Translations under genes and position numbers: made by a program | From: Bugula neritina | Lineage: Eukaryota > Animalia > Bryozoa | Length of the DNA: 64,000 nt | Direction: 5' to 3' | Assembly: GCA_964035545.1 (NCBI GenBank) | Contig: OZ037773.1 | Coordinates: forward strand, 10,011,751-10,075,750 | In this document: positions 1-64,000 of the stretch, one piece after another | Position numbering within the stretch: position 1 is the first letter of the stretch | Layout: each line of letters starts with the position of its first letter | The notes under the pieces: model-generated | What the model was told of the DNA's origin: nothing | Seen by the model: only the letters and a program-made list of their open reading frames with translations | The model's database searches: none

Positions 1-1780
1 CTTGGTGTTTATAGTATTATTGCTCCAATCATTTGCCTGGTTTGTAGAGCGTAGAGCAATTTTTATAAGTTTAATAGTCTGTAGAATGAAATTGTAGTTT
101 TATGGAATGGTGCAACTTTTAAAGAATATAACATTTTGACAAAATAATAGGATTTTAAAATTATAATATAACTTTTAGATGCAGAAATCAAAAGCATTAA
201 ATCAAAAGCTACTGTCTGTATTATATATAATGAATTTGTTTATTTATTTTGAGAAATTAGTAAAATATTTGATTTTTTTAACGATTGTTGACGTTATATG
301 TTGTTTTCCTACACCAATTAATAAAAGGCCAACTTTCTTTACTAGTATATGTATGGCAATATTATGATGAGCTAAAATATAGCAGGTGCATCACATTACA
401 TATAAGGAAAACATAAAACTGTGCAACATTACGGTATATCTGGGATTCAGCTATACCAACCAGTCAACTTTGTACAAGTAATGCATATTATTTACACAGC
501 TGCTTATAGAATACCATACCCATGACTGAGTTATCACAAAGGTATTGCCACTGGCCTTTATATAAAGCAGTTTCACCAGATACAAATACAGGTAACTGTC
601 AATTAGATATGTGCAAGCTTTCATTTTTGAGTTAGAGAAGTGGGAAAACTTAGTTATGTCAAATTCAATTCTAATAGGAGTGCAACATATATGCAATGCC
701 TTGTGTCAATCACAGAGATTAACAAATTCAACTTTTTATGGAGATATCTGCATGAAGGAATTTATTTATAAGTAAAGAGTAAAAAATTAGAATAATAAAT
801 CATATATATATTTGCACAATTACAGATATCCCAATGACACATTAGTACCGTTGCAACAGTAACACTGCAAGGCTTTGGAATCTTGCACTTTTATAGCAAA
901 CACTTATAGGTGAATTGAAAACTTCCATGTCCACATAAAATAGGAAAAAGAGAAAATATATTAGGCAGTACATTCATGATAAAACCACCTTAACACACCA
1001 ACTGACATAACTTGACAGCTGGATACAGATGACAGAGTGTCAGCAAAGGAATGGGATAACAAAATACATTGAAGTGATTCGTAGAAAGTGCTCATGTGAC
1101 TACAAATGTATATCTGCCCCTTAGATAGGCTATAGCTCTAACCCATGGTACTACGAAAGCTCATATTCATTGGTTAGTTACACATTATATAATATAATAT
1201 ATACTAACTGGGCATGCTAAAAAGATAAAAGAATGTAAATTATAAGTTATACCGGAGAGTATTTAGAATATAAATATATATTTAAAATTTTAAGTAAGGA
1301 GATATTCCAAGAACCTACTACTTTGCCAGGAGCGGACAACTCAGACATGGCCTGAGGTAATTCCGTCTACTAAACACCGGCATACCTCTAACCCATCAAC
1401 ACAGATGCATAACGCAAGCACTTAGATATTCTACTTCAACAACCATAAAAATTGAAACAACCGGATAAAAAATTGTTGAAATAAATGACTAAAAAGATAA
1501 TACAATCAATAAAATATGAAAAAAAATTGAAAACAGTAAATAAATTCATTAAATATGTGTACGTCGGATTTGTAGTGCTTGAATGACAACTCCAAAATCT
1601 TCTCATCCAGTCACATCTTTACTAGTGACGTCATCAGTTGTTGTGTGAAGGCATCATCACCAGTTATGGGGTACTATACTGTGACATCATCACATATAGC
1701 AGTTCTGGTGTAAACGTTGCCAGTTAGCTCAGCTGAAAAGCGACAAGTAGAATTGTGCGACTATGACAGCTTGTTGACCA

Positions 1781-1882
1781 ACACAGAGCAGCATATAACA
1801 ACACAGAGCAGCGTATAACAACACAGAGCAGCACATAACAACACAGAGCAGCACATAACAACACAGAGCAGCGTATAACAAC
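1781..1882. repeat. 20-bp minisatellite (acacagagcagcacataaca) x5
   Basis: Direct reading. Confidence 0.9.
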
Positions 1883-1943
1883 ATGAAGATGGCTTACAAT
1901 TAACATCTTCGAGGGAGAGTCAACACATTAAGAGTTTTCTCTC

Positions 1944-4900
1944 CTAATAATTGTAGCAGAAAAATACTGACCTCTTATTAGCCTGAGAACCCTCCTCGGG
2001 AATCTTGGGGGAGGTGAGTTGAGTGCCGAGGTTTCTTCTGGCAATGTAGTCGAGGACCTCGTGAGTAGCAGCAGCACCCGACTTGCTTGTGGCCGCCCCA
2101 CCCGTCTTGGACATCTGATTGCACGCAAGACCTGAGGCTACGTTCTCACCGGAATGATTTCTCTTTCTGTGAAAACAGAAGGAGACGAGACTTTGAAACA
2201 TGATCTTCTGCTTAGCCTCAGTTACAAACATATTGAGGTGTTCTATTCAACAACTCACACCACATTTTCTAATTTCTATATCTCTCTTTCCCTTGGGTTA
2301 AATAAAACAAGCAGACAGTCCAAACACCGAAAACAGCAATCAAAACTGAAGAAGGTTATAAATACCCACAGAGCCGGTACAGACCAATCAAAATGCTGAC
2401 AATTTATAGCCTAAGTACCTTTTGCTAAGCGGCTGGGCGGGTGGAGACATGGTGCCGACTAAAGAGCCGTTGAATCTGGCTGGAACTGTTGGGAGATGGC
2501 CTGTAGCCTGGGCACCTGTGTAACTCATGTGGGGCTGTTGTAGGGGGGCGTCGGACACCCCCTGCACATGCTGATGGGTCTGCAGCTCACGACTAGGCGT
2601 GTGCACTGGCCGGAAGTTACCTATAAGAGAACCAGATGTGGTATATCAGAGATAATACAGAAAACATATGCTTTGTGAAAGCCACCAGCAAACTACTTGC
2701 TGTTTCCAAATTAAAATATGGTGGTGGTTCGAATGATTTCAGTTACTGGAGACTTACTCTGCTTTTGCAGTTCTGATTGGGAAACTCATATACTCAATGA
2801 TGGTGCGCGTTCTTTGACTATAGTCTTACTACTCACTGAGTAGAGCAAGCTTTTCTGATAAATAAATTTGCTGCAAAAGTGGAGTTGCCTTTTCTAGATT
2901 GCCAGGAGAGGGAAGACAAATCCCAAATCCACTTTTGCATTGTGGGACTACTATAAAAGGTGTGCTGGGGAGAGCCTTACAGCTAGAAATGCTGGGGGGG
3001 GTTGACTTACCGTTAGGGGTGCTGGGGGGAGAGTTGAGATCAATAGAGGACACGGTGGACATGGGGAGGATAGTGGCAGGAGAGGACACATGGGAGAACT
3101 TGCCAGAGGGTGTTCGTCCCTGAGGAGGCCCAGAGTGGTGTCTAAAACACAAGGTAACAACAGATTATCGTGTGAAACGTGTCCGGGTAGCCAATCAGAG
3201 AAATATCAACTCAATAGTGGAGTTTCCTGGTGAGAAAATTTACAGGCGATCATGTTTATGTGACTCTTGAACAAGTGTAATGTGTTAAAAACATGTTTCT
3301 TTCCCAGACTAAGAGGGTATCTGTGCTCTGATTGGTCGGAATAACTTGCTGGCAGTGTACTAGGGGGATAATGTGCTAGCAGTGTAATACTCCTTAATAC
3401 AGGAGCTCACAACAGCTAGACTGAGTACTTAAGAGCTAGACTGAGTACCTAACAGCTGGACTGAGTACCTAACAGCTAGACTGAGTACCTCACAGCTAGA
3501 CTGAGTACCTAACAGCTGAAGCCACCAACCTGAATCTTTGATTTATCCCGGAAGACAGGCTGCGGTTAGGGCCGGACTTGAGTAGCTCGTAGATGACACT
3601 TCCCGAATTGGAGGAGACATTTGATTGGCTGTGAGGGAAATGTTGAGCAGGAAGCGAAAGCGTGGTCTGTGCCTAGCCAATCAGAAGAAGATAGATAGAT
3701 CAGTTGACTCAAGCTTCATATAACTGAGTGTTTCCAATACTGCACAGGGTTTTGGTTTTAGTTCTGATAACATGTGGTCACAAAGCAATATAAACGATTC
3801 ATGTTAAAACAATTACACAGTACCCGGTACCTGTTTATATAGAGAACACAACTCTTAAATAAACAATGTAATTTGCCAATTAGGCTAGGGCTGGGCATAC
3901 TTACAGAGAGAGGGCGGGCATACTTACAGAAAGAGGGCGGGACTTCTCCACAGTTGTCATGCTGCTAGTGCTCACGTTGCCGTTCTCAGCAGAGGTGTTT
4001 CCCTGGTCAATAATATTGAAGAGTTCACTGATCTCTTCGAGATCCTCGCTATCATTGTGAGCAGAGAGCTCATTGTTACTAGCGTACGGCTGACCAATAG
4101 AGTCCGTGTAGCTGCCGTGTTGCATTGCACCGGCATCCTTGATGGGCATGAACGCGCTGTTGTCGTTGTGACCAAACTCCACCCTCTGGAACTCCGACTC
4201 CTCCTGGGGGAAACTCTGCTGCAGGTGAGCCGGGTAATGGGTGTTGAAAGGTCGCGGCGAGTAGTAGGAACCGTCCTGATAATCTACAAGGGAGGACAAC
4301 TCTAACTCATTCCACAAAGTCTGAGAAGTGCAGGAGGTAATTTAATTTTCTAGAAGCTGGTTATTCTATGCTTCGTTGAAGATATTTTATTCACTTTGTA
4401 TGGATTAAAATTAGCGGGGAGTGAAACAGGGAGTAAATAAAAGGAACAAATATTTTAAACAAAGCTAAAGTCAGAGAAACTTATACAGAAAATTGTTATA
4501 TCTACCTACTCTGTATAACCAATCAGGTTATCTCTACCTACTCTGTATAACCAATCAGGTTATCTCTACCTACTCTGTATAACCAATCACGTTATCTCTA
4601 CCTACTCTGTATAACCAATCAGATTATCTCTACTTACTCTGTATAACCAATCACCAGATGGAACAGAGAGCAGACTGACCTGGAATGACAGGGGTGTTAC
4701 GGGCAGTGTTGGGGTGACTGAGACACTGGGTAGGGGTACTCGCAGGGGTGTTGCTGCTCATCATCTGCTGAGGAAACTCGAACCCCCTCGTATAGTCGAT
4801 GAGCGGAGTGTTGGGACAGCTCTGGATGATTCGAGGGTCGTATGGCTGGTATCTCATCTGCCCATTCATTGGCTGAGCCACCTGATTTGAGCCATTGTAT

Positions 4901-7900
4901 TGGCTGGTCACAGACGTGCTCCTTTCTATTGGGTTACTCTGAAATAACACAACTACTTAAAGTGTTTTTCATTATTGGTGGTTAGGATACATGAAACAGC
5001 AATGGCTACCCTTCAACAAGTGCGTGGAATCTCCACTAAAAGTGCCACAGTTTACAGAAACACCACTTCACAGTTGAACCTGACAAGTTGTTTAAGGAAA
5101 ATAAAAATTCAAGGAATCCTGTAGTTGACAGATTAGCTGTGCCAACAATTTCCTTTCCGTACAGAAATAGACAAGAGAAGACAACTCTACATATAAATCA
5201 TGTTCTAGATCACTCCAGCATTACATTCACACACTTAAGACGTAACATCCTACGTAAGGGATAATTATGTAGCCCGAGTGTGTTACCTGGGAGCTGATGG
5301 CAGTGAGTCTGCTCACTAGACCGCCCCGGCTGTCGGTCAGCAAGCTGCCGTCAAAACTATTGCGGTGGTTGCTGATTGGGTAGAGGGGTTTCTGCACCAC
5401 GATGCCTTCGTTAAAGACTGGGGAGGTGCAGGCCGAGCTGTTCACAGAGACTGCTACAAGATACAGTAGAGGTGTTGCTACAAGACACAGTAGAGGTGTT
5501 GCTACAAGACACAGTAGAGGTGTTGCTACAAGACACAGTAGAGGTGTTGCTACAAGACACAGTAGAGGTGTTGCTATAAGACACAGTAGAGGTGTTGCTA
5601 CAAGATACAGTGAACTAGTAGAAGTGAAGGGGGTGGATCACCGTGGAAAGGGGTGGATGACAAGTCAGGCAGAGGGGAGGATAAAGGCAGTTTGTAGGAC
5701 AGAATTAATGAAGGTGAGGGAAAAACAGGAATTCATAGGTTATTGACAAGAAACTGCATTATATTTAGAAGAGACTTGGTAAAGGAATGAGCTGCAAGAC
5801 CAAGTGCTTAGTCATGATGGGTTTTGCACTGCCAACATCAACATGTTTTGTTATGTTTACAATCTCAGGATGGTAAACAATGACTATATCTCTACTGTCC
5901 CTCACATACAGGCCATTCGCTGACCAACATTTACTGCTATGTACAAGAATAACTATCCAAAGGTCAATAACACCGGCTTGTTTACCACACTTAGAAACCA
6001 AAATATAAAATGTATTTTCAAACAGTGTTTGTGAAAGCCATTAGTAGAGCAGTGAGACAAGGCCTAGTTCTTAGGAAATACCTAGTGTTTGTGTGGGTGT
6101 GAAAACTAACTAAACATTTTTGATAAACATTTAGTTGTAAACAGCAATAGATGTTGGAAACTAGAACTTTTCAACATATCCAAATAGTCAGATACTACTT
6201 TAGAGAAGTGGAAACTTTCTCTTCTAGTGTCACTAATAATCTTATTATTCTTTTCTGAAACTAAATAGTAAACAAAAATTTATTTCAGGACAACTATTTT
6301 TCAGAACTGGGAATTTTATTAAAAAGTTTGTATATACAAATCTCAGGGATGGTGACTATAAACTTGCGTGAGTTTTTTATATATACAGAACTGTTAGATT
6401 CGGTTTTTATAGATAGGAAAAATGTGGTCTGCTAATTTTTTTTTTTCTGAGAATAGTAAATGATTACCATTAAAAATCCTGGCAAGATCCAAGAAGATAA
6501 TTACTGTTTAGATATAAAAAACAACATTGTTGCCCAGTCTGCAAAACAACCTGCTTTTAATGCCAAAATAGACAGTCATTGCCCTTCAGCCTATGCCAAT
6601 GCTGACAGACAGTTAGTTGCCTGTCAACTGTGAACAAGTGTCCCATGTGCAGGATCCTGCAGGTGTGATGTCACCAGATATAAATGACATCACTCAATTT
6701 ACCACCAACCACAGCTATTCACTACCATCAGCTTTTGCATAGATATTTGTGGCGTGGAAGCAGAAATATGTGTCCTAATGCAGGACATGGCAGATTTTAA
6801 ATCGGTTATAGTATTTGGTATTTTTAGTAACTTATAATGTTCACAGAATCAATGATATTTTCAAGTGTATTGTATGGATTTTGTTAAAGTAATAACTAAT
6901 CACCACTTTATAAGACCTCAAGATATGCCAAACTATAGAAAACTGCCCAGTTAGAGGTGTTCTTATTTCAAATGTTTTAAAAGAAATGTGAAATATTTCA
7001 GGTCACCTGTATTGTTATAGCATGTTTACAGAAGAGCACACAGAAAAGCAAACAACGCCCATGTGTTCCCATACATAGTGGGAGCTACACAATGCATGCA
7101 TAGGCTGGCTAAATGCTGTCAATAAGCAGTATCTGACAAACATAGCTGGCTTGTGGACTTTAAATCAGCTTTTTTTGTGTGTCAATGACTTTATTAGCTG
7201 GTAGTTAGAAATGTTGGTTGCTCTGGAATAAATAATTTTTTTTCAAATAAATGATAAGCTAAAAAAAATCCATACTAAATAAAAACATAATTAACAGAGC
7301 TTGGCGATAGCTGGTAAAAACCTCTCCCCCTATAAAACACATCCTGTTGGAAGGAGACCAGCAGAGAGAGAAAGCTAGACTTCCGAGAAATCTCCTTTAG
7401 GAAATGTGTTTTTCAATGACAACACGACAGACAAAACAAGCTGCTGGCGGTAAACAGCTTACTATACACATGGGCGTAAACAATGATCACAATTTACATG
7501 AAAAATAGATGATAAATTTCGAACTTTGGATTTATTTTTTATGAAAAATAGAAAGCTGATGGCTGTGACACGCAATACTTCCACATAGAGTAGACAAACA
7601 ACCAGCAGAATGGAGGAGCCTGGATGTGATGTCTGTAATTGTTTTATGAATTTGTTTATCTGTTGAATTGTGTCACACTGGGTACTGCTATCATCTGATT
7701 ACGTAACACCACACTTAAGTTGACAATAGATGAGTAGATATGATTCATTGTATTGTGTCAACCAGTAGTAGTTCCAGTATCATAGCTAATTGTAATAATT
7801 ACCATCATCTGATATTCTCTATACTTCTAAACCGAAATGTTTCTCCCTACCTGAACAGGGAGTAAACTTTACTATCTAAAAGGTCAGAAATTTGCAATAT

Positions 7901-10900
7901 TCTAAAAGGAACTTTTTTTTTATAAATTGGACTATAGAAAAATAATTAAAAGGCCGAGGAACTGTTGGGCTACATCCAATTCACAATGCCCACCAATAAG
8001 GTTCTCCATATCAATTAGATGATGTTACTGTAAACTAACCCACACTATCTGAAGAGATCAATACTATCTGGAGATATAAACTAACCCACACTATCTGAAG
8101 AGATCAATACTATCTGGATATATAAACTAACCCATACTCTCTGGAGAGATTAATACTATCTGGATATATAAACTAACCCATACTCTCTGGAGAGCTGCGT
8201 CTGCTCCCAGGTGCGCTACACGTCTGCATAGGAACTGGTCTCTGTGAACTGTCGGGGTCTGGCGTGGAGCTGGAACTGTGACTGTATCCCAAGTCGTCTG
8301 TATAGCCTGGCCTACTCACAGCATAGATATCTCTTATGTCATATATTCTACACATCTCTTATGTCATATATTCTACACATCTGTTATGTCACATATTCTA
8401 CACATCTGTTATGTCACATATTCTACACATTTGCTATGTCATATATTCTACACATCTGTTATGTAATATACTCTACACATCTATTATGTCATATATTCTA
8501 CACATCTGTTATGTCATCCTAGCTCTATGATGTCATTTCATGTAAAAGGACACACCCACCTTGAACCCTGCTGCTTGCTTAGTAATTTTTCCCTGAGTTT
8601 TTCTTGCAGTTTGAGCTGAGTTTCTCTGTGCTTGTTCACAGGCTGATTGTCCGCCAACTCTACAAACAGGAAACATATAAACAGGAAGTGCAAGGGAATA
8701 CAGGAGAGGGGTGAAGGGGTTGCTTGACATCACAAATAAAGGTTGGTTCACCTCCAAATAGGATAAAAACAGTGATTATATAATACCCAAGATATGATAT
8801 TGCATATTATGTTACGAAATGTCTGGCTGCGCAAGTAAACACACATTGAATTGGGTAGGTAAGAGTTCATGGATAAAATGATTGAAATTTTACAAAAGGG
8901 AGGGACTCAAGTTGGTTATTAAAAATTGCATTTCAACTTCAAACAGAAAATTGATTAATATATTCGTAGCTAGAGAGGATGTTGCAATTTATTGCTATGA
9001 TATGCCAGCTATACTTGAGTGAAGATCACAGATGGAAAGCGAGAGTTGAAGAGGCTGCCCAGGGCAAGACAAGCACCACATATTCATCTATTAAGTTTTT
9101 AAAGTGTATTTCTAACTTATAATTTCCGCAAAATTTATACACATGATCGTGAACATTTTTGCTTGATTTTATTTGCTTCCTTTCTTTATATTTGAGCAAA
9201 CATGATCTAGAAATTTTCAGTGCAAATGTATAGAATTATCAACTAACATATCAAACCATATGATTTTAACTAAATAGCTCAAAAGAGTAGCCGAAAACTA
9301 TAACTAAATTGACAGAAAAAGTGCAGTTGCTACTTGAGTGTGTGACTAAATACCGTCGGTATCCTTCAGACTGGCTGTGATGGTGAGAGCAGCACACGAC
9401 CTTGTCTGAACGTATCTGTTTCGGAGGAGGTACTTGGCCAGTTCGCCCAGAGACTGCATCTTCCTGCAGAGCACTGTACTCGCCCACTCACACACCAGCG
9501 ACTGGTACGCCTTGCTCAGCTCCTCCGCAGAATATGGGCTCTACAAACAGGCATGGAGTGAGTGAGTAGTGTGAGTGAGTATGGAGTGAGTGAGTATGGA
9601 GTGAGTGAGTAGAGTGAGTGACTATCATGGAGTGAGTGAGTAGAGTGAGTAAGTATGGAGTGAGTGAGTGAGTATGGAGTGAGTGAGTATGGAGTTGAGT
9701 ATGGAGTGAGTGAGTAGAGTGAGTGACTATCATGGAGTGAGTGAGTGAGTATGGAGTGAGTCAGTAGTACGAGTGAGTATGGAATGAGTCAGTAGAGTGA
9801 GTATGGAGTGAGTCAGTAGAGTGAGTATGGAGTGAGTGAGTAGTACGAGTGAGTATGGAGGGGAGGTTCACAACACAGAACGATGTTGCAGAGAATGGTT
9901 GCCTTAAAACTGTACAATAGACGAGTGGCAAAATTAGAGCCAAAACATATTTTTCTCCAAATCTTTCATTGCAAGTGTTTTGGCGAAGACCCTAGTGGGG
10001 GAGAGCTAGACAACTTCCTATATTGACAGCCGTGTATCACAAGGAGTTGGACCTAGATGTGAGATTAAAAAGTGTTTGTAGCCTGCAATTACTACTAGTA
10101 ATAGGTGCTAGTAATAGGTACTAGTAATAGGTACTAGTAATAGGTACTAGTAATAGGTACTAGTAATAACATGTTAGTGTGTGGCGTGTTCATCCATCTG
10201 ACCATCTCCCACTATCAGATGAGATGAACATCAGCTGAGTTTAACACCCACTAATAGAGGGTTACTGTATTGAGTAAACTTACAGGTGTATACTTATACA
10301 GAGCAGTTCTACATAAGCTACATCATACTAGGACACTACAGTTTAAATTGTGCAACAAGATGGTGTTACGATGATTTAGTATCAACATAGAAGACTGTGA
10401 AGAGCTGCTGGAAGATTATTCCAGATGCTACAAGGTGCTACATGCAGACAACCAGGTGCTGCATTATCTGAGCTAAACTTCATCTATAGATGAGAATAAA
10501 CTTACACTAATAAGAGAAGGTAACTCTGAGTAAGAATAATTGGTTGAGGAAAGAACAGGCTACTGCTAGAAGAGTGAAGTTGGCTGTATACTCTGTGAAT
10601 ACAGACAGCAGTGAGCTCACCATTATAGATTTCTGAGTATTATTTTCTGACTTTCTTCTGACTCCAACGTAGCAGTACTTGGAGCTGCCTCTGCTGCCCA
10701 GTCGTCTGTCCCTCGCATTCGGGAACATCGACTTGAGTATCCGACCAAAGTCAGCGGCGACCAGAGGCTTGTAGTTGTGGTCCTTGCAGTGCTGCCTGCA
10801 ACACGGTAGCACAATATACAATAATATATACATAGTATATACAACAATATACATAGTATATACAACATACCAGCTGGGAATACTGAGTGAATACCGAGTG

Positions 10901-13900
10901 GAATACTAGCTGGGAATACTGAGTGGAATACTAGCTGGGAATACTGAGTGGAATACTAGCTGGGAATACTGAGTGAATACTAGCTGGGAATACTGACTCA
11001 TAGTCCGTGTAGACATCACTCTTCTGCACAGGAATCTCTGCCTTCACGTCTTCCTCATAATGGATCTTTAAGAACTCGAATGCTATGACGTGCTCCGGTC
11101 TTGTAGGCCTTCGAATTTGACCTTTCGGCGACCTGACAATTAGAGAAGAGATAAAACTTGAAGATAAGAGCGCAGTCTACAGAACACGCAGTTAGTGTGG
11201 CAAGGAGCTGCGCTGATCACGTGTTTCACTCGAGTGTGTTCACTTCGATACTACAACATGATAGATTATTTCCGACAGACACAGCTCTATGAGATGACAA
11301 TACACAGGTGCCTGGATATTCTGAAGCACTAGCACCAACAAAACAGCTTCAATTCTTGTATCAATTTAATTTGGTGCAGCAATACTTATTAATCTATTAA
11401 TAATAATCATAGCCATGGCAATGCCAGCTGATCTACTGTGCAGCATTGCATACAACTCAGTCATCTGTCAAAACAACATTTTTCCAAAGAACAATAACAT
11501 CTTTCTGTAGGATATCAGAGTACAGCTCACAAAGCAATGGCTACCTGCTGATGCTACAGCCACTTGTCTTAACATACACTTTGATTTAACTATTAAACGG
11601 TTTGGAGATCTACACGAATTCTCCGTCACTTTTTGTCAACTTAGAAAGCTGGAGATTGTAGATACGAATTAGCCAAGCTTTGTGCATCTACTTTCTATGA
11701 ATTATATTGGCAAGTAGCTTTGAATTCTACACAGGAAGCAGCCATAAGGCAACTTAGTCCTCCTGTATCATGAGATTGATTTTATGGCACATATATATAC
11801 AGTAGATTGTCAGTCTCAAGCTTCCCCTAGGCATAGAAGACTAACACTGTGTCATGGAAACAGCAGGCTTATACAGACACTGACTAGTACCAACCACTGA
11901 GCTGAGAGAACAAGCATGAAATCTGTTTGATTATTTACATTGGGAAGGCAGCAAACAGTGCACACTGACATGAAGGATAAAACTCATTACTTGGTGCAGA
12001 GCTGCCAGAATCTGCTGACTTACTTTTCAAAGGGGGTATCGGCAGCCAACGCCTCCATCGCCTTGCCGTTGGTAACAGAACATTGCTTACCTGCAAGAGA
12101 AGACAAGAAGAGCTAATGGTCTGAAAAGAAACTCACATAACACACATCATCAACAGCAGAAACTTATGGTTCGACATTGCGTTTCCATGACTTGCATTAG
12201 GCAAGTGGATGAATTTGTGGTTGCATTTTGTATGAGCTGATGGCTGTGGGTTCATTTAATGCAACTGTTTACAAACATCTAATGAAGAATCCATTCACGT
12301 AATCCAAGCCGCAATGATAAGTTGTATCACAGACTGTATTTTATAGCAAAGAGTTGAATGAATACAGCCACGTAACACATAGCTATGCATATTTACCTAC
12401 CGTATTTAGACTTATTTACCTGCAACACGCTACAAAATCAGGCCTTGTAAGAGTTGAGTGGTATTTTATGTATAAAATATGTTTAGTAGTAGCAGGTTAA
12501 ACAATAAAATATTTTGGTCAAAACAGTTTGTTAATCTTGTGCATTCTATACCAGTTTCTCTTTATTGTTAATAAGAAACATATAAAGGCAAGCGAGTGTA
12601 TATTCTACTGATCAACCAGTCATACAAGAATGAACAATAATAGAAGGCAATGTTCCATCCCCTAAAAGGTGGCTGTGTGATGTTTGGCAAGGAAGCTGTT
12701 TGACTTCTACTTCAACACAGGAAACTGAATCTATCATGAATATAATTTAGAGCCGGATTGTTAGATGTTTATGTTTGTATTGCAAAAGACAACTGCAGTT
12801 GACTGAGTAATCTTTTCAGAGTATATGATAGAGAAACTAAATAATATATATGGAGGGATTACACGTAACTTGCTACTAGTTGTAAAAGAACTTGCTCATT
12901 TGATTTAGAAATGTTAACATTTTCAAGTCGAACTATAAACATTTTACCATACACATACTTGTATGTATGACCAATCAATTTATTTGAAAATGCAATACTA
13001 AAAAAAATGTCAAGAGCTTTTATTCAAGCACAATTTAAAAATTTGGTTTCAACGCAAAAAAACTGATTCCATTTATTTGAAAAGTCCAAACAAAAATCGC
13101 AATAGCCACAAACCAATTTTAAACTTTTTACTTTTACAGTTAATTTTCAACCCGAACACTCCATGCCTCAAAGATTAGCAGTTGGAAAGCTAGTTGACGG
13201 GCATTTCCAGTTGTACTAGTGCATGAGCACTTGCAACTCAGCTTGAACCAAAATGTTATTAGCTTCAGCAATGATTGAGAGATAATCATAATTTAGTGCT
13301 TGACTAATTCAATAGGAGTGTGCATATCAATAACCTAGCCTATGCAACAAGAAAATTTTGAAAACTTGTGTTACTGATTTATCAGTTTAGAGGATTAGTT
13401 TCAATTTACATAAATCGAATAAAAAACCAAATGTCAGTGAGATAGTTTCCATTGTACTTACTCAGCCTTCAGCTGTAATTCAGTGAGTTTAGTGAATTGA
13501 TATGCAAGTTGTAATTTTAATTTAAAACTTTGAAACAATAGCCTACAGGGCGATGCTACCAGCACCACTACAAAGTTTTGAGACTGTTACATACTAGAAG
13601 CAGAATGAAGTCAAACCTAAGGGTATTAGGATAATCTGCATGGGTTAATCCCACATGCCAAGAAAGTTGCAAGATATGCATTGAGAACATGATTATGAGT
13701 ATAGAATCACGCTGGAAAACCATAAGAAAGTCTGCAGTTTCAGTCATAGAGCATGAGATTGAGTAGTACTTTAAACATAACTTTGAAATTACACTCAATG
13801 TCAGCTACCAACTCAATGTGAGTGTCGGACTTATACTAAGAGTATTGTTTAGCAAGTGCAACCCAAAACTATCACCACGGCTATAGTTCTTTGTAACTTT

Positions 13901-14672
13901 GTAATTTTGGCCTTATTATGAGTACAGTGACTGAATCAGTAACTAAAACAGTGTCATTATTAGCATGTGCATCACTATCACTCTGATCTGAAATAACTAT
14001 CGCCATCACTATGATTATGACAATCAGTAATACACTAAATGACTAATACTAATAGTAATACTAATTGTATATGACAAGATAAATGTCAAAATGAGCTTAA
14101 ATATTTGCATTCATCAAATAATCTATACTCTTACAGTTAATTGAGTTATTGTTAATGTTTGTGATAATGTTGATGTGTCATACTTAATATTTACATTATA
14201 CTTGAGACTGTTACTGTTAGAGTAATAGTTATTGTTTCCATGCTTAATCCTTAAATTCAACTACTTAAAGTTGATGTAACTTAATTTATATCAAAATTAG
14301 ATTTAATTGTTAGTATTACTAAATTAACATTCAGATTGCCTAGAAGTAAATCATCATGGTCAATATGAATCTTTTTCATAACCGAAAAATAAAATTATTA
14401 ATAATTTAAAATAAAAATTGATTATAATATTAATATCAATATCGTAATGACAATCCTTATCAATAATTGATAATGAGCATCATTATGATTAAGGTTTACG
14501 ATATTAAGATTATTATTATAATCAATTTTTATTTTAAATTAAAATATCTGAACTGTCACTCACTCACTGTGAATATGAAATTGAACATCAATATGAATAT
14601 GAAAAGTATATTCATAGTTATATTGATTTGAATAGTTAAGAATGAACGTAATCATTTACCAGTCAGTTGCAT
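1944..14672 (-). CDS. RFX7: RFX7/RFX5-class winged-helix transcription factor (multi-exon)
   Basis: Exons 11132-10998 and 10795-10621 splice to [77 protein letters not shown], an RFX DNA-binding domain of the RFX5/7 type. Exon 9540-9354 gives [40 protein letters not shown], matching the RFX5/7 post-DBD helical region. Low-complexity S/T/P exons follow at about 8659-8558, 8318-8178, 5453-5287, 4939-4654, 4322-3924, 3675-3530, 3141-2831, 2620-2419 and 2167-1944 (SKRKR NLS-like across the last junction). The start (MQLTG at 14672, via exon 12090-12024) and the exact stop are tentative. Confidence 0.85.
3411..3517. repeat. 20-bp minisatellite (aacagctagactgagtacct) x5
   Basis: Direct reading; adjacent to an RFX7 donor. 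Confidence 0.9.
4497..4654. repeat. 31-bp minisatellite x5 at an RFX7 donor
   Basis: ttatctctacctactctgtataaccaatcag units. Confidence 0.9.
5452..5610. repeat. 24-bp minisatellite x6.5 containing an RFX7 acceptor
   Basis: tgctacaagacacagtagaggtgt units. Confidence 0.92.
8031..8193. repeat. 46-bp tandem repeat spanning an RFX7 donor
   Basis: taaactaaccc at 8031, 8077, 8123 and 8169. Confidence 0.9.
8328..8517. repeat. 25-bp minisatellite (tgtcatatattctacacatctgtta) x7.5
   Basis: Fills most of a short RFX7 intron. Confidence 0.9.
9553..9860. repeat. Compound GAGT/GAGTATG satellite
   Basis: Direct reading. Confidence 0.88.
10093..10168. repeat. 13-bp minisatellite (actagtaataggt)
   Basis: Direct reading. 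Confidence 0.88.
10810..10997. repeat. Intronic tandem repeats (atatac-rich; tagctgggaatactgagtggaatac)
   Basis: Fill the intron splitting the RFX DBD. Confidence 0.85.
14403..14540. repeat. Inverted repeat (about 45-bp arms, outer 26 bp perfect)
   Basis: aatttaaaataaaaattgattataat at 14403 and attataatcaatttttattttaaatt ending at 14540; inner aatatcgtaa/ttacgatatt. Confidence 0.8.
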
Positions 14673-14759
14673 TTTTTGTTTCCAGACACATAGAGCACAT
14701 CACATTGCTGACTGCAAAAGCTTCATCCAAGATAATGACAGCACAAGTAACAAGCTGAA

Positions 14760-15110
14760 GCCGGCTTGACATGACTAGTCTCACGCACCTGTGTTCGCGC
14801 AAGGGATTCTTTACGGAAACAGCTGACTATGAGTTATAGGTCAAGCTGACATACAAACGCGGCAACAACAAATTTTTGCACGTGCCCTTTATAAACGTCA
14901 TCAAACAACTAACGACATACCGTTTCATTTGAGACGTAAAACAGCATACGAAACCAGTTTCGGCAAACAAGATGGAACTCGACAAATGCTTAGTATTAAA
15001 TATACGATTTAAAACTAAATTATTGATTTTAAATTGATGTGAAATATTTATATCATCATTGCTACTATTTATTTTTGTTTTTCAATTTTTTTTGCTGCTA
15101 GCAAGGTGTG
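14760..15110. promoter_or_regulatory. Putative bidirectional promoter region between RFX7 and TEX9
   Basis: Locally CpG-richer stretch (14760-14970) between the putative first RFX7 exon (donor at 14659) and the TEX9 ATG at 16104, with very AT-rich flanks. TSSs not determined. Confidence 0.45.
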
Positions 15111-15166
15111 ATTTTTTTTATCAAAGTTTCTACTTGGCATTTAATTTTACTCATTTTAATTTTTTT

Positions 15167-15193
15167 TACTTCTACTTCTAGTACTAGTAGTAC

Positions 15194-15227
<34 letters not shown>

Positions 15228-15376
15228 TCTACTAGTACTATTACTAATACTACCACTACTAGTGGTAGTTCTAGTACTACTAGTGCTACTACTACTAGTA
15301 GTAGTAGCTCTGCCTGTAGTTCAGTACTTCTACTTCTAGTATTACTACTACTACTAGTACTAGTACTAGTAGTAGT
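15167..15376. repeat. (AGT/ACT)n compound microsatellite
   Basis: Direct reading; alternating strand orientation. Confidence 0.88.
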
Positions 15377-16103
15377 TTTACTTCCACAGTTCTACTTTTT
15401 CTTGTTCTAGTTTTTGATAGTCATACTAATGTGAATAGTTAAATTTAACTGTCTTCACTTAATTTCAATTTCATTAATTTATACTTGTTCCGAGAGTGAT
15501 AAATTTAAAATATTCATGGTAAAATTTGAAGTTAAACATTTTAATACCTATTAATTTTGTCATAGCAAATTAGGATTGTAATTAATATATGTTTGCTATT
15601 ATTATTATGCCGGAGTTGTAACCTGTAACTAGTTTAAAATTTTTTGTTGTTGTTTGTTAGCATTGTGATTGTTGCTAAAATATCAATGACTTTACTTATA
15701 ATTTGCTTTTTCTTCTAATTTTACTAAATTGGTGTAAATACTTACACTAAAAGTATTTTTAGTTTGGCATTCAAATTGTTGAAGTCATCATCATAAATGT
15801 CTTTCATCAGTTATGATACTTAAATTAATGCTATTGAATAGACTACTTATTGCAATGTCTACCATTAAATTTAAATTAATATTCTAACTCATCACATTTG
15901 TCAATTCACTACATTTTTAATTATACAGTCATTAATTTACTCGCTTTAATTGATTTAAGTTTAATAGATTGTCAGTGGTAATTGTCTTTCCGATTATGAA
16001 AGTAACATTGAGTAGTGTAATCGGTGTTCCTGATTCATTTATTTCTTCCTTACTTTACAATCACCAGTTTGGGTTGATTTGGCTCATAGCACTACTGTCA
16101 TTC

Positions 16104-21773
<5,670 letters not shown>

Positions 21774-23344
21774 GCAACAAGTAACATGGCGTGGTATAGT
21801 AGCCCTCCCTTCTATGGGGGACATTTGAGCACTTGGGCTATGCTCAATGAGACAGTAACATTCCTAGCATTTAATAATGCTGTGAGTTTTCTACTCAGTC
21901 TAATCTTATAGTCCGTCCGCCAGTGATAGTTAGTAGTTATTCACATTCTATGAAATAATTTGCTATTACTATTCACTCTGCAATACAGTTTTTCAATCAT
22001 TTTGGAGTTGTCTTCTTTTTGTTTACCTATTGATTATACCTTGTAGTTGTCCGCCCAACATTGTATGTGTTTAGGTTATATATGTATCTCCTCACTATTC
22101 CAGGGTCTGTACACTTTCTATGTTATTTGAAGAGTGTTTGTGTATGCGCCAGTCTGAGCTACTGTACTATCCCTATAAATGGCTATTCTAGTGTATAACC
22201 CCTGGTTAATCTCATAATACTAACAATGCAAATATTTGGGGGAACATTTTTATAATTCTAGTATAAATTACAGCATCACGAATTGTTCAGATTGTAGAAA
22301 ATAAGAAATGTTATGGTTTGGTGTTCATTTGTATATTTTCAGTCTTGCTAATTTTTAGTAGAAATAAGATCAACGTGAAAAACTAAAATAGATGAATATG
22401 TATAAATTTCTCCAATTGCAGATTTGTTGCTGTAAACTCATTGCCCACTGAGTTAGCTACTGCCAGCTGAATCTTTTACTTCACTAAGTTACTGTAATCA
22501 AATGACCGAACTAACATAATTCAAGTAGTCATCATGAAAGCACCGCTCACTAAATTATCACACATTAGTTGCTCGAGAGAATAGAAAACAAGTGACTGTA
22601 ACAGACTGAGTTGGTTTAAGTAATTACTCCATAAGCTGTCTATAAAACTTTCTTGTAAGTTTCATTATTTGGGGTGAAAATGCATTGTTCTTTTGTTGAA
22701 TGTCTAACTGATTCAAAGTGAATTTGAATCAACACAATTGGTTTTGCTTCTTTGTTTTTAACAATATCAAATTTCATTGCTCACTGTTTGAACATTTTCA
22801 ATGCTATTTGTTTGTTATGATTTAAATATTTTTTGTTCTAAATTATATAACTTGAAACCAAGGTAGGCAAGGAGTGGATCTAAAAAGTTTTTTCTTGTTG
22901 AAATGACGTATTGGTAAACACTTCTCTCTCAACATTTTATTGTAGAAATGGCTTCAATTGTTTTAATTAGTTGGCTTCAATAATATATGAGATACACTTT
23001 ATTTGAATATGATTTATAACATAAACATGATTTCTATATAAACCCCTTTAACTCCGCCCACATATGGCAGCCCAACATAGTTTATTTTGGTCTATTCAGT
23101 TAGCAAGCAATCTCTACCTAATGGCTACTGGGTTAGTACACTCCCAGTAGTTGTCGTGTTTCTCCTCTGCTCTCTTGAACTAAGAGGTAAGTTTATTCTA
23201 TTCAATGTGTGTTGCTCTACAGTTTTGTATTCCTTGCTTTCCTTCTGCCTGGACATTCAGAAATCTCAACATGTTATTTGGGAAGTGGTTAGTTTGATAT
23301 ACTGTCGCACTAACTAAAGCGCTTCCTTTGAGAACAGGAAGTCA

Positions 23345-24011
23345 ATGGCTCATTATACCCGAGCCTCCAGTGCCAAGTCGCACCTCAGTCGAGTTTCAAG
23401 TGCCAAGTCCCACGTTAGCCGAGTTCAGAGTGCCAAGACTCATCTCACGGATGGTGAGACTTTAGGGGATGCGTACGTAAATGAGGTCAGCGATGCCTTT
23501 CTTACAGAGGTTGAGACGGACAGCGACAGAGAAGATGATCAGCCAGTAGAAGGTTAGCAGAACTTTTAGAATGAGTTTTTGTAGACTGATGAGCTGAATA
23601 CTCACTGTGGGTCATAACAAGTTGGGACTCGGTCTAAATATTGTGCATTTTTAAAGGAAGAAGGATATAATATGTACATGCACCACAGTTTCCAGAATAT
23701 TTCAACTATTCAAGTGCATACATATAACTGGGACAAATTTTGGTAAAGAAACAGTTTGACATTCTGATCAACATTTGTTGGGTTGTACTCTAAAGTAGAC
23801 TTCTGTTTGAGATTTGGGATTTTCCATACAGTTTATTTGTTGGCTGTTCCAGAAACTGGGTCAGGAGATGCAAAAGGAAATGCAATCAGCAGTGATAGTG
23901 AAGAAGGAAGTGACAGCGAGAGTGAACCCGCAGAGCCGTCTAGAGACAGCAGCTCTGATTATGACACTGACTTGGAGACTGAACTAGGTCTGTCTGTTTG
24001 TCTCTGCTCTG

Positions 24012-24103
<92 letters not shown>

Positions 24104-27100
24104 CTCTTCCCCAGGTTTAGTGTTTGTATATAAAGTGACACTGTTAGTTGTGCTGCTGCTAGTAATACACACCTGGGGGTCGTCTTCTTTCTATGTGTAT
24201 ATGTGGAGTTGTTTTACCATGAGACATCATTGTAGATCTGTTGTAGAATCAGAAGCTAAACTAGAAGATCTCACTGGCGTGGAGCTGTACCTGAAGCTAT
24301 GTGAGAAACTATCCATAGTTCCGTTGTCATGCGTGAAATCTAACATCAACAAAACACACTTCCACATGCCTCATCGGGGTATTGGAGCCAGAGGTGTGCA
24401 AGCTCTCACACCCCCCATTTCGGTTAGTTACCCCCATTTCGGTTAGTTACTCGTGTATGGATATTTCGTGTTCACACTGATACTGTTTAAACTCTGAATT
24501 CAAGTGTGTTGGTAATGGAACTGTATAAAATTATGATGTCAAACTTGCAGCTCAAAGAAAATTTGTGATACAGAATAATTATTAGAATTATATGACACAT
24601 GCTGCAGGTAGTTGACATTGTTTAATTTAGGTTACAGTTAGTCAAATGTGCAAATTATGATGATTATAAATAAATATTGTTTTTAATTAACCAACAGTTG
24701 AAATTGCTAGTTATTTTATTTACTCTTTTTACATTTCTTCAAATTATTGCATCACAATCAACATCTAACCTGTTTTCTGATTGGTAGCAAAGTCCTAATG
24801 CCAGGTACCTGAATCTAATGAATAATATGATTGGTCCAGACGGCTGCAGTTATCTCTCTCAAATTGTTAATTCTAATGTCTACATCACAGAACTAGTGAG
24901 TATAAATTTTCCAGTCTTGTGCTTTAAGCCTGTTTAAATACTAGTACTATTACTTATAATACCAGTATCATTATTGCCAATACTGTACAATACTACTCCT
25001 GCTGCTTCTGCTGCTGCTAGTAGTACTACTACATATATTAGTATTAGAACTAATATTACTTATATTACTGATACTAGGAGTAGCATTTTATTTTATATTT
25101 GAAATTTGTGAAACTTCTGTTGAACATCTCTACTAAGAACTAAAATCGCAGATATTATCCTTTAGCTATATATTATTGAGCAGAAGTAGAAACTTGTTTA
25201 TATGCTTGAAGTGTATTTGTAGAACCTGTCCTACAACCAGCTGGGCTCCAGGGGGATGACTGAGCTGTGTTTACCCATCAGAGATAGCTCAACTCTAGTC
25301 AATGTGGATATATCAAGTAGGTTACTCTAGATATCAATTGAGTTAATCTAGATATCATACTGGGTTACTGTAGACATCAATTGAGTTACTATAGACATCA
25401 AGTAAGAACTCAAGGCATCAAATAGGTGACTCTAGAGGTTAAGTGAACTAACGAGGCACGAAAAATGACTCTACAAGTATAAGAAGTTGATTTAGATATC
25501 AAGTAAAGACTAGAGACATCAAGTACACACAATTCTAGTCATGCCAGACAGGGTAGATAACTTCAGTTTATGTTATATTACTCAATAGTGGCTGTCTTTG
25601 CAGATAATGATTTTGAAGATAAAGATGCACCTCTCATAGCTGACATCATTGAGGTAAGTGAATAGGTCTTGTAGTAAATACAGTAAGTATCTTAACTCAC
25701 TGTACAGTCAATATCTTAACTTACTATACAGTCATTGCCTTAAATCACTGTACAGTCATTGCCTTAACCTGTTTAATTGTACAGTTCAGCTTATATGTTA
25801 TTACTTGTTATTTTACTTGATATTTCTAATAATGACAAATTATCCAATTTTGTTTTGCATTACAGAACAACATTAGCCTGAGGAGTCTAAACCTCAGTAA
25901 GAATATGTTCTCGATTGAGGCTGGGAAGATCCTCGGCGTTGCAATAGCCAACAATGACACTCTGGAGAGTTTGGATATCAGCTGGAACGCCATCAGGCTG
26001 GCTGGGGCAGAGGCGTTTGCCAAGGGGGTTGCCGTGAGTGTTTAGTGTAACTAGTTGAGAATTGTCTACGCCCTCCCGGGCACTGTTACAATATCATTGT
26101 AGAACTTAAGACTTCCTGTTTCTGCTGACATAAGTACATAATTGAAAATGTCTGTGGAATATTCTAGAATTTGAATCAGCGAGTCTAAAAATGCAGAATC
26201 TTAAAAAATTAGCTTGAGGGTCCCACAAGCCATTAATTCTAACGTAACTAAGTCTCTGGTACCTTTCAACTTCACTTAGCTTGAGGATTTCACACGTTAA
26301 TTATTCTAAAGTAACTAAACTTTCTCAACTTCACAGGGCAACCTTGGCCTGAAGACTTTGAACCTGTCTATGAATGGTTTCTCCACTGAGGGTACGAGAG
26401 CCATAGGCATTGCCCTCTCCCTCAACAAGTATCTTGAGAACCTGGACCTCAGCTATAACCGAGTATCCAATGCTGCCGCTGTCGACTTTGCTCGATATTT
26501 CAAGATTAACTGCACTCTTAGAACTGTGAAGGTAGGAAAGCTGGTTCTCTATGTATAACTGGTTGTATAGAGAATGCTTGCTGTGTAACAGAGGAAGACA
26601 ATTATCTTATTTCATCAATTCTTCGAGACTATAGGAAATATTTTTCCAATAAACTTTCTTATATTAAATTCTAAATTATTTTAGTAGGTGACTTGTTTTA
26701 TTTTCAAATACTCCACTGTTTAATGTTAGCAGTTGTGCTAGTGAACTGTAGTTTATACTCAGTTGCAAGTTTTGGTGTCATAAAACTCTTTAAACTTTAC
26801 TTTTAAACTTTCCTAGTTATATTCTCTTTCTCAGCTATGTATAGTGTTATCCTGTTACAGCTTTACACTCAATAATATCATCATAACGACTTTGTTTGTG
26901 AAAAAAGAACCCTTTGTTAGTTGAAACTGTTAGAAAGGTGCTCCAAGCGGTCAGTGCTATTATGTGTTGATTATTCCATATTTTTTGGTTTCTCTTGCAA
27001 TGCAGCTACTAGTTCGTAGCAATATGTTGTCTCTGAGCGGGAAAACCAACTTACACTATTGGTAAGCTTTAGGAAACTAATGGCAGTCAGACTTTCTATT

Positions 27101-29491
27101 CCCCCTGAAATAGTATAACAGTCTTTACTTTAAGGTTTAATAATTTTACTTTCCTTCTATTTGAAGCTGTTTGGGAATCCTATCATGTACGACGGGGCCC
27201 AGGAAATCCTCAAAACTATTGCGGAGAATGAGAGATCCGTGGTCCATTCTCTAGACCTCACTGTACGTATTTCTAGACTTCACTGTATCTATCTTTAGAT
27301 CTCACTGTATGTATCTATAGATCTCACTGTATCTCTACTTCCTTCATTTCCTGTTTGCAGGGTCTGATGGTACACCAGGAGTTTGTAGATTTGGTGAAAT
27401 CTCTGAACGCCGAGAGACCATTTTACGCTGAATACGGAGTTGTCTCCCAGGGCAAGAATATTGAGGGCACTGTAGACAGGTACCCGTACATTAGTACACA
27501 GTTTTGTTGAGATCTCAGTCTACTCTATATTCTGATTAAGTATGTCTTCTCGAAGCATATTATCCGGGTTGTAGTCAATGGAAGAGATTTGACTTGTGAA
27601 ATGATATGATTTGTTACTGAAGAGTTATTTTTAGCTAAACTTGTAGAACCCTGGCTAATTATGTAATTGTTTCAAAGAAGGCTTCTTCTTGGATGACCTG
27701 CTGACTCTGTAGATTTGCTGACAAGAATCCTCTGGAGATTCTGCTGATATTTATGGGGGAGCAGAACCTGCGTCTCGTAGACTTGTTCCGTACCTTTGAT
27801 AAGGATCAGAGTGGAGGACTGACCAGAGACGAGTTTATAGTTGGCCTTCAGGTATAGAGTGGAGGTGTATAGATCTGCTGGTAAATACTTGGGGGGCTAA
27901 TAGAGCGTCCCCTACTGAATACTACTGTATGTCTCAGTTTAATGGTTACTCTGTTGTAGGAAATCAACACTCCATTGTCTCGGTCTCAACTGGACGAGTT
28001 ACTCGACATGCTGGATAAAGACGGCGATGGCGAGATTGACTTGAAGTGAGTAACTCAAGTTCTTGTTCAAGTAACCCAACAGTAGAATAAAGTGTATACT
28101 TGAGTTATTATTCTATATTATATGTCTGACAATCTCTATCCTAAGACATCGTCTGTAAGCAGTAATCTGTAGATCATTAACATCTACTTGGCCTTGCAAC
28201 TAAATGTCAAAAGTATATCCTATTATCGGTTTGAAAACACTTTGTCCTAATCAGTAGAGAGTGGCAGCAAAATCGCATAAATTCAGATTGATTTGATACC
28301 AAATAAATTAGGGCTTGTGAATTGTGTGTATGTATTCATTGTGTAAATTGTATTTGTGCTTTGTTTGCTGCAATAATTGCTAAATTACCTTTACTATGAG
28401 TAATGGAGTGAGATATTTGGTTGTGAGGGTGAAGACTGGAGAGGGTGGCAGACGTTTATCATGTTACATAGAGATACCTTCATTTTAAGCAAATCACTAA
28501 AACTACACCAATATTTAAAATACTGGAGTATTATATTCAATTTCTTATTTTGAATTCTGCTTTGATTTTTAATGTGTTTAGATTTGAATGATTATTCGTA
28601 GTTCTATGTTCAAGCAGTTGTGGTGGTTAAGACATCAATGCAGCGTTGATGCTTCATACAGAAGTTTACAGTTAGAGCTCATTGTCTTCTGCAGGGAGAT
28701 TCTCAACATCAACAGAGAGTACAGAGACATCAAGATGAAGGCCAGCAGGTTTGTACAAGAGGAGAAACTGCAGAAGAAACTGGAGAAAGAAGGAAAGAAA
28801 GAGACGGAACTTGAAGCCTTCACTAAAGAAGCTTTGGCTATTAAGCAAAGATCTCAGACTACAGTAGGAGAGACGACTACCGAGGCTTTTGGTGAGTGCG
28901 AGATAAGAGTCTAGTATAGCTGTGAGTAAATGATTCGGCATTTTGTGGTAAATGAGATTAAGTTGCTACAAGGTTTACTAGAAACTATTTACCTAGTAGT
29001 GCCCTGCTTACCGAGTACCGAATGTGATTCACTACTTGGTAACCTACTCTCTTGTTTACGATGTTTCAAGTCTATAAAAAATTATGAGAAAGAGGCTGTA
29101 GAGCCGTCATTCCTTACTTTAACATTCTTTGATTGCCATGAAGTCACTTGATTAAACTATGAAACTGATTGGCTCTAAGAGTCTGTTTTTACTGTTAGAC
29201 ATTATTTACTGCAAACTCATATATTTATTTTCATACTGCATGGTCAATAATTTAATAGGTGCAGGAGCGTCCAATCAGATCTCTTCTATTAGTGCCCCGC
29301 CCACTGCTATGGCAGACGGTATGAAGACTCTGGACGATACAGATGGAGGTGAGACGTCTGCAGAAGTACCGGCTGAGCAGACGTCTCAGTTTACTGTTAC
29401 TAAAGAAGAAGCAGAAGAACTCAACGCTCAAGTAAAGACTATCAAAACTAAGGGGGCACTTTCTATGTGGAAGAGCAAAGCTCTTGTGTGA
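23345..29491 (+). CDS. LRRC74: LRRC74-like protein: ribonuclease-inhibitor-type LRRs followed by an EF-hand pair
   Basis: About 14 coding exons. Acidic N-terminus (DYDTDLE), then LYLKLCEKLSIVP, LRRs (LNLSYNQLGSRG; LRSLNLSKNMF; LESLDISWNAIRLAGAEAFAKG; LKTLNLSMNGFSTEG; LENLDLSYNRVS), NPLEILLIFMGEQNLRLVDLFRTFDKDQSGGLTRDEF and LDMLDKDGDGEIDLKE. Probable non-coding exon ending at 23186. A versus B paralog not resolvable. Confidence 0.75.
24018..24100. repeat. (CT)n microsatellite
   Basis: Direct reading. Confidence 0.97.
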
Positions 29492-29947
29492 TGGAGGAAA
29501 GGAAGTCATCTTAACTTTCTATTGCTTAGCAACATCATAAACATTTCACATTTCTGGAATAAATAATGAGAGGTTTCATTAAAAGAAATTTACAAACGTT
29601 ATTCTTTCCTTGTATGAATTTCAAAATTTGATAGGTATTTTTATAGAAATGTTATTTAACAAGAAAAAGCAGTCCACTCGCTTTTTATGCAGAGATTGGC
29701 ATTTTGCTCAGTTCCTCTTCTTGTCCACAACAATTTTGTCACAAGTTATGCCATTATTTATTGCTTCATGCTTCTTATGCTTTGCAGTCTGTTTGATATA
29801 ATCTTTCAAGCCTCACATGCACCAATTATATTTATAATTATAATAAATAATCTTTTAAACTGCCATTGGAATAACAAGTGAAGTTGGAGTTGCAAGGTGG
29901 GGATAATTTAACATCAATTTGTTGGTTCAAGAAAGTAAGGCATTGCC

Positions 29948-30151
29948 CAGGATGTGATGTAAGAAAGGCAGTATACAGGATGTGATGTAGTGAAGGCAGT
30001 ATACAGGATGTGATGTAGTGAAGGAAGTATACAGGATGTGATGTAGTGAAAGCAGTATATACAGGATGTGATGTAGTGAAGGCAGTATACAGGATGTAAT
30101 GTAGTGAAGGCAGTATATACAGGATGTGATGTAGTGAAGGCAGTATATACA
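29948..30151. repeat. 28-30-bp minisatellite (caggatgtgatgtagtgaaggcagtata) x7
   Basis: Direct reading. Confidence 0.92.
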
Positions 30152-31000
30152 TTTAGCAAAACTTGATAAGTGAGAATTTTTTAAATTTATGAAAAAATAA
30201 ATAAAAATTAAAAACACTGCCAACTTAGCGTCAACTATATATGCCTTGGCAGGTTTATGTTAACAACTCACTCAAAGAGTTATTATTCAGTCAGTTTGCA
30301 TTTATTCATAGGTTTAGCTCTTAGAAATGATGAAAGCCATGACTTTTGGAATTAAATTTTGTAGCAATCCTAAATATGTGTGTAATAATTTGAAGGGATT
30401 GCACTAATTATATGTCCGACTGAGTAAATTATTATATTAAATCATATCTGTTTTACGGGTAGGTAGTAGTTTCTGCACCAAGTAGAAGGCATTCTGTTTT
30501 AGTCAGCACACTGCAAGAACTCAACGTCACTCTCTGCAATTTACAACAAAATTTTATACTTAGACTTTGAGATTCATGTTTTATTGACACTAGTTTGAGA
30601 AATAAAGTTTTCACATAATCGTATTAAACATTTAAACAACGTACAAGAGTAAACCACACGCATATAGTAAAGTATATAATTATAGTAAGCCACACGTATA
30701 GTAAACCATATTACAAGCAACACATACTAATTTATTCAAGTAAATTTTAGATTTATTTCTGAAATATAACATGGCATATGGTTATGCTGCTTTTAAACAC
30801 ATGTATTTTTGTACATGCTATAATACAACATGCCAAACCTATTAACACTTTAGAGTCTCTGTTAAATATAATGTTTCATGGGTAGTTTTTAGTACTATTA
30901 TTACAGACAATATTTCTATAACAAACAAACCATTATAACAGACTATAGACTGTGAGTATATGTAAAGTGGTTAATGTTACTATAAAACAGAGACCACAGA

Positions 31001-33109
31001 CTACTTAAGGAAGCACGAGGAGTTGCCTTTCCAGAAAATGAAGAAACCACAACCAGTGGACATGCATAGAGCCTGGCAATGTATCTCAGTATAGGCTGTA
31101 AGAGGGTCAGCAAAGATTAGCATCTCAAGAGCAGCGTCAGCAGCTTTTCCTTTCAGCTGTTGGCCAGTAGAAGAACCATCTGAGTTCTCTGTCAGCTGAA
31201 AAAGTTTAGAGGTTCCTAGAGCTCCTAAAATATATCCATAGATATATTTTCACCTGTAGCTTAATGGCAGGCTACAACATGACAGCCAAACTAGCTTTTT
31301 GATTGATTGACTGAATAAAAAATGCAAAAATATTAAAATTGTGTGGGAATAATTTACCAAATAACAGAGTTTCTCCTGTCATATAGCCAGATGCTGCTAC
31401 AGATGACTTGCTAGTTGTGAATGAGGAATTGAGTTTTTCATCATCAAATATTGAATAAGATTTTGCCATTGGAGTTGCACCTTCACCAGGCAGTGGCAAT
31501 GCTTCAGCGAAACTGCTTGATTGGTTTTTAATTTCGAACGGACTTTCAGTTGAAGCAGTCATCTTTTCACCAAGTTGGACAGATTTCTTTGTGGAAGTGG
31601 CCAAAGGGTGTGTAAGAGATGAAGATGGTTTCGCTGAGTTGGAGCTTGAAACAGGAGGTGTAGAGATAGCTTTAGTCAAACTGGTGGTACTCTCAGATGT
31701 TCTTGTCTTTGCCATCTTGTCAAGAGGCGATGGAGATGTTCCTTCTTCTGGTAACTTTTCAAGAAAAGGTGCAGACGTTGCAAAGGTCCCTATTGTTGAT
31801 GAACTGCTACCAGGTGGTGGGAGTGTTGTTGCCAAAGCAGTCATCTGATTTTCAGACAAAGACAAACCGGTTAATGCTCTACCTACTGTGGTTTTGGAAG
31901 GTGACATTGGTGATTGTAAGATTGTTGAAGCGACGGTGGCGATGGGGCCATTATTCTGATAAGAATATTCTAGATTGCAGACAGCCTCTTTTTTATGAAC
32001 GCATAAGTTCAGGTTCTCATCAAATCTGTGCGAAGGTGGATAGCAGACTCGCTGGATTGCAACACCTTTAGAGCAAGTGTAGTATGACTGGCAAGAGAAT
32101 TCATCTGGGTAATCTCCATCTTGTCTTCCATTGCAGTGAAAGTCAGAGCCATCTACTAACATATTTTTTATTCAATTTATATTCAAAAGGAAATTCATTA
32201 ATGAGCAACATTTACACCTTATACAGTCAATGTTGCTTTAATAAAAATATTATTCTCAAGATAGATTTGATAACCAGACATACATAAGGGATTTTAGCTT
32301 CTATGACTCACCAGTAACTGTTTCCGATAAGACAGGAAGCAAAGTTTGAGGAGTGTCTGGGTACGAGTAGTCGAGAGTACACTTGGCATCTTGCTTGTGA
32401 ACACAAATTAGTTGCTCTTCATCAAATAATCGAGAAGGAGGAAAGCAATCATCATGGGTTGTGATGTCACCATCTCTGCAGGTGTAATATGCAGCACAGG
32501 AGAACTCGTCAGGATAATCTCCATCTGGTCTTCCTGCACAGCTGAATTCTGCAGTGGCTGCAAAATGGTGAGACAACATGGATATTGGTGAGCATGGGTA
32601 AGTCAAACAGCCGGCAATGAGAACTAAGTTTGCATGTTGAGGTGTTATTGTGCATGCATGCATGCATGTTTACCACTTAGAATTACTATAATAATAAAAA
32701 GTATAGTATAAATATTATTTATGTCAGCAGTTATAGTGCTTATTTGATCGAAAGTACTTCAAACAAATTTTACATTAGCAAAAAATAGTAGGTAACTATA
32801 TATCAAATAAATTTCATTACTTAGAATTTAAATCCTCATCTTTTAGAATAAATTTCTCACCATGATAATTTTTTTGCTTTTTGTAAAACATTTATGCAAA
32901 GTAATAAAAGATACCAAAGCATTATTTCTTAAAATTGAGATAAAAACCCATACTAAGAACATAGGATTGTACTAAATGATATTGTCAATTAAATTAGTAA
33001 AATCTTACTTAGCATTTATAATTCAGAAGAATAAGATCTTACCTTTAACTGTAACGGCCAAAGTCATTGACAATGCTACGAAATGTAGTAACATATGCAT
33101 GTTGATCAT
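31001..33109 (-). CDS. Secreted protein: signal peptide, 2 chitin-binding type-2 (peritrophin-A/CBM14) domains, S/T/P mucin stalk, C-terminal PAN/apple-like domain
   Basis: Exons 33109-33043 (MINMHMLLHFVALSMTLAVTVK), about 32558-32311 (CAGRPDGDYPDEFSCAAYYTCRDG..C..LFDEEQLIC...C), about 32152-31358 (CNGRQDGDYPDEFSCQSYYTCSKG..C..FDENLNLC...C plus stalk) and 31224-31001 (..EIHCQALCMSTGCGFFIFWKGNSSCFLK*). All introns phase 1. Confidence 0.85.
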
Positions 33110-34213
33110 TCTTAGAGCAACATCTGGTTGACTCTAACGTACCCAAGCAACTGCTCATATATATTTTTACCGTCTTGCTTTGAACAGATGAAAACTTTCA
33201 ACTTTATTATTATGTTACATCAAAGTTTGCTAATAGCAAAAACAACTTTTAAGTCAAACTTTAATCATGATGATGCACACGACAAGCCGGTTGATATGAA
33301 CATTATCCAAATTAACTTTTACAAGCAGTTTACATGATAGAAAAACAGCTCTTTTATATTAAGGTGGTTCAACGTAAAAATGTATGCATTGCCTATGCAA
33401 GTATTAATTTACTGCTTCAACTTAAAACTGTTACTAAAACTGTGCTCTCATGCGCTCATTCATATAGGCCTATAGGTGTAAAAGTTATGTAACACTTGCT
33501 CCTGTATTGTATTGTACATGGAACGTTTTAGCTTTGGCCAAGCTAAATTTGCAAGCTTGTGAAAATGCTTCAATTCATGCACTTTTGTAATAGCTTCCAA
33601 TTAGTTATTCTTTATACCTGAACTTTTGTTGGCTTGAATGTCAAAGTATTAGTTGTTTTATAGTCAAAATTTAGCTTTTTTTTATAGCTAGACAAAATTC
33701 AAGCGGGTTGAGCTAGCTATTTTTTAAAGTTTTCATTTAAGTTAACTTCCTTAAATTTAAACATAGAATTTTAAGTACATTTGATACCTTAAGGCTATAA
33801 GTTCTTCAAAGATTTTGGGCTGTTCAAATAATTTGATATATATTTGCAACATTCAGACATATTTATTGTAATAGGCAATATCAATCATATAATTATTAAT
33901 AATTGAAGCAGCAATTCCTCCAGCACAATGTTAGAATAATTGACAACAAAAACTACTACATCATGATAAATGGATGTCAACCAAAAAATTAACTAGACAT
34001 GTTAAATACAATTGTGAGCAGACATGATTTCTCATTATCAATACAAAACTATATTTAATTTATAATGTTTCTTGGTTAACACGTTCACATTGTACTATAA
34101 AGATAATCATTGGTTTTCTGGTAAATATGTTCAACAATAAACTCTTCCGAGAATCAAACTGCACATAAAAAGCATAAAACTACAAAGACAGTTCAAATTA
34201 TTAAGAAAAGTTG

Positions 34214-35788
34214 TCAAATTATTTTGTAAAACAAGATGTGATTGGCTGAAGAGGTCATAGCAGCTGATTTAGAGATCATTCCCAATCTTAAAACTGACCG
34301 CATAACACCAATTATTAGAAAAGATGTAGAAAAAGTCACAGCCATGAGTCATGCATAATGCCTGACAGTGAACAACAGAGTAGACTACAGCCTTGGTGTC
34401 AATGCGGTAATCCTTGTAGATGTCTTTTTTGACAATCAACTTGCTGATTGAAGCATTGTTTTGAGTTCCCTCAATTTCAAAGAACTTGAGGCTTTCTGTG
34501 AAATAAAAAAAAGATTATCATAAATCAGCAATATTGTCAGTATTGGAACAAAAATTATATCTTTGTATTAAGTTTCACTATTGTTTTGTTATAAAATTTT
34601 AGCTTATAAGAAAGTTATGCCAAAAGCTATTGATTGAAATGCTTTGTTGATCTTAGCAACACACCTTAGCAACATATTCTAGCAACACACCTTAGCAACA
34701 TATTATTCTAGTAACACACCTTAGTAATATGACCTAGCAACACTCCTTAGCAACACACCTTAGCAACATGCTATAGAAACATACTTTAGCAACATACCCT
34801 ATAGCAACATGCTCTAGCAACATGACCTAGCAAACAATCTAGCAACACTCCTTAGCAACATGCTATAGCAACACCCCTTAGCAACATATCCTAGCAACAC
34901 ACCTTGGCAACACACCTTAGCAGCATACCTTAGCAACATACCCTAGCAGCATACCCTATTAAATAACCTAGCAACATGCTATAGCAACACATTTTAGCAA
35001 CACACCCTAGCAACATGCCTTATATAGCAACATACCCTAGCAACATATTTCAGTGACATATAGTGCTACATAATCGGGCTGATAGTATTAAAGCCTTAAA
35101 ACTGCAATCTTAGTATAAGCAATAATAAAGCATGAAACAATGACAGTTTAACAGCAACTTTTGAGAGTTTAAAGTATTCTGAACAGCTCAATTTTCTCTG
35201 GAGGTCGTGACGGTAATTCTCGAGACTATAACCTAAATACCACTATAGTTCTTTTTGTAAATTGAAATGACAACTTCCTAGAATTACCAGAGGATTGAAG
35301 TGTCACAAGTTTGTTGTGCAGTTCTTTCTTTGTTAAGCCAGGTGGTTCGTTTTTAGATCTGGGATGCTTTTCTCCTTTAGCTAGAAGTACAAGATTAGTA
35401 TTTATAACATTTGAAAACCAATAATACAATACTGGAAGGATCTGAAACTGTAAACTAATTTATTATATGTAATACATATATATGTGTGTGCTTGTGCCTG
35501 TGCCTGTGTGTGTGTGTGTGTGTGTTTGCGTGTGTTTTATATGAGTGTGTGTGTGAGAGTGTGTGATGTGTTTGTGTGAGTGGGTGTGTGTTTGTTTTCA
35601 AAGCTTCTGCTTGCACTTATAACAAAGCATTACTTTAATAAAATGCCCTTCTAACAATACTAACAGCACATCAGCAGCAAACAAATGAAATCAACAGAGA
35701 AGATTAATCAAATATTACCTGCAATCAGGAGAGCAATGCTTCCAAACACTAAAAATGCTAGCAGCAGGTGACTAGTCTTCATGGCCAT
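34214..35788 (-). CDS. Small secreted protein with a PAN/apple-like Cys domain, paralogous to the C-terminus of the neighbouring chitin-binding gene
   Basis: Exon 35788-35719 MAMKTSHLLLAFLVFGSIALLIA; exon about 35380-35288 AKGEKHPRSKNEPPGLTKKELHNKLVTLQSS; exon 34495-34214 ESLKFFEIEG...VYSVVHCQALCMTHGCDFFYIFSNNCVMRS...LFYKII*. An extra internal exon near 35232-35150 is possible. Confidence 0.7.
34652..35046. repeat. Degenerate 13-bp minisatellite with TAGCAAC core, about 30 units
   Basis: cttagcaacacac-type units. Confidence 0.9.
35483..35592. repeat. Imperfect (GT)n microsatellite
   Basis: Direct reading. Confidence 0.85.
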
Positions 35789-36574
35789 GATGAGAGTATT
35801 TCTGTATTTACTGAAGATAACCGACTGATATTAAATACAAGTTTCAGAGTTCATTAGAACTTTCTACACATCCTGCTTTGATTGATTTAACATGATTGCT
35901 AGCTATACTTTCAGCTGTCCTGCTTAACTAACATCATTTAAAACACAGGAAGCTGTTAAGTCTTTGATGTGAGAAGTGCATATATAGTTATACTGCTAGA
36001 GAAATGTTCAGGTTTGCAAAGAAGTAAAGTTCAAAGTTTTGTATTGGAAATGGTCAACGGAATTCACATTTTCACACAAACCTCTGTAGCTTTTTTAACA
36101 TTGATTTGCTTTTTGTTTAAAGAACCTAAACATCTAGATAATTTCCATTCAAGCAAAGATACTACATGCTTTTAATTAAACGAAACAGAAAAACATGCGT
36201 GAGCTATGATGCTCGGCAGTTAAGATGGGATGCAAACAGTCATGCCTACAGTAAATTGTAATATGAAAAAGCAATAATCTGCTGTTGGTTAAAAAATGTG
36301 CTGCGTTAAGAAATTGTCAAACTCTTTCTTTGACATTTATAGCATATTATAGAACTGTTGCAAAAATTTTCCCTTCTAGTTTTAATTTGCAATCTGATTC
36401 TTTAGCAAAATTTTAATTATAACTTTTATTTTCAGGAACATAGTATTAGACTAAACATATAGCTGGATTTATTTATTTTTATATTACCTTTTATACAATA
36501 AAATATTCATATTTATAAAATCTATTTGTAAAATATTTGTAAACAAAATAATCAGTTATATTGCCGTAGTTTCT

Positions 36575-37452
36575 CTAATCATCCTTGATGTCAATGTATC
36601 TTCTGTCATCTCCATCATCATCTCTGCACCAACAGAGGTCGTCATCGTCATCACAATCTCCGCTGTCGAATCTGTCATTGTCATCATCGAGGCAGTAGGA
36701 GTTACATCCTCGTGGGTTTCGAGGGCAATAATCATCATCAGCATGAGCAGACAACACCAAACCTAAATAAATAGTTATGGTAGTTGTAAGTGAGAGTAGG
36801 TAATATGATAGTTGCTACAAGTTATAGGTAGTATAGCTGGCAATATACTGCATGATATATGTCCTTTAGACTGTAGTTATGCTAAACTTATAAAAGTATA
36901 TTCATATAGGCACAATCAGCAGGCAGTGCCTATACTGGATAAATAAAATTATGAGTGGAAAATAGCAGTCATAACAGTCAACATGCCCATCACATTGAAT
37001 ACATGATAAAACAACTTTTTTAGAAATATCGCACCTTTGAATTATGCATTTCTTATAGATTTTTAGGTTTACTATCCAAGTTTTCAATTAAGTACAAAAG
37101 TGTAAGTCAAACTTGCAAATTCATAAATGTTTTACATATAACATAACTTATATAAGTCTTACATCATCAGCAGAGTAATATTTGTGACAGAAAAGGATGG
37201 AGTTTAATTTGAAAATATTTTGTTAATTCAGTTTGTATCTACAGTTTATCATGGTAGAAAGGTTTATAGTTTTTCTGACATGCTAGATAAATTGCAGCTT
37301 ATTGCAGCATTTATGTAAAATTTATAATATAACGGCAAATATTTTTCATCCCTTTATGTCAACTGGACTAATATCAAGAAGAAGTAGATAGATTTTTGAA
37401 GCTACTTACACAATAGGACAGCTACAAGCAGAGCAATAATTGATAGCCTCAT
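36575..37452 (-). CDS. Secreted Asp-rich (anionic) CS-alpha/beta defensin-fold peptide
   Basis: Exon 37452-37410 MRLSIIALLVAVLL, phase-1 splice to 36762-36575 CLVLSAHA-DDDYCPRNPRGCNSYCLDDDNDRFDSGDCDDDDDLCWCRDDDGDDRRYIDIKDD*. Cys spacing C-x6-CxxxC-x12-C-x6-CxC with GxC. 5' UTR exon (donor about 37694) and TATA at 37744-37753. Confidence 0.8.
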
Positions 37453-40400
37453 TTTGAATTCTTTGAGTGATTCTTTTGTTTGCTTTCTAACTCTTTGCGT
37501 TCGCCTGAAAGATATATAATAACTGTGCATGGGTGCAAAACACGTTGAGTCTCAAAGGTTGGTAAAACTGTTTAAATAACCTCAAAGTAAAAAATTAGCT
37601 CAAACTACATTAGTGCAGTGTAGAGAGAAATTTTTCTCACGTTTGTGAAAGCTTGCTGACAATAAAAAGTTTGCATACAGATTTACATTCTTACCTTTAG
37701 TCTGTCTGTGTGAAGACTGTTGAAAGTTCTGAGTAAAGCTGGTATTTATATATTAGTAGAAACTTGGGCAGTTGCCAGTTGTGTACAATACAGCCAGTTT
37801 GCCTGTCAGCAAACATGGAGATAAATAACGTCTAGTGCCCACAGACAATAGGATAAAAAATAAGACAATTAATCAAACTTGCTTAACAAAAGCTGTCAAT
37901 TTAATTTGAACTTTTTGCCCATTTAAATTGTCTTACGCATGACATAAAAATAGAGCAGGGTATATAATTTATATGCTATAACTGATTACGTGACTAGTTT
38001 TAACGAAGTTTGCGTATCTATAGCCAGCTTGTATATATATAGGAAAGATTTTTTAAGTTCTTCAGTTTTTTGCATCTGATATATTTTTATCTTGATGCTG
38101 TCTGAAAAACTTTTTAATCAGACATATTTATGTAAGATAAAACAAAAAAAGTTTGAATGCTTATGTATAATTACGTTGCTTCTGATGTGTTATGTAATTA
38201 AAACAGATTCTTATAGGATTAGGCTAGTAGCAAATTGTTAAATATCATTTGATCCATTTCAATATTAAAGAATTCTGGTGAAATGCTACATCAGAGTCAG
38301 TCTTAATATTATTTCCTTAACTGTGCAGAAGTTATTCTAGTAATAGTCTTTTGAAAATTCTACCTGTGAATAAAAATAATATTTTAGCGTTTAGTATTTA
38401 TGCAGTCTTTCAGATTTTATATATAAAAATATCTTTAAATGCTATAGGGTTCCTCTGTGTAAATGTTAATTAAAACAGGTATTTTTATTTCCTTATTGCA
38501 GTGCAAGCTAGCAGACAGTTAAAATTTTTACTGTCAAAATTAGAGTAATTATACAACTGACATCTGACATCGGTTTAAGAAGTGTTTTATAGTTATACAG
38601 CATATATATATACGCTGTATATATATAAATTATAGTCACCAGGGTTGTCTACTTCCTTATTGCTTAAAACAAAAAGAGGATAAAAATAAAACATTACATT
38701 TAAAATTGGCACTTTGATGAGAGAATAAATACAATGTAGCTAAAAGACAGGCCTATAGCCTAAAATGCCACTTGTCTTAATAGTTTATTCCTTAACCGAA
38801 TAGGTTTTTGATGATATTATTTTAAGTATAATTGCAATTTGAAATGCACTGCTTGTATATATAGTAAGAAACTAATAATAATTATTTTAGCAATGAGTTT
38901 ATGAATATATTATTATATCTATTAGAAAAGTAGGTTAATTTATTCATTACAAAACTATTTCTTTAGTTTCTTAACTTCTAAAGGTAGAATCACCCTTTTA
39001 CCATGAAGAAATATAATTTTTATTATAGCAAGGATTATTTTACTTCTTTGATAAAGTTTGAAAACTATTTATAGCTGTACCGTTATTATGTGAGTTAGAA
39101 CAAACTCTCAAATAAGTTGGATGCAAATCTTCTATGAATGCTTAATTTTGATTGAGTTTGCAGCTTTGTCGGCTTCACAAAACACTTGGAAATAGAAACT
39201 GCAGAACTTCTGGCACTAACATTGCAGTTGTTGCTACTTTCTAATCATGGAAGTGGGACGTAAGTTGGCAAATGCATTGTTATTGTTTGTTGTGACGTAA
39301 AAGCTTCTGTGTTCTTACATCATTCTATAATAATTAGAGGCTGCAAATGTCTTTGTTTTACAAAAGTAAAAAACTGCAAATATAAATTATAGTTTGTTTC
39401 CAAGACTTTTCTCATTACATATAATTCCAACAGAGCAATCAACACAGTATAGTGGGGTTATTCATCAATTATTATAAATAAATATTATAAAGCAACACAC
39501 TGTAGACTTCTTCAGAGCCGAATATAAATTGACTAATAAAAAATTATGAAAAAGGCTATAACTAACACAACAATCTAAGTTATTGATTTGTCTATTGATG
39601 GAAACTTATATTTCATAAGTTCCCAAATTTATTGCCTACAGGACATTGTCTGCATGTTTATCACAATATGTAGTTTAATTTTGGCATTAAAAGCAACATA
39701 TCTATAGATTCGTTTATTTAAAATCAAGCAGAATATCAAGTGTCATTTGAGACAACGGCTCAAAGTGAAGATAAAACCAGACAGATTGATGATAGAAGAA
39801 GGCAATAAACTTGCTGCTGTCTTCATAACCTAATTCTTAGCTTTTAGCTGCAGCTTGTATATATGCTTTAATCTAACAGGCTTTTTGTTGTGCAATAAAT
39901 ACAGAATTGTAAGCTCTACAAATTTCCCAGTTAACATAAACATCATCTTTCTAATTATTTTATGCTCTACAACTCTTAACTATGACAGCATTCACCAAAC
40001 TTGATAATTAAATTATTGACTATATATTACTTACTTTCTAATCAGAAAAATAACTGTCTTCTATTGAGTAAGCAACTCTTCATAGTAAAATAAGATGTAA
40101 AAAATGGCCATAAACAGCTTTTTCACACACAAAATTGAAGAAATACTTAGTTGATGGCTTTTATCACTTGTAAAGATGCAAATATTTTAGTATATAGGCT
40201 TCTAACTCAATATGTACGTAATAATACCTAACAACATAAGATTGTGCTGAAATCTTTTAAGAACTGAACTGAACAGGTTTTTAGCTAAATATAGCATGTG
40301 GGCCATGTAGAAAATATAAGAGTGAGAGTTGGGGGTACAGTAAGAGCCCCATAAAACTTCTACCTATGACAAGAGGATTACCAATCATATTGAATGAGGG

Positions 40401-41759
40401 AGCTGTTAAGCTATATAGAATGTTGTTTCATGCGGAATTATGTCGATCAGCATTTAACTCCACTGTAATAAGTCATTAATCATAAACTGATTACCTGTCA
40501 CACATTTAATTGTTAGACTGCTATTATATAGATGATTGATTAGCTCAATATAATGTATATATACACATCCTGTTTTCATTCACGTCAGATTTGATTGTAC
40601 ACAGCGCCCACACTATTCCACCAAATTTTATCTTTTGGCATTGGGTAAGATCACTGTTAGCCTTAGGTTACATAACACTTGGTTCAAAAACACTCAAAAG
40701 AATAGAAATTATCAACAGAAAGTGACATTGTTTTACAGTGCAAAGGCCAAACACTGAGAGAATAAAATGTGCCCACATGCCCATTTTGTATACAATTTTA
40801 TGATAATTCAATTTTCTTTGAAAAGAAAACTTCCTTTTTTTAGTTTTAGACTGCATACAATGCATTTACTGCACACAAAACCTACGCAGTATATGAACTG
40901 CAATGCGCAGGTAGCTTGTAGCTATTCCAAAAGTCTTTGTATAAAAAGGACAAAGGAAATATTCTCTCTACTCTAGTTTCAGTGTGGGCAGGTGAGGTTT
41001 TATAGCTATTATTTATAATGTGTATATTATAGCTGGTGTATATTATATTAGTTTGTGTATTATAAATTACAGCGTACGTGTTATAATATTAGACGTGGTG
41101 TATATAATATATCATATCATATTGTCTATAATGACAATTTGCAGTAGGCCTATATTATAATAATGTACCGCAATTAAATCCATTGGCATAAAGCAAATCT
41201 TTTAGTATTAAAACTTATCATTTTTAAATTTTTTTAAAATAAAAAATTAAAGTGCACAATATACACAATATTTATTGACCATTTTATTGCAGTGGATTGT
41301 TTTCAACTAGATTCGGTAATCGATCACAAACCACCTTAATAGTCAAGCTCCATACAAACATTTGTATAAAACCTGCTTTTAAACAAATATACAATAAATA
41401 TGAAATAATAAAATTATAATGAAACAAAGTAGCGTTTGGTCATAAAGTGAGATCTTCATCAAATTGAAAAATACATATATTTTGCTATAGTTTGTGAATG
41501 TACTTAACTTTTTAGTTACTGAAGCCAACTATAAATAATAATTATTATTAATTTAAATTCAAATATATGTAATAGTTTACTACTCTTTTTATCTCTGCAA
41601 GCAGAAGCATGGGTAAAAGCTGTTGTAGTTTCAAGTAGCTATATAGCTGTCGTTGCGCAAGATTATCAAGTATAGTAATAATAATATATTGTTCTGATGT
41701 TTTTCAGTCAGAAAGACAGGGAAAGACAACTTCAAATACAACTCTGTCAACCAAATAAA

Positions 41760-42595
41760 ATGAAGTGTTTAGTTGGTGCTTTGATGTTGATATGCTTGCT
41801 TGGTGAGTAATAGTGTTAGCATTATGTTAATATACCATTTGGTCATAAACAGCATTTTATTGTTGCTTTAGTGTAGTTTTAATCATGAAACTTATAGCTG
41901 GTTTAATATTAAGTATATAGTAATAAAATCTCATTTATAAATATTATGTAACAACCACAATGAGCTAGAATTGAGGTACAGCAATAGTATATGTGTGCCA
42001 CTAGCATATTTTTAAATGTCTTGCAGTACTATAACAGCGTCATTTATATATGTGACCCCAATATTAATAACCTGCAAAAGTTTTCTCAGAGTGAATTGTT
42101 AGTACACGGATAGGATTTGTGGCTATGCCATTATGGTTAGGGTGACAGGTAGTCTTACCCTACCTCTGCTACAACATTCTTCTATATCCTGAGGCTATGT
42201 GCCACATTATAAGAGAATACTGTGCATCTATAGCAATCAGTTTGTAAAGTTAGCAGATGTCTTTCACCTGGTAAAGTTACAACAACCCGAACATAATATA
42301 AACTCTGAATGGCTTCATATTTTCAACCATTACTTGTCAATTTGTAGTTATCCTCCAGACAGTGAGGGGAGACAATCGCTGTATTCAAGTTAGTAAGCGT
42401 GTGTGCAAGTACACCTGTAAGTCATATGGCTATGAGAATGGTAAATGTGACTCTGCAGGAGTGTGCTTCTGCACGCAGGGAGACAACAGACGAGCCAAGA
42501 GGTTCGACATGCTGCCTAATGCTGACAGCGTTATAAATGCTGCCCGGAATGGAGTCGGGGCTCTCAGAGATTCCAGCAAAGAAGTTGGTAAATAA
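41760..42595 (+). CDS. Secreted CS-alpha/beta defensin-like precursor with C-terminal propeptide
   Basis: Exon 41760-41802 MKCLVGALMLICLL, phase-1 splice to 42348-42595 VILQTVRG-DNRCIQVSKRVCKYTCKSYGYENGKCDSAGVCFCTQGDN-RRAKR-FDMLPNADSVINAARNGVGALRDSSKEVGK*. TATAAAA at about 40940, UTR exon donor at 40992, AATAAA at 42845. Confidence 0.82.
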
Positions 42596-43239
42596 GGGTT
42601 GTCTACACCATGCTGAGGACTAAGTTACTTGAACATTACGACCTCAAAAGCTTTAGCTTATATTATATATGCTTGTACTTTTTTACATTATAATGCACAC
42701 ATATTGTGGTAATTGTTCTCTATACATCTATACTTGATTAAAAAATTTATAGGCTGTACATTTAGCATTATATATGTGCATTCAAAATTGTTATTATTAT
42801 ATTGCTTGATTGTAACTAAATTATATGATATACATACATGAAGAAATAAATATAAGGATTATTGTTGTTGGAATGACTGGTGAGAAATGAATAATATTTG
42901 TGATATTGAAAGTTGTCTTCTCTTAGCCTTAGTATTTCAAAATGTAAAGTACGTACTGCAGGTGTTGCAAACTTTATCTTTGAATACAAATATTACTAAA
43001 TATATAGTAAAAGAAGGTATTGCAGCAATTTGCACCTACTATTACAACAGATATAAAATATAGAGAAATTATGAAATTATCTTCCTTGGAAGTACTTGCA
43101 GCTCCTTTTCTGCAATGCAAAAAATGGCACGGAAATTTCTATATGACTAAAATTAGAATGGGAGAAAAATTGATGCCTAAATTCAAGAATAATTTTTTAT
43201 AGATTTTGCAGAATGTAACATTTGTTGAGTTGACCCAGC

Positions 43240-43296
43240 AGCCCCTGCAATGTAATCGGTTAGCGCGCCTGCTTGCAACCAGGAGGTCTGTGGGGG
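43240..43296 (+). mobile_element. tRNA-derived (SINE head-like) fragment
   Basis: GC-rich island: D-loop-like tgtaatcggttagcgcg, stem cctg/cagg around ttgcaa, then aggtc; no GTTCGA T-loop, so not a functional tRNA. Confidence 0.4.
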
Positions 43297-43479
43297 CAAT
43301 TATTACACATATAAGTATATAGATTGTTAAGTTTCAGACTTCTAAGATCTAAATACGAGCATAAGAGCTCATACCCAAATTAGACATGTTAACTAACACA
43401 ATTAACTAAAACAGTGAATTGGTAATTGTAATTATCTCAGCTGTCTAAGCTTTTCAAAGTTTTTTAATTTTGTCTTCAA

Positions 43480-43600
43480 TTCTGATAACTTTTACAATTT
43501 GATGGATTGATAATTTATGCCTATATTCAACAAATAGCAAAATTAGTCTTCTATCTTTAATTAGCCTTCAAATTTGTATTTAATGTGGAAGCAGCTAAGA
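43480..43600 (+). repeat. Diverged dispersed repeat, inverted copy at about 50375-50490
   Basis: tcaaatttgtatttaatgtggaagca matches the reverse complement of tgcttccacattaaatgcaaatttga, with looser similarity over about 120 bp. Confidence 0.65.
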
Positions 43601-44509
43601 TTATATTGCCTTGATAAAGAGTACAAATGACTTGGTAAACCTCAAAACAAAGAGTTGAAGTTGAGCAATTTCGCGTTTAATTTCTTGTTGCAAAAGTATA
43701 CTCATAAAATTGCAATTCTATGTCCGCCATAGTTTAATTAAACTGAACTTTATGGTAGAGAACAGAATATCATACAAATCTAAAAATATGCAATATATTA
43801 ATTACTGTATTGCTGCGTTTCCATGACATTCGAATTATGCGCATTTGCATTAACCTATAGTTGCGGTTTCATTCGATGTGACTATAGTTCCATGGGGCAA
43901 ATGAAAAAAGCCATTTGAATAATGCAATAATGGAAACGTAGTGTACGTATGATTATCAAAAATATCAATTTGAAAAATTTATCTTTAGGATTTGTGTAGA
44001 GTAATCTAGAAAAAATCATGTGATGACTGATTTAAAAAGCTTAAAGCAGGTGATTTTGCTTGATGGATAGTATTTCAGTACTAGAGGAGCGGAAATTAAT
44101 AATCTGTAGAGCTACATAGAAAGAAATCAAAGAGGGCTGTCTTTTTTTGAGTGCAGTGAGAGAAAAGAGTAATTATAATATATTAACATTAATTTATTAA
44201 ACTTCGCTGGGAAAACTATAAGTTAAAGAGTAAAATTATTATGTAAAATTAAAAAAAAATGATATTGTCAAAGAAATAGTTAACTTTAAAACACGTGCAA
44301 ACATGAGTTTAGAAAAGCATATATAACTAACTTATTTTCTGATCTAAATGATTTATTTATTTGTTTGTTTTTTTATGTTTTAAGATGCTTGAATTATTTT
44401 AACTTTTGTATTTTCTATAAACTTGTGCAAGCTGAAATGTTATTGAAAGCTTATTCCATTATTTATAACAAAATTTTGAAGTAAGTGAATATTAAAAAGG
44501 CTATGTTAA

Positions 44510-46335
44510 AACTTTTGCAGAGTATAAGAAACTTTATTTAGTAATCAATGTGAAACAGAATTATAACCAATAGTTGTGTAACACCAACAATATTTGATAA
44601 ATACTAGGTAGCTAAAAACAAATTTACTTAAACAGGTCACCAATGCCAAAGAATACAGCAGTGTAGTGAAAATTGCTTCGTGGAAAAGACTGCAGCCGTT
44701 TACAAAATTAATTTGCAACGTTCTACAGCAAAATATTGAATGGGTCGTTGTTTCCAAGAGATATTTCACTCAACATGCAGTGAGTGAATACTTCTGTATC
44801 AGGTCTGTATGTGATCTAGTAGTGTCGGGTTTGGTAACCTCTGGTGGTTTGGTGGTATGGAGCTTGATAACCTTTAGTGGTTTGGTGGTATCTGGTAGTT
44901 TGGTAGTGTGGGGTTTGGTAACCTTTGGTGGTTTGGTGGTATGGAGTTTGGTAACCTTTGGTGGTTTGGTGGTATCTGGTAGTTTGGTAGTGTGGAGTAG
45001 TTTGGTAGTGTGGGGTTTGGTAACCTTTGGTGGTTTGGTGGTATGGAGTTTGGTAACCTTTGGTGGTTTGGTGGTATCTGGTAGTTTGGTAGTGTGGAGT
45101 AGTTTGGTAGTGTGGGGTTTGGTAACCTTTGGTGGTTTGGTGGTATGGAGTTTGGTAACCTTTGGTGGTTTGGTGGTATCTAGTGGTTTGGTGGTATGGA
45201 GTTTGGTAACCTTTGGTGGTTGGGTGGTATGAATTTGTTGCATAGCGATCTAAAACATAAAACAAACTATTATTACTTCAACTTAAATTACTTACTGCAT
45301 GTTATATTTTGGAAAACTTGCTTTACTGATTACTGCTCTATAAAATCTTTCCCTCAATTCAGTAAATTTCTACATTTCTGTTAGATTAAATTACTTTCTC
45401 CCCAAATCTTCTATGCACTTCATAGAATATAAAAACCTACAGAGATGGTAGCAAATGCTAACAAAAACGTTTCTTATATAAATTATCAGAAAATGTTTAT
45501 TCATAACTATGATTAATACATTATAGAAAGAAGCAGCAAGACTTACTATGGGGGCGCTGACGCCTAGAATAAGAGGTTGAGTAACTTCCGTAGCTAACTG
45601 CACCTGTAATATAAAAGTTAGCTTATAGTTTAATGTCTTGTTATGATATGGTACAGTAAATTCAAATATATGTTCACAGAGAGAAATCAACAGCTTGAAA
45701 CTTTTCTTAGACAAACTTAGAGCTTACCGAGAGCCAATACCAGGCCGAGGATCAACAAGATTTTAGAGTCTGTAAAACAATAACATAATATAACATGCAA
45801 GTATAAAATTATTATAATGTGTGGTTCAAAAGTAATTAAAAGTTCAGATGCATGAAAGATATTATAAGAACAACTAGTAGAAAGATGAGCAATTATAACA
45901 ATATAATTTCCATAAAATATACCATGCTCCATATAGTAATGCTTTTTCTTTTTAATCTTATTTCAAGTAACTAAATAATAAGAATATATTAACTGTTATG
46001 GGTGAGAAAAAAATAAAAAATAATATTTTAGGTACTTAAAAAAAGTTTGTTTTAAGCAGCTTAATAAAAAACTATATTTTTAATCAATTATCTGGTCTTG
46101 GTAAAAAATTATTAAAAGTTGTGCTCACCCATGATAGAAGTTTAGTTGTTCACCAGCTACCAGTTGAAGATACTGCAAGCAGAATGAATATTTTAGAAAT
46201 CGACTCTGCTTATATACTCCTGGAGAAGGTTTTAATCACATGAGGCAATAGAAAGAAAGTTCCCCTTGACTCAGGAAAATATTTCACACTTCACTGACAA
46301 TTTATGATTTATCATTAATTTATCCAATTACCAGA
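44510..46335 (-). repeat. Left arm of inverted gene duplication (partner 51775-54020)
   Basis: Promoter, introns, exons and 3' UTR align in reverse complement, e.g. 46128-46200 versus 51885-51956 nearly identical. Confidence 0.9.
44816..46132 (-). CDS. Secreted Tyr/His/Thr/Gln-rich hexapeptide-repeat protein, copy A
   Basis: Exons 46132-46129 (ATG G), about 45769-45728 (DSKILLILGLVLAL), 45603-45547 (GAVSYGSYSTSYSRRQRPH) and 45249-44816 (NRYATNSYHPTTKGYQTPYHQTTRYHQTT...GYQTRHY*). Splice phase selects the YHQTT frame. TATA at about 46210-46216; poly(A) signal at about 44533-44538. Confidence 0.82.
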
Positions 46336-46561
46336 AAAACTCCAAGTCACTTTGCTATTATGATTAATGAATATTTTTGCCTATATTTAGCTCACGTCAG
46401 CCAAACCAACCAATGGGATCGTGTCTTGCTATTATTAATTGGAAAATTTAAGTTCACTTGTAAAAGTGGAAGAGTTATTATATATAGTTTCCGTATTCTC
46501 TTTGTACTACAATTTTGAAATAGCTAAGGCATGCTTATTATAGTATAGCTTGTATATATAG

Positions 46562-46623
46562 TTCTATTTTGCTATATATAGTATATATAATATATTATAT
46601 ATACTATATATAGCAAAATAGAA
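46562..46623. repeat. Perfect 62-bp AT-rich palindrome
   Basis: ttctattttgctatatatagtatatataata|tattatatatactatatatagcaaaatagaa; centre between 46592 and 46593. Confidence 0.95.
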
Positions 46624-49600
46624 TTTATTTAAAATATTAACTCAGACGTTTTATAAACAAAAGTGATTCCATATGCAACTGCGTACACACAACCATAAAT
46701 TAGTGATATATTCTAGAACTTACATGAATTTTACCTCTTTCACGATGTCCTAAAGGCCTGCCTCAAAATTTTAGACTGAGAAATACTACATATGCAGCGG
46801 GTGCAACAATTAGAAAGGCTGCGCTAGTGCTCCTTAAAGTTGTTTGCAAACTTCTTTTTAGAAATTTGTGCCTAAATATTGCCAGCTTCGTAAAACAACA
46901 AATCTTTAGATTTTGAGACCCGAGTTGGTTTTACTGTGGTAAAATGTTTACACCTATAAATAGCATAATGCTTCAGCTATACCAGAAGTGTGTTACTTTC
47001 TGTCAGTTTGAGTGTCTAGTATTTTGTAATTATATTATGCAGTCACGTGAACCAAGATAGAAAGTTACCAGCACCAAAGTCTTATAGAAATGCAGGGTGC
47101 ACCAATTAAGATGTTTTATTCCAGGAAACGGAGGCTTAAAAATTAATTAATAAATGGGATGTAGGGATTTTTGGTTATTTCAATTAAATTTGTCAAACGC
47201 TGTGTGTTACACTACATTTGGTGTGAACTGATAATCTATTCATTTTTTCAACAGATTAGGAAAAATATTAAAATAGTTAATCATATAAACAGAATGAATA
47301 TATTATTATATAAATTTTCTCTGAAAGCTCTAGTACTTCGACTTATCAATTCCAGTGCAGTTTTCAACAGCAGACTATTTGACTGTATAATTCTTGTACA
47401 AAATTCTATTTATAGTTTAAGCTATTGTTCAGTTTCCTGAGTTTTATGCAAAATCATGCAGCTTTTATAGTCAGTTTAGATTAGGAAGTGAGATGGTAAG
47501 CATTTCGCAACTCAGCAATTGTTATACACCAGAGTGCAGTCTCCTAGTACAACACTTACAAAAATCAGCTATAATTGCTTTTAGATTACATATAAGGAAA
47601 GTATAAAAGTATATACATAGCATATTATAGTACTTCGAATGAAATAACAGTTTGCTTTTTGTCTTGCAGCATATAACAAAATATGCATTAAGTAGTACAC
47701 CTCTAGCTCTCTGGCGGCGCAAGAAGGTGTAAAATAGTACAAGTTATTTAACTTTCTAATTGTGTTAATAAGTAAGTATGTACAGAGCTGCTTTAGAGCT
47801 TTAAACCCATGCAGTTATACCTATGATTAGGAAATCCTAAAGCACCCGGCAAAAGAATATGTTTTTTATTTTTAGCAATTTATTGTTTAGGCTTCAATAT
47901 ACCGTTCAGTGCTTTTCTACAAAGTTTTGCTTCAATTTAATAGCTACGAACATGTAAGGATTAGGAGTGTTTGAAAATCTTATATAAAGGTTATAGGCAA
48001 CAAAAGCTGTTTAGGGCTTTAGCTTATATCTAACAGGCCAAAGGCTATAATTGCTTTGTTTACTAAACTGCAATAGCTAGCAGATATACAGCTTTTCTCT
48101 AAATAACACTAGTACACAGGCTGGATAGAAATGAGAACAATAACAAAAGCTCATCAATTACAATTACTTAATAGATTTCATTGCAATTTACTTCTGATTA
48201 TGACTCAATTATTTCGCAGAAAACTTGTTATTTATCTCTCATACCTACGAAACAATGTCGTAACAACTATAGGTGTAACCCGTGTAAAAATTGTCACACT
48301 AAAAATATTTGTAATTCATAACTAAATTTTGCAATGGGCAAAAATAGAGCAGCTGTTGCTGAGGGACAGTTCACTCTGTGAAGCCTCAGGTGATTGGGAA
48401 ATTCTAAGTTCACTTCAAAGGCAGTTTCAAAGGGTGAGGCGAAATCAACTGGCAACAATTTGGTCATTATGACAAACAGTTTTACTGAAACCCATTAATA
48501 TGACTTATTTTGGACCATAAACTGCTTAAAATTTTTTCTCAGAATATCTCAATTCATTTTAATGGACGGCATGTCTGGCAAATAGAAGTTCATTTCAAAA
48601 CTCTACCAATAAATCATCAGAAATAACAAAATCTGATTGATGCAAACTGCCATGCTTTAGGAAATTGAAATTAATTCAAAGCTTTAACTGCCGCTGGAAA
48701 TAAAGCGCCTTCTTCTTAGACCACAACCTATATTTCATTTTTGGTATAATTAGCCAAATATTTGACTTATAATGCATCTATTAACATACCAGTCCGTGCC
48801 TAATTAAAAAATTTACATGTTCTTTGTTGGTAAGATTTTTCAAGCCACATACAATTTGCACTAAACTAGCCTCAGTGCTTTAATTACTCCACCACCTTCC
48901 TTCCACTTCCTCATCACATGGAATAGATTTTAGATAAGGATCTCTGGGAACCAATGCTATTCATTTTATCAAGTTGACTTGACTTTAAGCTCATGCAATA
49001 TTTCAACTGTTTATTTCCTTCCTCTCCCACAAGAGACAGTTCAATTGATGTATGCCAGTTGCAAACCCTCACTCTAAACTAAATATAATATTCAGTTACA
49101 AAATAAACAAAAAGCACATATCTTCCTGTTTTAGCCGATACACCTTCAAAACATATGTACTTTATTCGCTGTCAGACTAACAATGTTATAATACAGATAC
49201 AATACTGCTAGTGCAGCTTATATAGGCTCTGGGTGACAATTCGGATTGCTTTGATCTGAATGAATTTTTCATAATGAACAAAGAGTCAGTTTTGGTGATG
49301 ATGCAATTTTCTCAATTCACAAGCTGCCATCTGAGCTGTTTTTGCGCTTTCAATAATAATGAAATACACAGGACTCTGTTTATAATTAGCACAAACACAA
49401 ATACATATTTGATAGCATTGCAGATTAGTTTATAACTATATAGTATCTTTTATTTTAATCTTATACTTCATCTAAAATTTGAAATGAAACCTTTTGCTTT
49501 CCCAGACTATAAAATAAAGAATGAATCATCAATTTCTACATCTGAAAAGCTCTTGTATTCCATAATTTTAGTTTCTTTATTGCAGATTTTAAATGAGAAT

Positions 49601-51774
49601 AATTTAAGAATTATTAAAAGTTTGTGACACAAAAAAAATTCTTTTCTTTGACTTCAAACACTCATCAGTTTCCAAGTCAAATAAAGTTAAATGAAATGCA
49701 TTTTTGGATTATAGTACTTTAGAAGGAAATAGAGATGAATTGAAAGTAATTAAAGTTGAAAATAAATTAAAAAAAATTATATACACACCTAAATAGATTG
49801 AAATCTATTAATAAAATTCAACAATAGCCATCGTCATCTTGTCAATCACTACAACTAGGTATTAGAAAAATATTATATATAGAAGTAAACAAATCCAGGC
49901 ATTCTGCACAATTAAGATTAATTTTATAGTTATTTTCTTACTACTTTGGATTTATTTATTTTGATCTAGTTTATTTATTTCCCTATAAGTATTTAGCACC
50001 ATTTGTTAGGCAGAATGTGAAACAAATCAAAAGCTTTCCAGTGATGAATAACAGTCAACCCAAAGTTTCAGCAAAATCTATGTGAAGAAACTAATTTTCT
50101 TTTTAAAAATTAGAGCAACTTATTTAGGAAGCGTGTGGCATATACAGTAATTAGCAAACTTCTAATTATCTTTAAATCAATCATAAATTATAATGCAGTT
50201 ATAAATTGTCTACTAGATGAGGTAATAGCATGCCCCTGTCCCAGTATGTGTCACTTGCTAGCACCCGGGCACTTACAAGCACCTGCCGACAAACGCCATA
50301 TACTTCCTAACTACAACTCTATATCAATTATCTAATCTGTAAATAGCTTCAATATCACAATAACAGGAATTGTAATCTTTGCTTCCACATTAAATGCAAA
50401 TTTGATAAACACTTTAGAAGATAAGATTCTTGTTATTTATTGAAGATACATAATTTATCAGCCATCACGTTGTGAAACTTATTAAATATGAGGAAATGCT
50501 TCAACTTTTAAAAAATGAAATCTAATGCATTTTTTCATAGTATATAGCATAACTCAAGTGTTATCAAAGTGAATTTTAATAGTGCAAATCTGACATCACC
50601 TATATAATATGAAATAAGTGAATGGCTGATAATTTAAGTCAGCTGCAATCTACATAAAAACTTCACCGAACAGCACATACTGCGACCCATGTACATGACA
50701 ATTAAATATCTTGCCCGTAAAATTTTTTAATGCTACCTTATGGGCGGGAATGCCAATTACAATACTCTTATAGTTTTTAGACTGCTAGAAAGAATTGTGG
50801 GTAAATAGAGCATTGAACTATATTTTCCTGGTTTTTCATCACAGGTAGTGCATCAGGTAGGTTATATACTCTGAGTGATTATAGAAGCAACAACAGTATA
50901 CTTGGAATAATGAATAGTGAGTGATAACCATGAGGATATATAGCATAACTTATCAAGGCTAGAATGCCTGAGTCATCTAGACATTTAATAATAGTATAAT
51001 AGAAGCACACGTAGTACGTAATGTCACATTCTGATTGGTCCATATATTTACAATATCTATTATGCGTGATGAAGTGAATTTTAATCAATTAGTCATGATT
51101 AGGAAACAGCAATGTAATAAGTGATAACTTTTTGTATGGAGAAAGTTTCTAAACAATTGAAATTAACTTGCTGTGAGGCTGGGTAGACGGGGCAAAATAT
51201 ATCCTTTATAGATTATTGTAACACTTTACAAGAATATATTATATAATATTTAGTCTCCGCTCAGTTGAGTTACTTCAGTATTATAATAACAAATGCAATA
51301 TTGTGTTATATAATATATTACATAATATAACAACAAAAAATATTAGCTTTGGAGAAAAATTATGAAAATTAGCAACTTTTAGCTAAAGGATATTTATGCA
51401 TCTGTGAATTAACTTGAAGAATATTTATTAGTTGTTTAGTAAATAGTTAGTAAATTAATTTGTAAACAATTGTTTCACACATTTTATCGATTAATATCAA
51501 AAATCTTTATGTAGTAAATGTCTTCAATCAGCGATCTTTAACAACATAGCTATTGAGTTAATTAATTCACAATACAGTAAAAAAGACAACTTTGAGCTGT
51601 TGTTGAATTCCCGACTCGTTTATAGCAGAAGGTACACATTTTCTTCAAGTAATTAAAACATGGCACACGCGATGATATCATTTGACAGATTACATACAGA
51701 CTCTGGCTGCGGTGCACTAAATATAGATGAAAAAGCTCATTAATCACAATACCAAGCGGCTTATAGAAGCTCTG

Positions 51775-54020
51775 TGGTAATTGGATAAATTAATGCTAAA
51801 TCATAAATTGTTAGTCAGCATGAAACAGTTTCGGTTGCCTCATGTGATTATAATCTTCTCCAGGAGTATATAAGCAGAGTTGGTTTCTAAAATATTCATT
51901 CTGCTTGCAGTATCTTCAACTGGTAGCTGGTGAACAACTAAACTTCTATCATGGGTGAGCATAAGTTTTAAATGAATTTTTACAAAGACCAGCTATTTGA
52001 TTAAGCTTTTTTTTACTGCTTAAAAACCTTTTTGCAAGTAATATAATATTATATTCTATTTGTTTTATTTTTGTTACAATCAGTTAATATCAATATTATT
52101 TAGTTATACCCAGGTTAACATATAACTTTAAAAAGATAAAGTATTACTATGGAACATGGTTTATTGTAGGCAAATGATATTGTTATATATAATTATTGCT
52201 CATCCGTTCTAGTTGTTTTTGGTATTCCTTCATGCTTTTTAATTTTTAATTACTTTTAAACTCGACATTATATTAGTTTTTTACTTGTATGTTATATTAT
52301 GTTACTGTTTTACAGACTCCATAGAAGAATTTTATACTTGCATATTATATAATATTATTGTTTTACAGACTCTAAAATCTTGTTGATCCTCGGCCTGGTA
52401 TTGGCTCTCGGTAAGTTCTTAGTTTGTCTAGAAAAAGTTTCAAGCTGTTGATTTCCCTCTGTGAACAGATAATTGAATTTACTGTACCATATTATAACAA
52501 GACATTGAACTATAAGCTAACTTTGGTATTACAGGTGCAGTTAGCTACGGAAGTTACACATCCTCTTATTCTAAGCGTCAGCGCCCCCATAGTAAGTTAT
52601 GCTGCTTCTTTCCATAATGTAATAATCGTAGTTGTGAATACACATTTTCTGATGATATATATAAGAAAAAGTTTTGCTAGTATTCGACTATCACCTCTGC
52701 AGGTTTTTATATATTTTGTGAAGTGCGTAGAAAATTTGGAGAGAAGCTAGTTTAATCTAACAGAAATGTAGTACTTTACCAAATTGAGAGGGAAATTTTA
52801 TAGAGCAGTAATCCGTCAAAATAAGTTCTAGAGAGTAGTATAGAATAAATCATTTATGTTCAAATAAAAATAGTTTGTTTCATGTTTTAGGTCACTACGT
52901 CCCAACTACCAGATACCACCAAACGACTAAAGGCTACCAAACCCCACACTACCAAACCACCCCACACTACCAAACTACCAGATACCACCAAACCACCAAG
53001 GGTTACCAAACCCCATACCACCAAACCACCAAGGGTTACCAAACTACCCCACACTACCAAACCACCCCACACTACCAAACCACCAGATACCACCAAACCA
53101 CCAAGGGTTACCAAACTACCCCATACCACCAAACCACCAAGGGTTACCAAACTACCCCATACCACCAAACCACCAAGGGTTACCAAACTACCCCACACTA
53201 CCAAACCACCAGATACCACCAAACCACCAAGGGTTACCAAACTACCCCATACCACCAAACCACCAAGGGTTACCAAACTACCCCACACTACCAAACCACC
53301 AGATACCACCAAACCACCAAGGGTTACCAAACTACCCCATACCACCAAACCACCAAGGGTTACCAAACTACCCCATACCATCAGACCACCAAGGGTTACC
53401 AAACTACCCCACACTACCAAACCACCAGATACCACCAAACTACCAAGGGTTACCAAACTACCCCATACCACCAAACCACCAAGGGTTACCAAACTACCCC
53501 ATACCACCAAACCACCAAGGGTTACCAAACTACCCCACACTACCAAACCACCAAGGGTTACCAAACTACCCCACACTACCAAACCACCAGATACCACCAA
53601 ACCACCAAAGGTTACCAAACCCCATACCACCAAACAACCAAAGGTTACCAAGCCCCACACTACTAAATCACATACAAATCCAATACATAGTTATTCACTC
53701 CCTTCCTAGTAAACTATCTCTTTGACACAACGACTCATTCAACGTTTTGCTACAAAATCTAGCAATAAGTTTAATGAAAGACAGTATTTCTTGAGCTTTT
53801 AGTTGACAATTGCATGTAGTGCATGTACTTTTATAGACATGAAACTTTTTTCACCAAAATGATGTAGTCTGTGACATTTGTCACATATTTGAATGAAATT
53901 GTGTTCAGTCATGTGTGCAATTTTTTATCAAATATAGTTGATGTTACATATATCTTTGCTTTTATTCTGTTTTTATTTTAATTACTAAATAAAGTTTATA
54001 ATATTCGGTAAAACATTTTA
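51775..54020 (+). repeat. Right arm of inverted gene duplication (partner 44510-46335)
   Basis: Reverse-complement homology to 44510-46335, including intron sequence. Confidence 0.9.
51951..53666 (+). CDS. Secreted Tyr/His/Thr/Gln-rich hexapeptide-repeat protein, copy B
   Basis: Exons 51951-51954 (ATG G), 52369-52410 (DSKILLILGLVLAL), 52535-52591 (GAVSYGSYTSSYSKRQRPH) and 52891-53666 (SHYVPTTRYHQTTKGYQT...GYQAPHY*). TATATAA at about 51867; AATAAA at about 53988. Confidence 0.85.
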
Positions 54021-55559
54021 TGAGTTTTGAGATTCACCGCTGAAAACTTTAGTTTATTAAATTAAAGACATTCAACAAATAGTGCAAGGGTGTTTATGAT
54101 AACCAAGTAAATAAATAACTCTGAGTTATGGAAATTAGGTAGAATTTTCTGTATTTCTTTATTAGTTCATTGAATAATTCATTGTTGTTCTAATTGCAAT
54201 AAACAATAAACAAGTCCATATTCTTTCAGTCTGCGTATGTTTCCCCATGCTGAATGCAAATTGTGCACTATAATTACTGAACAATTATTTATCATACAAA
54301 ATTCAACTTTCAGTTTTCCTAAAAAAGTACTTATATTTGTCATCAAGAAATTTCCGATGTTTTTCAAAAGTCTAGAAAAAATTCCTAAACTGCTTTATAA
54401 CTTGCTAAAACGGGTAGATATTATAATAAATCTTTTTATTCATTTGATGACACTATTCCCTAAAATCTTTGAAATCAGATGTAATATTGTGCATGTGCAA
54501 AAAACTCTCTATTTATGAAAAACCTTAAACTCTTTGCGTTGGGGCCTTCCAAATCTCCATCAAGCTCATTTTTATAAGACACACTGATTTCTATTATTTT
54601 GAGTCTTTTAAATCTTAGTTAACTTGATTTCCTTCTTTTTTAAGCTGATTGCTAGCTTGGCTAGAATCATTAATCAAAAAAGCTTTTCTAGCTTGCAGCT
54701 TTCAAGATGTATTTACTATATAGCATGGCAATTATTTAGCAGATTTCAATTCGGTGATATTTACTTTGAAGTTTCTCTTCTTTTTTTAGTACACCATGTC
54801 TTTTTCATTTTCAATGTTCTACTTTCAGTCCTTCTCCAACCTATGTAGTAATTATCAATTTATAAATTTTGCTGTATACACAATGTTAAATTCACAATCC
54901 AATTTTAAAAGATTATAGTTCCTTGGATAGCTATTCTGTTATCATTCTTGTGTTTTGGTCGGTTTTTCCAAAGAGTCTTTTCTGCTTTTAATTACTATCT
55001 TCCTTTGTATGTTATGTAAATTGCACACATTCTTTCAGTTAAACAAATTCAAGTTTACAAGTACCTTAAAAAGCCTCTACTGCAATGCCTTCATGTGACT
55101 TTGTTAGTTGAAATCCAGCCACATATGTTCCTGATTTTGTACGACATATTGCAAACAGTCTTTTTGCTTGAAGGTAATAAATCTATGCATACTATTATTT
55201 CCTGTAACCAGGTCACATGTCTTTAACAGATTCATAAAGTGTACCTAATGCTATATACAGTTACATATATAGCTTATATATATCTAGAGATTATAGCTGT
55301 ATATTATAGTTACTATAAAGCGGCATATCATGGGAAAATACTGATATTGTCAACATAATTTTAGTTAAGATGTCTGAATGAAGAATTACTTCCACAAGGA
55401 ATTATTTTAAATCTTGCATTAGATCAATTATAGATAATTCTGCTCCACCAATTTCATGGTAGCATAACTCTGAATTGTAATGTTACAAAGTAAAACAACT
55501 TTGGAGCTGAAACTAGAGTTTTCTTACTATGATTTCATCATGGTCCTTTTAAAAAAAAA

Positions 55560-55767
55560 TGTGACAGTGTGGGTTGTGACAGTATGCATTGTCACAGTAT
55601 GCATTGTAACAGTATGCATTGTAACAGTATGTATTGTGACAGTATGCATTGTTACAGGGTGCGCTGCGACAGTATGCATTGTTACAGTATGCATTGTGAC
55701 AGTATGCGGTTGTGACAGTGTGTATTGTTACAGTATGCATTGTTACAGTATGCATTGTGAGAGTATG
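55560..55767. repeat. 15-bp minisatellite (acagtatgcattgtg/t) about x13
   Basis: Direct reading. Confidence 0.88.
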
Positions 55768-56567
55768 TGTTGCACAAAATAAAAAATATGGACTACAACA
55801 GTTTCTCATGAAACTTATTGCAATCAAAATTTACAAACCAATTCATCATTATAGAATATAGTATATTCTGTATAGTTATTGCTTTTAGAGTTGTTGTTAA
55901 GAGCTGTGAACATTTAGCCATGCAAAAGGATGTGTAAAAAGCAATTTTAATATTTTATAGTATTTTTTGACACCATGATTGTGCAGTTTTACATGTTTGC
56001 TTGCATCACATTCAATCAAACACTTTTTGCATCTATAATAATCGTTTAAATGCTTAGCTTTTCATAGTTTCAAAATAACCCACTTCCTAGAAAATTAATT
56101 GAATAGGAAAACTTGTCAATTCAAAATATCATAATTCACCAATTTTTTTATGGAAGCAATTCGTTGTTTATAGCTGCAAATTCCTTTTCGGCTTCCATAT
56201 AATATGTTGATCAAATGTTTGATACCAATAAACCATGGTAAGTTATTTATTGTGACTAACCACAATTCAAAACATTTAACTATATGCAAATATAAGCATA
56301 AATACTTGCTATTAAGGTCTTGGCTATAGTATCGGGAAATGATCATAATAAATGAACTGAGTCACAGTATACTATAGGTATATAGGTGGCTTCTAAAAAC
56401 ATCTTCAGGAGTTTAGAATGTTTTAGCATTGTAATGTTTTGCCTTGATGTATGTTGATATTATTAATTTAATATTCATCTTTTAAGCTATAATAATGGCA
56501 ACTCTGCACACTACTCTGTTCTCTGCACACCACGCTGCAGAGAACAGTCATTATCAAACTGAGCAAC

Positions 56568-56797
<230 letters not shown>

Positions 56798-57140
56798 AGA
56801 AGAAGTGAGTTGTCTGCCAAACATGATTCATAGATCAGAAATTTGTTAAAGGAGAAGGAAATTACTCTCCATCGTAATAAAAAATTTATACTGTAAAATC
56901 AATTAATTTCAAATCAATGGATAAACATGCGTGTGAATAGAATAATTAATTGTTTCCATATTTAGATTATTTAAAAGAGTGGGTATGAATCATAAACACT
57001 AATCCTTCCTACTTTTGTAGTATAAGAGGCTATTTAATTCAATTGCATGCCTGTAGAGTTTCAACACATATAAAAAGAGCAATTTGGAAACAGTTTCCAT
57101 TACTTATTTGGCTGCAGCTGAAAAGGTTAAGAATTTAGAA

Positions 57141-59504
57141 ATGGGTAAGTTTATAGAACAAAATTTCATCAGCATATTCTGCCTTAAATAATTTTAGAGT
57201 TGCATTAAAATTGAATATTTTCCCACATGGCCTGTAAACATACTTTCTCATTATTATTTAGGAGTATCATGTAATTTTCTCAAAAAGTCATTGTGAGTAA
57301 CTTTTTAGCTCACTGACCTTTTTGGTTTACCAGTTATTGCAGTTGCAGCTTAAATATCATTACTGCAGATTCTAAGTTTCTATACATAGTATAATAGCAA
57401 TACTGTTTAATGCAAATTGTAGATAACAAGATGCTGATACTGATTGGCCTTGTGGCTGTTTTCGGTAAGTATAGAAAACATGCTACAACTTCATTTAATA
57501 CATTTATTGTATATATATGTCATATACATAATTGCCAATGCTTTTGATAAAATTGTTTTAAAAGCAGGTATTGAGAGATATAGGTAATAAAAGTGACAGC
57601 ATAAACCCCAAGACACTTTTGAATAAATAAAGCTAATCTTTGTTTTATAGTAAAAATTATTTTTTTTAAAATAGTAAAGTTGATGCATAATAATTGATTT
57701 TTACTAATTTTTTAGTTATTGCATGTATATAGCAATATTTGCATATAATGCATTGGTTTTCTTATTATGTAGTTTTTGCTAGTTTCAATATAAAATCAAC
57801 CCTTCAAACAACAATATATTGTTTAGCCTGTGAAACATTAATTTATATAATAATTGAGACACTTCATATATTGTAATATTTTGTTGTATTGTAAACAGCA
57901 TGCGTCAGTGGATACAGTAGCTATCCCAAACATTCCTACGGTCACCATGGTTACCAACCATCATCTCACAAACCAAACACTTACTGTAAGTTAACAAGGA
58001 ATTAACCGATTATTAAAAATGTTTATTTTTTATTTTTCAATATTATCTAATTTGTTTCATCAGGCTTTTGTCTCTATAATTAATTTATAAATTCTGAGAA
58101 ATTTTTATTGGATATATTATTTTAATACAATTTTGTTTAAGAATTTTTTGTAGCTAACGCAGGTGCTGCAGTACCACAAACCCTAATTTATAATATTTTG
58201 AGTTTTCATGATATTTAAACAAATTTTTCACTGTAGAGTTTATATGATAACACCTAAATATATGCATATATGATAAACAGAGAATTACTTATAGTTAAAA
58301 CATTACCATGGCTAAAGCAAATTAATATATTATATCAATAATCAATATAGCAGTGAGATCTATATATTATAGCAATACGTATAAGTTGAAATTTCCTGAT
58401 GTTTAACCACTTCATCACACTATACCACTGCATACAGTATACAACTGTATATAATGTAGACACAAGGGTTTGGTCACAGTGGGAACAATGGTCGCACTGC
58501 CCTGTTAAATGTGGAGGGGGAGAACAAAGGAGATACAGAATATGCACCACCAAGACTCACTATGGCTACGGTCACTCCAACAACAAAGAGTGTTACGGCC
58601 CTTCCTATGCCAGAAGAAGATGCAACACGAAATGTTGTCCAGGTTTGTGGTTCAGACAACTCCAATATTGTACGAGTCGTAAAATCAGAATGCAACATAC
58701 CAGTGACAATATATTGCATGCAGCAGCATTAATTTATAGGTAGCGATTTGGGTAACATGATTTCAGTGCTTCACTTTTGAGCAGAAACAAAAGATTTTGC
58801 ATGATCAGTTGTTTCATTTTCACTTGAAATTGCATTTGCATTTGTAATACTTGCATGAGGAACTCTACCAGTTACTCTACCAGTTACTCTACCAGTTACT
58901 CTACCAGTTACTCTACCAGTTACTCTACCAATCACTATATAATTATCAAGTGTTCTACTAATTACTGTATTGAGTACTGCATAATCAGTACAACAAAACT
59001 GTTTTGTAGTTGATGGACGCTGGGGTCAATGGACTGGCTGGTCTCAGACTTACAGTGGATCTTACAAACAGACCAGATCCAGATACTGCAACTACCCAGC
59101 ACCTCGCTGCGGAGGCAGAGGTTGCTATGGGGACAGCAAACAAGTTAAAGCTGTTCATCGTAAGTTGCTTCAACTGCAAGGTTTAACAAACATGCAAAGG
59201 CATGTTATTTAAATCATAGTTTTAAAACTGCAAAGCTTTTACAGGATATCATAATAGTTTTATTAGGATATAGTTGTTTAAGGAAGCAAATCTATTGATG
59301 ATTTTTATTGTTGATGTTTTAGTTCCCCACCCTCACTACCAACCTAAAGCACATCACGGACCGTCTCACTACCAACCTAAAGCACACCATGGACCGTCTC
59401 ACTACCAACCCAACATTCACCATGGACCGTCTCACTACCAACCCAACATTCACCATGGAGCGTCTCACTACCAACATAAAACACACCACAAACCAAACTA
59501 CTAG
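57141..59504 (+). CDS. Secreted protein with two thrombospondin type-1 repeats flanked by His/Tyr-rich segments
   Basis: Exons 57141-57144 (ATG G), 57423-57464 (DNKMLILIGLVAVF), 57899-57985 (ACVSGYSSYPKHSYGHHGYQPSSHKPNTY), 58460-58642 (WSQWEQWSHCPVKCGGGEQRRYRIC...CYGPSYARRRCNTKCCP), 59010-59159 (VDGRWGQWTGWSQTYSGSYKQTRSRYCNYPAPRCGGRGCYGDS) and 59323-59504 (HYQPKAHHGPS-type 11-mers x4, KPNY*). TATAAAA at about 57068. Confidence 0.85.
58862..58930. repeat. 12-bp minisatellite (actctaccagtt)
   Basis: Intron between the two TSP1 exons. Confidence 0.9.
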
Positions 59505-59983
59505 ACTACTTAGTTATCTTAAGAAGGCTGGATAATGCAGATGATTTGAATTAATGTTTTTTTCACAAAGTTCTCTGGATGCATACACACTACATTGTTG
59601 CTGTTATGTTTTGTTCTTGACAACGGTTGTTATTGCTTGACTTATATAAATATTATTTGTTATATTGTTACTTGATAAACTTGTTTTACTCTCAGATAAA
59701 ATAAATTGTTGAATTTGCAAACGACAAGTCTGATTTTAAAACAATGCCACAAGTTGGTTCTTGCAAACTCAAAATAATTTGACCTCGTTACTATGTAACT
59801 TAGAACACAATTGACACAAGCTAAGCCCTATTTACTAATTCTTCAAAGCTGAAACTGTTCTTGTGTTATGCTGTATGGGAAAGCAATTGTCATTTGGCTG
59901 CTTTACTAACAGAAATTGCTGGGAATTTACGTTTGATCAAAATTCAATATTTAATGAAGTGATTGTTGAGTTGTTCCGCAGTG

Positions 59984-60119
<136 letters not shown>

Positions 60120-60667
60120 ATTTTCATCATAACATAGTGTTTTACAACTAGGATAATTTACAAGAGCAGAACAAGCAATTAAAAAAGAAACATAATAGTA
60201 ACAAATAACAGTATATCAAAATAAGCTGTCGGAAATGATGATGAGGCCCAGTGCGAAATAGCATGGCTAGTGGTACGCGGGCCCAATGTTGGCATGTGAG
60301 CACGATATTATATTTCCTTGTAAACAATTATGTTGAAAAGAAATCCTTGGATAAATCTGATATCCTAATGCAAACAAATCACTAGTAGGCTTATGACTTC
60401 TTACACAGAAAATTTCTTATGTGAAGTTGAACTCCAAAAATACACAAATAATTTAAATTTGTGACCAAAACAACTATAAGACAGAAAGACTTTTAAATGT
60501 ATATTATCTGGTATATTTTGAAAAAAACATTGACAGTATATATACTTAAATAATAAATTGTTAACAATCAAACTTATATGTTACTTTTTATGATAATGCA
60601 AGCAAAATCAACATATAAAGTTACAAAGTAATATTATTCCATATAAAACATTCAGTAGAGATCAATG

Positions 60668-61195
60668 TTATGCCTTGTACAGTATATAGCAGTGGCACTT
60701 GCCATTTTAATGTATTGAAACTTGGCACCGTTCTCTATACCATTAAACAGTTTTTCTTGCAGTTTCGCATTGCTTTTGTATATTTCCGAATAAGTTTCTT
60801 TTTATTTATGACAGCTAAAAGTTTATGAAATGTCAGATTACTTGAAGAGCATTACCCGAATGTTTCCAGTGTGTATATACAATTTTGTACAATATATAGC
60901 ATATTAAATATTATTTTTATACGTCGTAAATATGAAAGTATAACTATTATTGTATTTTTATCACTCTTATTTCAACTCGTTTTTATAAAACATGCAGTTG
61001 AAAAGCCTTAATTTTGAAAATAATTGCTTTAAACTTGTTAAATATCATGCATTAAATAAAAATTTAGTAAAATTTCATTAAGGTGCTATAAAAATCTAAT
61101 ATTTCAACAACAACAAAGCAAATATGTTATATTTTTAACTTACCCATTGCACTCAAAGCAAGCATGACAAATAAAAATAAAGAAATGATCTTCAT
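60668..61195 (-). pseudogene. Probable decayed defensin-like gene (or a short basic secreted peptide)
   Basis: Intact TATA (about 61565-61571), UTR exon (donor about 61484) and signal exon 61195-61144 MKIISLFLFVMLALSAM with phase-1 GTAAGT. Exon from 60814 reads AVINKKKLIRKYTKAMRNCKKNCLMV*; shifted frames continue GIENGAKF and NGKCHCYILYKA*. Confidence 0.55.
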
Positions 61196-63577
61196 GGTTG
61201 ATCTGGTTCTTCTACTATTACACACAGCAAATTTCTTTGTTTGAAATATTCTGTAAAACATAATAAAAATCTATTCCCATATAAGTTATTTTGCGCTGAG
61301 TTCCTAGATATTTATATGCATTTGATTATTGTTTTCATTTTTTTTGAAAAGTAATAGCAATCAGAAGATGTTAGAATTTTTTCATAACTATTTTAATCAC
61401 CTAACTATAAGCTGGTTGGTATTTTTGAACCAAGTAAGATGGTTAAAAATGTGACATTGAGTGAAAATATGTGTCATTTCTTACCTGCTTTGTATTTAGC
61501 AACTGTTATAGTTGACGTACCCAGCTGCATGTAGTGGATATAAACCTTTGAAACTATTCGCTGCTTATATACCTGTTTTTGAATCGAGGTGACCCAAGTA
61601 GCTTTAAGTTAATTGGCTAACAATGGTCATGGTGTCAGGAAATGGTTATTAATATAACACATTGTCCTATAACTTTTCACTCAGATTGCTTCATTCAAAA
61701 GGATTTGAAACAAATGAATTGTAATAGCCAAATGTATATTACATACACTTATATAGGTACAGTTCATATAATCTTTTATTGTAGAAATATACTGTGTCCA
61801 GGGGTTTTATAGTAGTAAATCATCCATCTCAAAAATAATTGGAGTCAAAAAAGGTTTGCTTTTCTAGTACCTACGTTCAGAAAATAATTATTCTTTAAAT
61901 AATATTTGATATCATAAAATAAAGAAATCCAACTTAAATTGTAAGATAAATATAAATTGTAAGATAAATATATAGGTATATAAATAGATATAATTTATAG
62001 GATATTCACTGCAAGTCATCTATTGCTTATCTTTGATGATATATGGTAAATGCCCTCATAAAGCATCATTAAAGTAACACAGTAGTGTGAGGCAATGTAC
62101 GCAAAGCTTTTTAATTTTATATTATATTCCAGTCATCCTAGCTTCCAACTCTATAGCATATGTCAAAATAATGTCAATCTTATATTGCTAGATGGAAATG
62201 GAAAACTGTGTAATAATATGGGCATGTTATATAAGATGAACAATGATCTTATAGGAAACATGATGACGAATGTGCAGCTGTGTGAAGTACTTTGACTATC
62301 ACAGAGATGTCTTTATAATTTAAACAACCCACTGTGAGGGGTCAAGGAGGGTTTCATTACTATATATCTAAGTCATCTCTGTCAATGAATTTGTAATTGG
62401 AATCATTTCAATATATTGTTAATGTAATTCAAGCTAAATTCATGAATAATGTTTTGCTTACCAGATTCATGCTATATATGTGGGTGAATGTTATATATTC
62501 TTTAGCGGTTAGAAAAACATTAAAAAGCTGGTTTTATATATTATCAAAATGAAGATAGCCAAATTCAAAAGCAATTGATGTATAAGTGTGTTTTCTTTTT
62601 GCAGCCAAATTAAAGCATGATTTACTGTATAGTTTAATGTAGATCTAAATTTTCATTACATATTAGACTGCTCTAATATTAATTTGATTACTACTTCTTG
62701 AAATCTCTATTTGTTTTAGTTCAGCATTTGTCAAAGCTGTGTGCGTATTTTAAAAGCAATACATTGAAGGTAATAGCTTTCTATTGATTTCCTTGGAATG
62801 AATTCAAAATTCAATCAAATAAAAAGTCAACTTTCTAGATATTTGTAGGTATAAAGTAGAAAAGCAGTCGCAGGGTGTATGTTAGAGATGAGATAAAGAT
62901 ATTATCCAGTGCAGAAATGATTAGTTGCTGAGAGAAGTAAAATCTGCTCAAAACATGGATTATATAAATATATGAGCTGAGTATTGGGAAAAATGAAGTA
63001 CATATAACAGGAGTTTCGAAATGATAGCATCAAAGCTGATGGTTACTTTAATTGTAATTTGCAATAATTAAGTTGAAGATAACTAATTAATATTCTCAAT
63101 GTGAAAAACCTTCTGATCCTTATAATAACGTGAAGAGACACGCAGAAATATAATAAACCCAAAGAGATGCCAACTTTGCAATAGCATGGAAATAGAGTTT
63201 AGTTTAAATTAAAAATAACAATAAAAATATAATATTGGTAGCTTTTACGACTAAATTTTATTGAATTAAGAACCTCAACTCCATAACAAGTATTTCAGGT
63301 TAAAAGCAGTTTGAAAGTTTATCAAAATTCTTCACATCATACCAGAGCCAGTGGTTGGCCGACTTAAAGCTAAAGAGAGGTATAGTAGATAATTCTAATC
63401 ACTCATTAAGCATTGCAGTGAGTATGTCTAAAGTGACTATATAGTATGTTGAAGTACGAAGCATGCTGAGCCCAGGCATACTTTCTCTATGTAATTTATA
63501 AAGCTCAAAGAAGTTGACAACTCCACAAATGTCTAGCTGGCTGTATATTACATTATATATTATGAAACTTTACATAG

Positions 63578-63765
63578 AAACTACTAACTAGCAACTTTCA
63601 ACTAGCAACTATAGCAATTATAGCAACTAGCAACTGTCATATATGTAGCAACTATAGCATCTGTAAGCTATAATAGCAACTTGTATAACTATATATAGAA
63701 ACTGTCAAATAGCAACTGTCAACTATAGCAACTATCAATTTAATAGCAACTGTCAAATAGCAAAC
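63578..63765. repeat. Degenerate TAGCAACT satellite
   Basis: About 10 tagcaa(c/t) cores. Confidence 0.75.
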
Positions 63766-63929
63766 ATATGTATAGTCAATTGCTTTCTTATATATAATAG
63801 TATAGCTACAGTGTCAACAGTTTGTAGCAAAAGTTGCTCAAATATTTCACTAGATCATCAAAAAAGGGAAAATAAAATAATACATTTTAGCGAACATTAT
63901 TAGGCAAGAATTTTTAACTAAAGTATATC

Positions 63930-63968
63930 ATGGCCACTGCAGATAAGCACCGTCATAAGTTTCAAGCA
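63930..63968 (+). CDS. Possible first coding exon of a gene continuing beyond the window
   Basis: ATCATGG context, MATADKHRHKFQA followed by GTAAGT; too short to identify. Confidence 0.3.
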
Positions 63969-64000
63969 GTAAGTAAGTTAGAGCTCCTAAAGCACTCAGT

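Follow-up and report, generated by a model that had tools for sequence, protein, structure and literature searches.

Invertebrate CS-alpha-beta (cis-) defensins are defined by the six-cysteine framework C..CxxxC..C..CxC (PMC5234102), and a two-exon, phase-1 organisation is standard for their genes (PMC6435467). In lophotrochozoan shell proteomes, TSP_1, C-type lectin and Asp-rich low-complexity proteins are recurrent (PMC13425148). Further systems to which the products described here can be compared are peritrophins and invertebrate intestinal mucins, TSR proteins such as thrombospondin-1, properdin and UNC5, and mussel foot protein 1 with other DOPA-type repeat adhesives. A word search of the literature yielded no paper on such CS-alpha-beta defensins in Bryozoa.

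In Bugula neritina, eight genes for small secreted proteins, of which seven are intact and one is decayed, lie on a 30-kb stretch of chromosome 9 (positions given below refer to the window, i.e., the whole stretch of 64,000 nt that was analyzed). The original prediction had described these products as unrelated folds. This view had to be abandoned, as the genes fall into three local paralogy groups, which are recognizable by PAN-like paralogy, by a signal exon type and by a common leader. Comparison of the gene models shows three local families, which were formed by tandem or inverted duplication and phase-1 exon shuffling: a chitin-binding mucin gene with a PAN-like end and the adjoining stand-alone PAN-like gene; the CS-alpha-beta defensin, an Asp-rich peptide and a relic; and the Tyr/His-repeat genes YH-A and YH-B with a two-TSR gene (TSP1-His), these three being members of a larger mini-TSR family. 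The run does not form a self-contained eight-gene unit but is cut out of a region that extends over at least 380 kb. Most of the co-location is explained by tandem duplication and exon shuffling, and for the run as a whole, locally copied families of secreted genes acting at chitinous or mucous surfaces are, with some reserve, the probable explanation. The neighborhood may represent a birth-and-death nursery of lineage-specific secreted proteins, in which copying on the spot, and not assembly for joint control, would have made the genes neighbors. Each product is probably extracellular, at the chitinous or mucous surfaces of the animal.

Gene structures

All eight predicted genes could be rebuilt where they had been proposed to lie. 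All of their introns are GT-AG introns, all coding boundaries are of phase 1, and the exons following the signal exon are phase 1-1 in every gene. A signal peptide is predicted from the gene models for all products of the run. The expectation that a signal exon with a phase-1 GT comes first proved true for five genes (CBM14x2-mucin-PAN, PAN-like, Asp-rich, defensin and relic), but not for YH-A, YH-B and TSP1-His, in which coding starts with a 4-nt 'ATG G' exon and the signal exon, of 42 nt, comes second; these two exons are of phase 1. A pattern scan of the gaps between the genes revealed no extra CS-alpha-beta, TSR or CBM14 exons. The search of sequencing runs matched only DNA runs, and spliced-read support for the junctions was not found. 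Two extra runs were rejected as RNA, being DNA of diverged relatives without GT-AG joints. Full-length precursors of the defensin, of YH-B and of the CBM14 gene were absent from a large protein collection, in which only sibling-species genomic ORFs matched.

Chitin-binding mucin and PAN-like genes

The CBM14 x2 - Ser/Thr-rich mucin - PAN-like gene (444 aa; 31001..33109, minus strand; hand and script model) comprises a signal exon (33043-33109), a CBM14 exon (32312-32557), an exon with CBM14 and mucin-like sequence (31358-32155) and a PAN-like exon with the stop codon (31001-31224). The start of the originally described cluster at 31001 coincides with this stop codon in the fourth exon. Both predicted chitin-binding domains are past the Pfam cut-off for CBM_14 (E 2.4e-8 and 1.2e-7), and the mature part has a pI of 4.8 and contains 14% S, 11% T and 8% P. 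Like peritrophins and invertebrate intestinal mucins, the protein is secreted and carries its two above-threshold CBM_14 domains in front of ~200 Ser/Thr/Pro-rich residues. Unlike in these proteins, the C-terminal end is a small 4-Cys PAN-like domain, which also exists as a separate neighboring gene.

This stand-alone PAN-like gene (129 aa; 34269..35788, minus strand) consists of a signal exon (35719-35788), a basic linker (35288-35380) and the 4-Cys PAN-like domain (34269-34495). Its intron 2 holds a 13-nt minisatellite (34652-35047). The assignment as PAN-like found moderate support, with Pfam KIAA0319_N at E 0.013, which is under the cut-off, and with PAN_1 clusters as language-model look-alikes in the ESM atlas (0.90-0.94). 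The last exon of the mucin gene matches the stand-alone gene with an E of 8.7e-4 in a search of the own genome and of 2e-10 in pairwise BLASTP, which indicates that its PAN-like end is a paralogue of this gene. In a further difference from peritrophins and intestinal mucins, the CBM14-mucin-PAN gene evolves almost neutrally; in a sibling species its CBM14-mucin exon exhibits frameshifts and has lost one cysteine. The protein could anchor a layer of glycosylated material on chitin. The animal itself can presumably synthesize chitin, at least five chitin-synthase-like loci being present in the genome.

Defensin, Asp-rich peptide and relic

The CS-alpha-beta defensin gene (41760..42595, plus strand; exons 41760-41802, 43 nt, and 42348-42595), of which the genome holds a single copy, encodes a 96-aa precursor with a signal, a 37-aa six-Cys core (charge +2.7), an RRAKR site and a 32-aa C-terminal extension. 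That it is a conventional defensin, as predicted, is borne out by fold and selection. The AF2 model (pLDDT 73.5) exhibits a helix and two strands, and Foldseek retrieved nothing but CS-alpha-beta peptides among its 50 best matches (TM up to 0.81); matches in Pfam were only sub-threshold, to four CS-alpha-beta families. Relative to a sibling-species contig (84% DNA identity), 16 of the codon changes in exon 2 are synonymous and 7 are non-synonymous; between the first Cys and residue 65 all 12 changes are synonymous. Exon 2 contains no indels, whereas its flanks have 30 and 23 gap columns. These patterns indicate that the core is under purifying selection. With arthropod and mollusc CS-alpha-beta (cis-) defensins the peptide shares the C..CxxxC..C..CxC framework, the cationic core, the modelled helix and two strands and a mature peptide encoded on a single exon after a phase-1 intron (PMC6435467). 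Unlike these, it stays under the Pfam cut-off of every defensin family, and the extension after its RRAKR site is basic. By its appearance, this conventional defensin is a peptide of host defence, which would kill or restrain microbes.

The adjoining Asp-rich six-cysteine peptide gene (36575..37452, minus strand; signal exon 37410-37452, 43 nt, and second exon 36575-36762) is present in one copy genome-wide and encodes a 76-aa precursor. Its mature peptide of 54 aa contains 41% Asp and has a net charge of about -15, which is, unlike in arthropod and mollusc defensins, beyond the usual cationic range. Signal exon length (43 nt) and cysteine spacing are identical to those of the defensin, and the signal exon type is common to both genes and the relic. 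Of the proposed Asp-rich defensin fold, the Asp content and the C..CxxxC..C..CxC spacing were recovered, but the fold was not confirmed, as the AF2 model (pLDDT 58.5) contains no helix and its fold matches are meaningless; the putative assignment follows cysteine spacing and gene structure only. Pfam Gamma-thionin matched with an E of only 0.14, an exhaustive HMMER search revealed no homologue (the sole match being an Asp-rich 2069-aa protein), and neither a match in the ESM atlas or metagenome contigs nor an ortholog contig was found.

It could be argued that part of the run is non-functional, with a lower true gene count: the Asp-rich and/or repeat ORFs would then be young pseudogenes, or frames that are open by chance where the DNA is rich in Asp codons or consists of minisatellites. 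The Asp-rich peptide with its low-confidence model and without homologue or ortholog contig, the absence of transcripts from the run search and the repeat DNA, which is open on both strands in several frames, would fit this idea. It is nevertheless very improbable, as the Asp-rich exon is joined in phase to a canonical signal exon with a clean signal cleavage context and encodes six cysteines in defensin spacing, with mixed Asp codons (14 GAT, 8 GAC) and not a pure triplet run. As to the YH frame, the copies differ from each other mainly at third positions, a strong bias, and by indels that keep the frame, which is also joined in phase to a conserved leader.

The probable defensin relic (60668..61195, minus strand) has an intact signal exon (61144-61195) with a phase-1 GTAAGT donor and a decayed payload (about 60668-60814), in which cysteines have been lost and the frame is broken by a stop and a frameshift. 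After the phase-1 join the frame passes CxxxC and is then ended by a stop, and GxCxC is next in another frame. The intact signal exon agrees with the predicted decayed defensin. As the DNA similarity of the payload to the live defensin exon is weak (alignment score 33 vs. 26.8 +/- 3.7 for shuffles; z about 1.7), this identity is plausible but unproven.

Tyr/His-repeat genes and the mini-TSR family

YH-A (178 aa; 44816..46132, minus strand) is composed of the 'ATG G' exon (46129-46132), the 42-nt signal exon (45728-45769), a third exon (45547-45603) and an exon with a hexapeptide array and a Tyr-stop end (44816-45249). YH-B (292 aa; 51951..53666, plus strand) has its exons at 51951-51954, 52369-52410, 52535-52591 and 52891-53666. 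The two predicted Tyr/His-repeat genes, the only ones in the genome, are inverted paralogues, lying in an inverted duplication (44507-46403 vs. 54020-51704) of about 80-84% identity. Their differences by codon position (5/5/25; third position 25 of 35) and their indels of 3 and 18 nt support the reading frame of YH-A, which in contigs of relatives shows insertions of 3 nt.

Through their short tandem repeats the two YH proteins, which are basic (pI 9.8-9.9), reach 17-18% Tyr and 10% His; YH-A contains 25% T, 18% Y, 15% Q and 10% H at a pI of 9.9. To mussel foot protein 1 and DOPA-type repeat adhesives there is a works-like resemblance only: the YH proteins may be compared with them as secreted, basic proteins of short tandem repeats with one Tyr each, Lys/Arg and Thr/Pro. 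They differ by their hexapeptide unit of type xxxQTT, by 10% His and by 25-30% Thr, and no sequence homology was found. For YH-B, no homologue was found in 5.8 billion proteins. The basic Tyr/His-rich proteins could form a matrix or coating, in which cross-linking via tyrosine and histidine could occur.

The TSR x2 - His/Tyr-repeat gene TSP1-His (215 aa; 57141..59504, plus strand) contains the 'ATG G' exon (57141-57144), the 42-nt signal exon (57423-57464), a Tyr/His-rich exon (57899-57985), a canonical TSR (58460-58642), a reduced TSR (59010-59159) and an exon with a Tyr-stop end (59323-59504). TSP_1 reached 32.7 bits vs. a Pfam cut-off of 21.6 and the last exon holds His-rich 11-residue repeats, in line with the prediction of TSP1 plus His repeats. 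The first TSR matches thrombospondin-1 in the Protein Data Bank with an E of 7e-17. For the second TSR, the domain match had an E of 0.23 only. The protein has a pI of 9.6 and contains 13% H and 11% Y. Like the TSRs of thrombospondin-1, properdin and UNC5, the first TSR is canonical, with WxxWxxW and six Cys. Unlike those proteins, the Bugula proteins are tiny (150-215 aa), combine a full with a reduced TSR between low-complexity cassettes rich in Tyr and His, are Tyr-terminated and occur in tandem, with at least 24 copies.

The leader and the Tyr-terminated basic low-complexity tails are common to YH-A, YH-B and TSP1-His. Six of ten neighboring mini-TSR loci examined also have this leader, with 'ATGGGTRAG' 166-325 nt upstream, and paralogues of TSP1-His share the TSR1-TSR2 order and the Tyr-stop ends. 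No DNA-level similarity between the YH genes and the TSR family was found; exon sizes, phases, short peptide similarity and tail composition suggest their homology. Between 9.80 and 10.18 Mb of chromosome 9, 24 mini-TSR exons were found at E <= 1.1e-8 (29 in all), so that the family has 24 or more additional copies in these 380 kb. Directly downstream of the window begins a C-type lectin array (Lectin_C above its cut-off), in which the EPx/QPx position differs among copies.

In C. elegans, Gly/Tyr-rich antimicrobial peptide genes occur in tandem clusters. The whole neighborhood might encode innate immune molecules that diversify and serve for recognition or as effectors in the gut or on the body surface, namely defensins, C-type lectins, mini-TSR proteins, the chitin-binding mucin and basic Tyr/His-rich peptides, with the low-complexity tails being antimicrobial or microbe-binding segments. 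Such a role would agree with the conserved CS-alpha-beta defensin, the variable lectin position, the many tandem copies with variable cassettes and the cationic products. However, it is unlikely for the neighborhood as a whole, as known antimicrobial peptides do not resemble Thr/Tyr-rich repeat proteins of 178-292 aa and the Asp-rich peptide is strongly anionic.

Co-location and promoters

The body wall of Bugula neritina is chitinous and lightly calcified. The genes had been proposed to be co-located via co-expression in one secretory epithelium that builds and protects adhesive, cuticle or skeletal material, comprising a chitin binder, an Asp-rich mineral modulator, Tyr/His cross-linkers, a TSR protein of the matrix and a defensin to preserve it. 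The signal peptide on every product, the basic Tyr/His repeats, several chitin-synthase-like genes and the recurrence of TSP_1, C-type lectin and Asp-rich types in shell proteomes (PMC13425148) speak for this proposal, and the composition of the YH, TSR-His and chitin-binding mucin proteins makes a material role for these plausible. Nevertheless, it appears improbable, as local duplication in a far larger array largely accounts for the co-location and no sequence homology of the products to known adhesive or matrix proteins was found. Local copying of secreted-gene families is preferred here, since three paralogy groups in a mini-TSR/lectin region of at least 380 kb mostly remove the need for a co-expression explanation. 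This need is further reduced by the frameshifted CBM14-mucin exon of the sibling species and by the promoter words, as 7-mers and 8-mers common to the seven independent promoters were not above chance (a weak test). That the three families and the lectins are adjacent to each other may be caused by shared regulation. A TATA-like box, predicted for every gene, was present in seven of the eight (TATAWAD, 20-150 nt 5' of the ATG) but not in the remaining one. This pattern has a background of 25% of random positions in the AT-rich window, and with the YH pair counted once, six of seven carry the box (binomial P about 1e-3).

Gene models

Both strands of the region were read and exons were assembled by script, which placed eight genes where the original prediction had located a run of eight small secreted-protein genes, with its starting position 31001 being the stop codon of the first gene. 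All introns in the eight predicted models are of the GT-AG type and all coding boundaries lie in phase 1. Signal peptides are predicted on all products, which should be secreted and act outside the cell. A TATA-like box, claimed for every gene, was found 20-150 nt before the ATG in seven of the eight (random positions: 25%) and is missing in one. A short signal-peptide exon with a phase-1 end had also been described throughout; phase 1 does hold for every gene, and in the two Tyr/His-repeat genes (YH-A and YH-B) and in the gene combining two TSRs with a His-rich repeat (TSR-His) an 'ATG G' exon precedes the signal exon of 42 nt. A generic signal-exon scan is unselective when used alone (phases 7/9/6 among 22 candidates), and when the six frames were all scanned for cysteine patterns, no hidden further exons of the CS-alpha-beta, TSR or CBM14 kind emerged. 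Minisatellites with 13-nt and 15-nt units as well as long (AG)112 and (TG)65 microsatellites occupy introns and spacers within the run (34652-35047, 55560-55767, 56571-56795 and 59986-60116).

Defensin-type genes

The gene that had been described as a conventional defensin (41760-42595; two exons, precursor of 96 aa) bears out this description. Its cysteine spacing of C-7-C-3-C-9-C-5-C-1-C corresponds to the CS-alpha-beta framework C..CxxxC..C..CxC, and a single-sequence AF2 model (pLDDT 73.5) exhibits the expected helix (residues 9-18) and antiparallel beta-sheet (strands 23-26 and 32-35). The best 50 Foldseek matches of this model are all CS-alpha-beta peptides, namely drosomycin, plant and insect defensins, plectasin or scorpion toxins, with TM-scores of up to 0.81 and, for this very short chain, E-values of 0.06-0.7. 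The curated Pfam cut-offs of the four CS-alpha-beta families were not reached (Gamma-thionin: 17.9 bits, cut-off 25.1; Defensin_2: 14.8, 20.4; Defensin: 15.2, 27; Toxin_3: 13.2, 21.5). The structure of two exons with a phase-1 intron resembles that of invertebrate defensin genes, for which this organisation is standard (PMC6435467).

A contig of 1 kb from a sibling species (L001) shares 84% DNA identity with the defensin locus. The alignment has 30 gap columns in the intron and 23 in the 3′ flank, and no indels in exon 2, in which 16 codon changes are synonymous and seven are non-synonymous; from the first cysteine to residue 65 all 12 changes are synonymous. Judged from this comparison, the predicted gene is real and constrained by purifying selection. 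The core has a charge of +2.7. An antimicrobial peptide would be the simplest reading of the gene's product. A basic site of the processing type, RRAKR, follows the core (42479-42493) and suggests proprotein cleavage of the precursor. A coarse search of the own genome yielded no close paralogue, and in this sense the gene is single copy. For Bryozoa, a literature search returned nothing on defensins of the CS-alpha-beta type, and the present work provides exact, albeit predicted, gene models for the first such defensin that could be traced in this phylum.

The neighbouring gene at 36575-37452 (two exons) codes for a mature peptide of 54 aa for which an Asp-rich defensin fold had been proposed. 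The Asp-richness (41% Asp, pI 4.05, charge about -15) was recovered, as were a cysteine spacing of C-6-C-3-C-13-C-6-C-1-C, which agrees with the CS-alpha-beta framework, and the gene organisation of defensins, with one mature-peptide exon behind a phase-1 intron; even the signal exon (43 nt) equals that of the neighbouring defensin in length and phase. The strongly anionic peptide thus shares the cysteine scaffold of defensins but not their cationic character. The fold itself did not find confirmation, as the AF2 model has a pLDDT of 58.5 and no helix, and the Gamma-thionin match has an E-value of 0.14; with such a poor underlying model, Foldseek matches are meaningless. No relatives were found in the ESM-atlas, in metagenome contigs or, by coarse search, as a close paralogue in the own genome, and the single match of an exhaustive HMMER search is compositional and not a homologue.

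At the far end of the run, the supposed decayed defensin (60668-61195, minus strand) retains an intact signal exon (61144-61195) in front of a decayed payload; a defensin origin is plausible, if tentative.

Chitin-binding and PAN-like genes

The gene ending at 31001 (minus strand; four exons, 444 aa) combines two CBM14 domains, a mucin part and a PAN-like domain. The assignment of two chitin-binding domains was well founded, with both lying above the Pfam cut-off of 22.1 bits (34.4 and 32.2 bits) and showing the six-cysteine pattern. With its Ser/Thr/Pro-rich middle the protein resembles mucins of the peritrophin type. Chitin-synthase-like sequences occupy no fewer than five loci of the own genome, which would supply the CBM14 pair with an endogenous ligand, and the protein would, as a peritrophin-type mucin-like molecule, bind endogenous chitin.

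The PAN-like reading is moderately supported. For the stand-alone PAN-like gene (three exons, 129 aa), the ten best annotated matches in the ESM-atlas all belong to the PAN clan (0.90-0.94) and are look-alikes of PAN_1, with just 138-167 shared features, but no profile match exceeded a threshold: the sole Pfam match of this gene is KIAA0319_N with 15.7 bits against a cut-off of 27 (E = 0.013), and the last exon of the CBM14 gene has none. The PAN-like domains of the two genes, which are 3 kb apart, are kin to each other, sharing an HCQALCM motif and matching at E = 8.7e-4 in the own-genome search and at E = 2e-10 in pairwise comparison. No relatives of the PAN-like domain were found in metagenome contigs.

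Two records from a sibling species (L034:1-1345 and L035), possibly of the same sample, could be aligned to 30900-32221. In these, the second CBM14 domain has lost one cysteine (C to Y), indels of 1 and 2 nt disrupt the frame of the mucin part and the donor GT of intron 3 is absent. The PAN-like exon is intact, with 91% identity and no indels. The frameshifts, the lost cysteine and the lost donor argue that the CBM14-mucin part is dispensable or rapidly remodelled, and decay or restructuring of the gene may be under way in the sibling lineage.

Tyr/His-repeat genes and the TSR-His gene

YH-A (44816-46132, minus strand; 178 aa) and YH-B (51951-53666, plus strand; 292 aa) each consist of four exons, the last being an array of hexapeptides of the types KGYQTT, PYHQTT, PHYQTT and RYHQTT. 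They form an inverted head-to-head duplication (44507-46403 versus 54020-51704; 80-84% identity) and are the only copies detected by a coarse search of the own genome, in which weaker matches turned out to be unrelated satellites. The two differ 5, 5 and 25 times at first, second and third codon positions, respectively, and most indels between them measure 3 or 18 nt, from which it follows that the reading frame is fixed and the protein under constraint. None of 4541 word-sharing candidates was a homologue of YH-B at E ≤ 0.001, and this search gave no homology to a known adhesive protein, such as the DOPA-type repeat adhesive mussel foot protein 1; the YH proteins, with their Tyr/His/Thr hexapeptide repeats, constitute an orphan family. 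Basic processing-type sites (RRQR/KRQR; 45547-45603 and 52535-52591) precede the repeats and suggest cleavage of the YH precursors.

TSR-His (57141-59504, plus strand; six exons, 215 aa) encodes one canonical and one reduced TSR together with an 11-residue repeat rich in His, in line with the earlier description as TSP1 plus His repeats. The first TSR scores 32.7 bits (cut-off 21.6), carries the WxxW motif and six cysteines and matches thrombospondin-1 at E = 7e-17; the second, a reduced copy, scores 12.1 bits and lacks the first cysteines. The gene has the same leader as the YH genes, i.e., the 'ATG G' coding exon, the 42-nt signal exon and then a Tyr-rich exon, and shares with them a basic tail in which Tyr and His are frequent and Tyr is the last residue before the stop. 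All three proteins are basic (pI 9.6-9.9) and rich in Tyr and His, a composition which would fit cross-linkable matrix or coating proteins and also microbe-binding roles.

Chromosomal neighbourhood and co-location of the genes

The assembly tzBugNeri2.1 of the Darwin Tree of Life has a size of 216.00 Mb and consists of 320 scaffolds and the mitochondrion; of its nine chromosomes, the longest has 35.64 Mb and the ninth 10.88 Mb (PMC11480708). On chromosome 9, the distance from the window to one end is about 0.8 Mb, and paralogues of the TSR exon flank the window on both sides (29 in total between 9.80 and 10.18 Mb, 24 of them at E ≤ 1.1e-8 with 50-63% identity). Six of ten fetched TSR loci carry the 'ATG G' exon and the 42-nt signal exon; four of these six have the same TSR exon, two of the four also the reduced second TSR, and four of the six end in a Tyr-stop tail. 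This mini-TSR family has no fewer than 24 two-TSR genes for secreted proteins around the window; their Tyr/His/Asn-rich cassettes vary, and Tyr is the C-terminal residue (often as HY-stop). One paralogue agrees with the YH genes in 11 of the 14 residues of the signal exon and has a tail of Tyr/His/Thr/Arg octapeptides, so that the YH genes look like TSR-less members of the family; architecture and short peptides are the basis of this assignment, and at the DNA level the 5′ regions of the YH genes showed no similarity to the TSR paralogues. Through the leader, the YH repeats are connected to the numerous miniature TSR genes nearby, which clearly illustrates how exons are shuffled and cassettes replaced in secreted proteins.

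Directly downstream of the window (10,075,751-10,095,750 of chromosome 9) C-type lectin genes, each with two exons, follow in tandem on the minus strand and number at least five (segments L036:819-1573, L036:7659-9236 and L037:1923-8730). Lectin_C exceeds its cut-off in one copy, and the EPx/QPx sugar-binding position differs among copies (QPD, EPR, QPV, EPH, QPD). Upstream of the run, an RFX DNA-binding domain is encoded at 10507-10854 (minus strand; Pfam E = 1.7e-17); this conserved RFX-family regulatory gene sits between two blocks of secreted-protein arrays. A coiled-coil gene is likewise located upstream, with further TSR genes beyond both.

The original prediction had regarded the eight genes as unrelated folds brought together by co-expression in one secretory epithelium that builds an extracellular material. 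The kinship of the PAN-like exons, the YH duplication and the common leader leave, in place of these folds, three duplicated families that form part of a far larger array, and a dedicated material-building locus is therefore not established. TSP_1, C-type lectin and acidic low-complexity proteins are indeed present in shell-matrix proteomes of other lophotrochozoans (PMC13425148), which is in favour of such a locus. Against it stand the disrupted CBM14-mucin exon of the sibling species and the promoters, which do not share words beyond chance: in a weak and crude test of seven promoters of 350 nt, five 7-mers occurred in at least four promoters (random: 11.9 +/- 7.1) and no 8-mer did. Taken together, one material-building locus appears unlikely. 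Most likely, the genes lie together as they were copied in place and their phase-1 exons shuffled, in a subterminal region populated by genes for secreted proteins specific to the lineage. That such genes form tandem arrays is nothing unusual; new are the mini-TSR/YH family and the defensin-patterned peptide with 41% Asp.

Bryozoans are major fouling animals. To our knowledge there is almost no work on their cuticle, skeleton, attachment or innate-defence proteins, and literature searches for such work returned none. One specific scheme is rather improbable: that the mini-TSR family and its TSR-less offshoots with xxxQTT Tyr/His repeats would be cross-linkable matrix proteins specific to bryozoans, serving in the zooid cuticle or in larval/rhizoid attachment and anchored to chitin by the CBM14-mucin-PAN protein, with the Asp-rich peptide being a defensin scaffold adapted to bind calcium and modulate the calcite skeleton.

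Related sequences and repeats

The sole database relatives of two window genes sit on JGI metagenome contigs. The spliced-leader pattern of Ciona is absent, and a tunicate source was rejected. A search for sequencing runs yielded DNA only. Two sequencing runs (X2 and X3), filed under the organism label of the source, match 41400-46600 with 90-95% identity. As they cover introns and have no GT-AG joints, they were ruled out as transcripts and represent DNA of diverged relatives; a divergence of 5-10% in introns and exons alike would fit cryptic sibling species in the B. neritina complex. Between the defensin gene and YH-A, the short segments 43140-43313 and 43836-44009 occur at contig depths of 2,000-22,000 in each of the runs X1-X3; they are a very high-copy repeat that probably represents mobile-element ends, and 50380-50482 holds a related piece.

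Follow-up and report, generated by a model that had tools for sequence, protein, structure and literature searches.

Gene structure and composition of the acidic peptide

We identified a complete two-exon gene on the minus strand of the window (the whole 64,000-nt stretch of Bugula neritina DNA that was analysed), at positions 36575-37452, with coding capacity for a small, extremely acidic peptide (Table 1). Its anatomy was read from the sequence base by base. The first exon contributes 14 codons plus 1 nt, coding MRLSIIALLVAVLL, and supplies the n- and h-regions of the signal peptide; no other signal-like exon precedes exon 2 in the locus. The intron begins with the donor GTAAGT and ends with the acceptor ...tatttatttag, with a pyrimidine-rich tract before the AG. 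The spliced product is a precursor of 76 residues whose canonical signal peptide ends in AHA, directly before the DDDY that opens the predicted mature peptide.

Table 1. Window positions of the features of the acidic peptide gene and of its head-to-head paralogue
Feature	Position	Strand	Description
TATA-like box (TATATA)	37510..37520	-	about 66 nt upstream of the ATG; consensus match only
Exon 1, coding part	37410..37452	-	43 nt; ATG at 37452; phase 1
Intron	36763..37409	-	647 nt; GT-AG; phase 1
Exon 2, coding part	36575..36762	-	end of signal peptide (..CLVLSAHA), mature peptide, TAG stop
Predicted mature peptide	36578..36739	-	54 aa; six Cys; 22 Asp; net charge about -15
First AATAAA polyadenylation signal	36472..36477	-	98 nt past the stop; consensus match only
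Head-to-head paralogue	41760..42595	+	exon 1 41760-41802 (43 nt, phase 1); exon 2 42348-42595

The B. neritina genome assembly tzBugNeri2.1 spans 216.00 Mb in 320 scaffolds, nine of them chromosomal pseudomolecules, and has a mitochondrial genome of 15.25 kb (PMC11480708). The window is part of the 10.88-Mb contig 9, and the 15,248-bp contig encodes a COX1 with in-frame TGA codons. The R&R cuticle domain was not recovered in a search of the genome, albeit with uninformative controls, and an arthropod host was rejected on that ground. A search of this 216-Mb assembly recovered the acidic peptide gene as a single copy. Among the public sequencing runs searched for the locus, one DNA run matched and no RNA run carrying the locus was found. 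Contigs of the matching DNA run cover the gene and reveal two haplotypes; among the differences listed between positions 36560 and 37452, all of the indels are intronic. We regard the locus as probably a real, functional gene. The same window also holds a gene with two CBM14 chitin-binding domains, a TSP1 domain with a His/Tyr-repeat open reading frame downstream, and two Tyr/His/Thr-rich repeat genes in inverted orientation to each other.

The predicted mature peptide (approximately 6.4 kDa) contains 22 Asp (41%), no Glu, 6 Arg, 1 Lys and 6 Cys in its 54 residues, giving a calculated pI of 4.05 and a net charge of -15.3 at pH 7. The preliminary description had quoted this peptide (22 Asp in 54 residues, no Glu, seven Arg/Lys and six Cys), and our translation of positions 36578-36739 of the minus strand is identical to the quoted sequence. 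With a signal peptide, 41% Asp and no Glu, the peptide has the composition of Asp-rich skeletal matrix proteins (secreted, more than 25-30% Asp, low Glu), which form a functional class rather than a family by homology. The Asp residues are encoded by 14 GAT and 8 GAC codons that are interleaved, and because the two codons are mixed, the Asp tract is not a pure microsatellite or triplet repeat. A dibasic RR lies seven residues ahead of the C-terminus.

The six cysteines (C5, C12, C16, C29, C36 and C38 of the mature peptide) are spaced C-x6-C-x3-C-x12-C-x6-C-x-C. They form the three signature motifs of the six-Cys CS-alpha/beta framework: CxxxC (CNSYC), GxC (GDC) and CxC (CWC). A regular expression for this framework, run on the six-frame translation of the window, retrieved two sites, one in the acidic gene and the other at 42380-42472 in the neighbouring paralogue. 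The same expression retrieved none in 200 block-shuffled windows (0/200), so the cysteine pattern is not a product of chance.

Cationic paralogues and homology searches

The paralogue that lies head-to-head with the acidic gene starts 4.3 kb from the acidic gene start, and the two genes have first exons of identical length and phase. The predicted product of the neighbour is a weakly cationic CS-alpha/beta-like peptide (core net charge of about +1.7), followed by an RRAKR site and then by a C-terminal extension of 30 residues. It gave weak Pfam matches to Gamma-thionin, Defensin_2 and Toxin_3 and resembled scorpion toxins, nematode ABF peptides and myticin C in language-model comparisons. A 1-kb contig in JGI metagenome 3300003318 is 92% identical to the neighbour gene at the nucleotide level; the prefix of its scaffold name, AY690838, is also the accession under which the B. 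neritina mitochondrial genome is filed (PMC2678162). The C-terminal halves of the acidic and neighbour peptides align, including a GDxRR motif past the last cysteine, with a pairwise BLASTP E of 0.003; when cysteines were held fixed, 1.7% of shuffled sequences reached the alignment score (p ~0.017). The comparison of the two genes at the DNA level found no residual homology.

More distant members of the family are strongly cationic. They form arrays on the same chromosome, 5.4-5.6 Mb upstream of the acidic gene, and encode peptides with net charges of +5 to +8. The main array type is present in at least 13 copies in the stretches sampled, each with a 52-nt, phase-1 signal exon and a mature part of the form GCPKYPSKCKKYC...CKC...HGK. 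These precursors consist only of a signal peptide and the mature peptide, closed by GK or GR at the C-terminus, without an acidic propiece. More divergent members occur within the arrays, on C2 and at C9:7.15 Mb. Thus, the "cationic neighbours" of the preliminary description do exist as a strongly cationic family, but megabases away, and the term overstates the charge of the one paralogue that is adjacent. Across the paralogues examined, core net charges range from +1.7 to +7.8, as opposed to -15.3 in the acidic peptide.

Several comparisons link the acidic peptide to this family. Members in the arrays, on C2 and at C9:7.15 Mb have in common the motif CP..P..C...C (CPxxPxxCxxxC), which reads CPENPNQC in one member, and the N-loop/helix segment of the acidic peptide (CPRNPRGCNSYC) fits it. 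Similarity to the array peptide is well above that of shuffled sequences with cysteines fixed (z 3.9; 0.25% of shuffles reach the score, p 0.0025). A family HMM built without the acidic peptide scored it at 11.7 bits, a value equalled or exceeded by 1 of 1000 shuffles, and hhalign gave a probability of 48% for the match between the peptide and the cationic family. The identity of the family itself comes from a profile of 11 sequences, one of which is the acidic peptide. This profile matched only solved CS-alpha/beta structures (scorpion K+ toxin, drosomycin, sapecin, lucifensin, BmKDfsin3, plant defensins and insect defensin A; E 2e-4 to 1e-2), and the cationic paralogues therefore classify by sequence as CS-alpha/beta peptides. 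The Pfam Defensin_2 model returned only weak matches across the whole genome, two of which are family members (L004 and L006).

Protein identity between the acidic peptide and its paralogues is only 19-34%. Nonetheless, the acidic peptide has kept the six cysteines, the GxC glycine, the CPxxPxxC N-loop and an aromatic residue located five positions ahead of Cys4. Intact cysteines, glycine, aromatic residue, splice sites and signal peptide at such low identity argue for constraint on a folded, secreted product. Since the cysteine framework, the motif, the gene architecture and the chromosomal position all agree, we group the acidic peptide with the CS-alpha/beta paralogues and consider its origin from this scaffold very probable. 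In the paralogue alignment, 13 of the 22 Asp residues lie in insertions or terminal extensions. These Asp-filled additions comprise the DDD N-terminus, a tail of 16 residues after the last cysteine, and insertions at the hairpin turn and in the loop between helix and strand. The other nine Asp residues fall in aligned columns; at four of these, most paralogues have a basic residue. Asp occurs in each of the surface loops as well as at the two termini.

Relatives outside the genome were sought at several levels. A word search among 5.8 billion proteins with the exon-2 product as the query found no homologue, and phmmer against 1.84 billion representatives returned a single match, to a nidogen-like protein with 12 thyroglobulin type-1 (Tg1) repeats. 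Scanning metagenome contigs produced 217 pattern matches for the peptide, none of which was confirmed, and the feature search of the ESM Atlas yielded no usable match. Searched alone against the PDB, the peptide matched nothing (0 matches). In Pfam, its only match was to Gamma-thionin, below threshold (12.9 bits versus a cut-off of 25.1), and Defensin_2 was absent. Spacing and absent Pfam matches also ruled out LDL-receptor class A modules, TSP type-3 repeats and EF-hand/DxDxDG Ca2+ motifs.

Predicted fold and comparison with known systems

The CS-alpha/beta fold packs an alpha-helix on an antiparallel beta-sheet, with disulfides C1-C4, C2-C5 and C3-C6. AlphaFold2 modelled the acidic peptide as a single sequence with a pLDDT of 58.5 and no helix. 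When provided with the alignment of 11 paralogue sequences, it returned a model of similar confidence (pLDDT 58.9) with a helix at residues 9-15, which includes the C2xxxC3 segment, and strands at 26-30 (C4), 35-39 (C5xC6) and 45-49. The helix appeared only when the paralogue alignment was supplied and is, therefore, not independent support for the fold. Foldseek searches of the models against the PDB gave 0 matches. An exhaustive VIA-align pass reached Z scores of 2.6 or less, and CS-alpha/beta proteins accounted for 7 of the 18 rows (plant defensins, drosomycin, a centipede toxin and an S-locus defensin-like protein). On these results, a CS-alpha/beta fold is plausible and consistent, at low confidence. 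The defensin scaffold proposed in the preliminary description is supported as the probable origin of the peptide (cysteines, gene architecture and family motif); for the fold itself, the structural checks gave pLDDT values of 58-59 and no Foldseek match.

The nearest scaffold is that of the invertebrate CS-alpha/beta defensins and toxins (insect defensin A, sapecin, lucifensin, drosomycin and scorpion alpha-KTx; Pfam Defensin_2, Gamma-thionin and Toxin_3). Like these, the acidic peptide would be a small, secreted product of a two-exon gene with a signal peptide, and it has the CxxxC, GxC and CxC motifs and a GXC-X6-C gamma-core. It differs in its net charge of about -15 rather than a positive one, in its C3-C4 loop of 12 residues and in its acidic tail. 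Invertebrate defensins follow the spacing C-X5-16-C-X3-C-X9-10-C-X4-7-C-X1-C (PMC3234185). With intervals of 6, 3, 12, 6 and 1, the acidic peptide departs from the Defensin_2 type in the third loop, which falls outside the 9-10 residues, and with a charge of -15.3 and a pI of 4.05 it departs from the net cationic character of invertebrate defensins.

Some arthropod defensins are themselves anionic, as exemplified by Amblyomma hebraeum defensin-2 (pI 4.44), a defensin-like peptide of Bombyx mori (pI 4.12) and SpliDef of Spodoptera (PMC3234185). Their acidic pI values of 4.1-4.4 indicate that the CS-alpha/beta scaffold tolerates net negative charge. These peptides are, however, mildly acidic, antibacterial and recognisable as defensins by sequence, whereas the acidic peptide has 41% Asp and no Glu, and its similarity to defensins outside the genome is undetectable. 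A precedent for defence-type peptides in mineral comes from eggshells, with pelovaterin in the turtle and AvBD and ovodefensins in avian eggshell CaCO3 (PMC9363672). Such eggshell defensins are small, three-disulfide peptides that reside in CaCO3 mineral and influence it in vitro. In contrast to the acidic peptide, they are cationic vertebrate proteins of beta-defensin fold that are not rich in Asp, and their occurrence in mineral is demonstrated, whereas for the acidic peptide it is a proposal.

In composition, the closest counterparts are the Asp-rich matrix proteins of other calcifiers, such as molluscan Aspein and Asprich and the acid-rich proteins of corals (for context, PMC11583211 and PMC6637933), which are also secreted and combine a very high Asp content with little Glu. 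The proposed mode of action is the same, namely, arrays of carboxylates that act on Ca2+ or crystal faces. Yet the Asp-rich matrix proteins are larger, mostly disordered, poor in cysteine and defined by their presence in mineral, whereas the acidic peptide is a predicted 54-residue, disulfide-braced module without homology to them and with a putative place in the skeleton. Literature searches found neither a report of a defensin from B. neritina nor a defensin-like shell-matrix protein rich in Asp, and they did not turn up a bryozoan skeletal proteome; none of the literature searched names matrix proteins for bryozoan skeleton formation.

Proposed role in the skeletal wall and alternatives

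The explanation we favour is that the acidic peptide is a lineage-specific, charge-inverted CS-alpha/beta paralogue and a putative binder of Ca2+ or calcite, to which, taken as a whole, we assign a probability of roughly 0.35. We infer for the peptide not only the fold and the disulfide pairing but also expression, cation binding and a role in mineral, which would follow one another in this manner. The signal peptide would be removed, and the C-terminal RR possibly trimmed, from the secreted product. Three disulfides would hold at least 20 carboxylates in a compact, protease-resistant array, which could act as a multivalent binder of hard cations. The peptide would then bind Ca2+ or the calcite surface in the secreted cuticle and skeletal wall and may regulate calcite nucleation and growth, as Asp-rich matrix proteins do in other calcifiers. 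We ranked a role at Ca2+ or mineral surfaces first because the animal forms Mg-calcite beneath a chitinous cuticle, with a skeleton reported to be 100% calcite and to contain MgCO3 at 5.1 wt% (PMC5999294).

Counted in favour of this explanation, along with the gene anatomy, the links to the CS-alpha/beta family and the calcite skeleton, are the other genes of secreted structural type (CBM14, TSP1 and Tyr/His/Thr repeat) that share the locus. Several points were counted against it. Classical Asp-rich matrix proteins are larger, disordered and cysteine-poor, and the C3-C4 loop of the peptide exceeds the invertebrate-defensin consensus of 9-10 residues (PMC3234185). The run search without an RNA match, the protein and metagenome searches without an orthologue, the sub-threshold Pfam score, the low-confidence models, the empty Foldseek search and the modest hhalign probability for the family (48%, against 68% for Tg1 repeats) weigh on the same side. 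On balance, we hold the Ca2+/mineral role itself only tentatively. We think it rather unlikely that the full evolutionary scenario applies, in which a CS-alpha/beta defence scaffold of the bryozoan lineage was converted into a disulfide-locked polyaspartate module for calcite wall formation.

The acidic peptide could instead act as an anionic counter-ion or chaperone that co-packages, neutralises or coacervates the cationic defensin-like peptides of the animal, either in granules or after release. In that case it would serve in trans the purpose that anionic propieces serve in cis within other antimicrobial peptide precursors. The strongly cationic copies (at least 13 sampled, +5 to +8) have no acidic propiece in their precursors, the acidic peptide is built on the same scaffold as they are, and the electrostatic association of a -15 peptide with +8 partners would be expected on physical grounds. 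However, the gene numbers and locations do not match well, with a single acidic gene facing dozens of cationic copies (at least 13 of them sampled) at a distance of 5.4-5.6 Mb. Furthermore, the core of the adjacent paralogue has a charge of only +1.7. We consider such a pairing quite unlikely.

Also improbable, in our assessment, is a function in host defence or towards symbionts, with the peptide working as a metal-dependent anionic defensin or as a modulator of microbes that does not kill them. B. neritina maintains a bacterial symbiont, which fits a symbiont-directed role, and the NCR peptides of legumes, which include anionic members, offer an analogy. In addition, the acidic peptide gene belongs to an expanded, effector-like family, and CS-alpha/beta defensins that are both anionic and antibacterial exist (PMC3234185). 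Those known anionic defensins are only mildly acidic, however, and a peptide with 41% Asp and a net charge of -15 would be expected to be repelled by bacterial envelopes.

The acidic gene could also be a non-functional or decaying duplicate, in which selection was lost, slippage of GAY codons swelled the Asp runs and the frame stayed open through its short length. The location of 13 of the 22 Asp residues in insertions or tails is as expected of triplet slippage. The low AlphaFold2 confidence, the failure of protein and metagenome searches to find an orthologue and of run searches to find RNA with the locus point in the same direction. Yet the start codon, signal peptide, splice sites, reading frame, six cysteines, GxC glycine, aromatic residue, TATA-like box and poly(A) signal are all intact, despite paralogue identities of 19-34% and no DNA-level similarity to the neighbour. 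The mixture of GAT and GAC codons is not that of a pure repeat, and the haplotype indels, among those listed, are intronic and not exonic. Decay of the duplicate is, therefore, improbable as well.

The last alternative takes the peptide as a truncated Tg1-like module whose C-terminal half corresponds to the core hairpin of the domain (QC....CWCVD..G). It originates in the sole match among the 1.84 billion representatives, the nidogen-like protein of 2069 residues (E 2.6e-6), in which Y..QC-x6-CWCVD..G runs in register with FDSGDC-x6-CWCRDDDG of the acidic peptide. The local motif in common with the Tg1 domain (PF00086) is aromatic-x4-C-x6-CWC-x-D-x-x-G. An HMM of the Tg1 repeats scored 14.4 bits on the acidic peptide, a value that none of 1000 cysteine-fixed shuffles attained, and hhalign gave 68% for the comparison with these repeats. 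However, the E-value is summed over 11 near-identical repeats, and a single repeat scores about 14 bits, far from significant in a database of that size. The match was also picked post hoc, as the top scorer out of 1.8e9 proteins, whereas position in the genome had singled out the paralogues in advance. Pfam Thyroglobulin_1 did not match the acidic peptide at E values up to 10, and none of the solved Tg1 chains did either. The acidic peptide has no Cys after CWC, so that the last Tg1 cysteine is absent, and nothing in it corresponds to the N-terminal portion of Tg1; it has DC where Tg1 has QC and R where Tg1 has V, and its CxxxC is foreign to Tg1. Because the cationic paralogues also align weakly to the same register, we attribute the Tg1 likeness to a generic C...CxC hairpin enriched by Asp matches. 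We rejected Tg1 homology as very improbable on account of the repeat-summed score, the missing Pfam and PDB matches and the missing closing cysteine.

As read from its sequence, the acidic peptide gene is an unusual feature, a known scaffold in an extreme, charge-inverted form. If the peptide is produced and adopts the fold that we propose, the CS-alpha/beta scaffold would cover charges from about +8 down to -15 in a single genome with its disulfide core preserved, a breadth relevant to how effector families evolve and to the engineering of peptides. Should the peptide pair with its cationic relatives, it would provide a case of charge neutralisation in trans inside an antimicrobial peptide family. 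No description of such peptides, or of skeletal matrix proteins, seems to exist so far for bryozoans. The full scenario of a defence scaffold converted for calcite wall formation would, if true, provide the first molecular component proposed for bryozoan biomineralisation and the first example of a CS-alpha/beta defensin fold recruited into a matrix protein that binds mineral. As a small, synthesisable, Asp-rich candidate from a calcite-former with a chromosome-level genome, the acidic peptide would make the question of how the skeleton forms directly testable.

Defensin-like genes next to the Asp-rich gene and elsewhere in the assembly

The gene lying head-to-head with the Asp-rich gene is L032. 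As read from its sequence, its product is a CS-alpha/beta peptide of weak positive charge, with an RRAKR furin-type site and then 30 further residues after it, a layout that resembles the myticin and mollusc defensin precursors. Strongly cationic six-Cys peptide genes form tandem and inverted arrays elsewhere on the same contig, each gene having a 52-nt phase-1 signal exon. The main type is present in 13 copies within the 120 kb of the arrays that we sampled, alongside divergent members (L018 and L020). The last two residues of the mature array peptides are GK or GR and may signal amidation. Family members carrying the CP..P..C motif also occur outside the arrays, at loci L004 (contig C2) and L006 (C9, 7.15 Mb).

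Features of the window and of the assembly (G000). Positions without a contig are those of the window.
Feature	Position	Strand	Locus	E-value
CBM14 gene	31275-33100	-		1e-7, 2e-8
signal-like exon of CBM14 gene	33038-33100	-		
frame antisense to Asp-rich exon	36589-36771	+		
head-to-head neighbour	41760-42595	+	L032	
repeat gene, inverted pair	44773-45723	-		
repeat gene, inverted pair	52415-53706	+		
TSP1/His-Tyr-Pro repeat locus	57410-59501	+		
signal-like exon of TSP1 locus	57410-57469	+		
TSP1 domain exon	58390-58740	+		9e-8
His/Tyr/Pro-rich repeat (PSHYQPKAHHG-like)	59274-59501	+		
nuclear COX1 copy	C6:11174072-11175412		L009	
cationic peptide arrays	C9:4.43-4.62 Mb		L016-L026	

Repeat-bearing and predicted secreted proteins

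Both genes of the inverted duplicate pair, presumably the "Tyr/His protein" of the preliminary description, combine a conserved exon of ~110 aa with a long repeat exon, and neither returned a Pfam match. Three frames are open across the repeat exon; one reads as Tyr/His/Gln/Thr/Lys-rich 11-mers (YHQTTKGYQTP-like) and another as mucin-like Thr/Lys/Pro repeats. A further gene is predicted to encode a secreted protein with two CBM14 (peritrophin-A) chitin-binding domains. The signal-like exon, TSP1 exon and His/Tyr/Pro repeat of the TSP1 locus may constitute a single secreted gene.

The frame antisense to the Asp-rich exon is open over 61 codons with a His/Cys/Arg-rich reading. It has neither a start context nor a signal peptide, and is a by-product of the GAY runs in that exon.

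Sequence variation and the composition of the assembly

A second haplotype, read from the DNA sequencing run, differs in the window at 38297-38445 and 39571-40017 by a 147-bp deletion and a divergent block (~38 differing positions in 447 bp); intergenic heterozygosity is therefore high. The nuclear COX1 copy scores nearly as well as that of the mitochondrial contig (C321) and, because the two have the same nine in-frame TGA codons, is either a NUMT of recent origin or an insertion introduced during assembly. Additional COX1 genes on contigs C17, C214 and C73 point to cobionts among the unplaced scaffolds. Lastly, JGI metagenome 3300003318 contains a contig, with the scaffold prefix AY690838, that matches L032 over its intron, exon and 3' flank, and this identity (92% nucleotide, 91% amino acid) suggests that the metagenome contig derives from a sibling lineage within the B. 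neritina complex.

Follow-up and report, generated by a model that had tools for sequence, protein, structure and literature searches.

A very highly transcribed Bugula neritina gene for a Tyr/His hexapeptide-repeat protein, probably a cross-linkable cuticle or attachment material

Gene A and its repeat array

Gene A lies on the plus strand of the 64,000-nucleotide stretch of Bugula neritina DNA that we analysed (the window, to which coordinates refer unless another sequence is named). It runs from an ATG to a TAA at 51951-53666 through four exons separated by canonical GT-AG introns and encodes a product of 292 aa, and the span given in the initial annotation coincides exactly with these coding limits. 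The elements of the gene are as follows, the end of the 3'UTR (~54010) being estimated from the AATAAA signal.

51867..51874, plus strand: TATA box, motif TATATAAGCAGAG, the same in paralogue B at 46216 (minus strand)
51909..51954, plus strand: 5'UTR and exon 1; the coding part, 51951-51954, is ATGG (Met and base 1 of codon 2)
52369..52410, plus strand: exon 2, 42 nt, hydrophobic core of the signal peptide; 100% identity with exon 2 of paralogue B
52535..52591, plus strand: exon 3, 57 nt, end of the signal peptide, Tyr/Ser-rich cap YGSYTSSYS and K-R-Q-R-P-H; 95% identity to paralogue B
52891..53666, plus strand: exon 4, the entire repeat domain, then the TAA stop (53664-53666)
52911..53663, plus strand: unit array, 42 hexa- and pentapeptide units with PHY last; 126-nt, 7-unit higher-order repeat
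53667..54010, plus strand: 3'UTR with AATAAA at 53988-53993; its context, TTACTAAATAAAGTTT, is also found in paralogue B

The product consists of a signal peptide, a short Tyr/Ser cap carrying K-R-Q-R, and the unit array. A basic site does follow the leader, where a KR site had been annotated, but its actual form is K-R-Q-R-P-H (R-R-Q-R-P-H in paralogue B) and cleavage there is putative. Past the leader the array contains 13 KGYQTT, 9 PYHQTT, 9 PHYQTT and 6 RYHQTT units, along with one RYHQTT within an irregular first block, three KGYQT, one KGYQA and the terminal PHY. The description of the array as a series of 18-nt XXX-QTT units applies to 37 of the 41 parsed units (42 with the terminal PHY), but the other four are 15 nt long. 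Alternation of KGY with His-containing units is likewise looser than proposed: both kinds are interspersed, but one to three His-containing units stand between KGY units (unit order RkbbRkaKbbRKaKaKbR...), and the RYH unit is cationic and His-bearing at once. Two other claims hold throughout, namely that every unit has exactly one Tyr and that the repeat is free of acidic residues and Cys; there is no Asp, Glu or Cys anywhere in the mature part. Tandem Repeats Finder gives the array a score of 908, with a 126-nt higher-order unit in 4.9 copies at 89% matches, and this regularity far exceeds chance.

Gene A is genuine, and it is both spliced and transcribed at a very high level. The prospect that it might lack expression, raised with the initial annotation, gives way to RNA-like contigs that cover exons only and confirm the exon 1-2 splice: a contig of run X1 spans 51909-51954, and its loose end links ...CTATCATG to exon 2 at 52368/52369. 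Depth in this run is in the thousands to >1 million on the 5'UTR and exon 1, on exon 2 and on the start of exon 4, and the intron bins are at 0 or near 0, including both introns flanking the high-depth exon 2. RNA-like depth over exon 4 starts in bin 52864-52902, which contains the exon start, and is very high from 52903; in the RNA-like runs X1 and X2, 23% of sampled words from exon 4 and the 3'UTR are present. Exon 3 is uncovered in X1 at >=95% likeness, and exon 2 continues there into a variant exon 3 that a search of this assembly allowing <=3 mismatches did not find.

The frame of exon 4 is assigned from canonical splice sites, which are conserved in B, C and D, and from a codon-position test. 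In the Tyr/His frame, 33 of the 35 variants among the units lie at codon position 3 (binomial P ~5e-14) and 32 are synonymous, which shows that the Tyr/His/Gln/Thr hexapeptide frame is under purifying selection. We considered whether transcripts might instead use the TTKPP-type Pro/Thr mucin frame, as the initial annotation had envisaged, or whether the array might be a non-coding UTR minisatellite. The TTKPP frame of both A and B stays open across exon 4, there is also a 257-aa antisense ORF, and the exon 3-4 junction is seen directly in none of the RNA-like contigs. The position-3 variants, however, speak against such a frame, in which the identical changes would mean Arg/Lys and Leu/Pro replacements. 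Moreover, the donor and acceptor are canonical and equal in phase in A, B, C and D, the stop is kept at the same codon in the two paralogues (TAA in A, TAG in B), and the third frame contains stops. A different frame is thus very improbable, and we consider this reading close to refuted.

Paralogue B and the local gene family

The window contains a second copy of the gene, a related TSP1 gene and chitin-binding ORFs, the last of which lie outside gene A and are listed as context; gene D is a further relative.

44816..46132, minus strand: paralogue B, 178 aa, four-exon layout as in gene A (exons 46132-46129, 45769-45728, 45603-45547 and 45249-44816)
57141..59504, plus strand: gene C, 215 aa, two TSP1 modules and a His/Tyr 11-mer tail HYQPKAHHGPS, ending NY
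L014 2855-742, minus strand: gene D, gene model with the leader cassette common to A, B and C
31272..32663, minus strand: chitin-binding ORFs, with peritrophin-A (CBM_14) domains and a Ser/Thr-rich mucin-like stretch

In paralogue B the array comprises 23 units, KGYQT for the most part, with RHY just before the stop; its AATAAA signal is at 44538-44533 (minus strand). Identity between A and B is 95-100% in exons, 64-91% in introns and 71% over the 300 nt upstream. A genome-wide DNA search found no copies other than A and B in the assembly (216.00 Mb, 320 scaffolds plus the mitochondrion, 9 chromosomes, chromosome 2 being 33.58 Mb; PMC11480708). Weak matches at C2:33.57 Mb belong to a chromosome-end satellite with a PNPKPQT-type reading, which is not a relative of gene A.

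Genes A, B, C and D share a leader cassette in which exon 1 is ATGG, exon 2 is 42 nt and the length of exon 3 is a multiple of 3. All of their introns are phase-1, their signal peptides follow the pattern MD-x-K/R-L-L-I-x-L-G-L, and their products end in Tyr. Genes C and D encode Tyr/His-rich, Tyr-terminated proteins of matrix type. Since a TSP_1 domain occurs in gene C only, and the A and B products are without Cys and Trp, A and B are TSP1-less derivatives in which the leader and the Tyr/His-rich, Tyr-terminated tail are retained. The leader exons and C-terminal Tyr place A and B among the small secreted TSP1 and Tyr/His-rich proteins of a chromosome-9 family, with the expanded Tyr/His repeat of A and B standing in place of the globular module. 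Gene A is a clean case of a new low-complexity protein born within a family by reuse of a phase-1 leader cassette.

The same cluster contains a defensin-like, Cys-stabilised ORF at 42302-42592 and an Asp-rich Cys peptide at 36578-36814. An exact-protein look-up returned no record for the neighbouring CBM_14 ORF. A role of the gene A product in the extracellular matrix is consistent with its neighbours, the TSP1 protein with its Tyr/His tail and the ORFs for chitin-binding mucins.

Protein properties and comparison with known systems

After the signal peptide the protein has a mass of ~31-33 kDa, a pI of 9.8 and a GRAVY of -1.86. The mature chain is 31% Thr, 17% Tyr, 16% Gln, 11% His, 8% Pro, 9% Lys+Arg, 6.5% Gly and <1% Ala, and the whole 292-aa product contains 28 His, 47 Tyr, 19 Lys and 9 Arg. 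Its computed net charge is +23 to +26 at pH 8.1 and +45 to +48 at pH 5.5. AlphaFold2 gives a pLDDT of 34.6 with no secondary structure, and disorder is predicted over the whole protein. The His residues of the repeat are single, flanked by Tyr, Pro or Gln. T-T-P contexts are frequent, and with 31% Thr and 8% Pro in tandem repeats the mature chain has the features of mucin-type PTS sequence (tandem repeats rich in Pro, Thr and Ser).

Protein searches used the exon-4 translation as query. A word-indexed search of 5.8 billion proteins, which may exclude those of this genome itself, gave 4541 candidates and none at E <= 1e-3, a feature search of the ESM Atlas reached a top score of 0.86 with unrelated clusters, and a Pfam search with the leader and first repeats recovered no family. 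Exhaustive phmmer against 1.84 billion protein representatives returned 94 matches. The best of these and the sample inspected, which includes a nemertean protease stalk, a frog fragment, a sponge LRR protein and a Dreissena DYKQT repeat, are low-complexity look-alikes whose architectures differ from that of the gene A product. The top match, XP_074657066.1 of Tubulanus polymorphus, is an uncharacterised LDLa/trypsin membrane protease (48% identity over ~190 residues, E = 1.7e-51) whose mucin-like stalk has, like gene A, a tandem heptapeptide core TTPYHQ(S/T)T. In contrast to gene A, its unit is a 13-mer with Glu and without Lys/Arg units, set within a 1704-aa multidomain membrane protein, and neither leader nor architecture is common to both; we read the match as low-complexity convergence. 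Six hexapeptide strings of the repeat were absent from papers in a full-text search. No true homologue emerged from any of these searches, in agreement with the initial annotation, which had recognised no named family and had taken the protein to be a lineage-specific secreted repeat protein; a real gene with a leader and without true homologues in the protein databases searched bears this out.

Several known materials offer comparisons of design. Mussel foot protein 1 (mfp-1) forms the byssal cuticle and is built from tandem AKPSYPPTYK decapeptides. Like the gene A product it is secreted, strongly basic, disordered and very highly expressed (by a secretory epithelium in the case of mfp-1), with an acid-free short tandem peptide containing Tyr, Lys, Pro and Thr. 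Short tandem repeats, Tyr beside Lys/Arg, a basic pI and a hydrophobic leader, all marks of mfp-1-type sequences, are present in gene A. The two nevertheless share no sequence homology. Gene A comes from a different phylum (Bryozoa), its unit is a hexapeptide with Gln and Thr-Thr, 60% of the units contain His, and each has a single Tyr where the mfp-1 unit has two. Its 31% Thr and 16% Gln are atypical among known DOPA glues, and the searches of Pfam, the word index and the 1.84 billion representatives gave nothing beyond low-complexity matches, linking it to none of the named adhesive families, mfp and Pc included. The sandcastle-worm cement proteins Pc-1 and Pc-2 (Gly/Tyr/Lys and His-rich basic repeats) are secreted as condensates and set by the pH jump to seawater; they resemble the gene A product as basic repeat polypeptides with Tyr, Lys and His, but Gly is just 6.5% in the latter, which is not known to have an acidic phosphoserine partner protein, and homology is absent.

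Mollusc shematrins and KRMPs, framework proteins of shell and periostracum associated with chitinous matrices, are likewise low-complexity, Tyr-rich, basic, secreted proteins with a C-terminal Tyr, encoded by small clustered gene families. They are Gly-rich whereas the gene A product is Thr/Gln-rich, and sequence similarity is absent. The likeness to squid beak proteins suggested in the initial annotation did not survive: squid beak HBPs and Nereis Nvjp-1 are dominated by Gly, His and Ala, with roughly 20-30% His in GHG or HH-type repeats, and the gene A product has 11% His, 6.5% Gly, <1% Ala and single His residues. Extensins and other plant proline-rich wall proteins (e.g. with PPVYK repeats) are cross-linked by peroxidases into the polysaccharide wall. 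The gene A product has the same design, a basic rod of tandem repeats that can be O-glycosylated and in which Tyr (and His or Lys) recurs at regular intervals, but it is an animal protein without Ser-Hyp4 motifs, and its wall polysaccharide would be chitin, not cellulose or pectin.

Candidate functions of the gene A product

The oxidase repertoire of the genome bears on how such a protein might be cured. A six-frame search, whose counts are exon-level lower bounds, gave 87 heme-peroxidase exon matches, 25 laccase-like matches and a single tyrosinase-like exon match genome-wide (PF00264, C7:2091060-2091200, 40 bits); one enzyme could suffice. Molluscs, by comparison, have many tyrosinases. DOPA is the weak point of the design reading because this single match stands against the many heme-peroxidase-like and laccase-like ones, and if the Tyr residues are cross-linked, mussel-style tyrosinase/DOPA chemistry is, putatively, not the obvious route.

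A secreted, cross-linkable Tyr/Lys/His material is a plausible reading of the design, and the putative role of the gene A product is probably that of a cuticle or attachment material that can be cross-linked. The fuller proposal, to which we give about an even chance, is that it is a secreted matrix precursor for such material that is condensed and then cross-linked oxidatively. A secretory epithelium would export the protein toward the chitinous cuticle (cystid wall, rhizoids) or attachment material. Tyr at regular spacing beside Lys/Arg could provide cation-pi cohesion, and the likely O-glycosylation of T-T-P sites would give an extended, hydrated rod. Between secretory-granule and seawater pH, deprotonation of His would halve the computed charge, from ~+45 to ~+23, which would favour condensation upon release. 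Oxidation could then fix the material, coupling Tyr residues and linking His or Lys to quinones. Given the genome's enzyme set, tyrosinase/DOPA is a less likely agent of this step than heme peroxidases or laccase-like oxidases.

Sequence by itself cannot separate glue, cuticle and mucin-like coat. If the TT(P) sites carried dense O-glycans, the protein could form a hydrated protective, lubricating, antifouling or symbiont- or microbe-interacting layer in place of a cross-linked solid, with Tyr and His incidental or serving weak adhesion only. Thr and Pro together account for ~39% of the residues in the mature chain and recur in tandem repeats, and the adjoining CBM_14 ORFs have Ser/Thr-rich mucin stretches. 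The top database match is moreover the mucin-type stalk of a nemertean membrane serine protease with TPYHQSTEPQTT repeats, so mucin stalks are one setting in which QTT-PYHQ-type sequence is found. A strictly conserved Tyr in each unit, a paired cationic residue and zero acidic residues are, however, unlike ordinary mucins; Cys-rich oligomerisation domains are absent, and the relatives C and D are Tyr/His-rich, Tyr-terminated proteins of matrix type. On balance we regard a mucin-like coat as doubtful.

The defensin-like peptides at the locus help to keep an immune or surface-coat role in play as an alternative. A more specific form of it, in which a His/Tyr-rich cationic protein acts in defence or binds metals (Cu, Zn, Fe) by a histatin-like logic and is co-secreted with those peptides, would draw on the net charge of ~+23 at pH 8.1, on the abundance of His and Tyr in the 292 aa, and on the defensin-like ORF and Asp-rich Cys peptide of the cluster. 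The protein nonetheless differs from processed antimicrobial-peptide precursors in its ~31 kDa, its 42 near-identical units and its one dibasic site. Its His residues are isolated (<=1 per unit), without strongly chelating HxH or HH clusters, and the extreme RNA depth in some runs suits a bulk material better. This version is unlikely.

Within the cross-linkable matrix reading, the peroxidase-rich, tyrosinase-poor genome makes the extensin analogy attractive. We tentatively propose, while assigning it a rather low probability, that the gene A product is an animal counterpart of extensins: a Thr-O-glycosylated basic rod of Tyr/His hexapeptides that condenses on a pH jump upon entering seawater and is coupled covalently by heme peroxidase or laccase, without DOPA-tyrosinase, through dityrosine or His/Lys-quinone links into a chitinous wall or holdfast. 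If true, it would be Bryozoa's first molecularly defined structural or attachment protein, derived in a local gene family by exchange of the TSP1 module for an expanded tail repeat.

Bugula neritina is among the world's main fouling animals. The literature searched on bryozoan cuticle, DOPA, RNA-seq and thrombospondin yielded nothing relevant and no described protein of bryozoan cuticle, rhizoid or larval cement. Gene A offers a concrete, very abundant candidate for a cuticle or attachment protein of this phylum. Its chemistry departs from the mussel and tubeworm paradigms in being Thr/Gln-rich and Gly-poor, with one Tyr per six residues and His in 60% of units, and in a genome rich in peroxidase- and laccase-like oxidases and almost without tyrosinase it could reveal another route to underwater curing.

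Structure of the hexapeptide-repeat gene

The region is eukaryotic in character; its G+C content is 34%, and its introns are AT-rich and bounded by canonical GT-AG. Gene A, the hexapeptide-repeat gene, has four coding exons and runs from an ATG start at 51951 to a TAA end at 53666, exactly the limits proposed in the initial annotation.

51867-51874, forward strand: TATA box of gene A
51951-51954, forward strand: coding exon 1 (ATGG)
52369-52410, forward strand: coding exon 2
52535-52591, forward strand: coding exon 3
52891-53666, forward strand: coding exon 4, with the TAA stop at its end
53988-53993, forward strand: AATAAA signal of gene A

The product has 292 aa in three parts. As initially annotated, a signal peptide followed by a basic site is predicted: a typical signal sequence, in which charged M-D-S-K precedes a 14-residue core of Leu/Ile/Val/Gly/Ala specified by exon 2, leads into a short Tyr/Ser cap and K-R-Q-R-P-H. 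The remainder is an uninterrupted array of 13 KGYQTT, 9 PYHQTT, 9 PHYQTT and 7 RYHQTT units (an irregular first block contains one of the seven), 3 KGYQT, 1 KGYQA and a C-terminal PHY. All units contain exactly one Tyr, and the mature chain is devoid of Asp, Glu, Cys, Trp, Phe and Met. This census agrees with the four-word XXX-QTT array, lacking acidic residues and Cys, that had been described. The alternation of KGY with His-containing units reported at the same time is only approximate, since the unit order is RkbbRkaKbbRKaKaKbR...; that point apart, the original observation is confirmed in every detail.

The units are organized in a higher-order repeat of 126 nt, equal to seven units, present in 4.9 copies with 89% matches (TRF score 908). 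The window as a whole is unusually dense in minisatellites with periods of 13-46 nt (75 TRF rows in 64 kb; examples at 21162-21443, 34652-35047, 56571-56795 and 59986-60116), and contains long perfect (AG)112 and (TG)65 runs.

A local gene family and the coding frame

A paralogue, gene B, lies 5.8 kb from gene A on the opposite strand, in a head-to-head arrangement. Two further genes with a similar leader encode proteins with TSP1 modules, gene C within the window and gene D about 21 kb beyond it.

46132-46129, 45769-45728, 45603-45547 and 45249-44816, reverse strand: exons of gene B
57141-59504, forward strand: gene C, 215 aa; first three exons ATGG, 42 nt and a multiple of three; phase-1 introns
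About C9:10096492-10098605 of the assembly (2855-742 of the flanking stretch L014), reverse strand: gene D

Gene B encodes 178 aa with 23 units, chiefly the five-residue KGYQT, and a C-terminal RHY. Identity between A and B is 95-100% in exons, 64-91% in introns and 55% in the 3' flank, and conservation extends to the proximal promoter with its TATA motif. DNA and pattern searches across the genome found no copies other than A and B in the Bugula neritina assembly (tzBugNeri2.1: 216.00 Mb in 320 scaffolds plus the mitochondrion, 9 chromosomes, chromosome 2 of 33.58 Mb, G+C ~34%; PMC11480708). Weak matches at 33.57 Mb of chromosome 2 were rejected as chromosome-end satellite that matched exon 4 solely through CCAAACC-type composition. 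This satellite occupies ~3 kb at the very end of the chromosome (C2:33573594-33574109; stretches L005 and L006) and is open in several frames, with PNPKPQT and GLGFGVW readings.

Gene C has a signal peptide similar to that of A and B, two TSP1 modules (Pfam TSP_1, E = 9e-8) and a tail made of ~4.8 copies of the His/Tyr 11-mer HYQPKAHHGPS (33-nt period), ending in NY. Gene D encodes 103 aa with a single TSP1 and the leader layout of A-C, and ends in HYY. As judged from sequence, A and B, which share this leader layout and the Tyr end with C and D but have no TSP1 module, belong to a local family of small secreted proteins that are rich in Tyr/His and end in Tyr. The tail of gene C and the PHYQTT unit have a (P/S)HYQ core in common, an indication that the array arose from a tail of this type, which we offer as a lead rather than a demonstration. 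Just beyond the window, ~100-aa mini-proteins resembling gene D (leader, one TSP1, HYY end) form an array, with the first exon of a second copy at 8827 of L014 on the reverse strand.

Splicing into a TTKPP mucin frame was one of the outcomes that, by the initial annotation, would refute its reading; we weighed all three forward frames of exon 4. The TTKPP-type frame is also open in both A and B, while the third is interrupted by stops. When units were parsed on the DNA and each was set against its own class consensus across the two genes, 33 of 35 unit differences fell at codon position 3 of the Tyr/His/Gln/Thr frame (binomial P ~5e-14), and 32 of the 35 were synonymous. Fixed differences between A and B are of the same kind, including AAG versus AAA (Lys) and ACC versus ACT (Thr); read in the TTKPP frame, these substitutions would exchange Arg with Lys and Leu with Pro. 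Both genes end at a homologous position, gene A with TAA and gene B with TAG, and splice phases are alike in all four family genes. The Tyr/His/Gln/Thr frame is thus the one upheld, and a wrong frame or non-coding array, nearly excluded by the codon-position test, is very improbable.

Transcription of gene A

Words of exon 4 and the 3'UTR are present in 16 public runs, mostly small RNA-like data sets that several studies produced from a single organism; the RNA runs span 2010, 2015, 2016 ("symbiont metagenome"), 2020 and 2022. Logan contigs from four runs (coded X1, X4, X8 and X16) were placed on 51850-52990. All bins are covered in X16, at ~28x and more, which identifies this run as genomic DNA. 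Cover in X1 is limited to three places, with a depth of 2,000-5,800 over the 5'UTR/exon 1 (51889-51966), 69,000 over exon 2 and, with the depths of numerous repeat contigs added together, 171,000 to 1.2 million where exon 4 begins. Intron bins of this run stand at 0, or at 3-24 near their ends. Contig depth reflects expression only roughly. A loose end in X1 (...CTATCATG before 52368) marks the splice between exons 1 and 2. Exon-only cover at such depth indicates abundant spliced RNA and, with this splice, supplies the expression on which the initial reading depended. In X4 and X8 only the start of exon 4 is covered, at ~750-1,600. No contig of the four runs bridges the exon 3-exon 4 junction, and exon 3 is uncovered by X1 contigs at a likeness of at least 95%.

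A second loose end in X1, at 52411-52412, has an identical exon 2 that runs into a related but distinct exon 3 (GCAGTCAGCTACGGAAGTTACGGAACCCGT, encoding AVSYGSYGTR), which was not found in the assembly within 3 mismatches. This points to a divergent allele or an additional paralogue in the animals sequenced; the variant may be such an allele, may come from within the B. neritina species complex, or may represent a third paralogue that the assembly lacks. Inside intron 3, 52794-52856 is matched over 63 nt by an RNA-like contig of X1 that is 129 nt long and has a depth of ~30. The other half of this contig falls outside the examined stretch, and pre-mRNA, a repeat element and a minor alternative exon are all candidates for its origin.

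Relatives and possible function

That the repeat belongs to no named family is borne out by Pfam, which returned no match, and by a word-indexed protein search, empty at E <= 1e-3; an Atlas search gave nothing above 0.86. An exhaustive search of 1.84 billion representatives gave 94 matches, the best being a 1704-aa membrane serine protease of Tubulanus polymorphus, whose stalk, a 13-mer repeat (TPYHQSTEPQTT), has the T-T-P motif of gene A in a mucin-stalk setting. Other inspected matches are Thr/Gln/Tyr-rich stretches in unrelated proteins (frog, sponge, zebra mussel and others), and in all those inspected the leader, the cationic composition free of acidic residues and the four-word code are absent. 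Other bryozoan proteomes are probably scarce in, or missing from, the collections searched, so "lineage-specific" here means having no relative outside bryozoans. Literature searches found no bryozoan structural or adhesive protein, and none of the papers searched in full text contains any of six hexapeptide strings. Both the gene and its design are real as well as new; the design principle is already known, the sequence family is not.

The mature chain has a computed mass of 31-33 kDa, pI of 9.8 and GRAVY of -1.86, with a net charge of +23 to +26 at pH 8.1 that rises to +45 to +48 at pH 5.5 because of its 28 His. AlphaFold2 predicts no structure (pLDDT 34.6). These predictions mark the product as a putative secreted polycation that is intrinsically disordered and has aromatic "stickers" at even intervals beside Lys/Arg. 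In mussel, tubeworm and squid materials such composition favours cation-pi driven condensation, and in insect sclerotisation His and Lys add to laccase-made quinones. By this scheme, the evenly spaced Tyr next to Lys/Arg would drive condensation, His titration would switch on cohesion at seawater pH, and curing would proceed by peroxidase cross-linking of Tyr (dityrosine) or by addition of His/Lys to laccase-made quinones. The T-T-P contexts would be good candidates for mucin-type O-glycosylation.

Several neighbours bear on the alternatives.

31272-32663, reverse strand: two ORFs with chitin-binding peritrophin-A (CBM_14) domains (E = 1e-7 and 2e-8); an extended mucin-like stretch of Ser/Thr/Pro comes after one of them
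36578-36814, reverse strand: extremely Asp-rich Cys peptide, related to the defensin-like ORF
42302-42592, forward strand: defensin-like Cys-stabilised peptide ORF (C...CxxxC...GxC...CxC, then an RRAKR site)

The reading of the initial annotation, a DOPA/His glue or sclerotising protein, finds partial support: we consider an extracellular material the most likely of the readings, at roughly an even chance; beyond the computed properties and gene counts, this function is what we infer. A mucin-like, non-cross-linked surface coat would agree with the Thr/Pro content and the neighbouring mucin-type genes, but it does not account for the invariant Tyr or for the lack of acidic residues, and we regard it as unlikely. 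Less probable still is a histatin-like defence or metal-binding protein: although the charge and the defensin-type neighbours agree with it, the size does not fit, processing sites are lacking and the His residues are isolated. Nothing supports a nutritive or storage protein for brooded embryos.

For the extracellular material, the oxidase repertoire of the genome favours a peroxidase/laccase-cured structural role, putatively in chitinous cuticle or attachment material, and makes a mussel-type DOPA route appear less likely. Animal heme peroxidase genes are many, with 87 exon hits that fall into six or more clusters (C9:8.06-8.14 Mb among them), and laccase-like multicopper oxidase genes number ~10, with tandem expansions at C3:22.32-22.39 Mb and C5:7.13-7.17 Mb, against a single tyrosinase-like exon hit (C7:2091060-2091200). 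The heme peroxidases form large tandem expansions at C9:8.06-8.14 Mb, C3:1.19-1.24 Mb and C7:9.24-9.28 Mb and on C2, C1 and C4. A further multicopper oxidase match, in an uninterrupted 619-aa open frame, lies on a small unplaced contig (C13:33974-35557) that may be bacterial, from a symbiont or contaminant.
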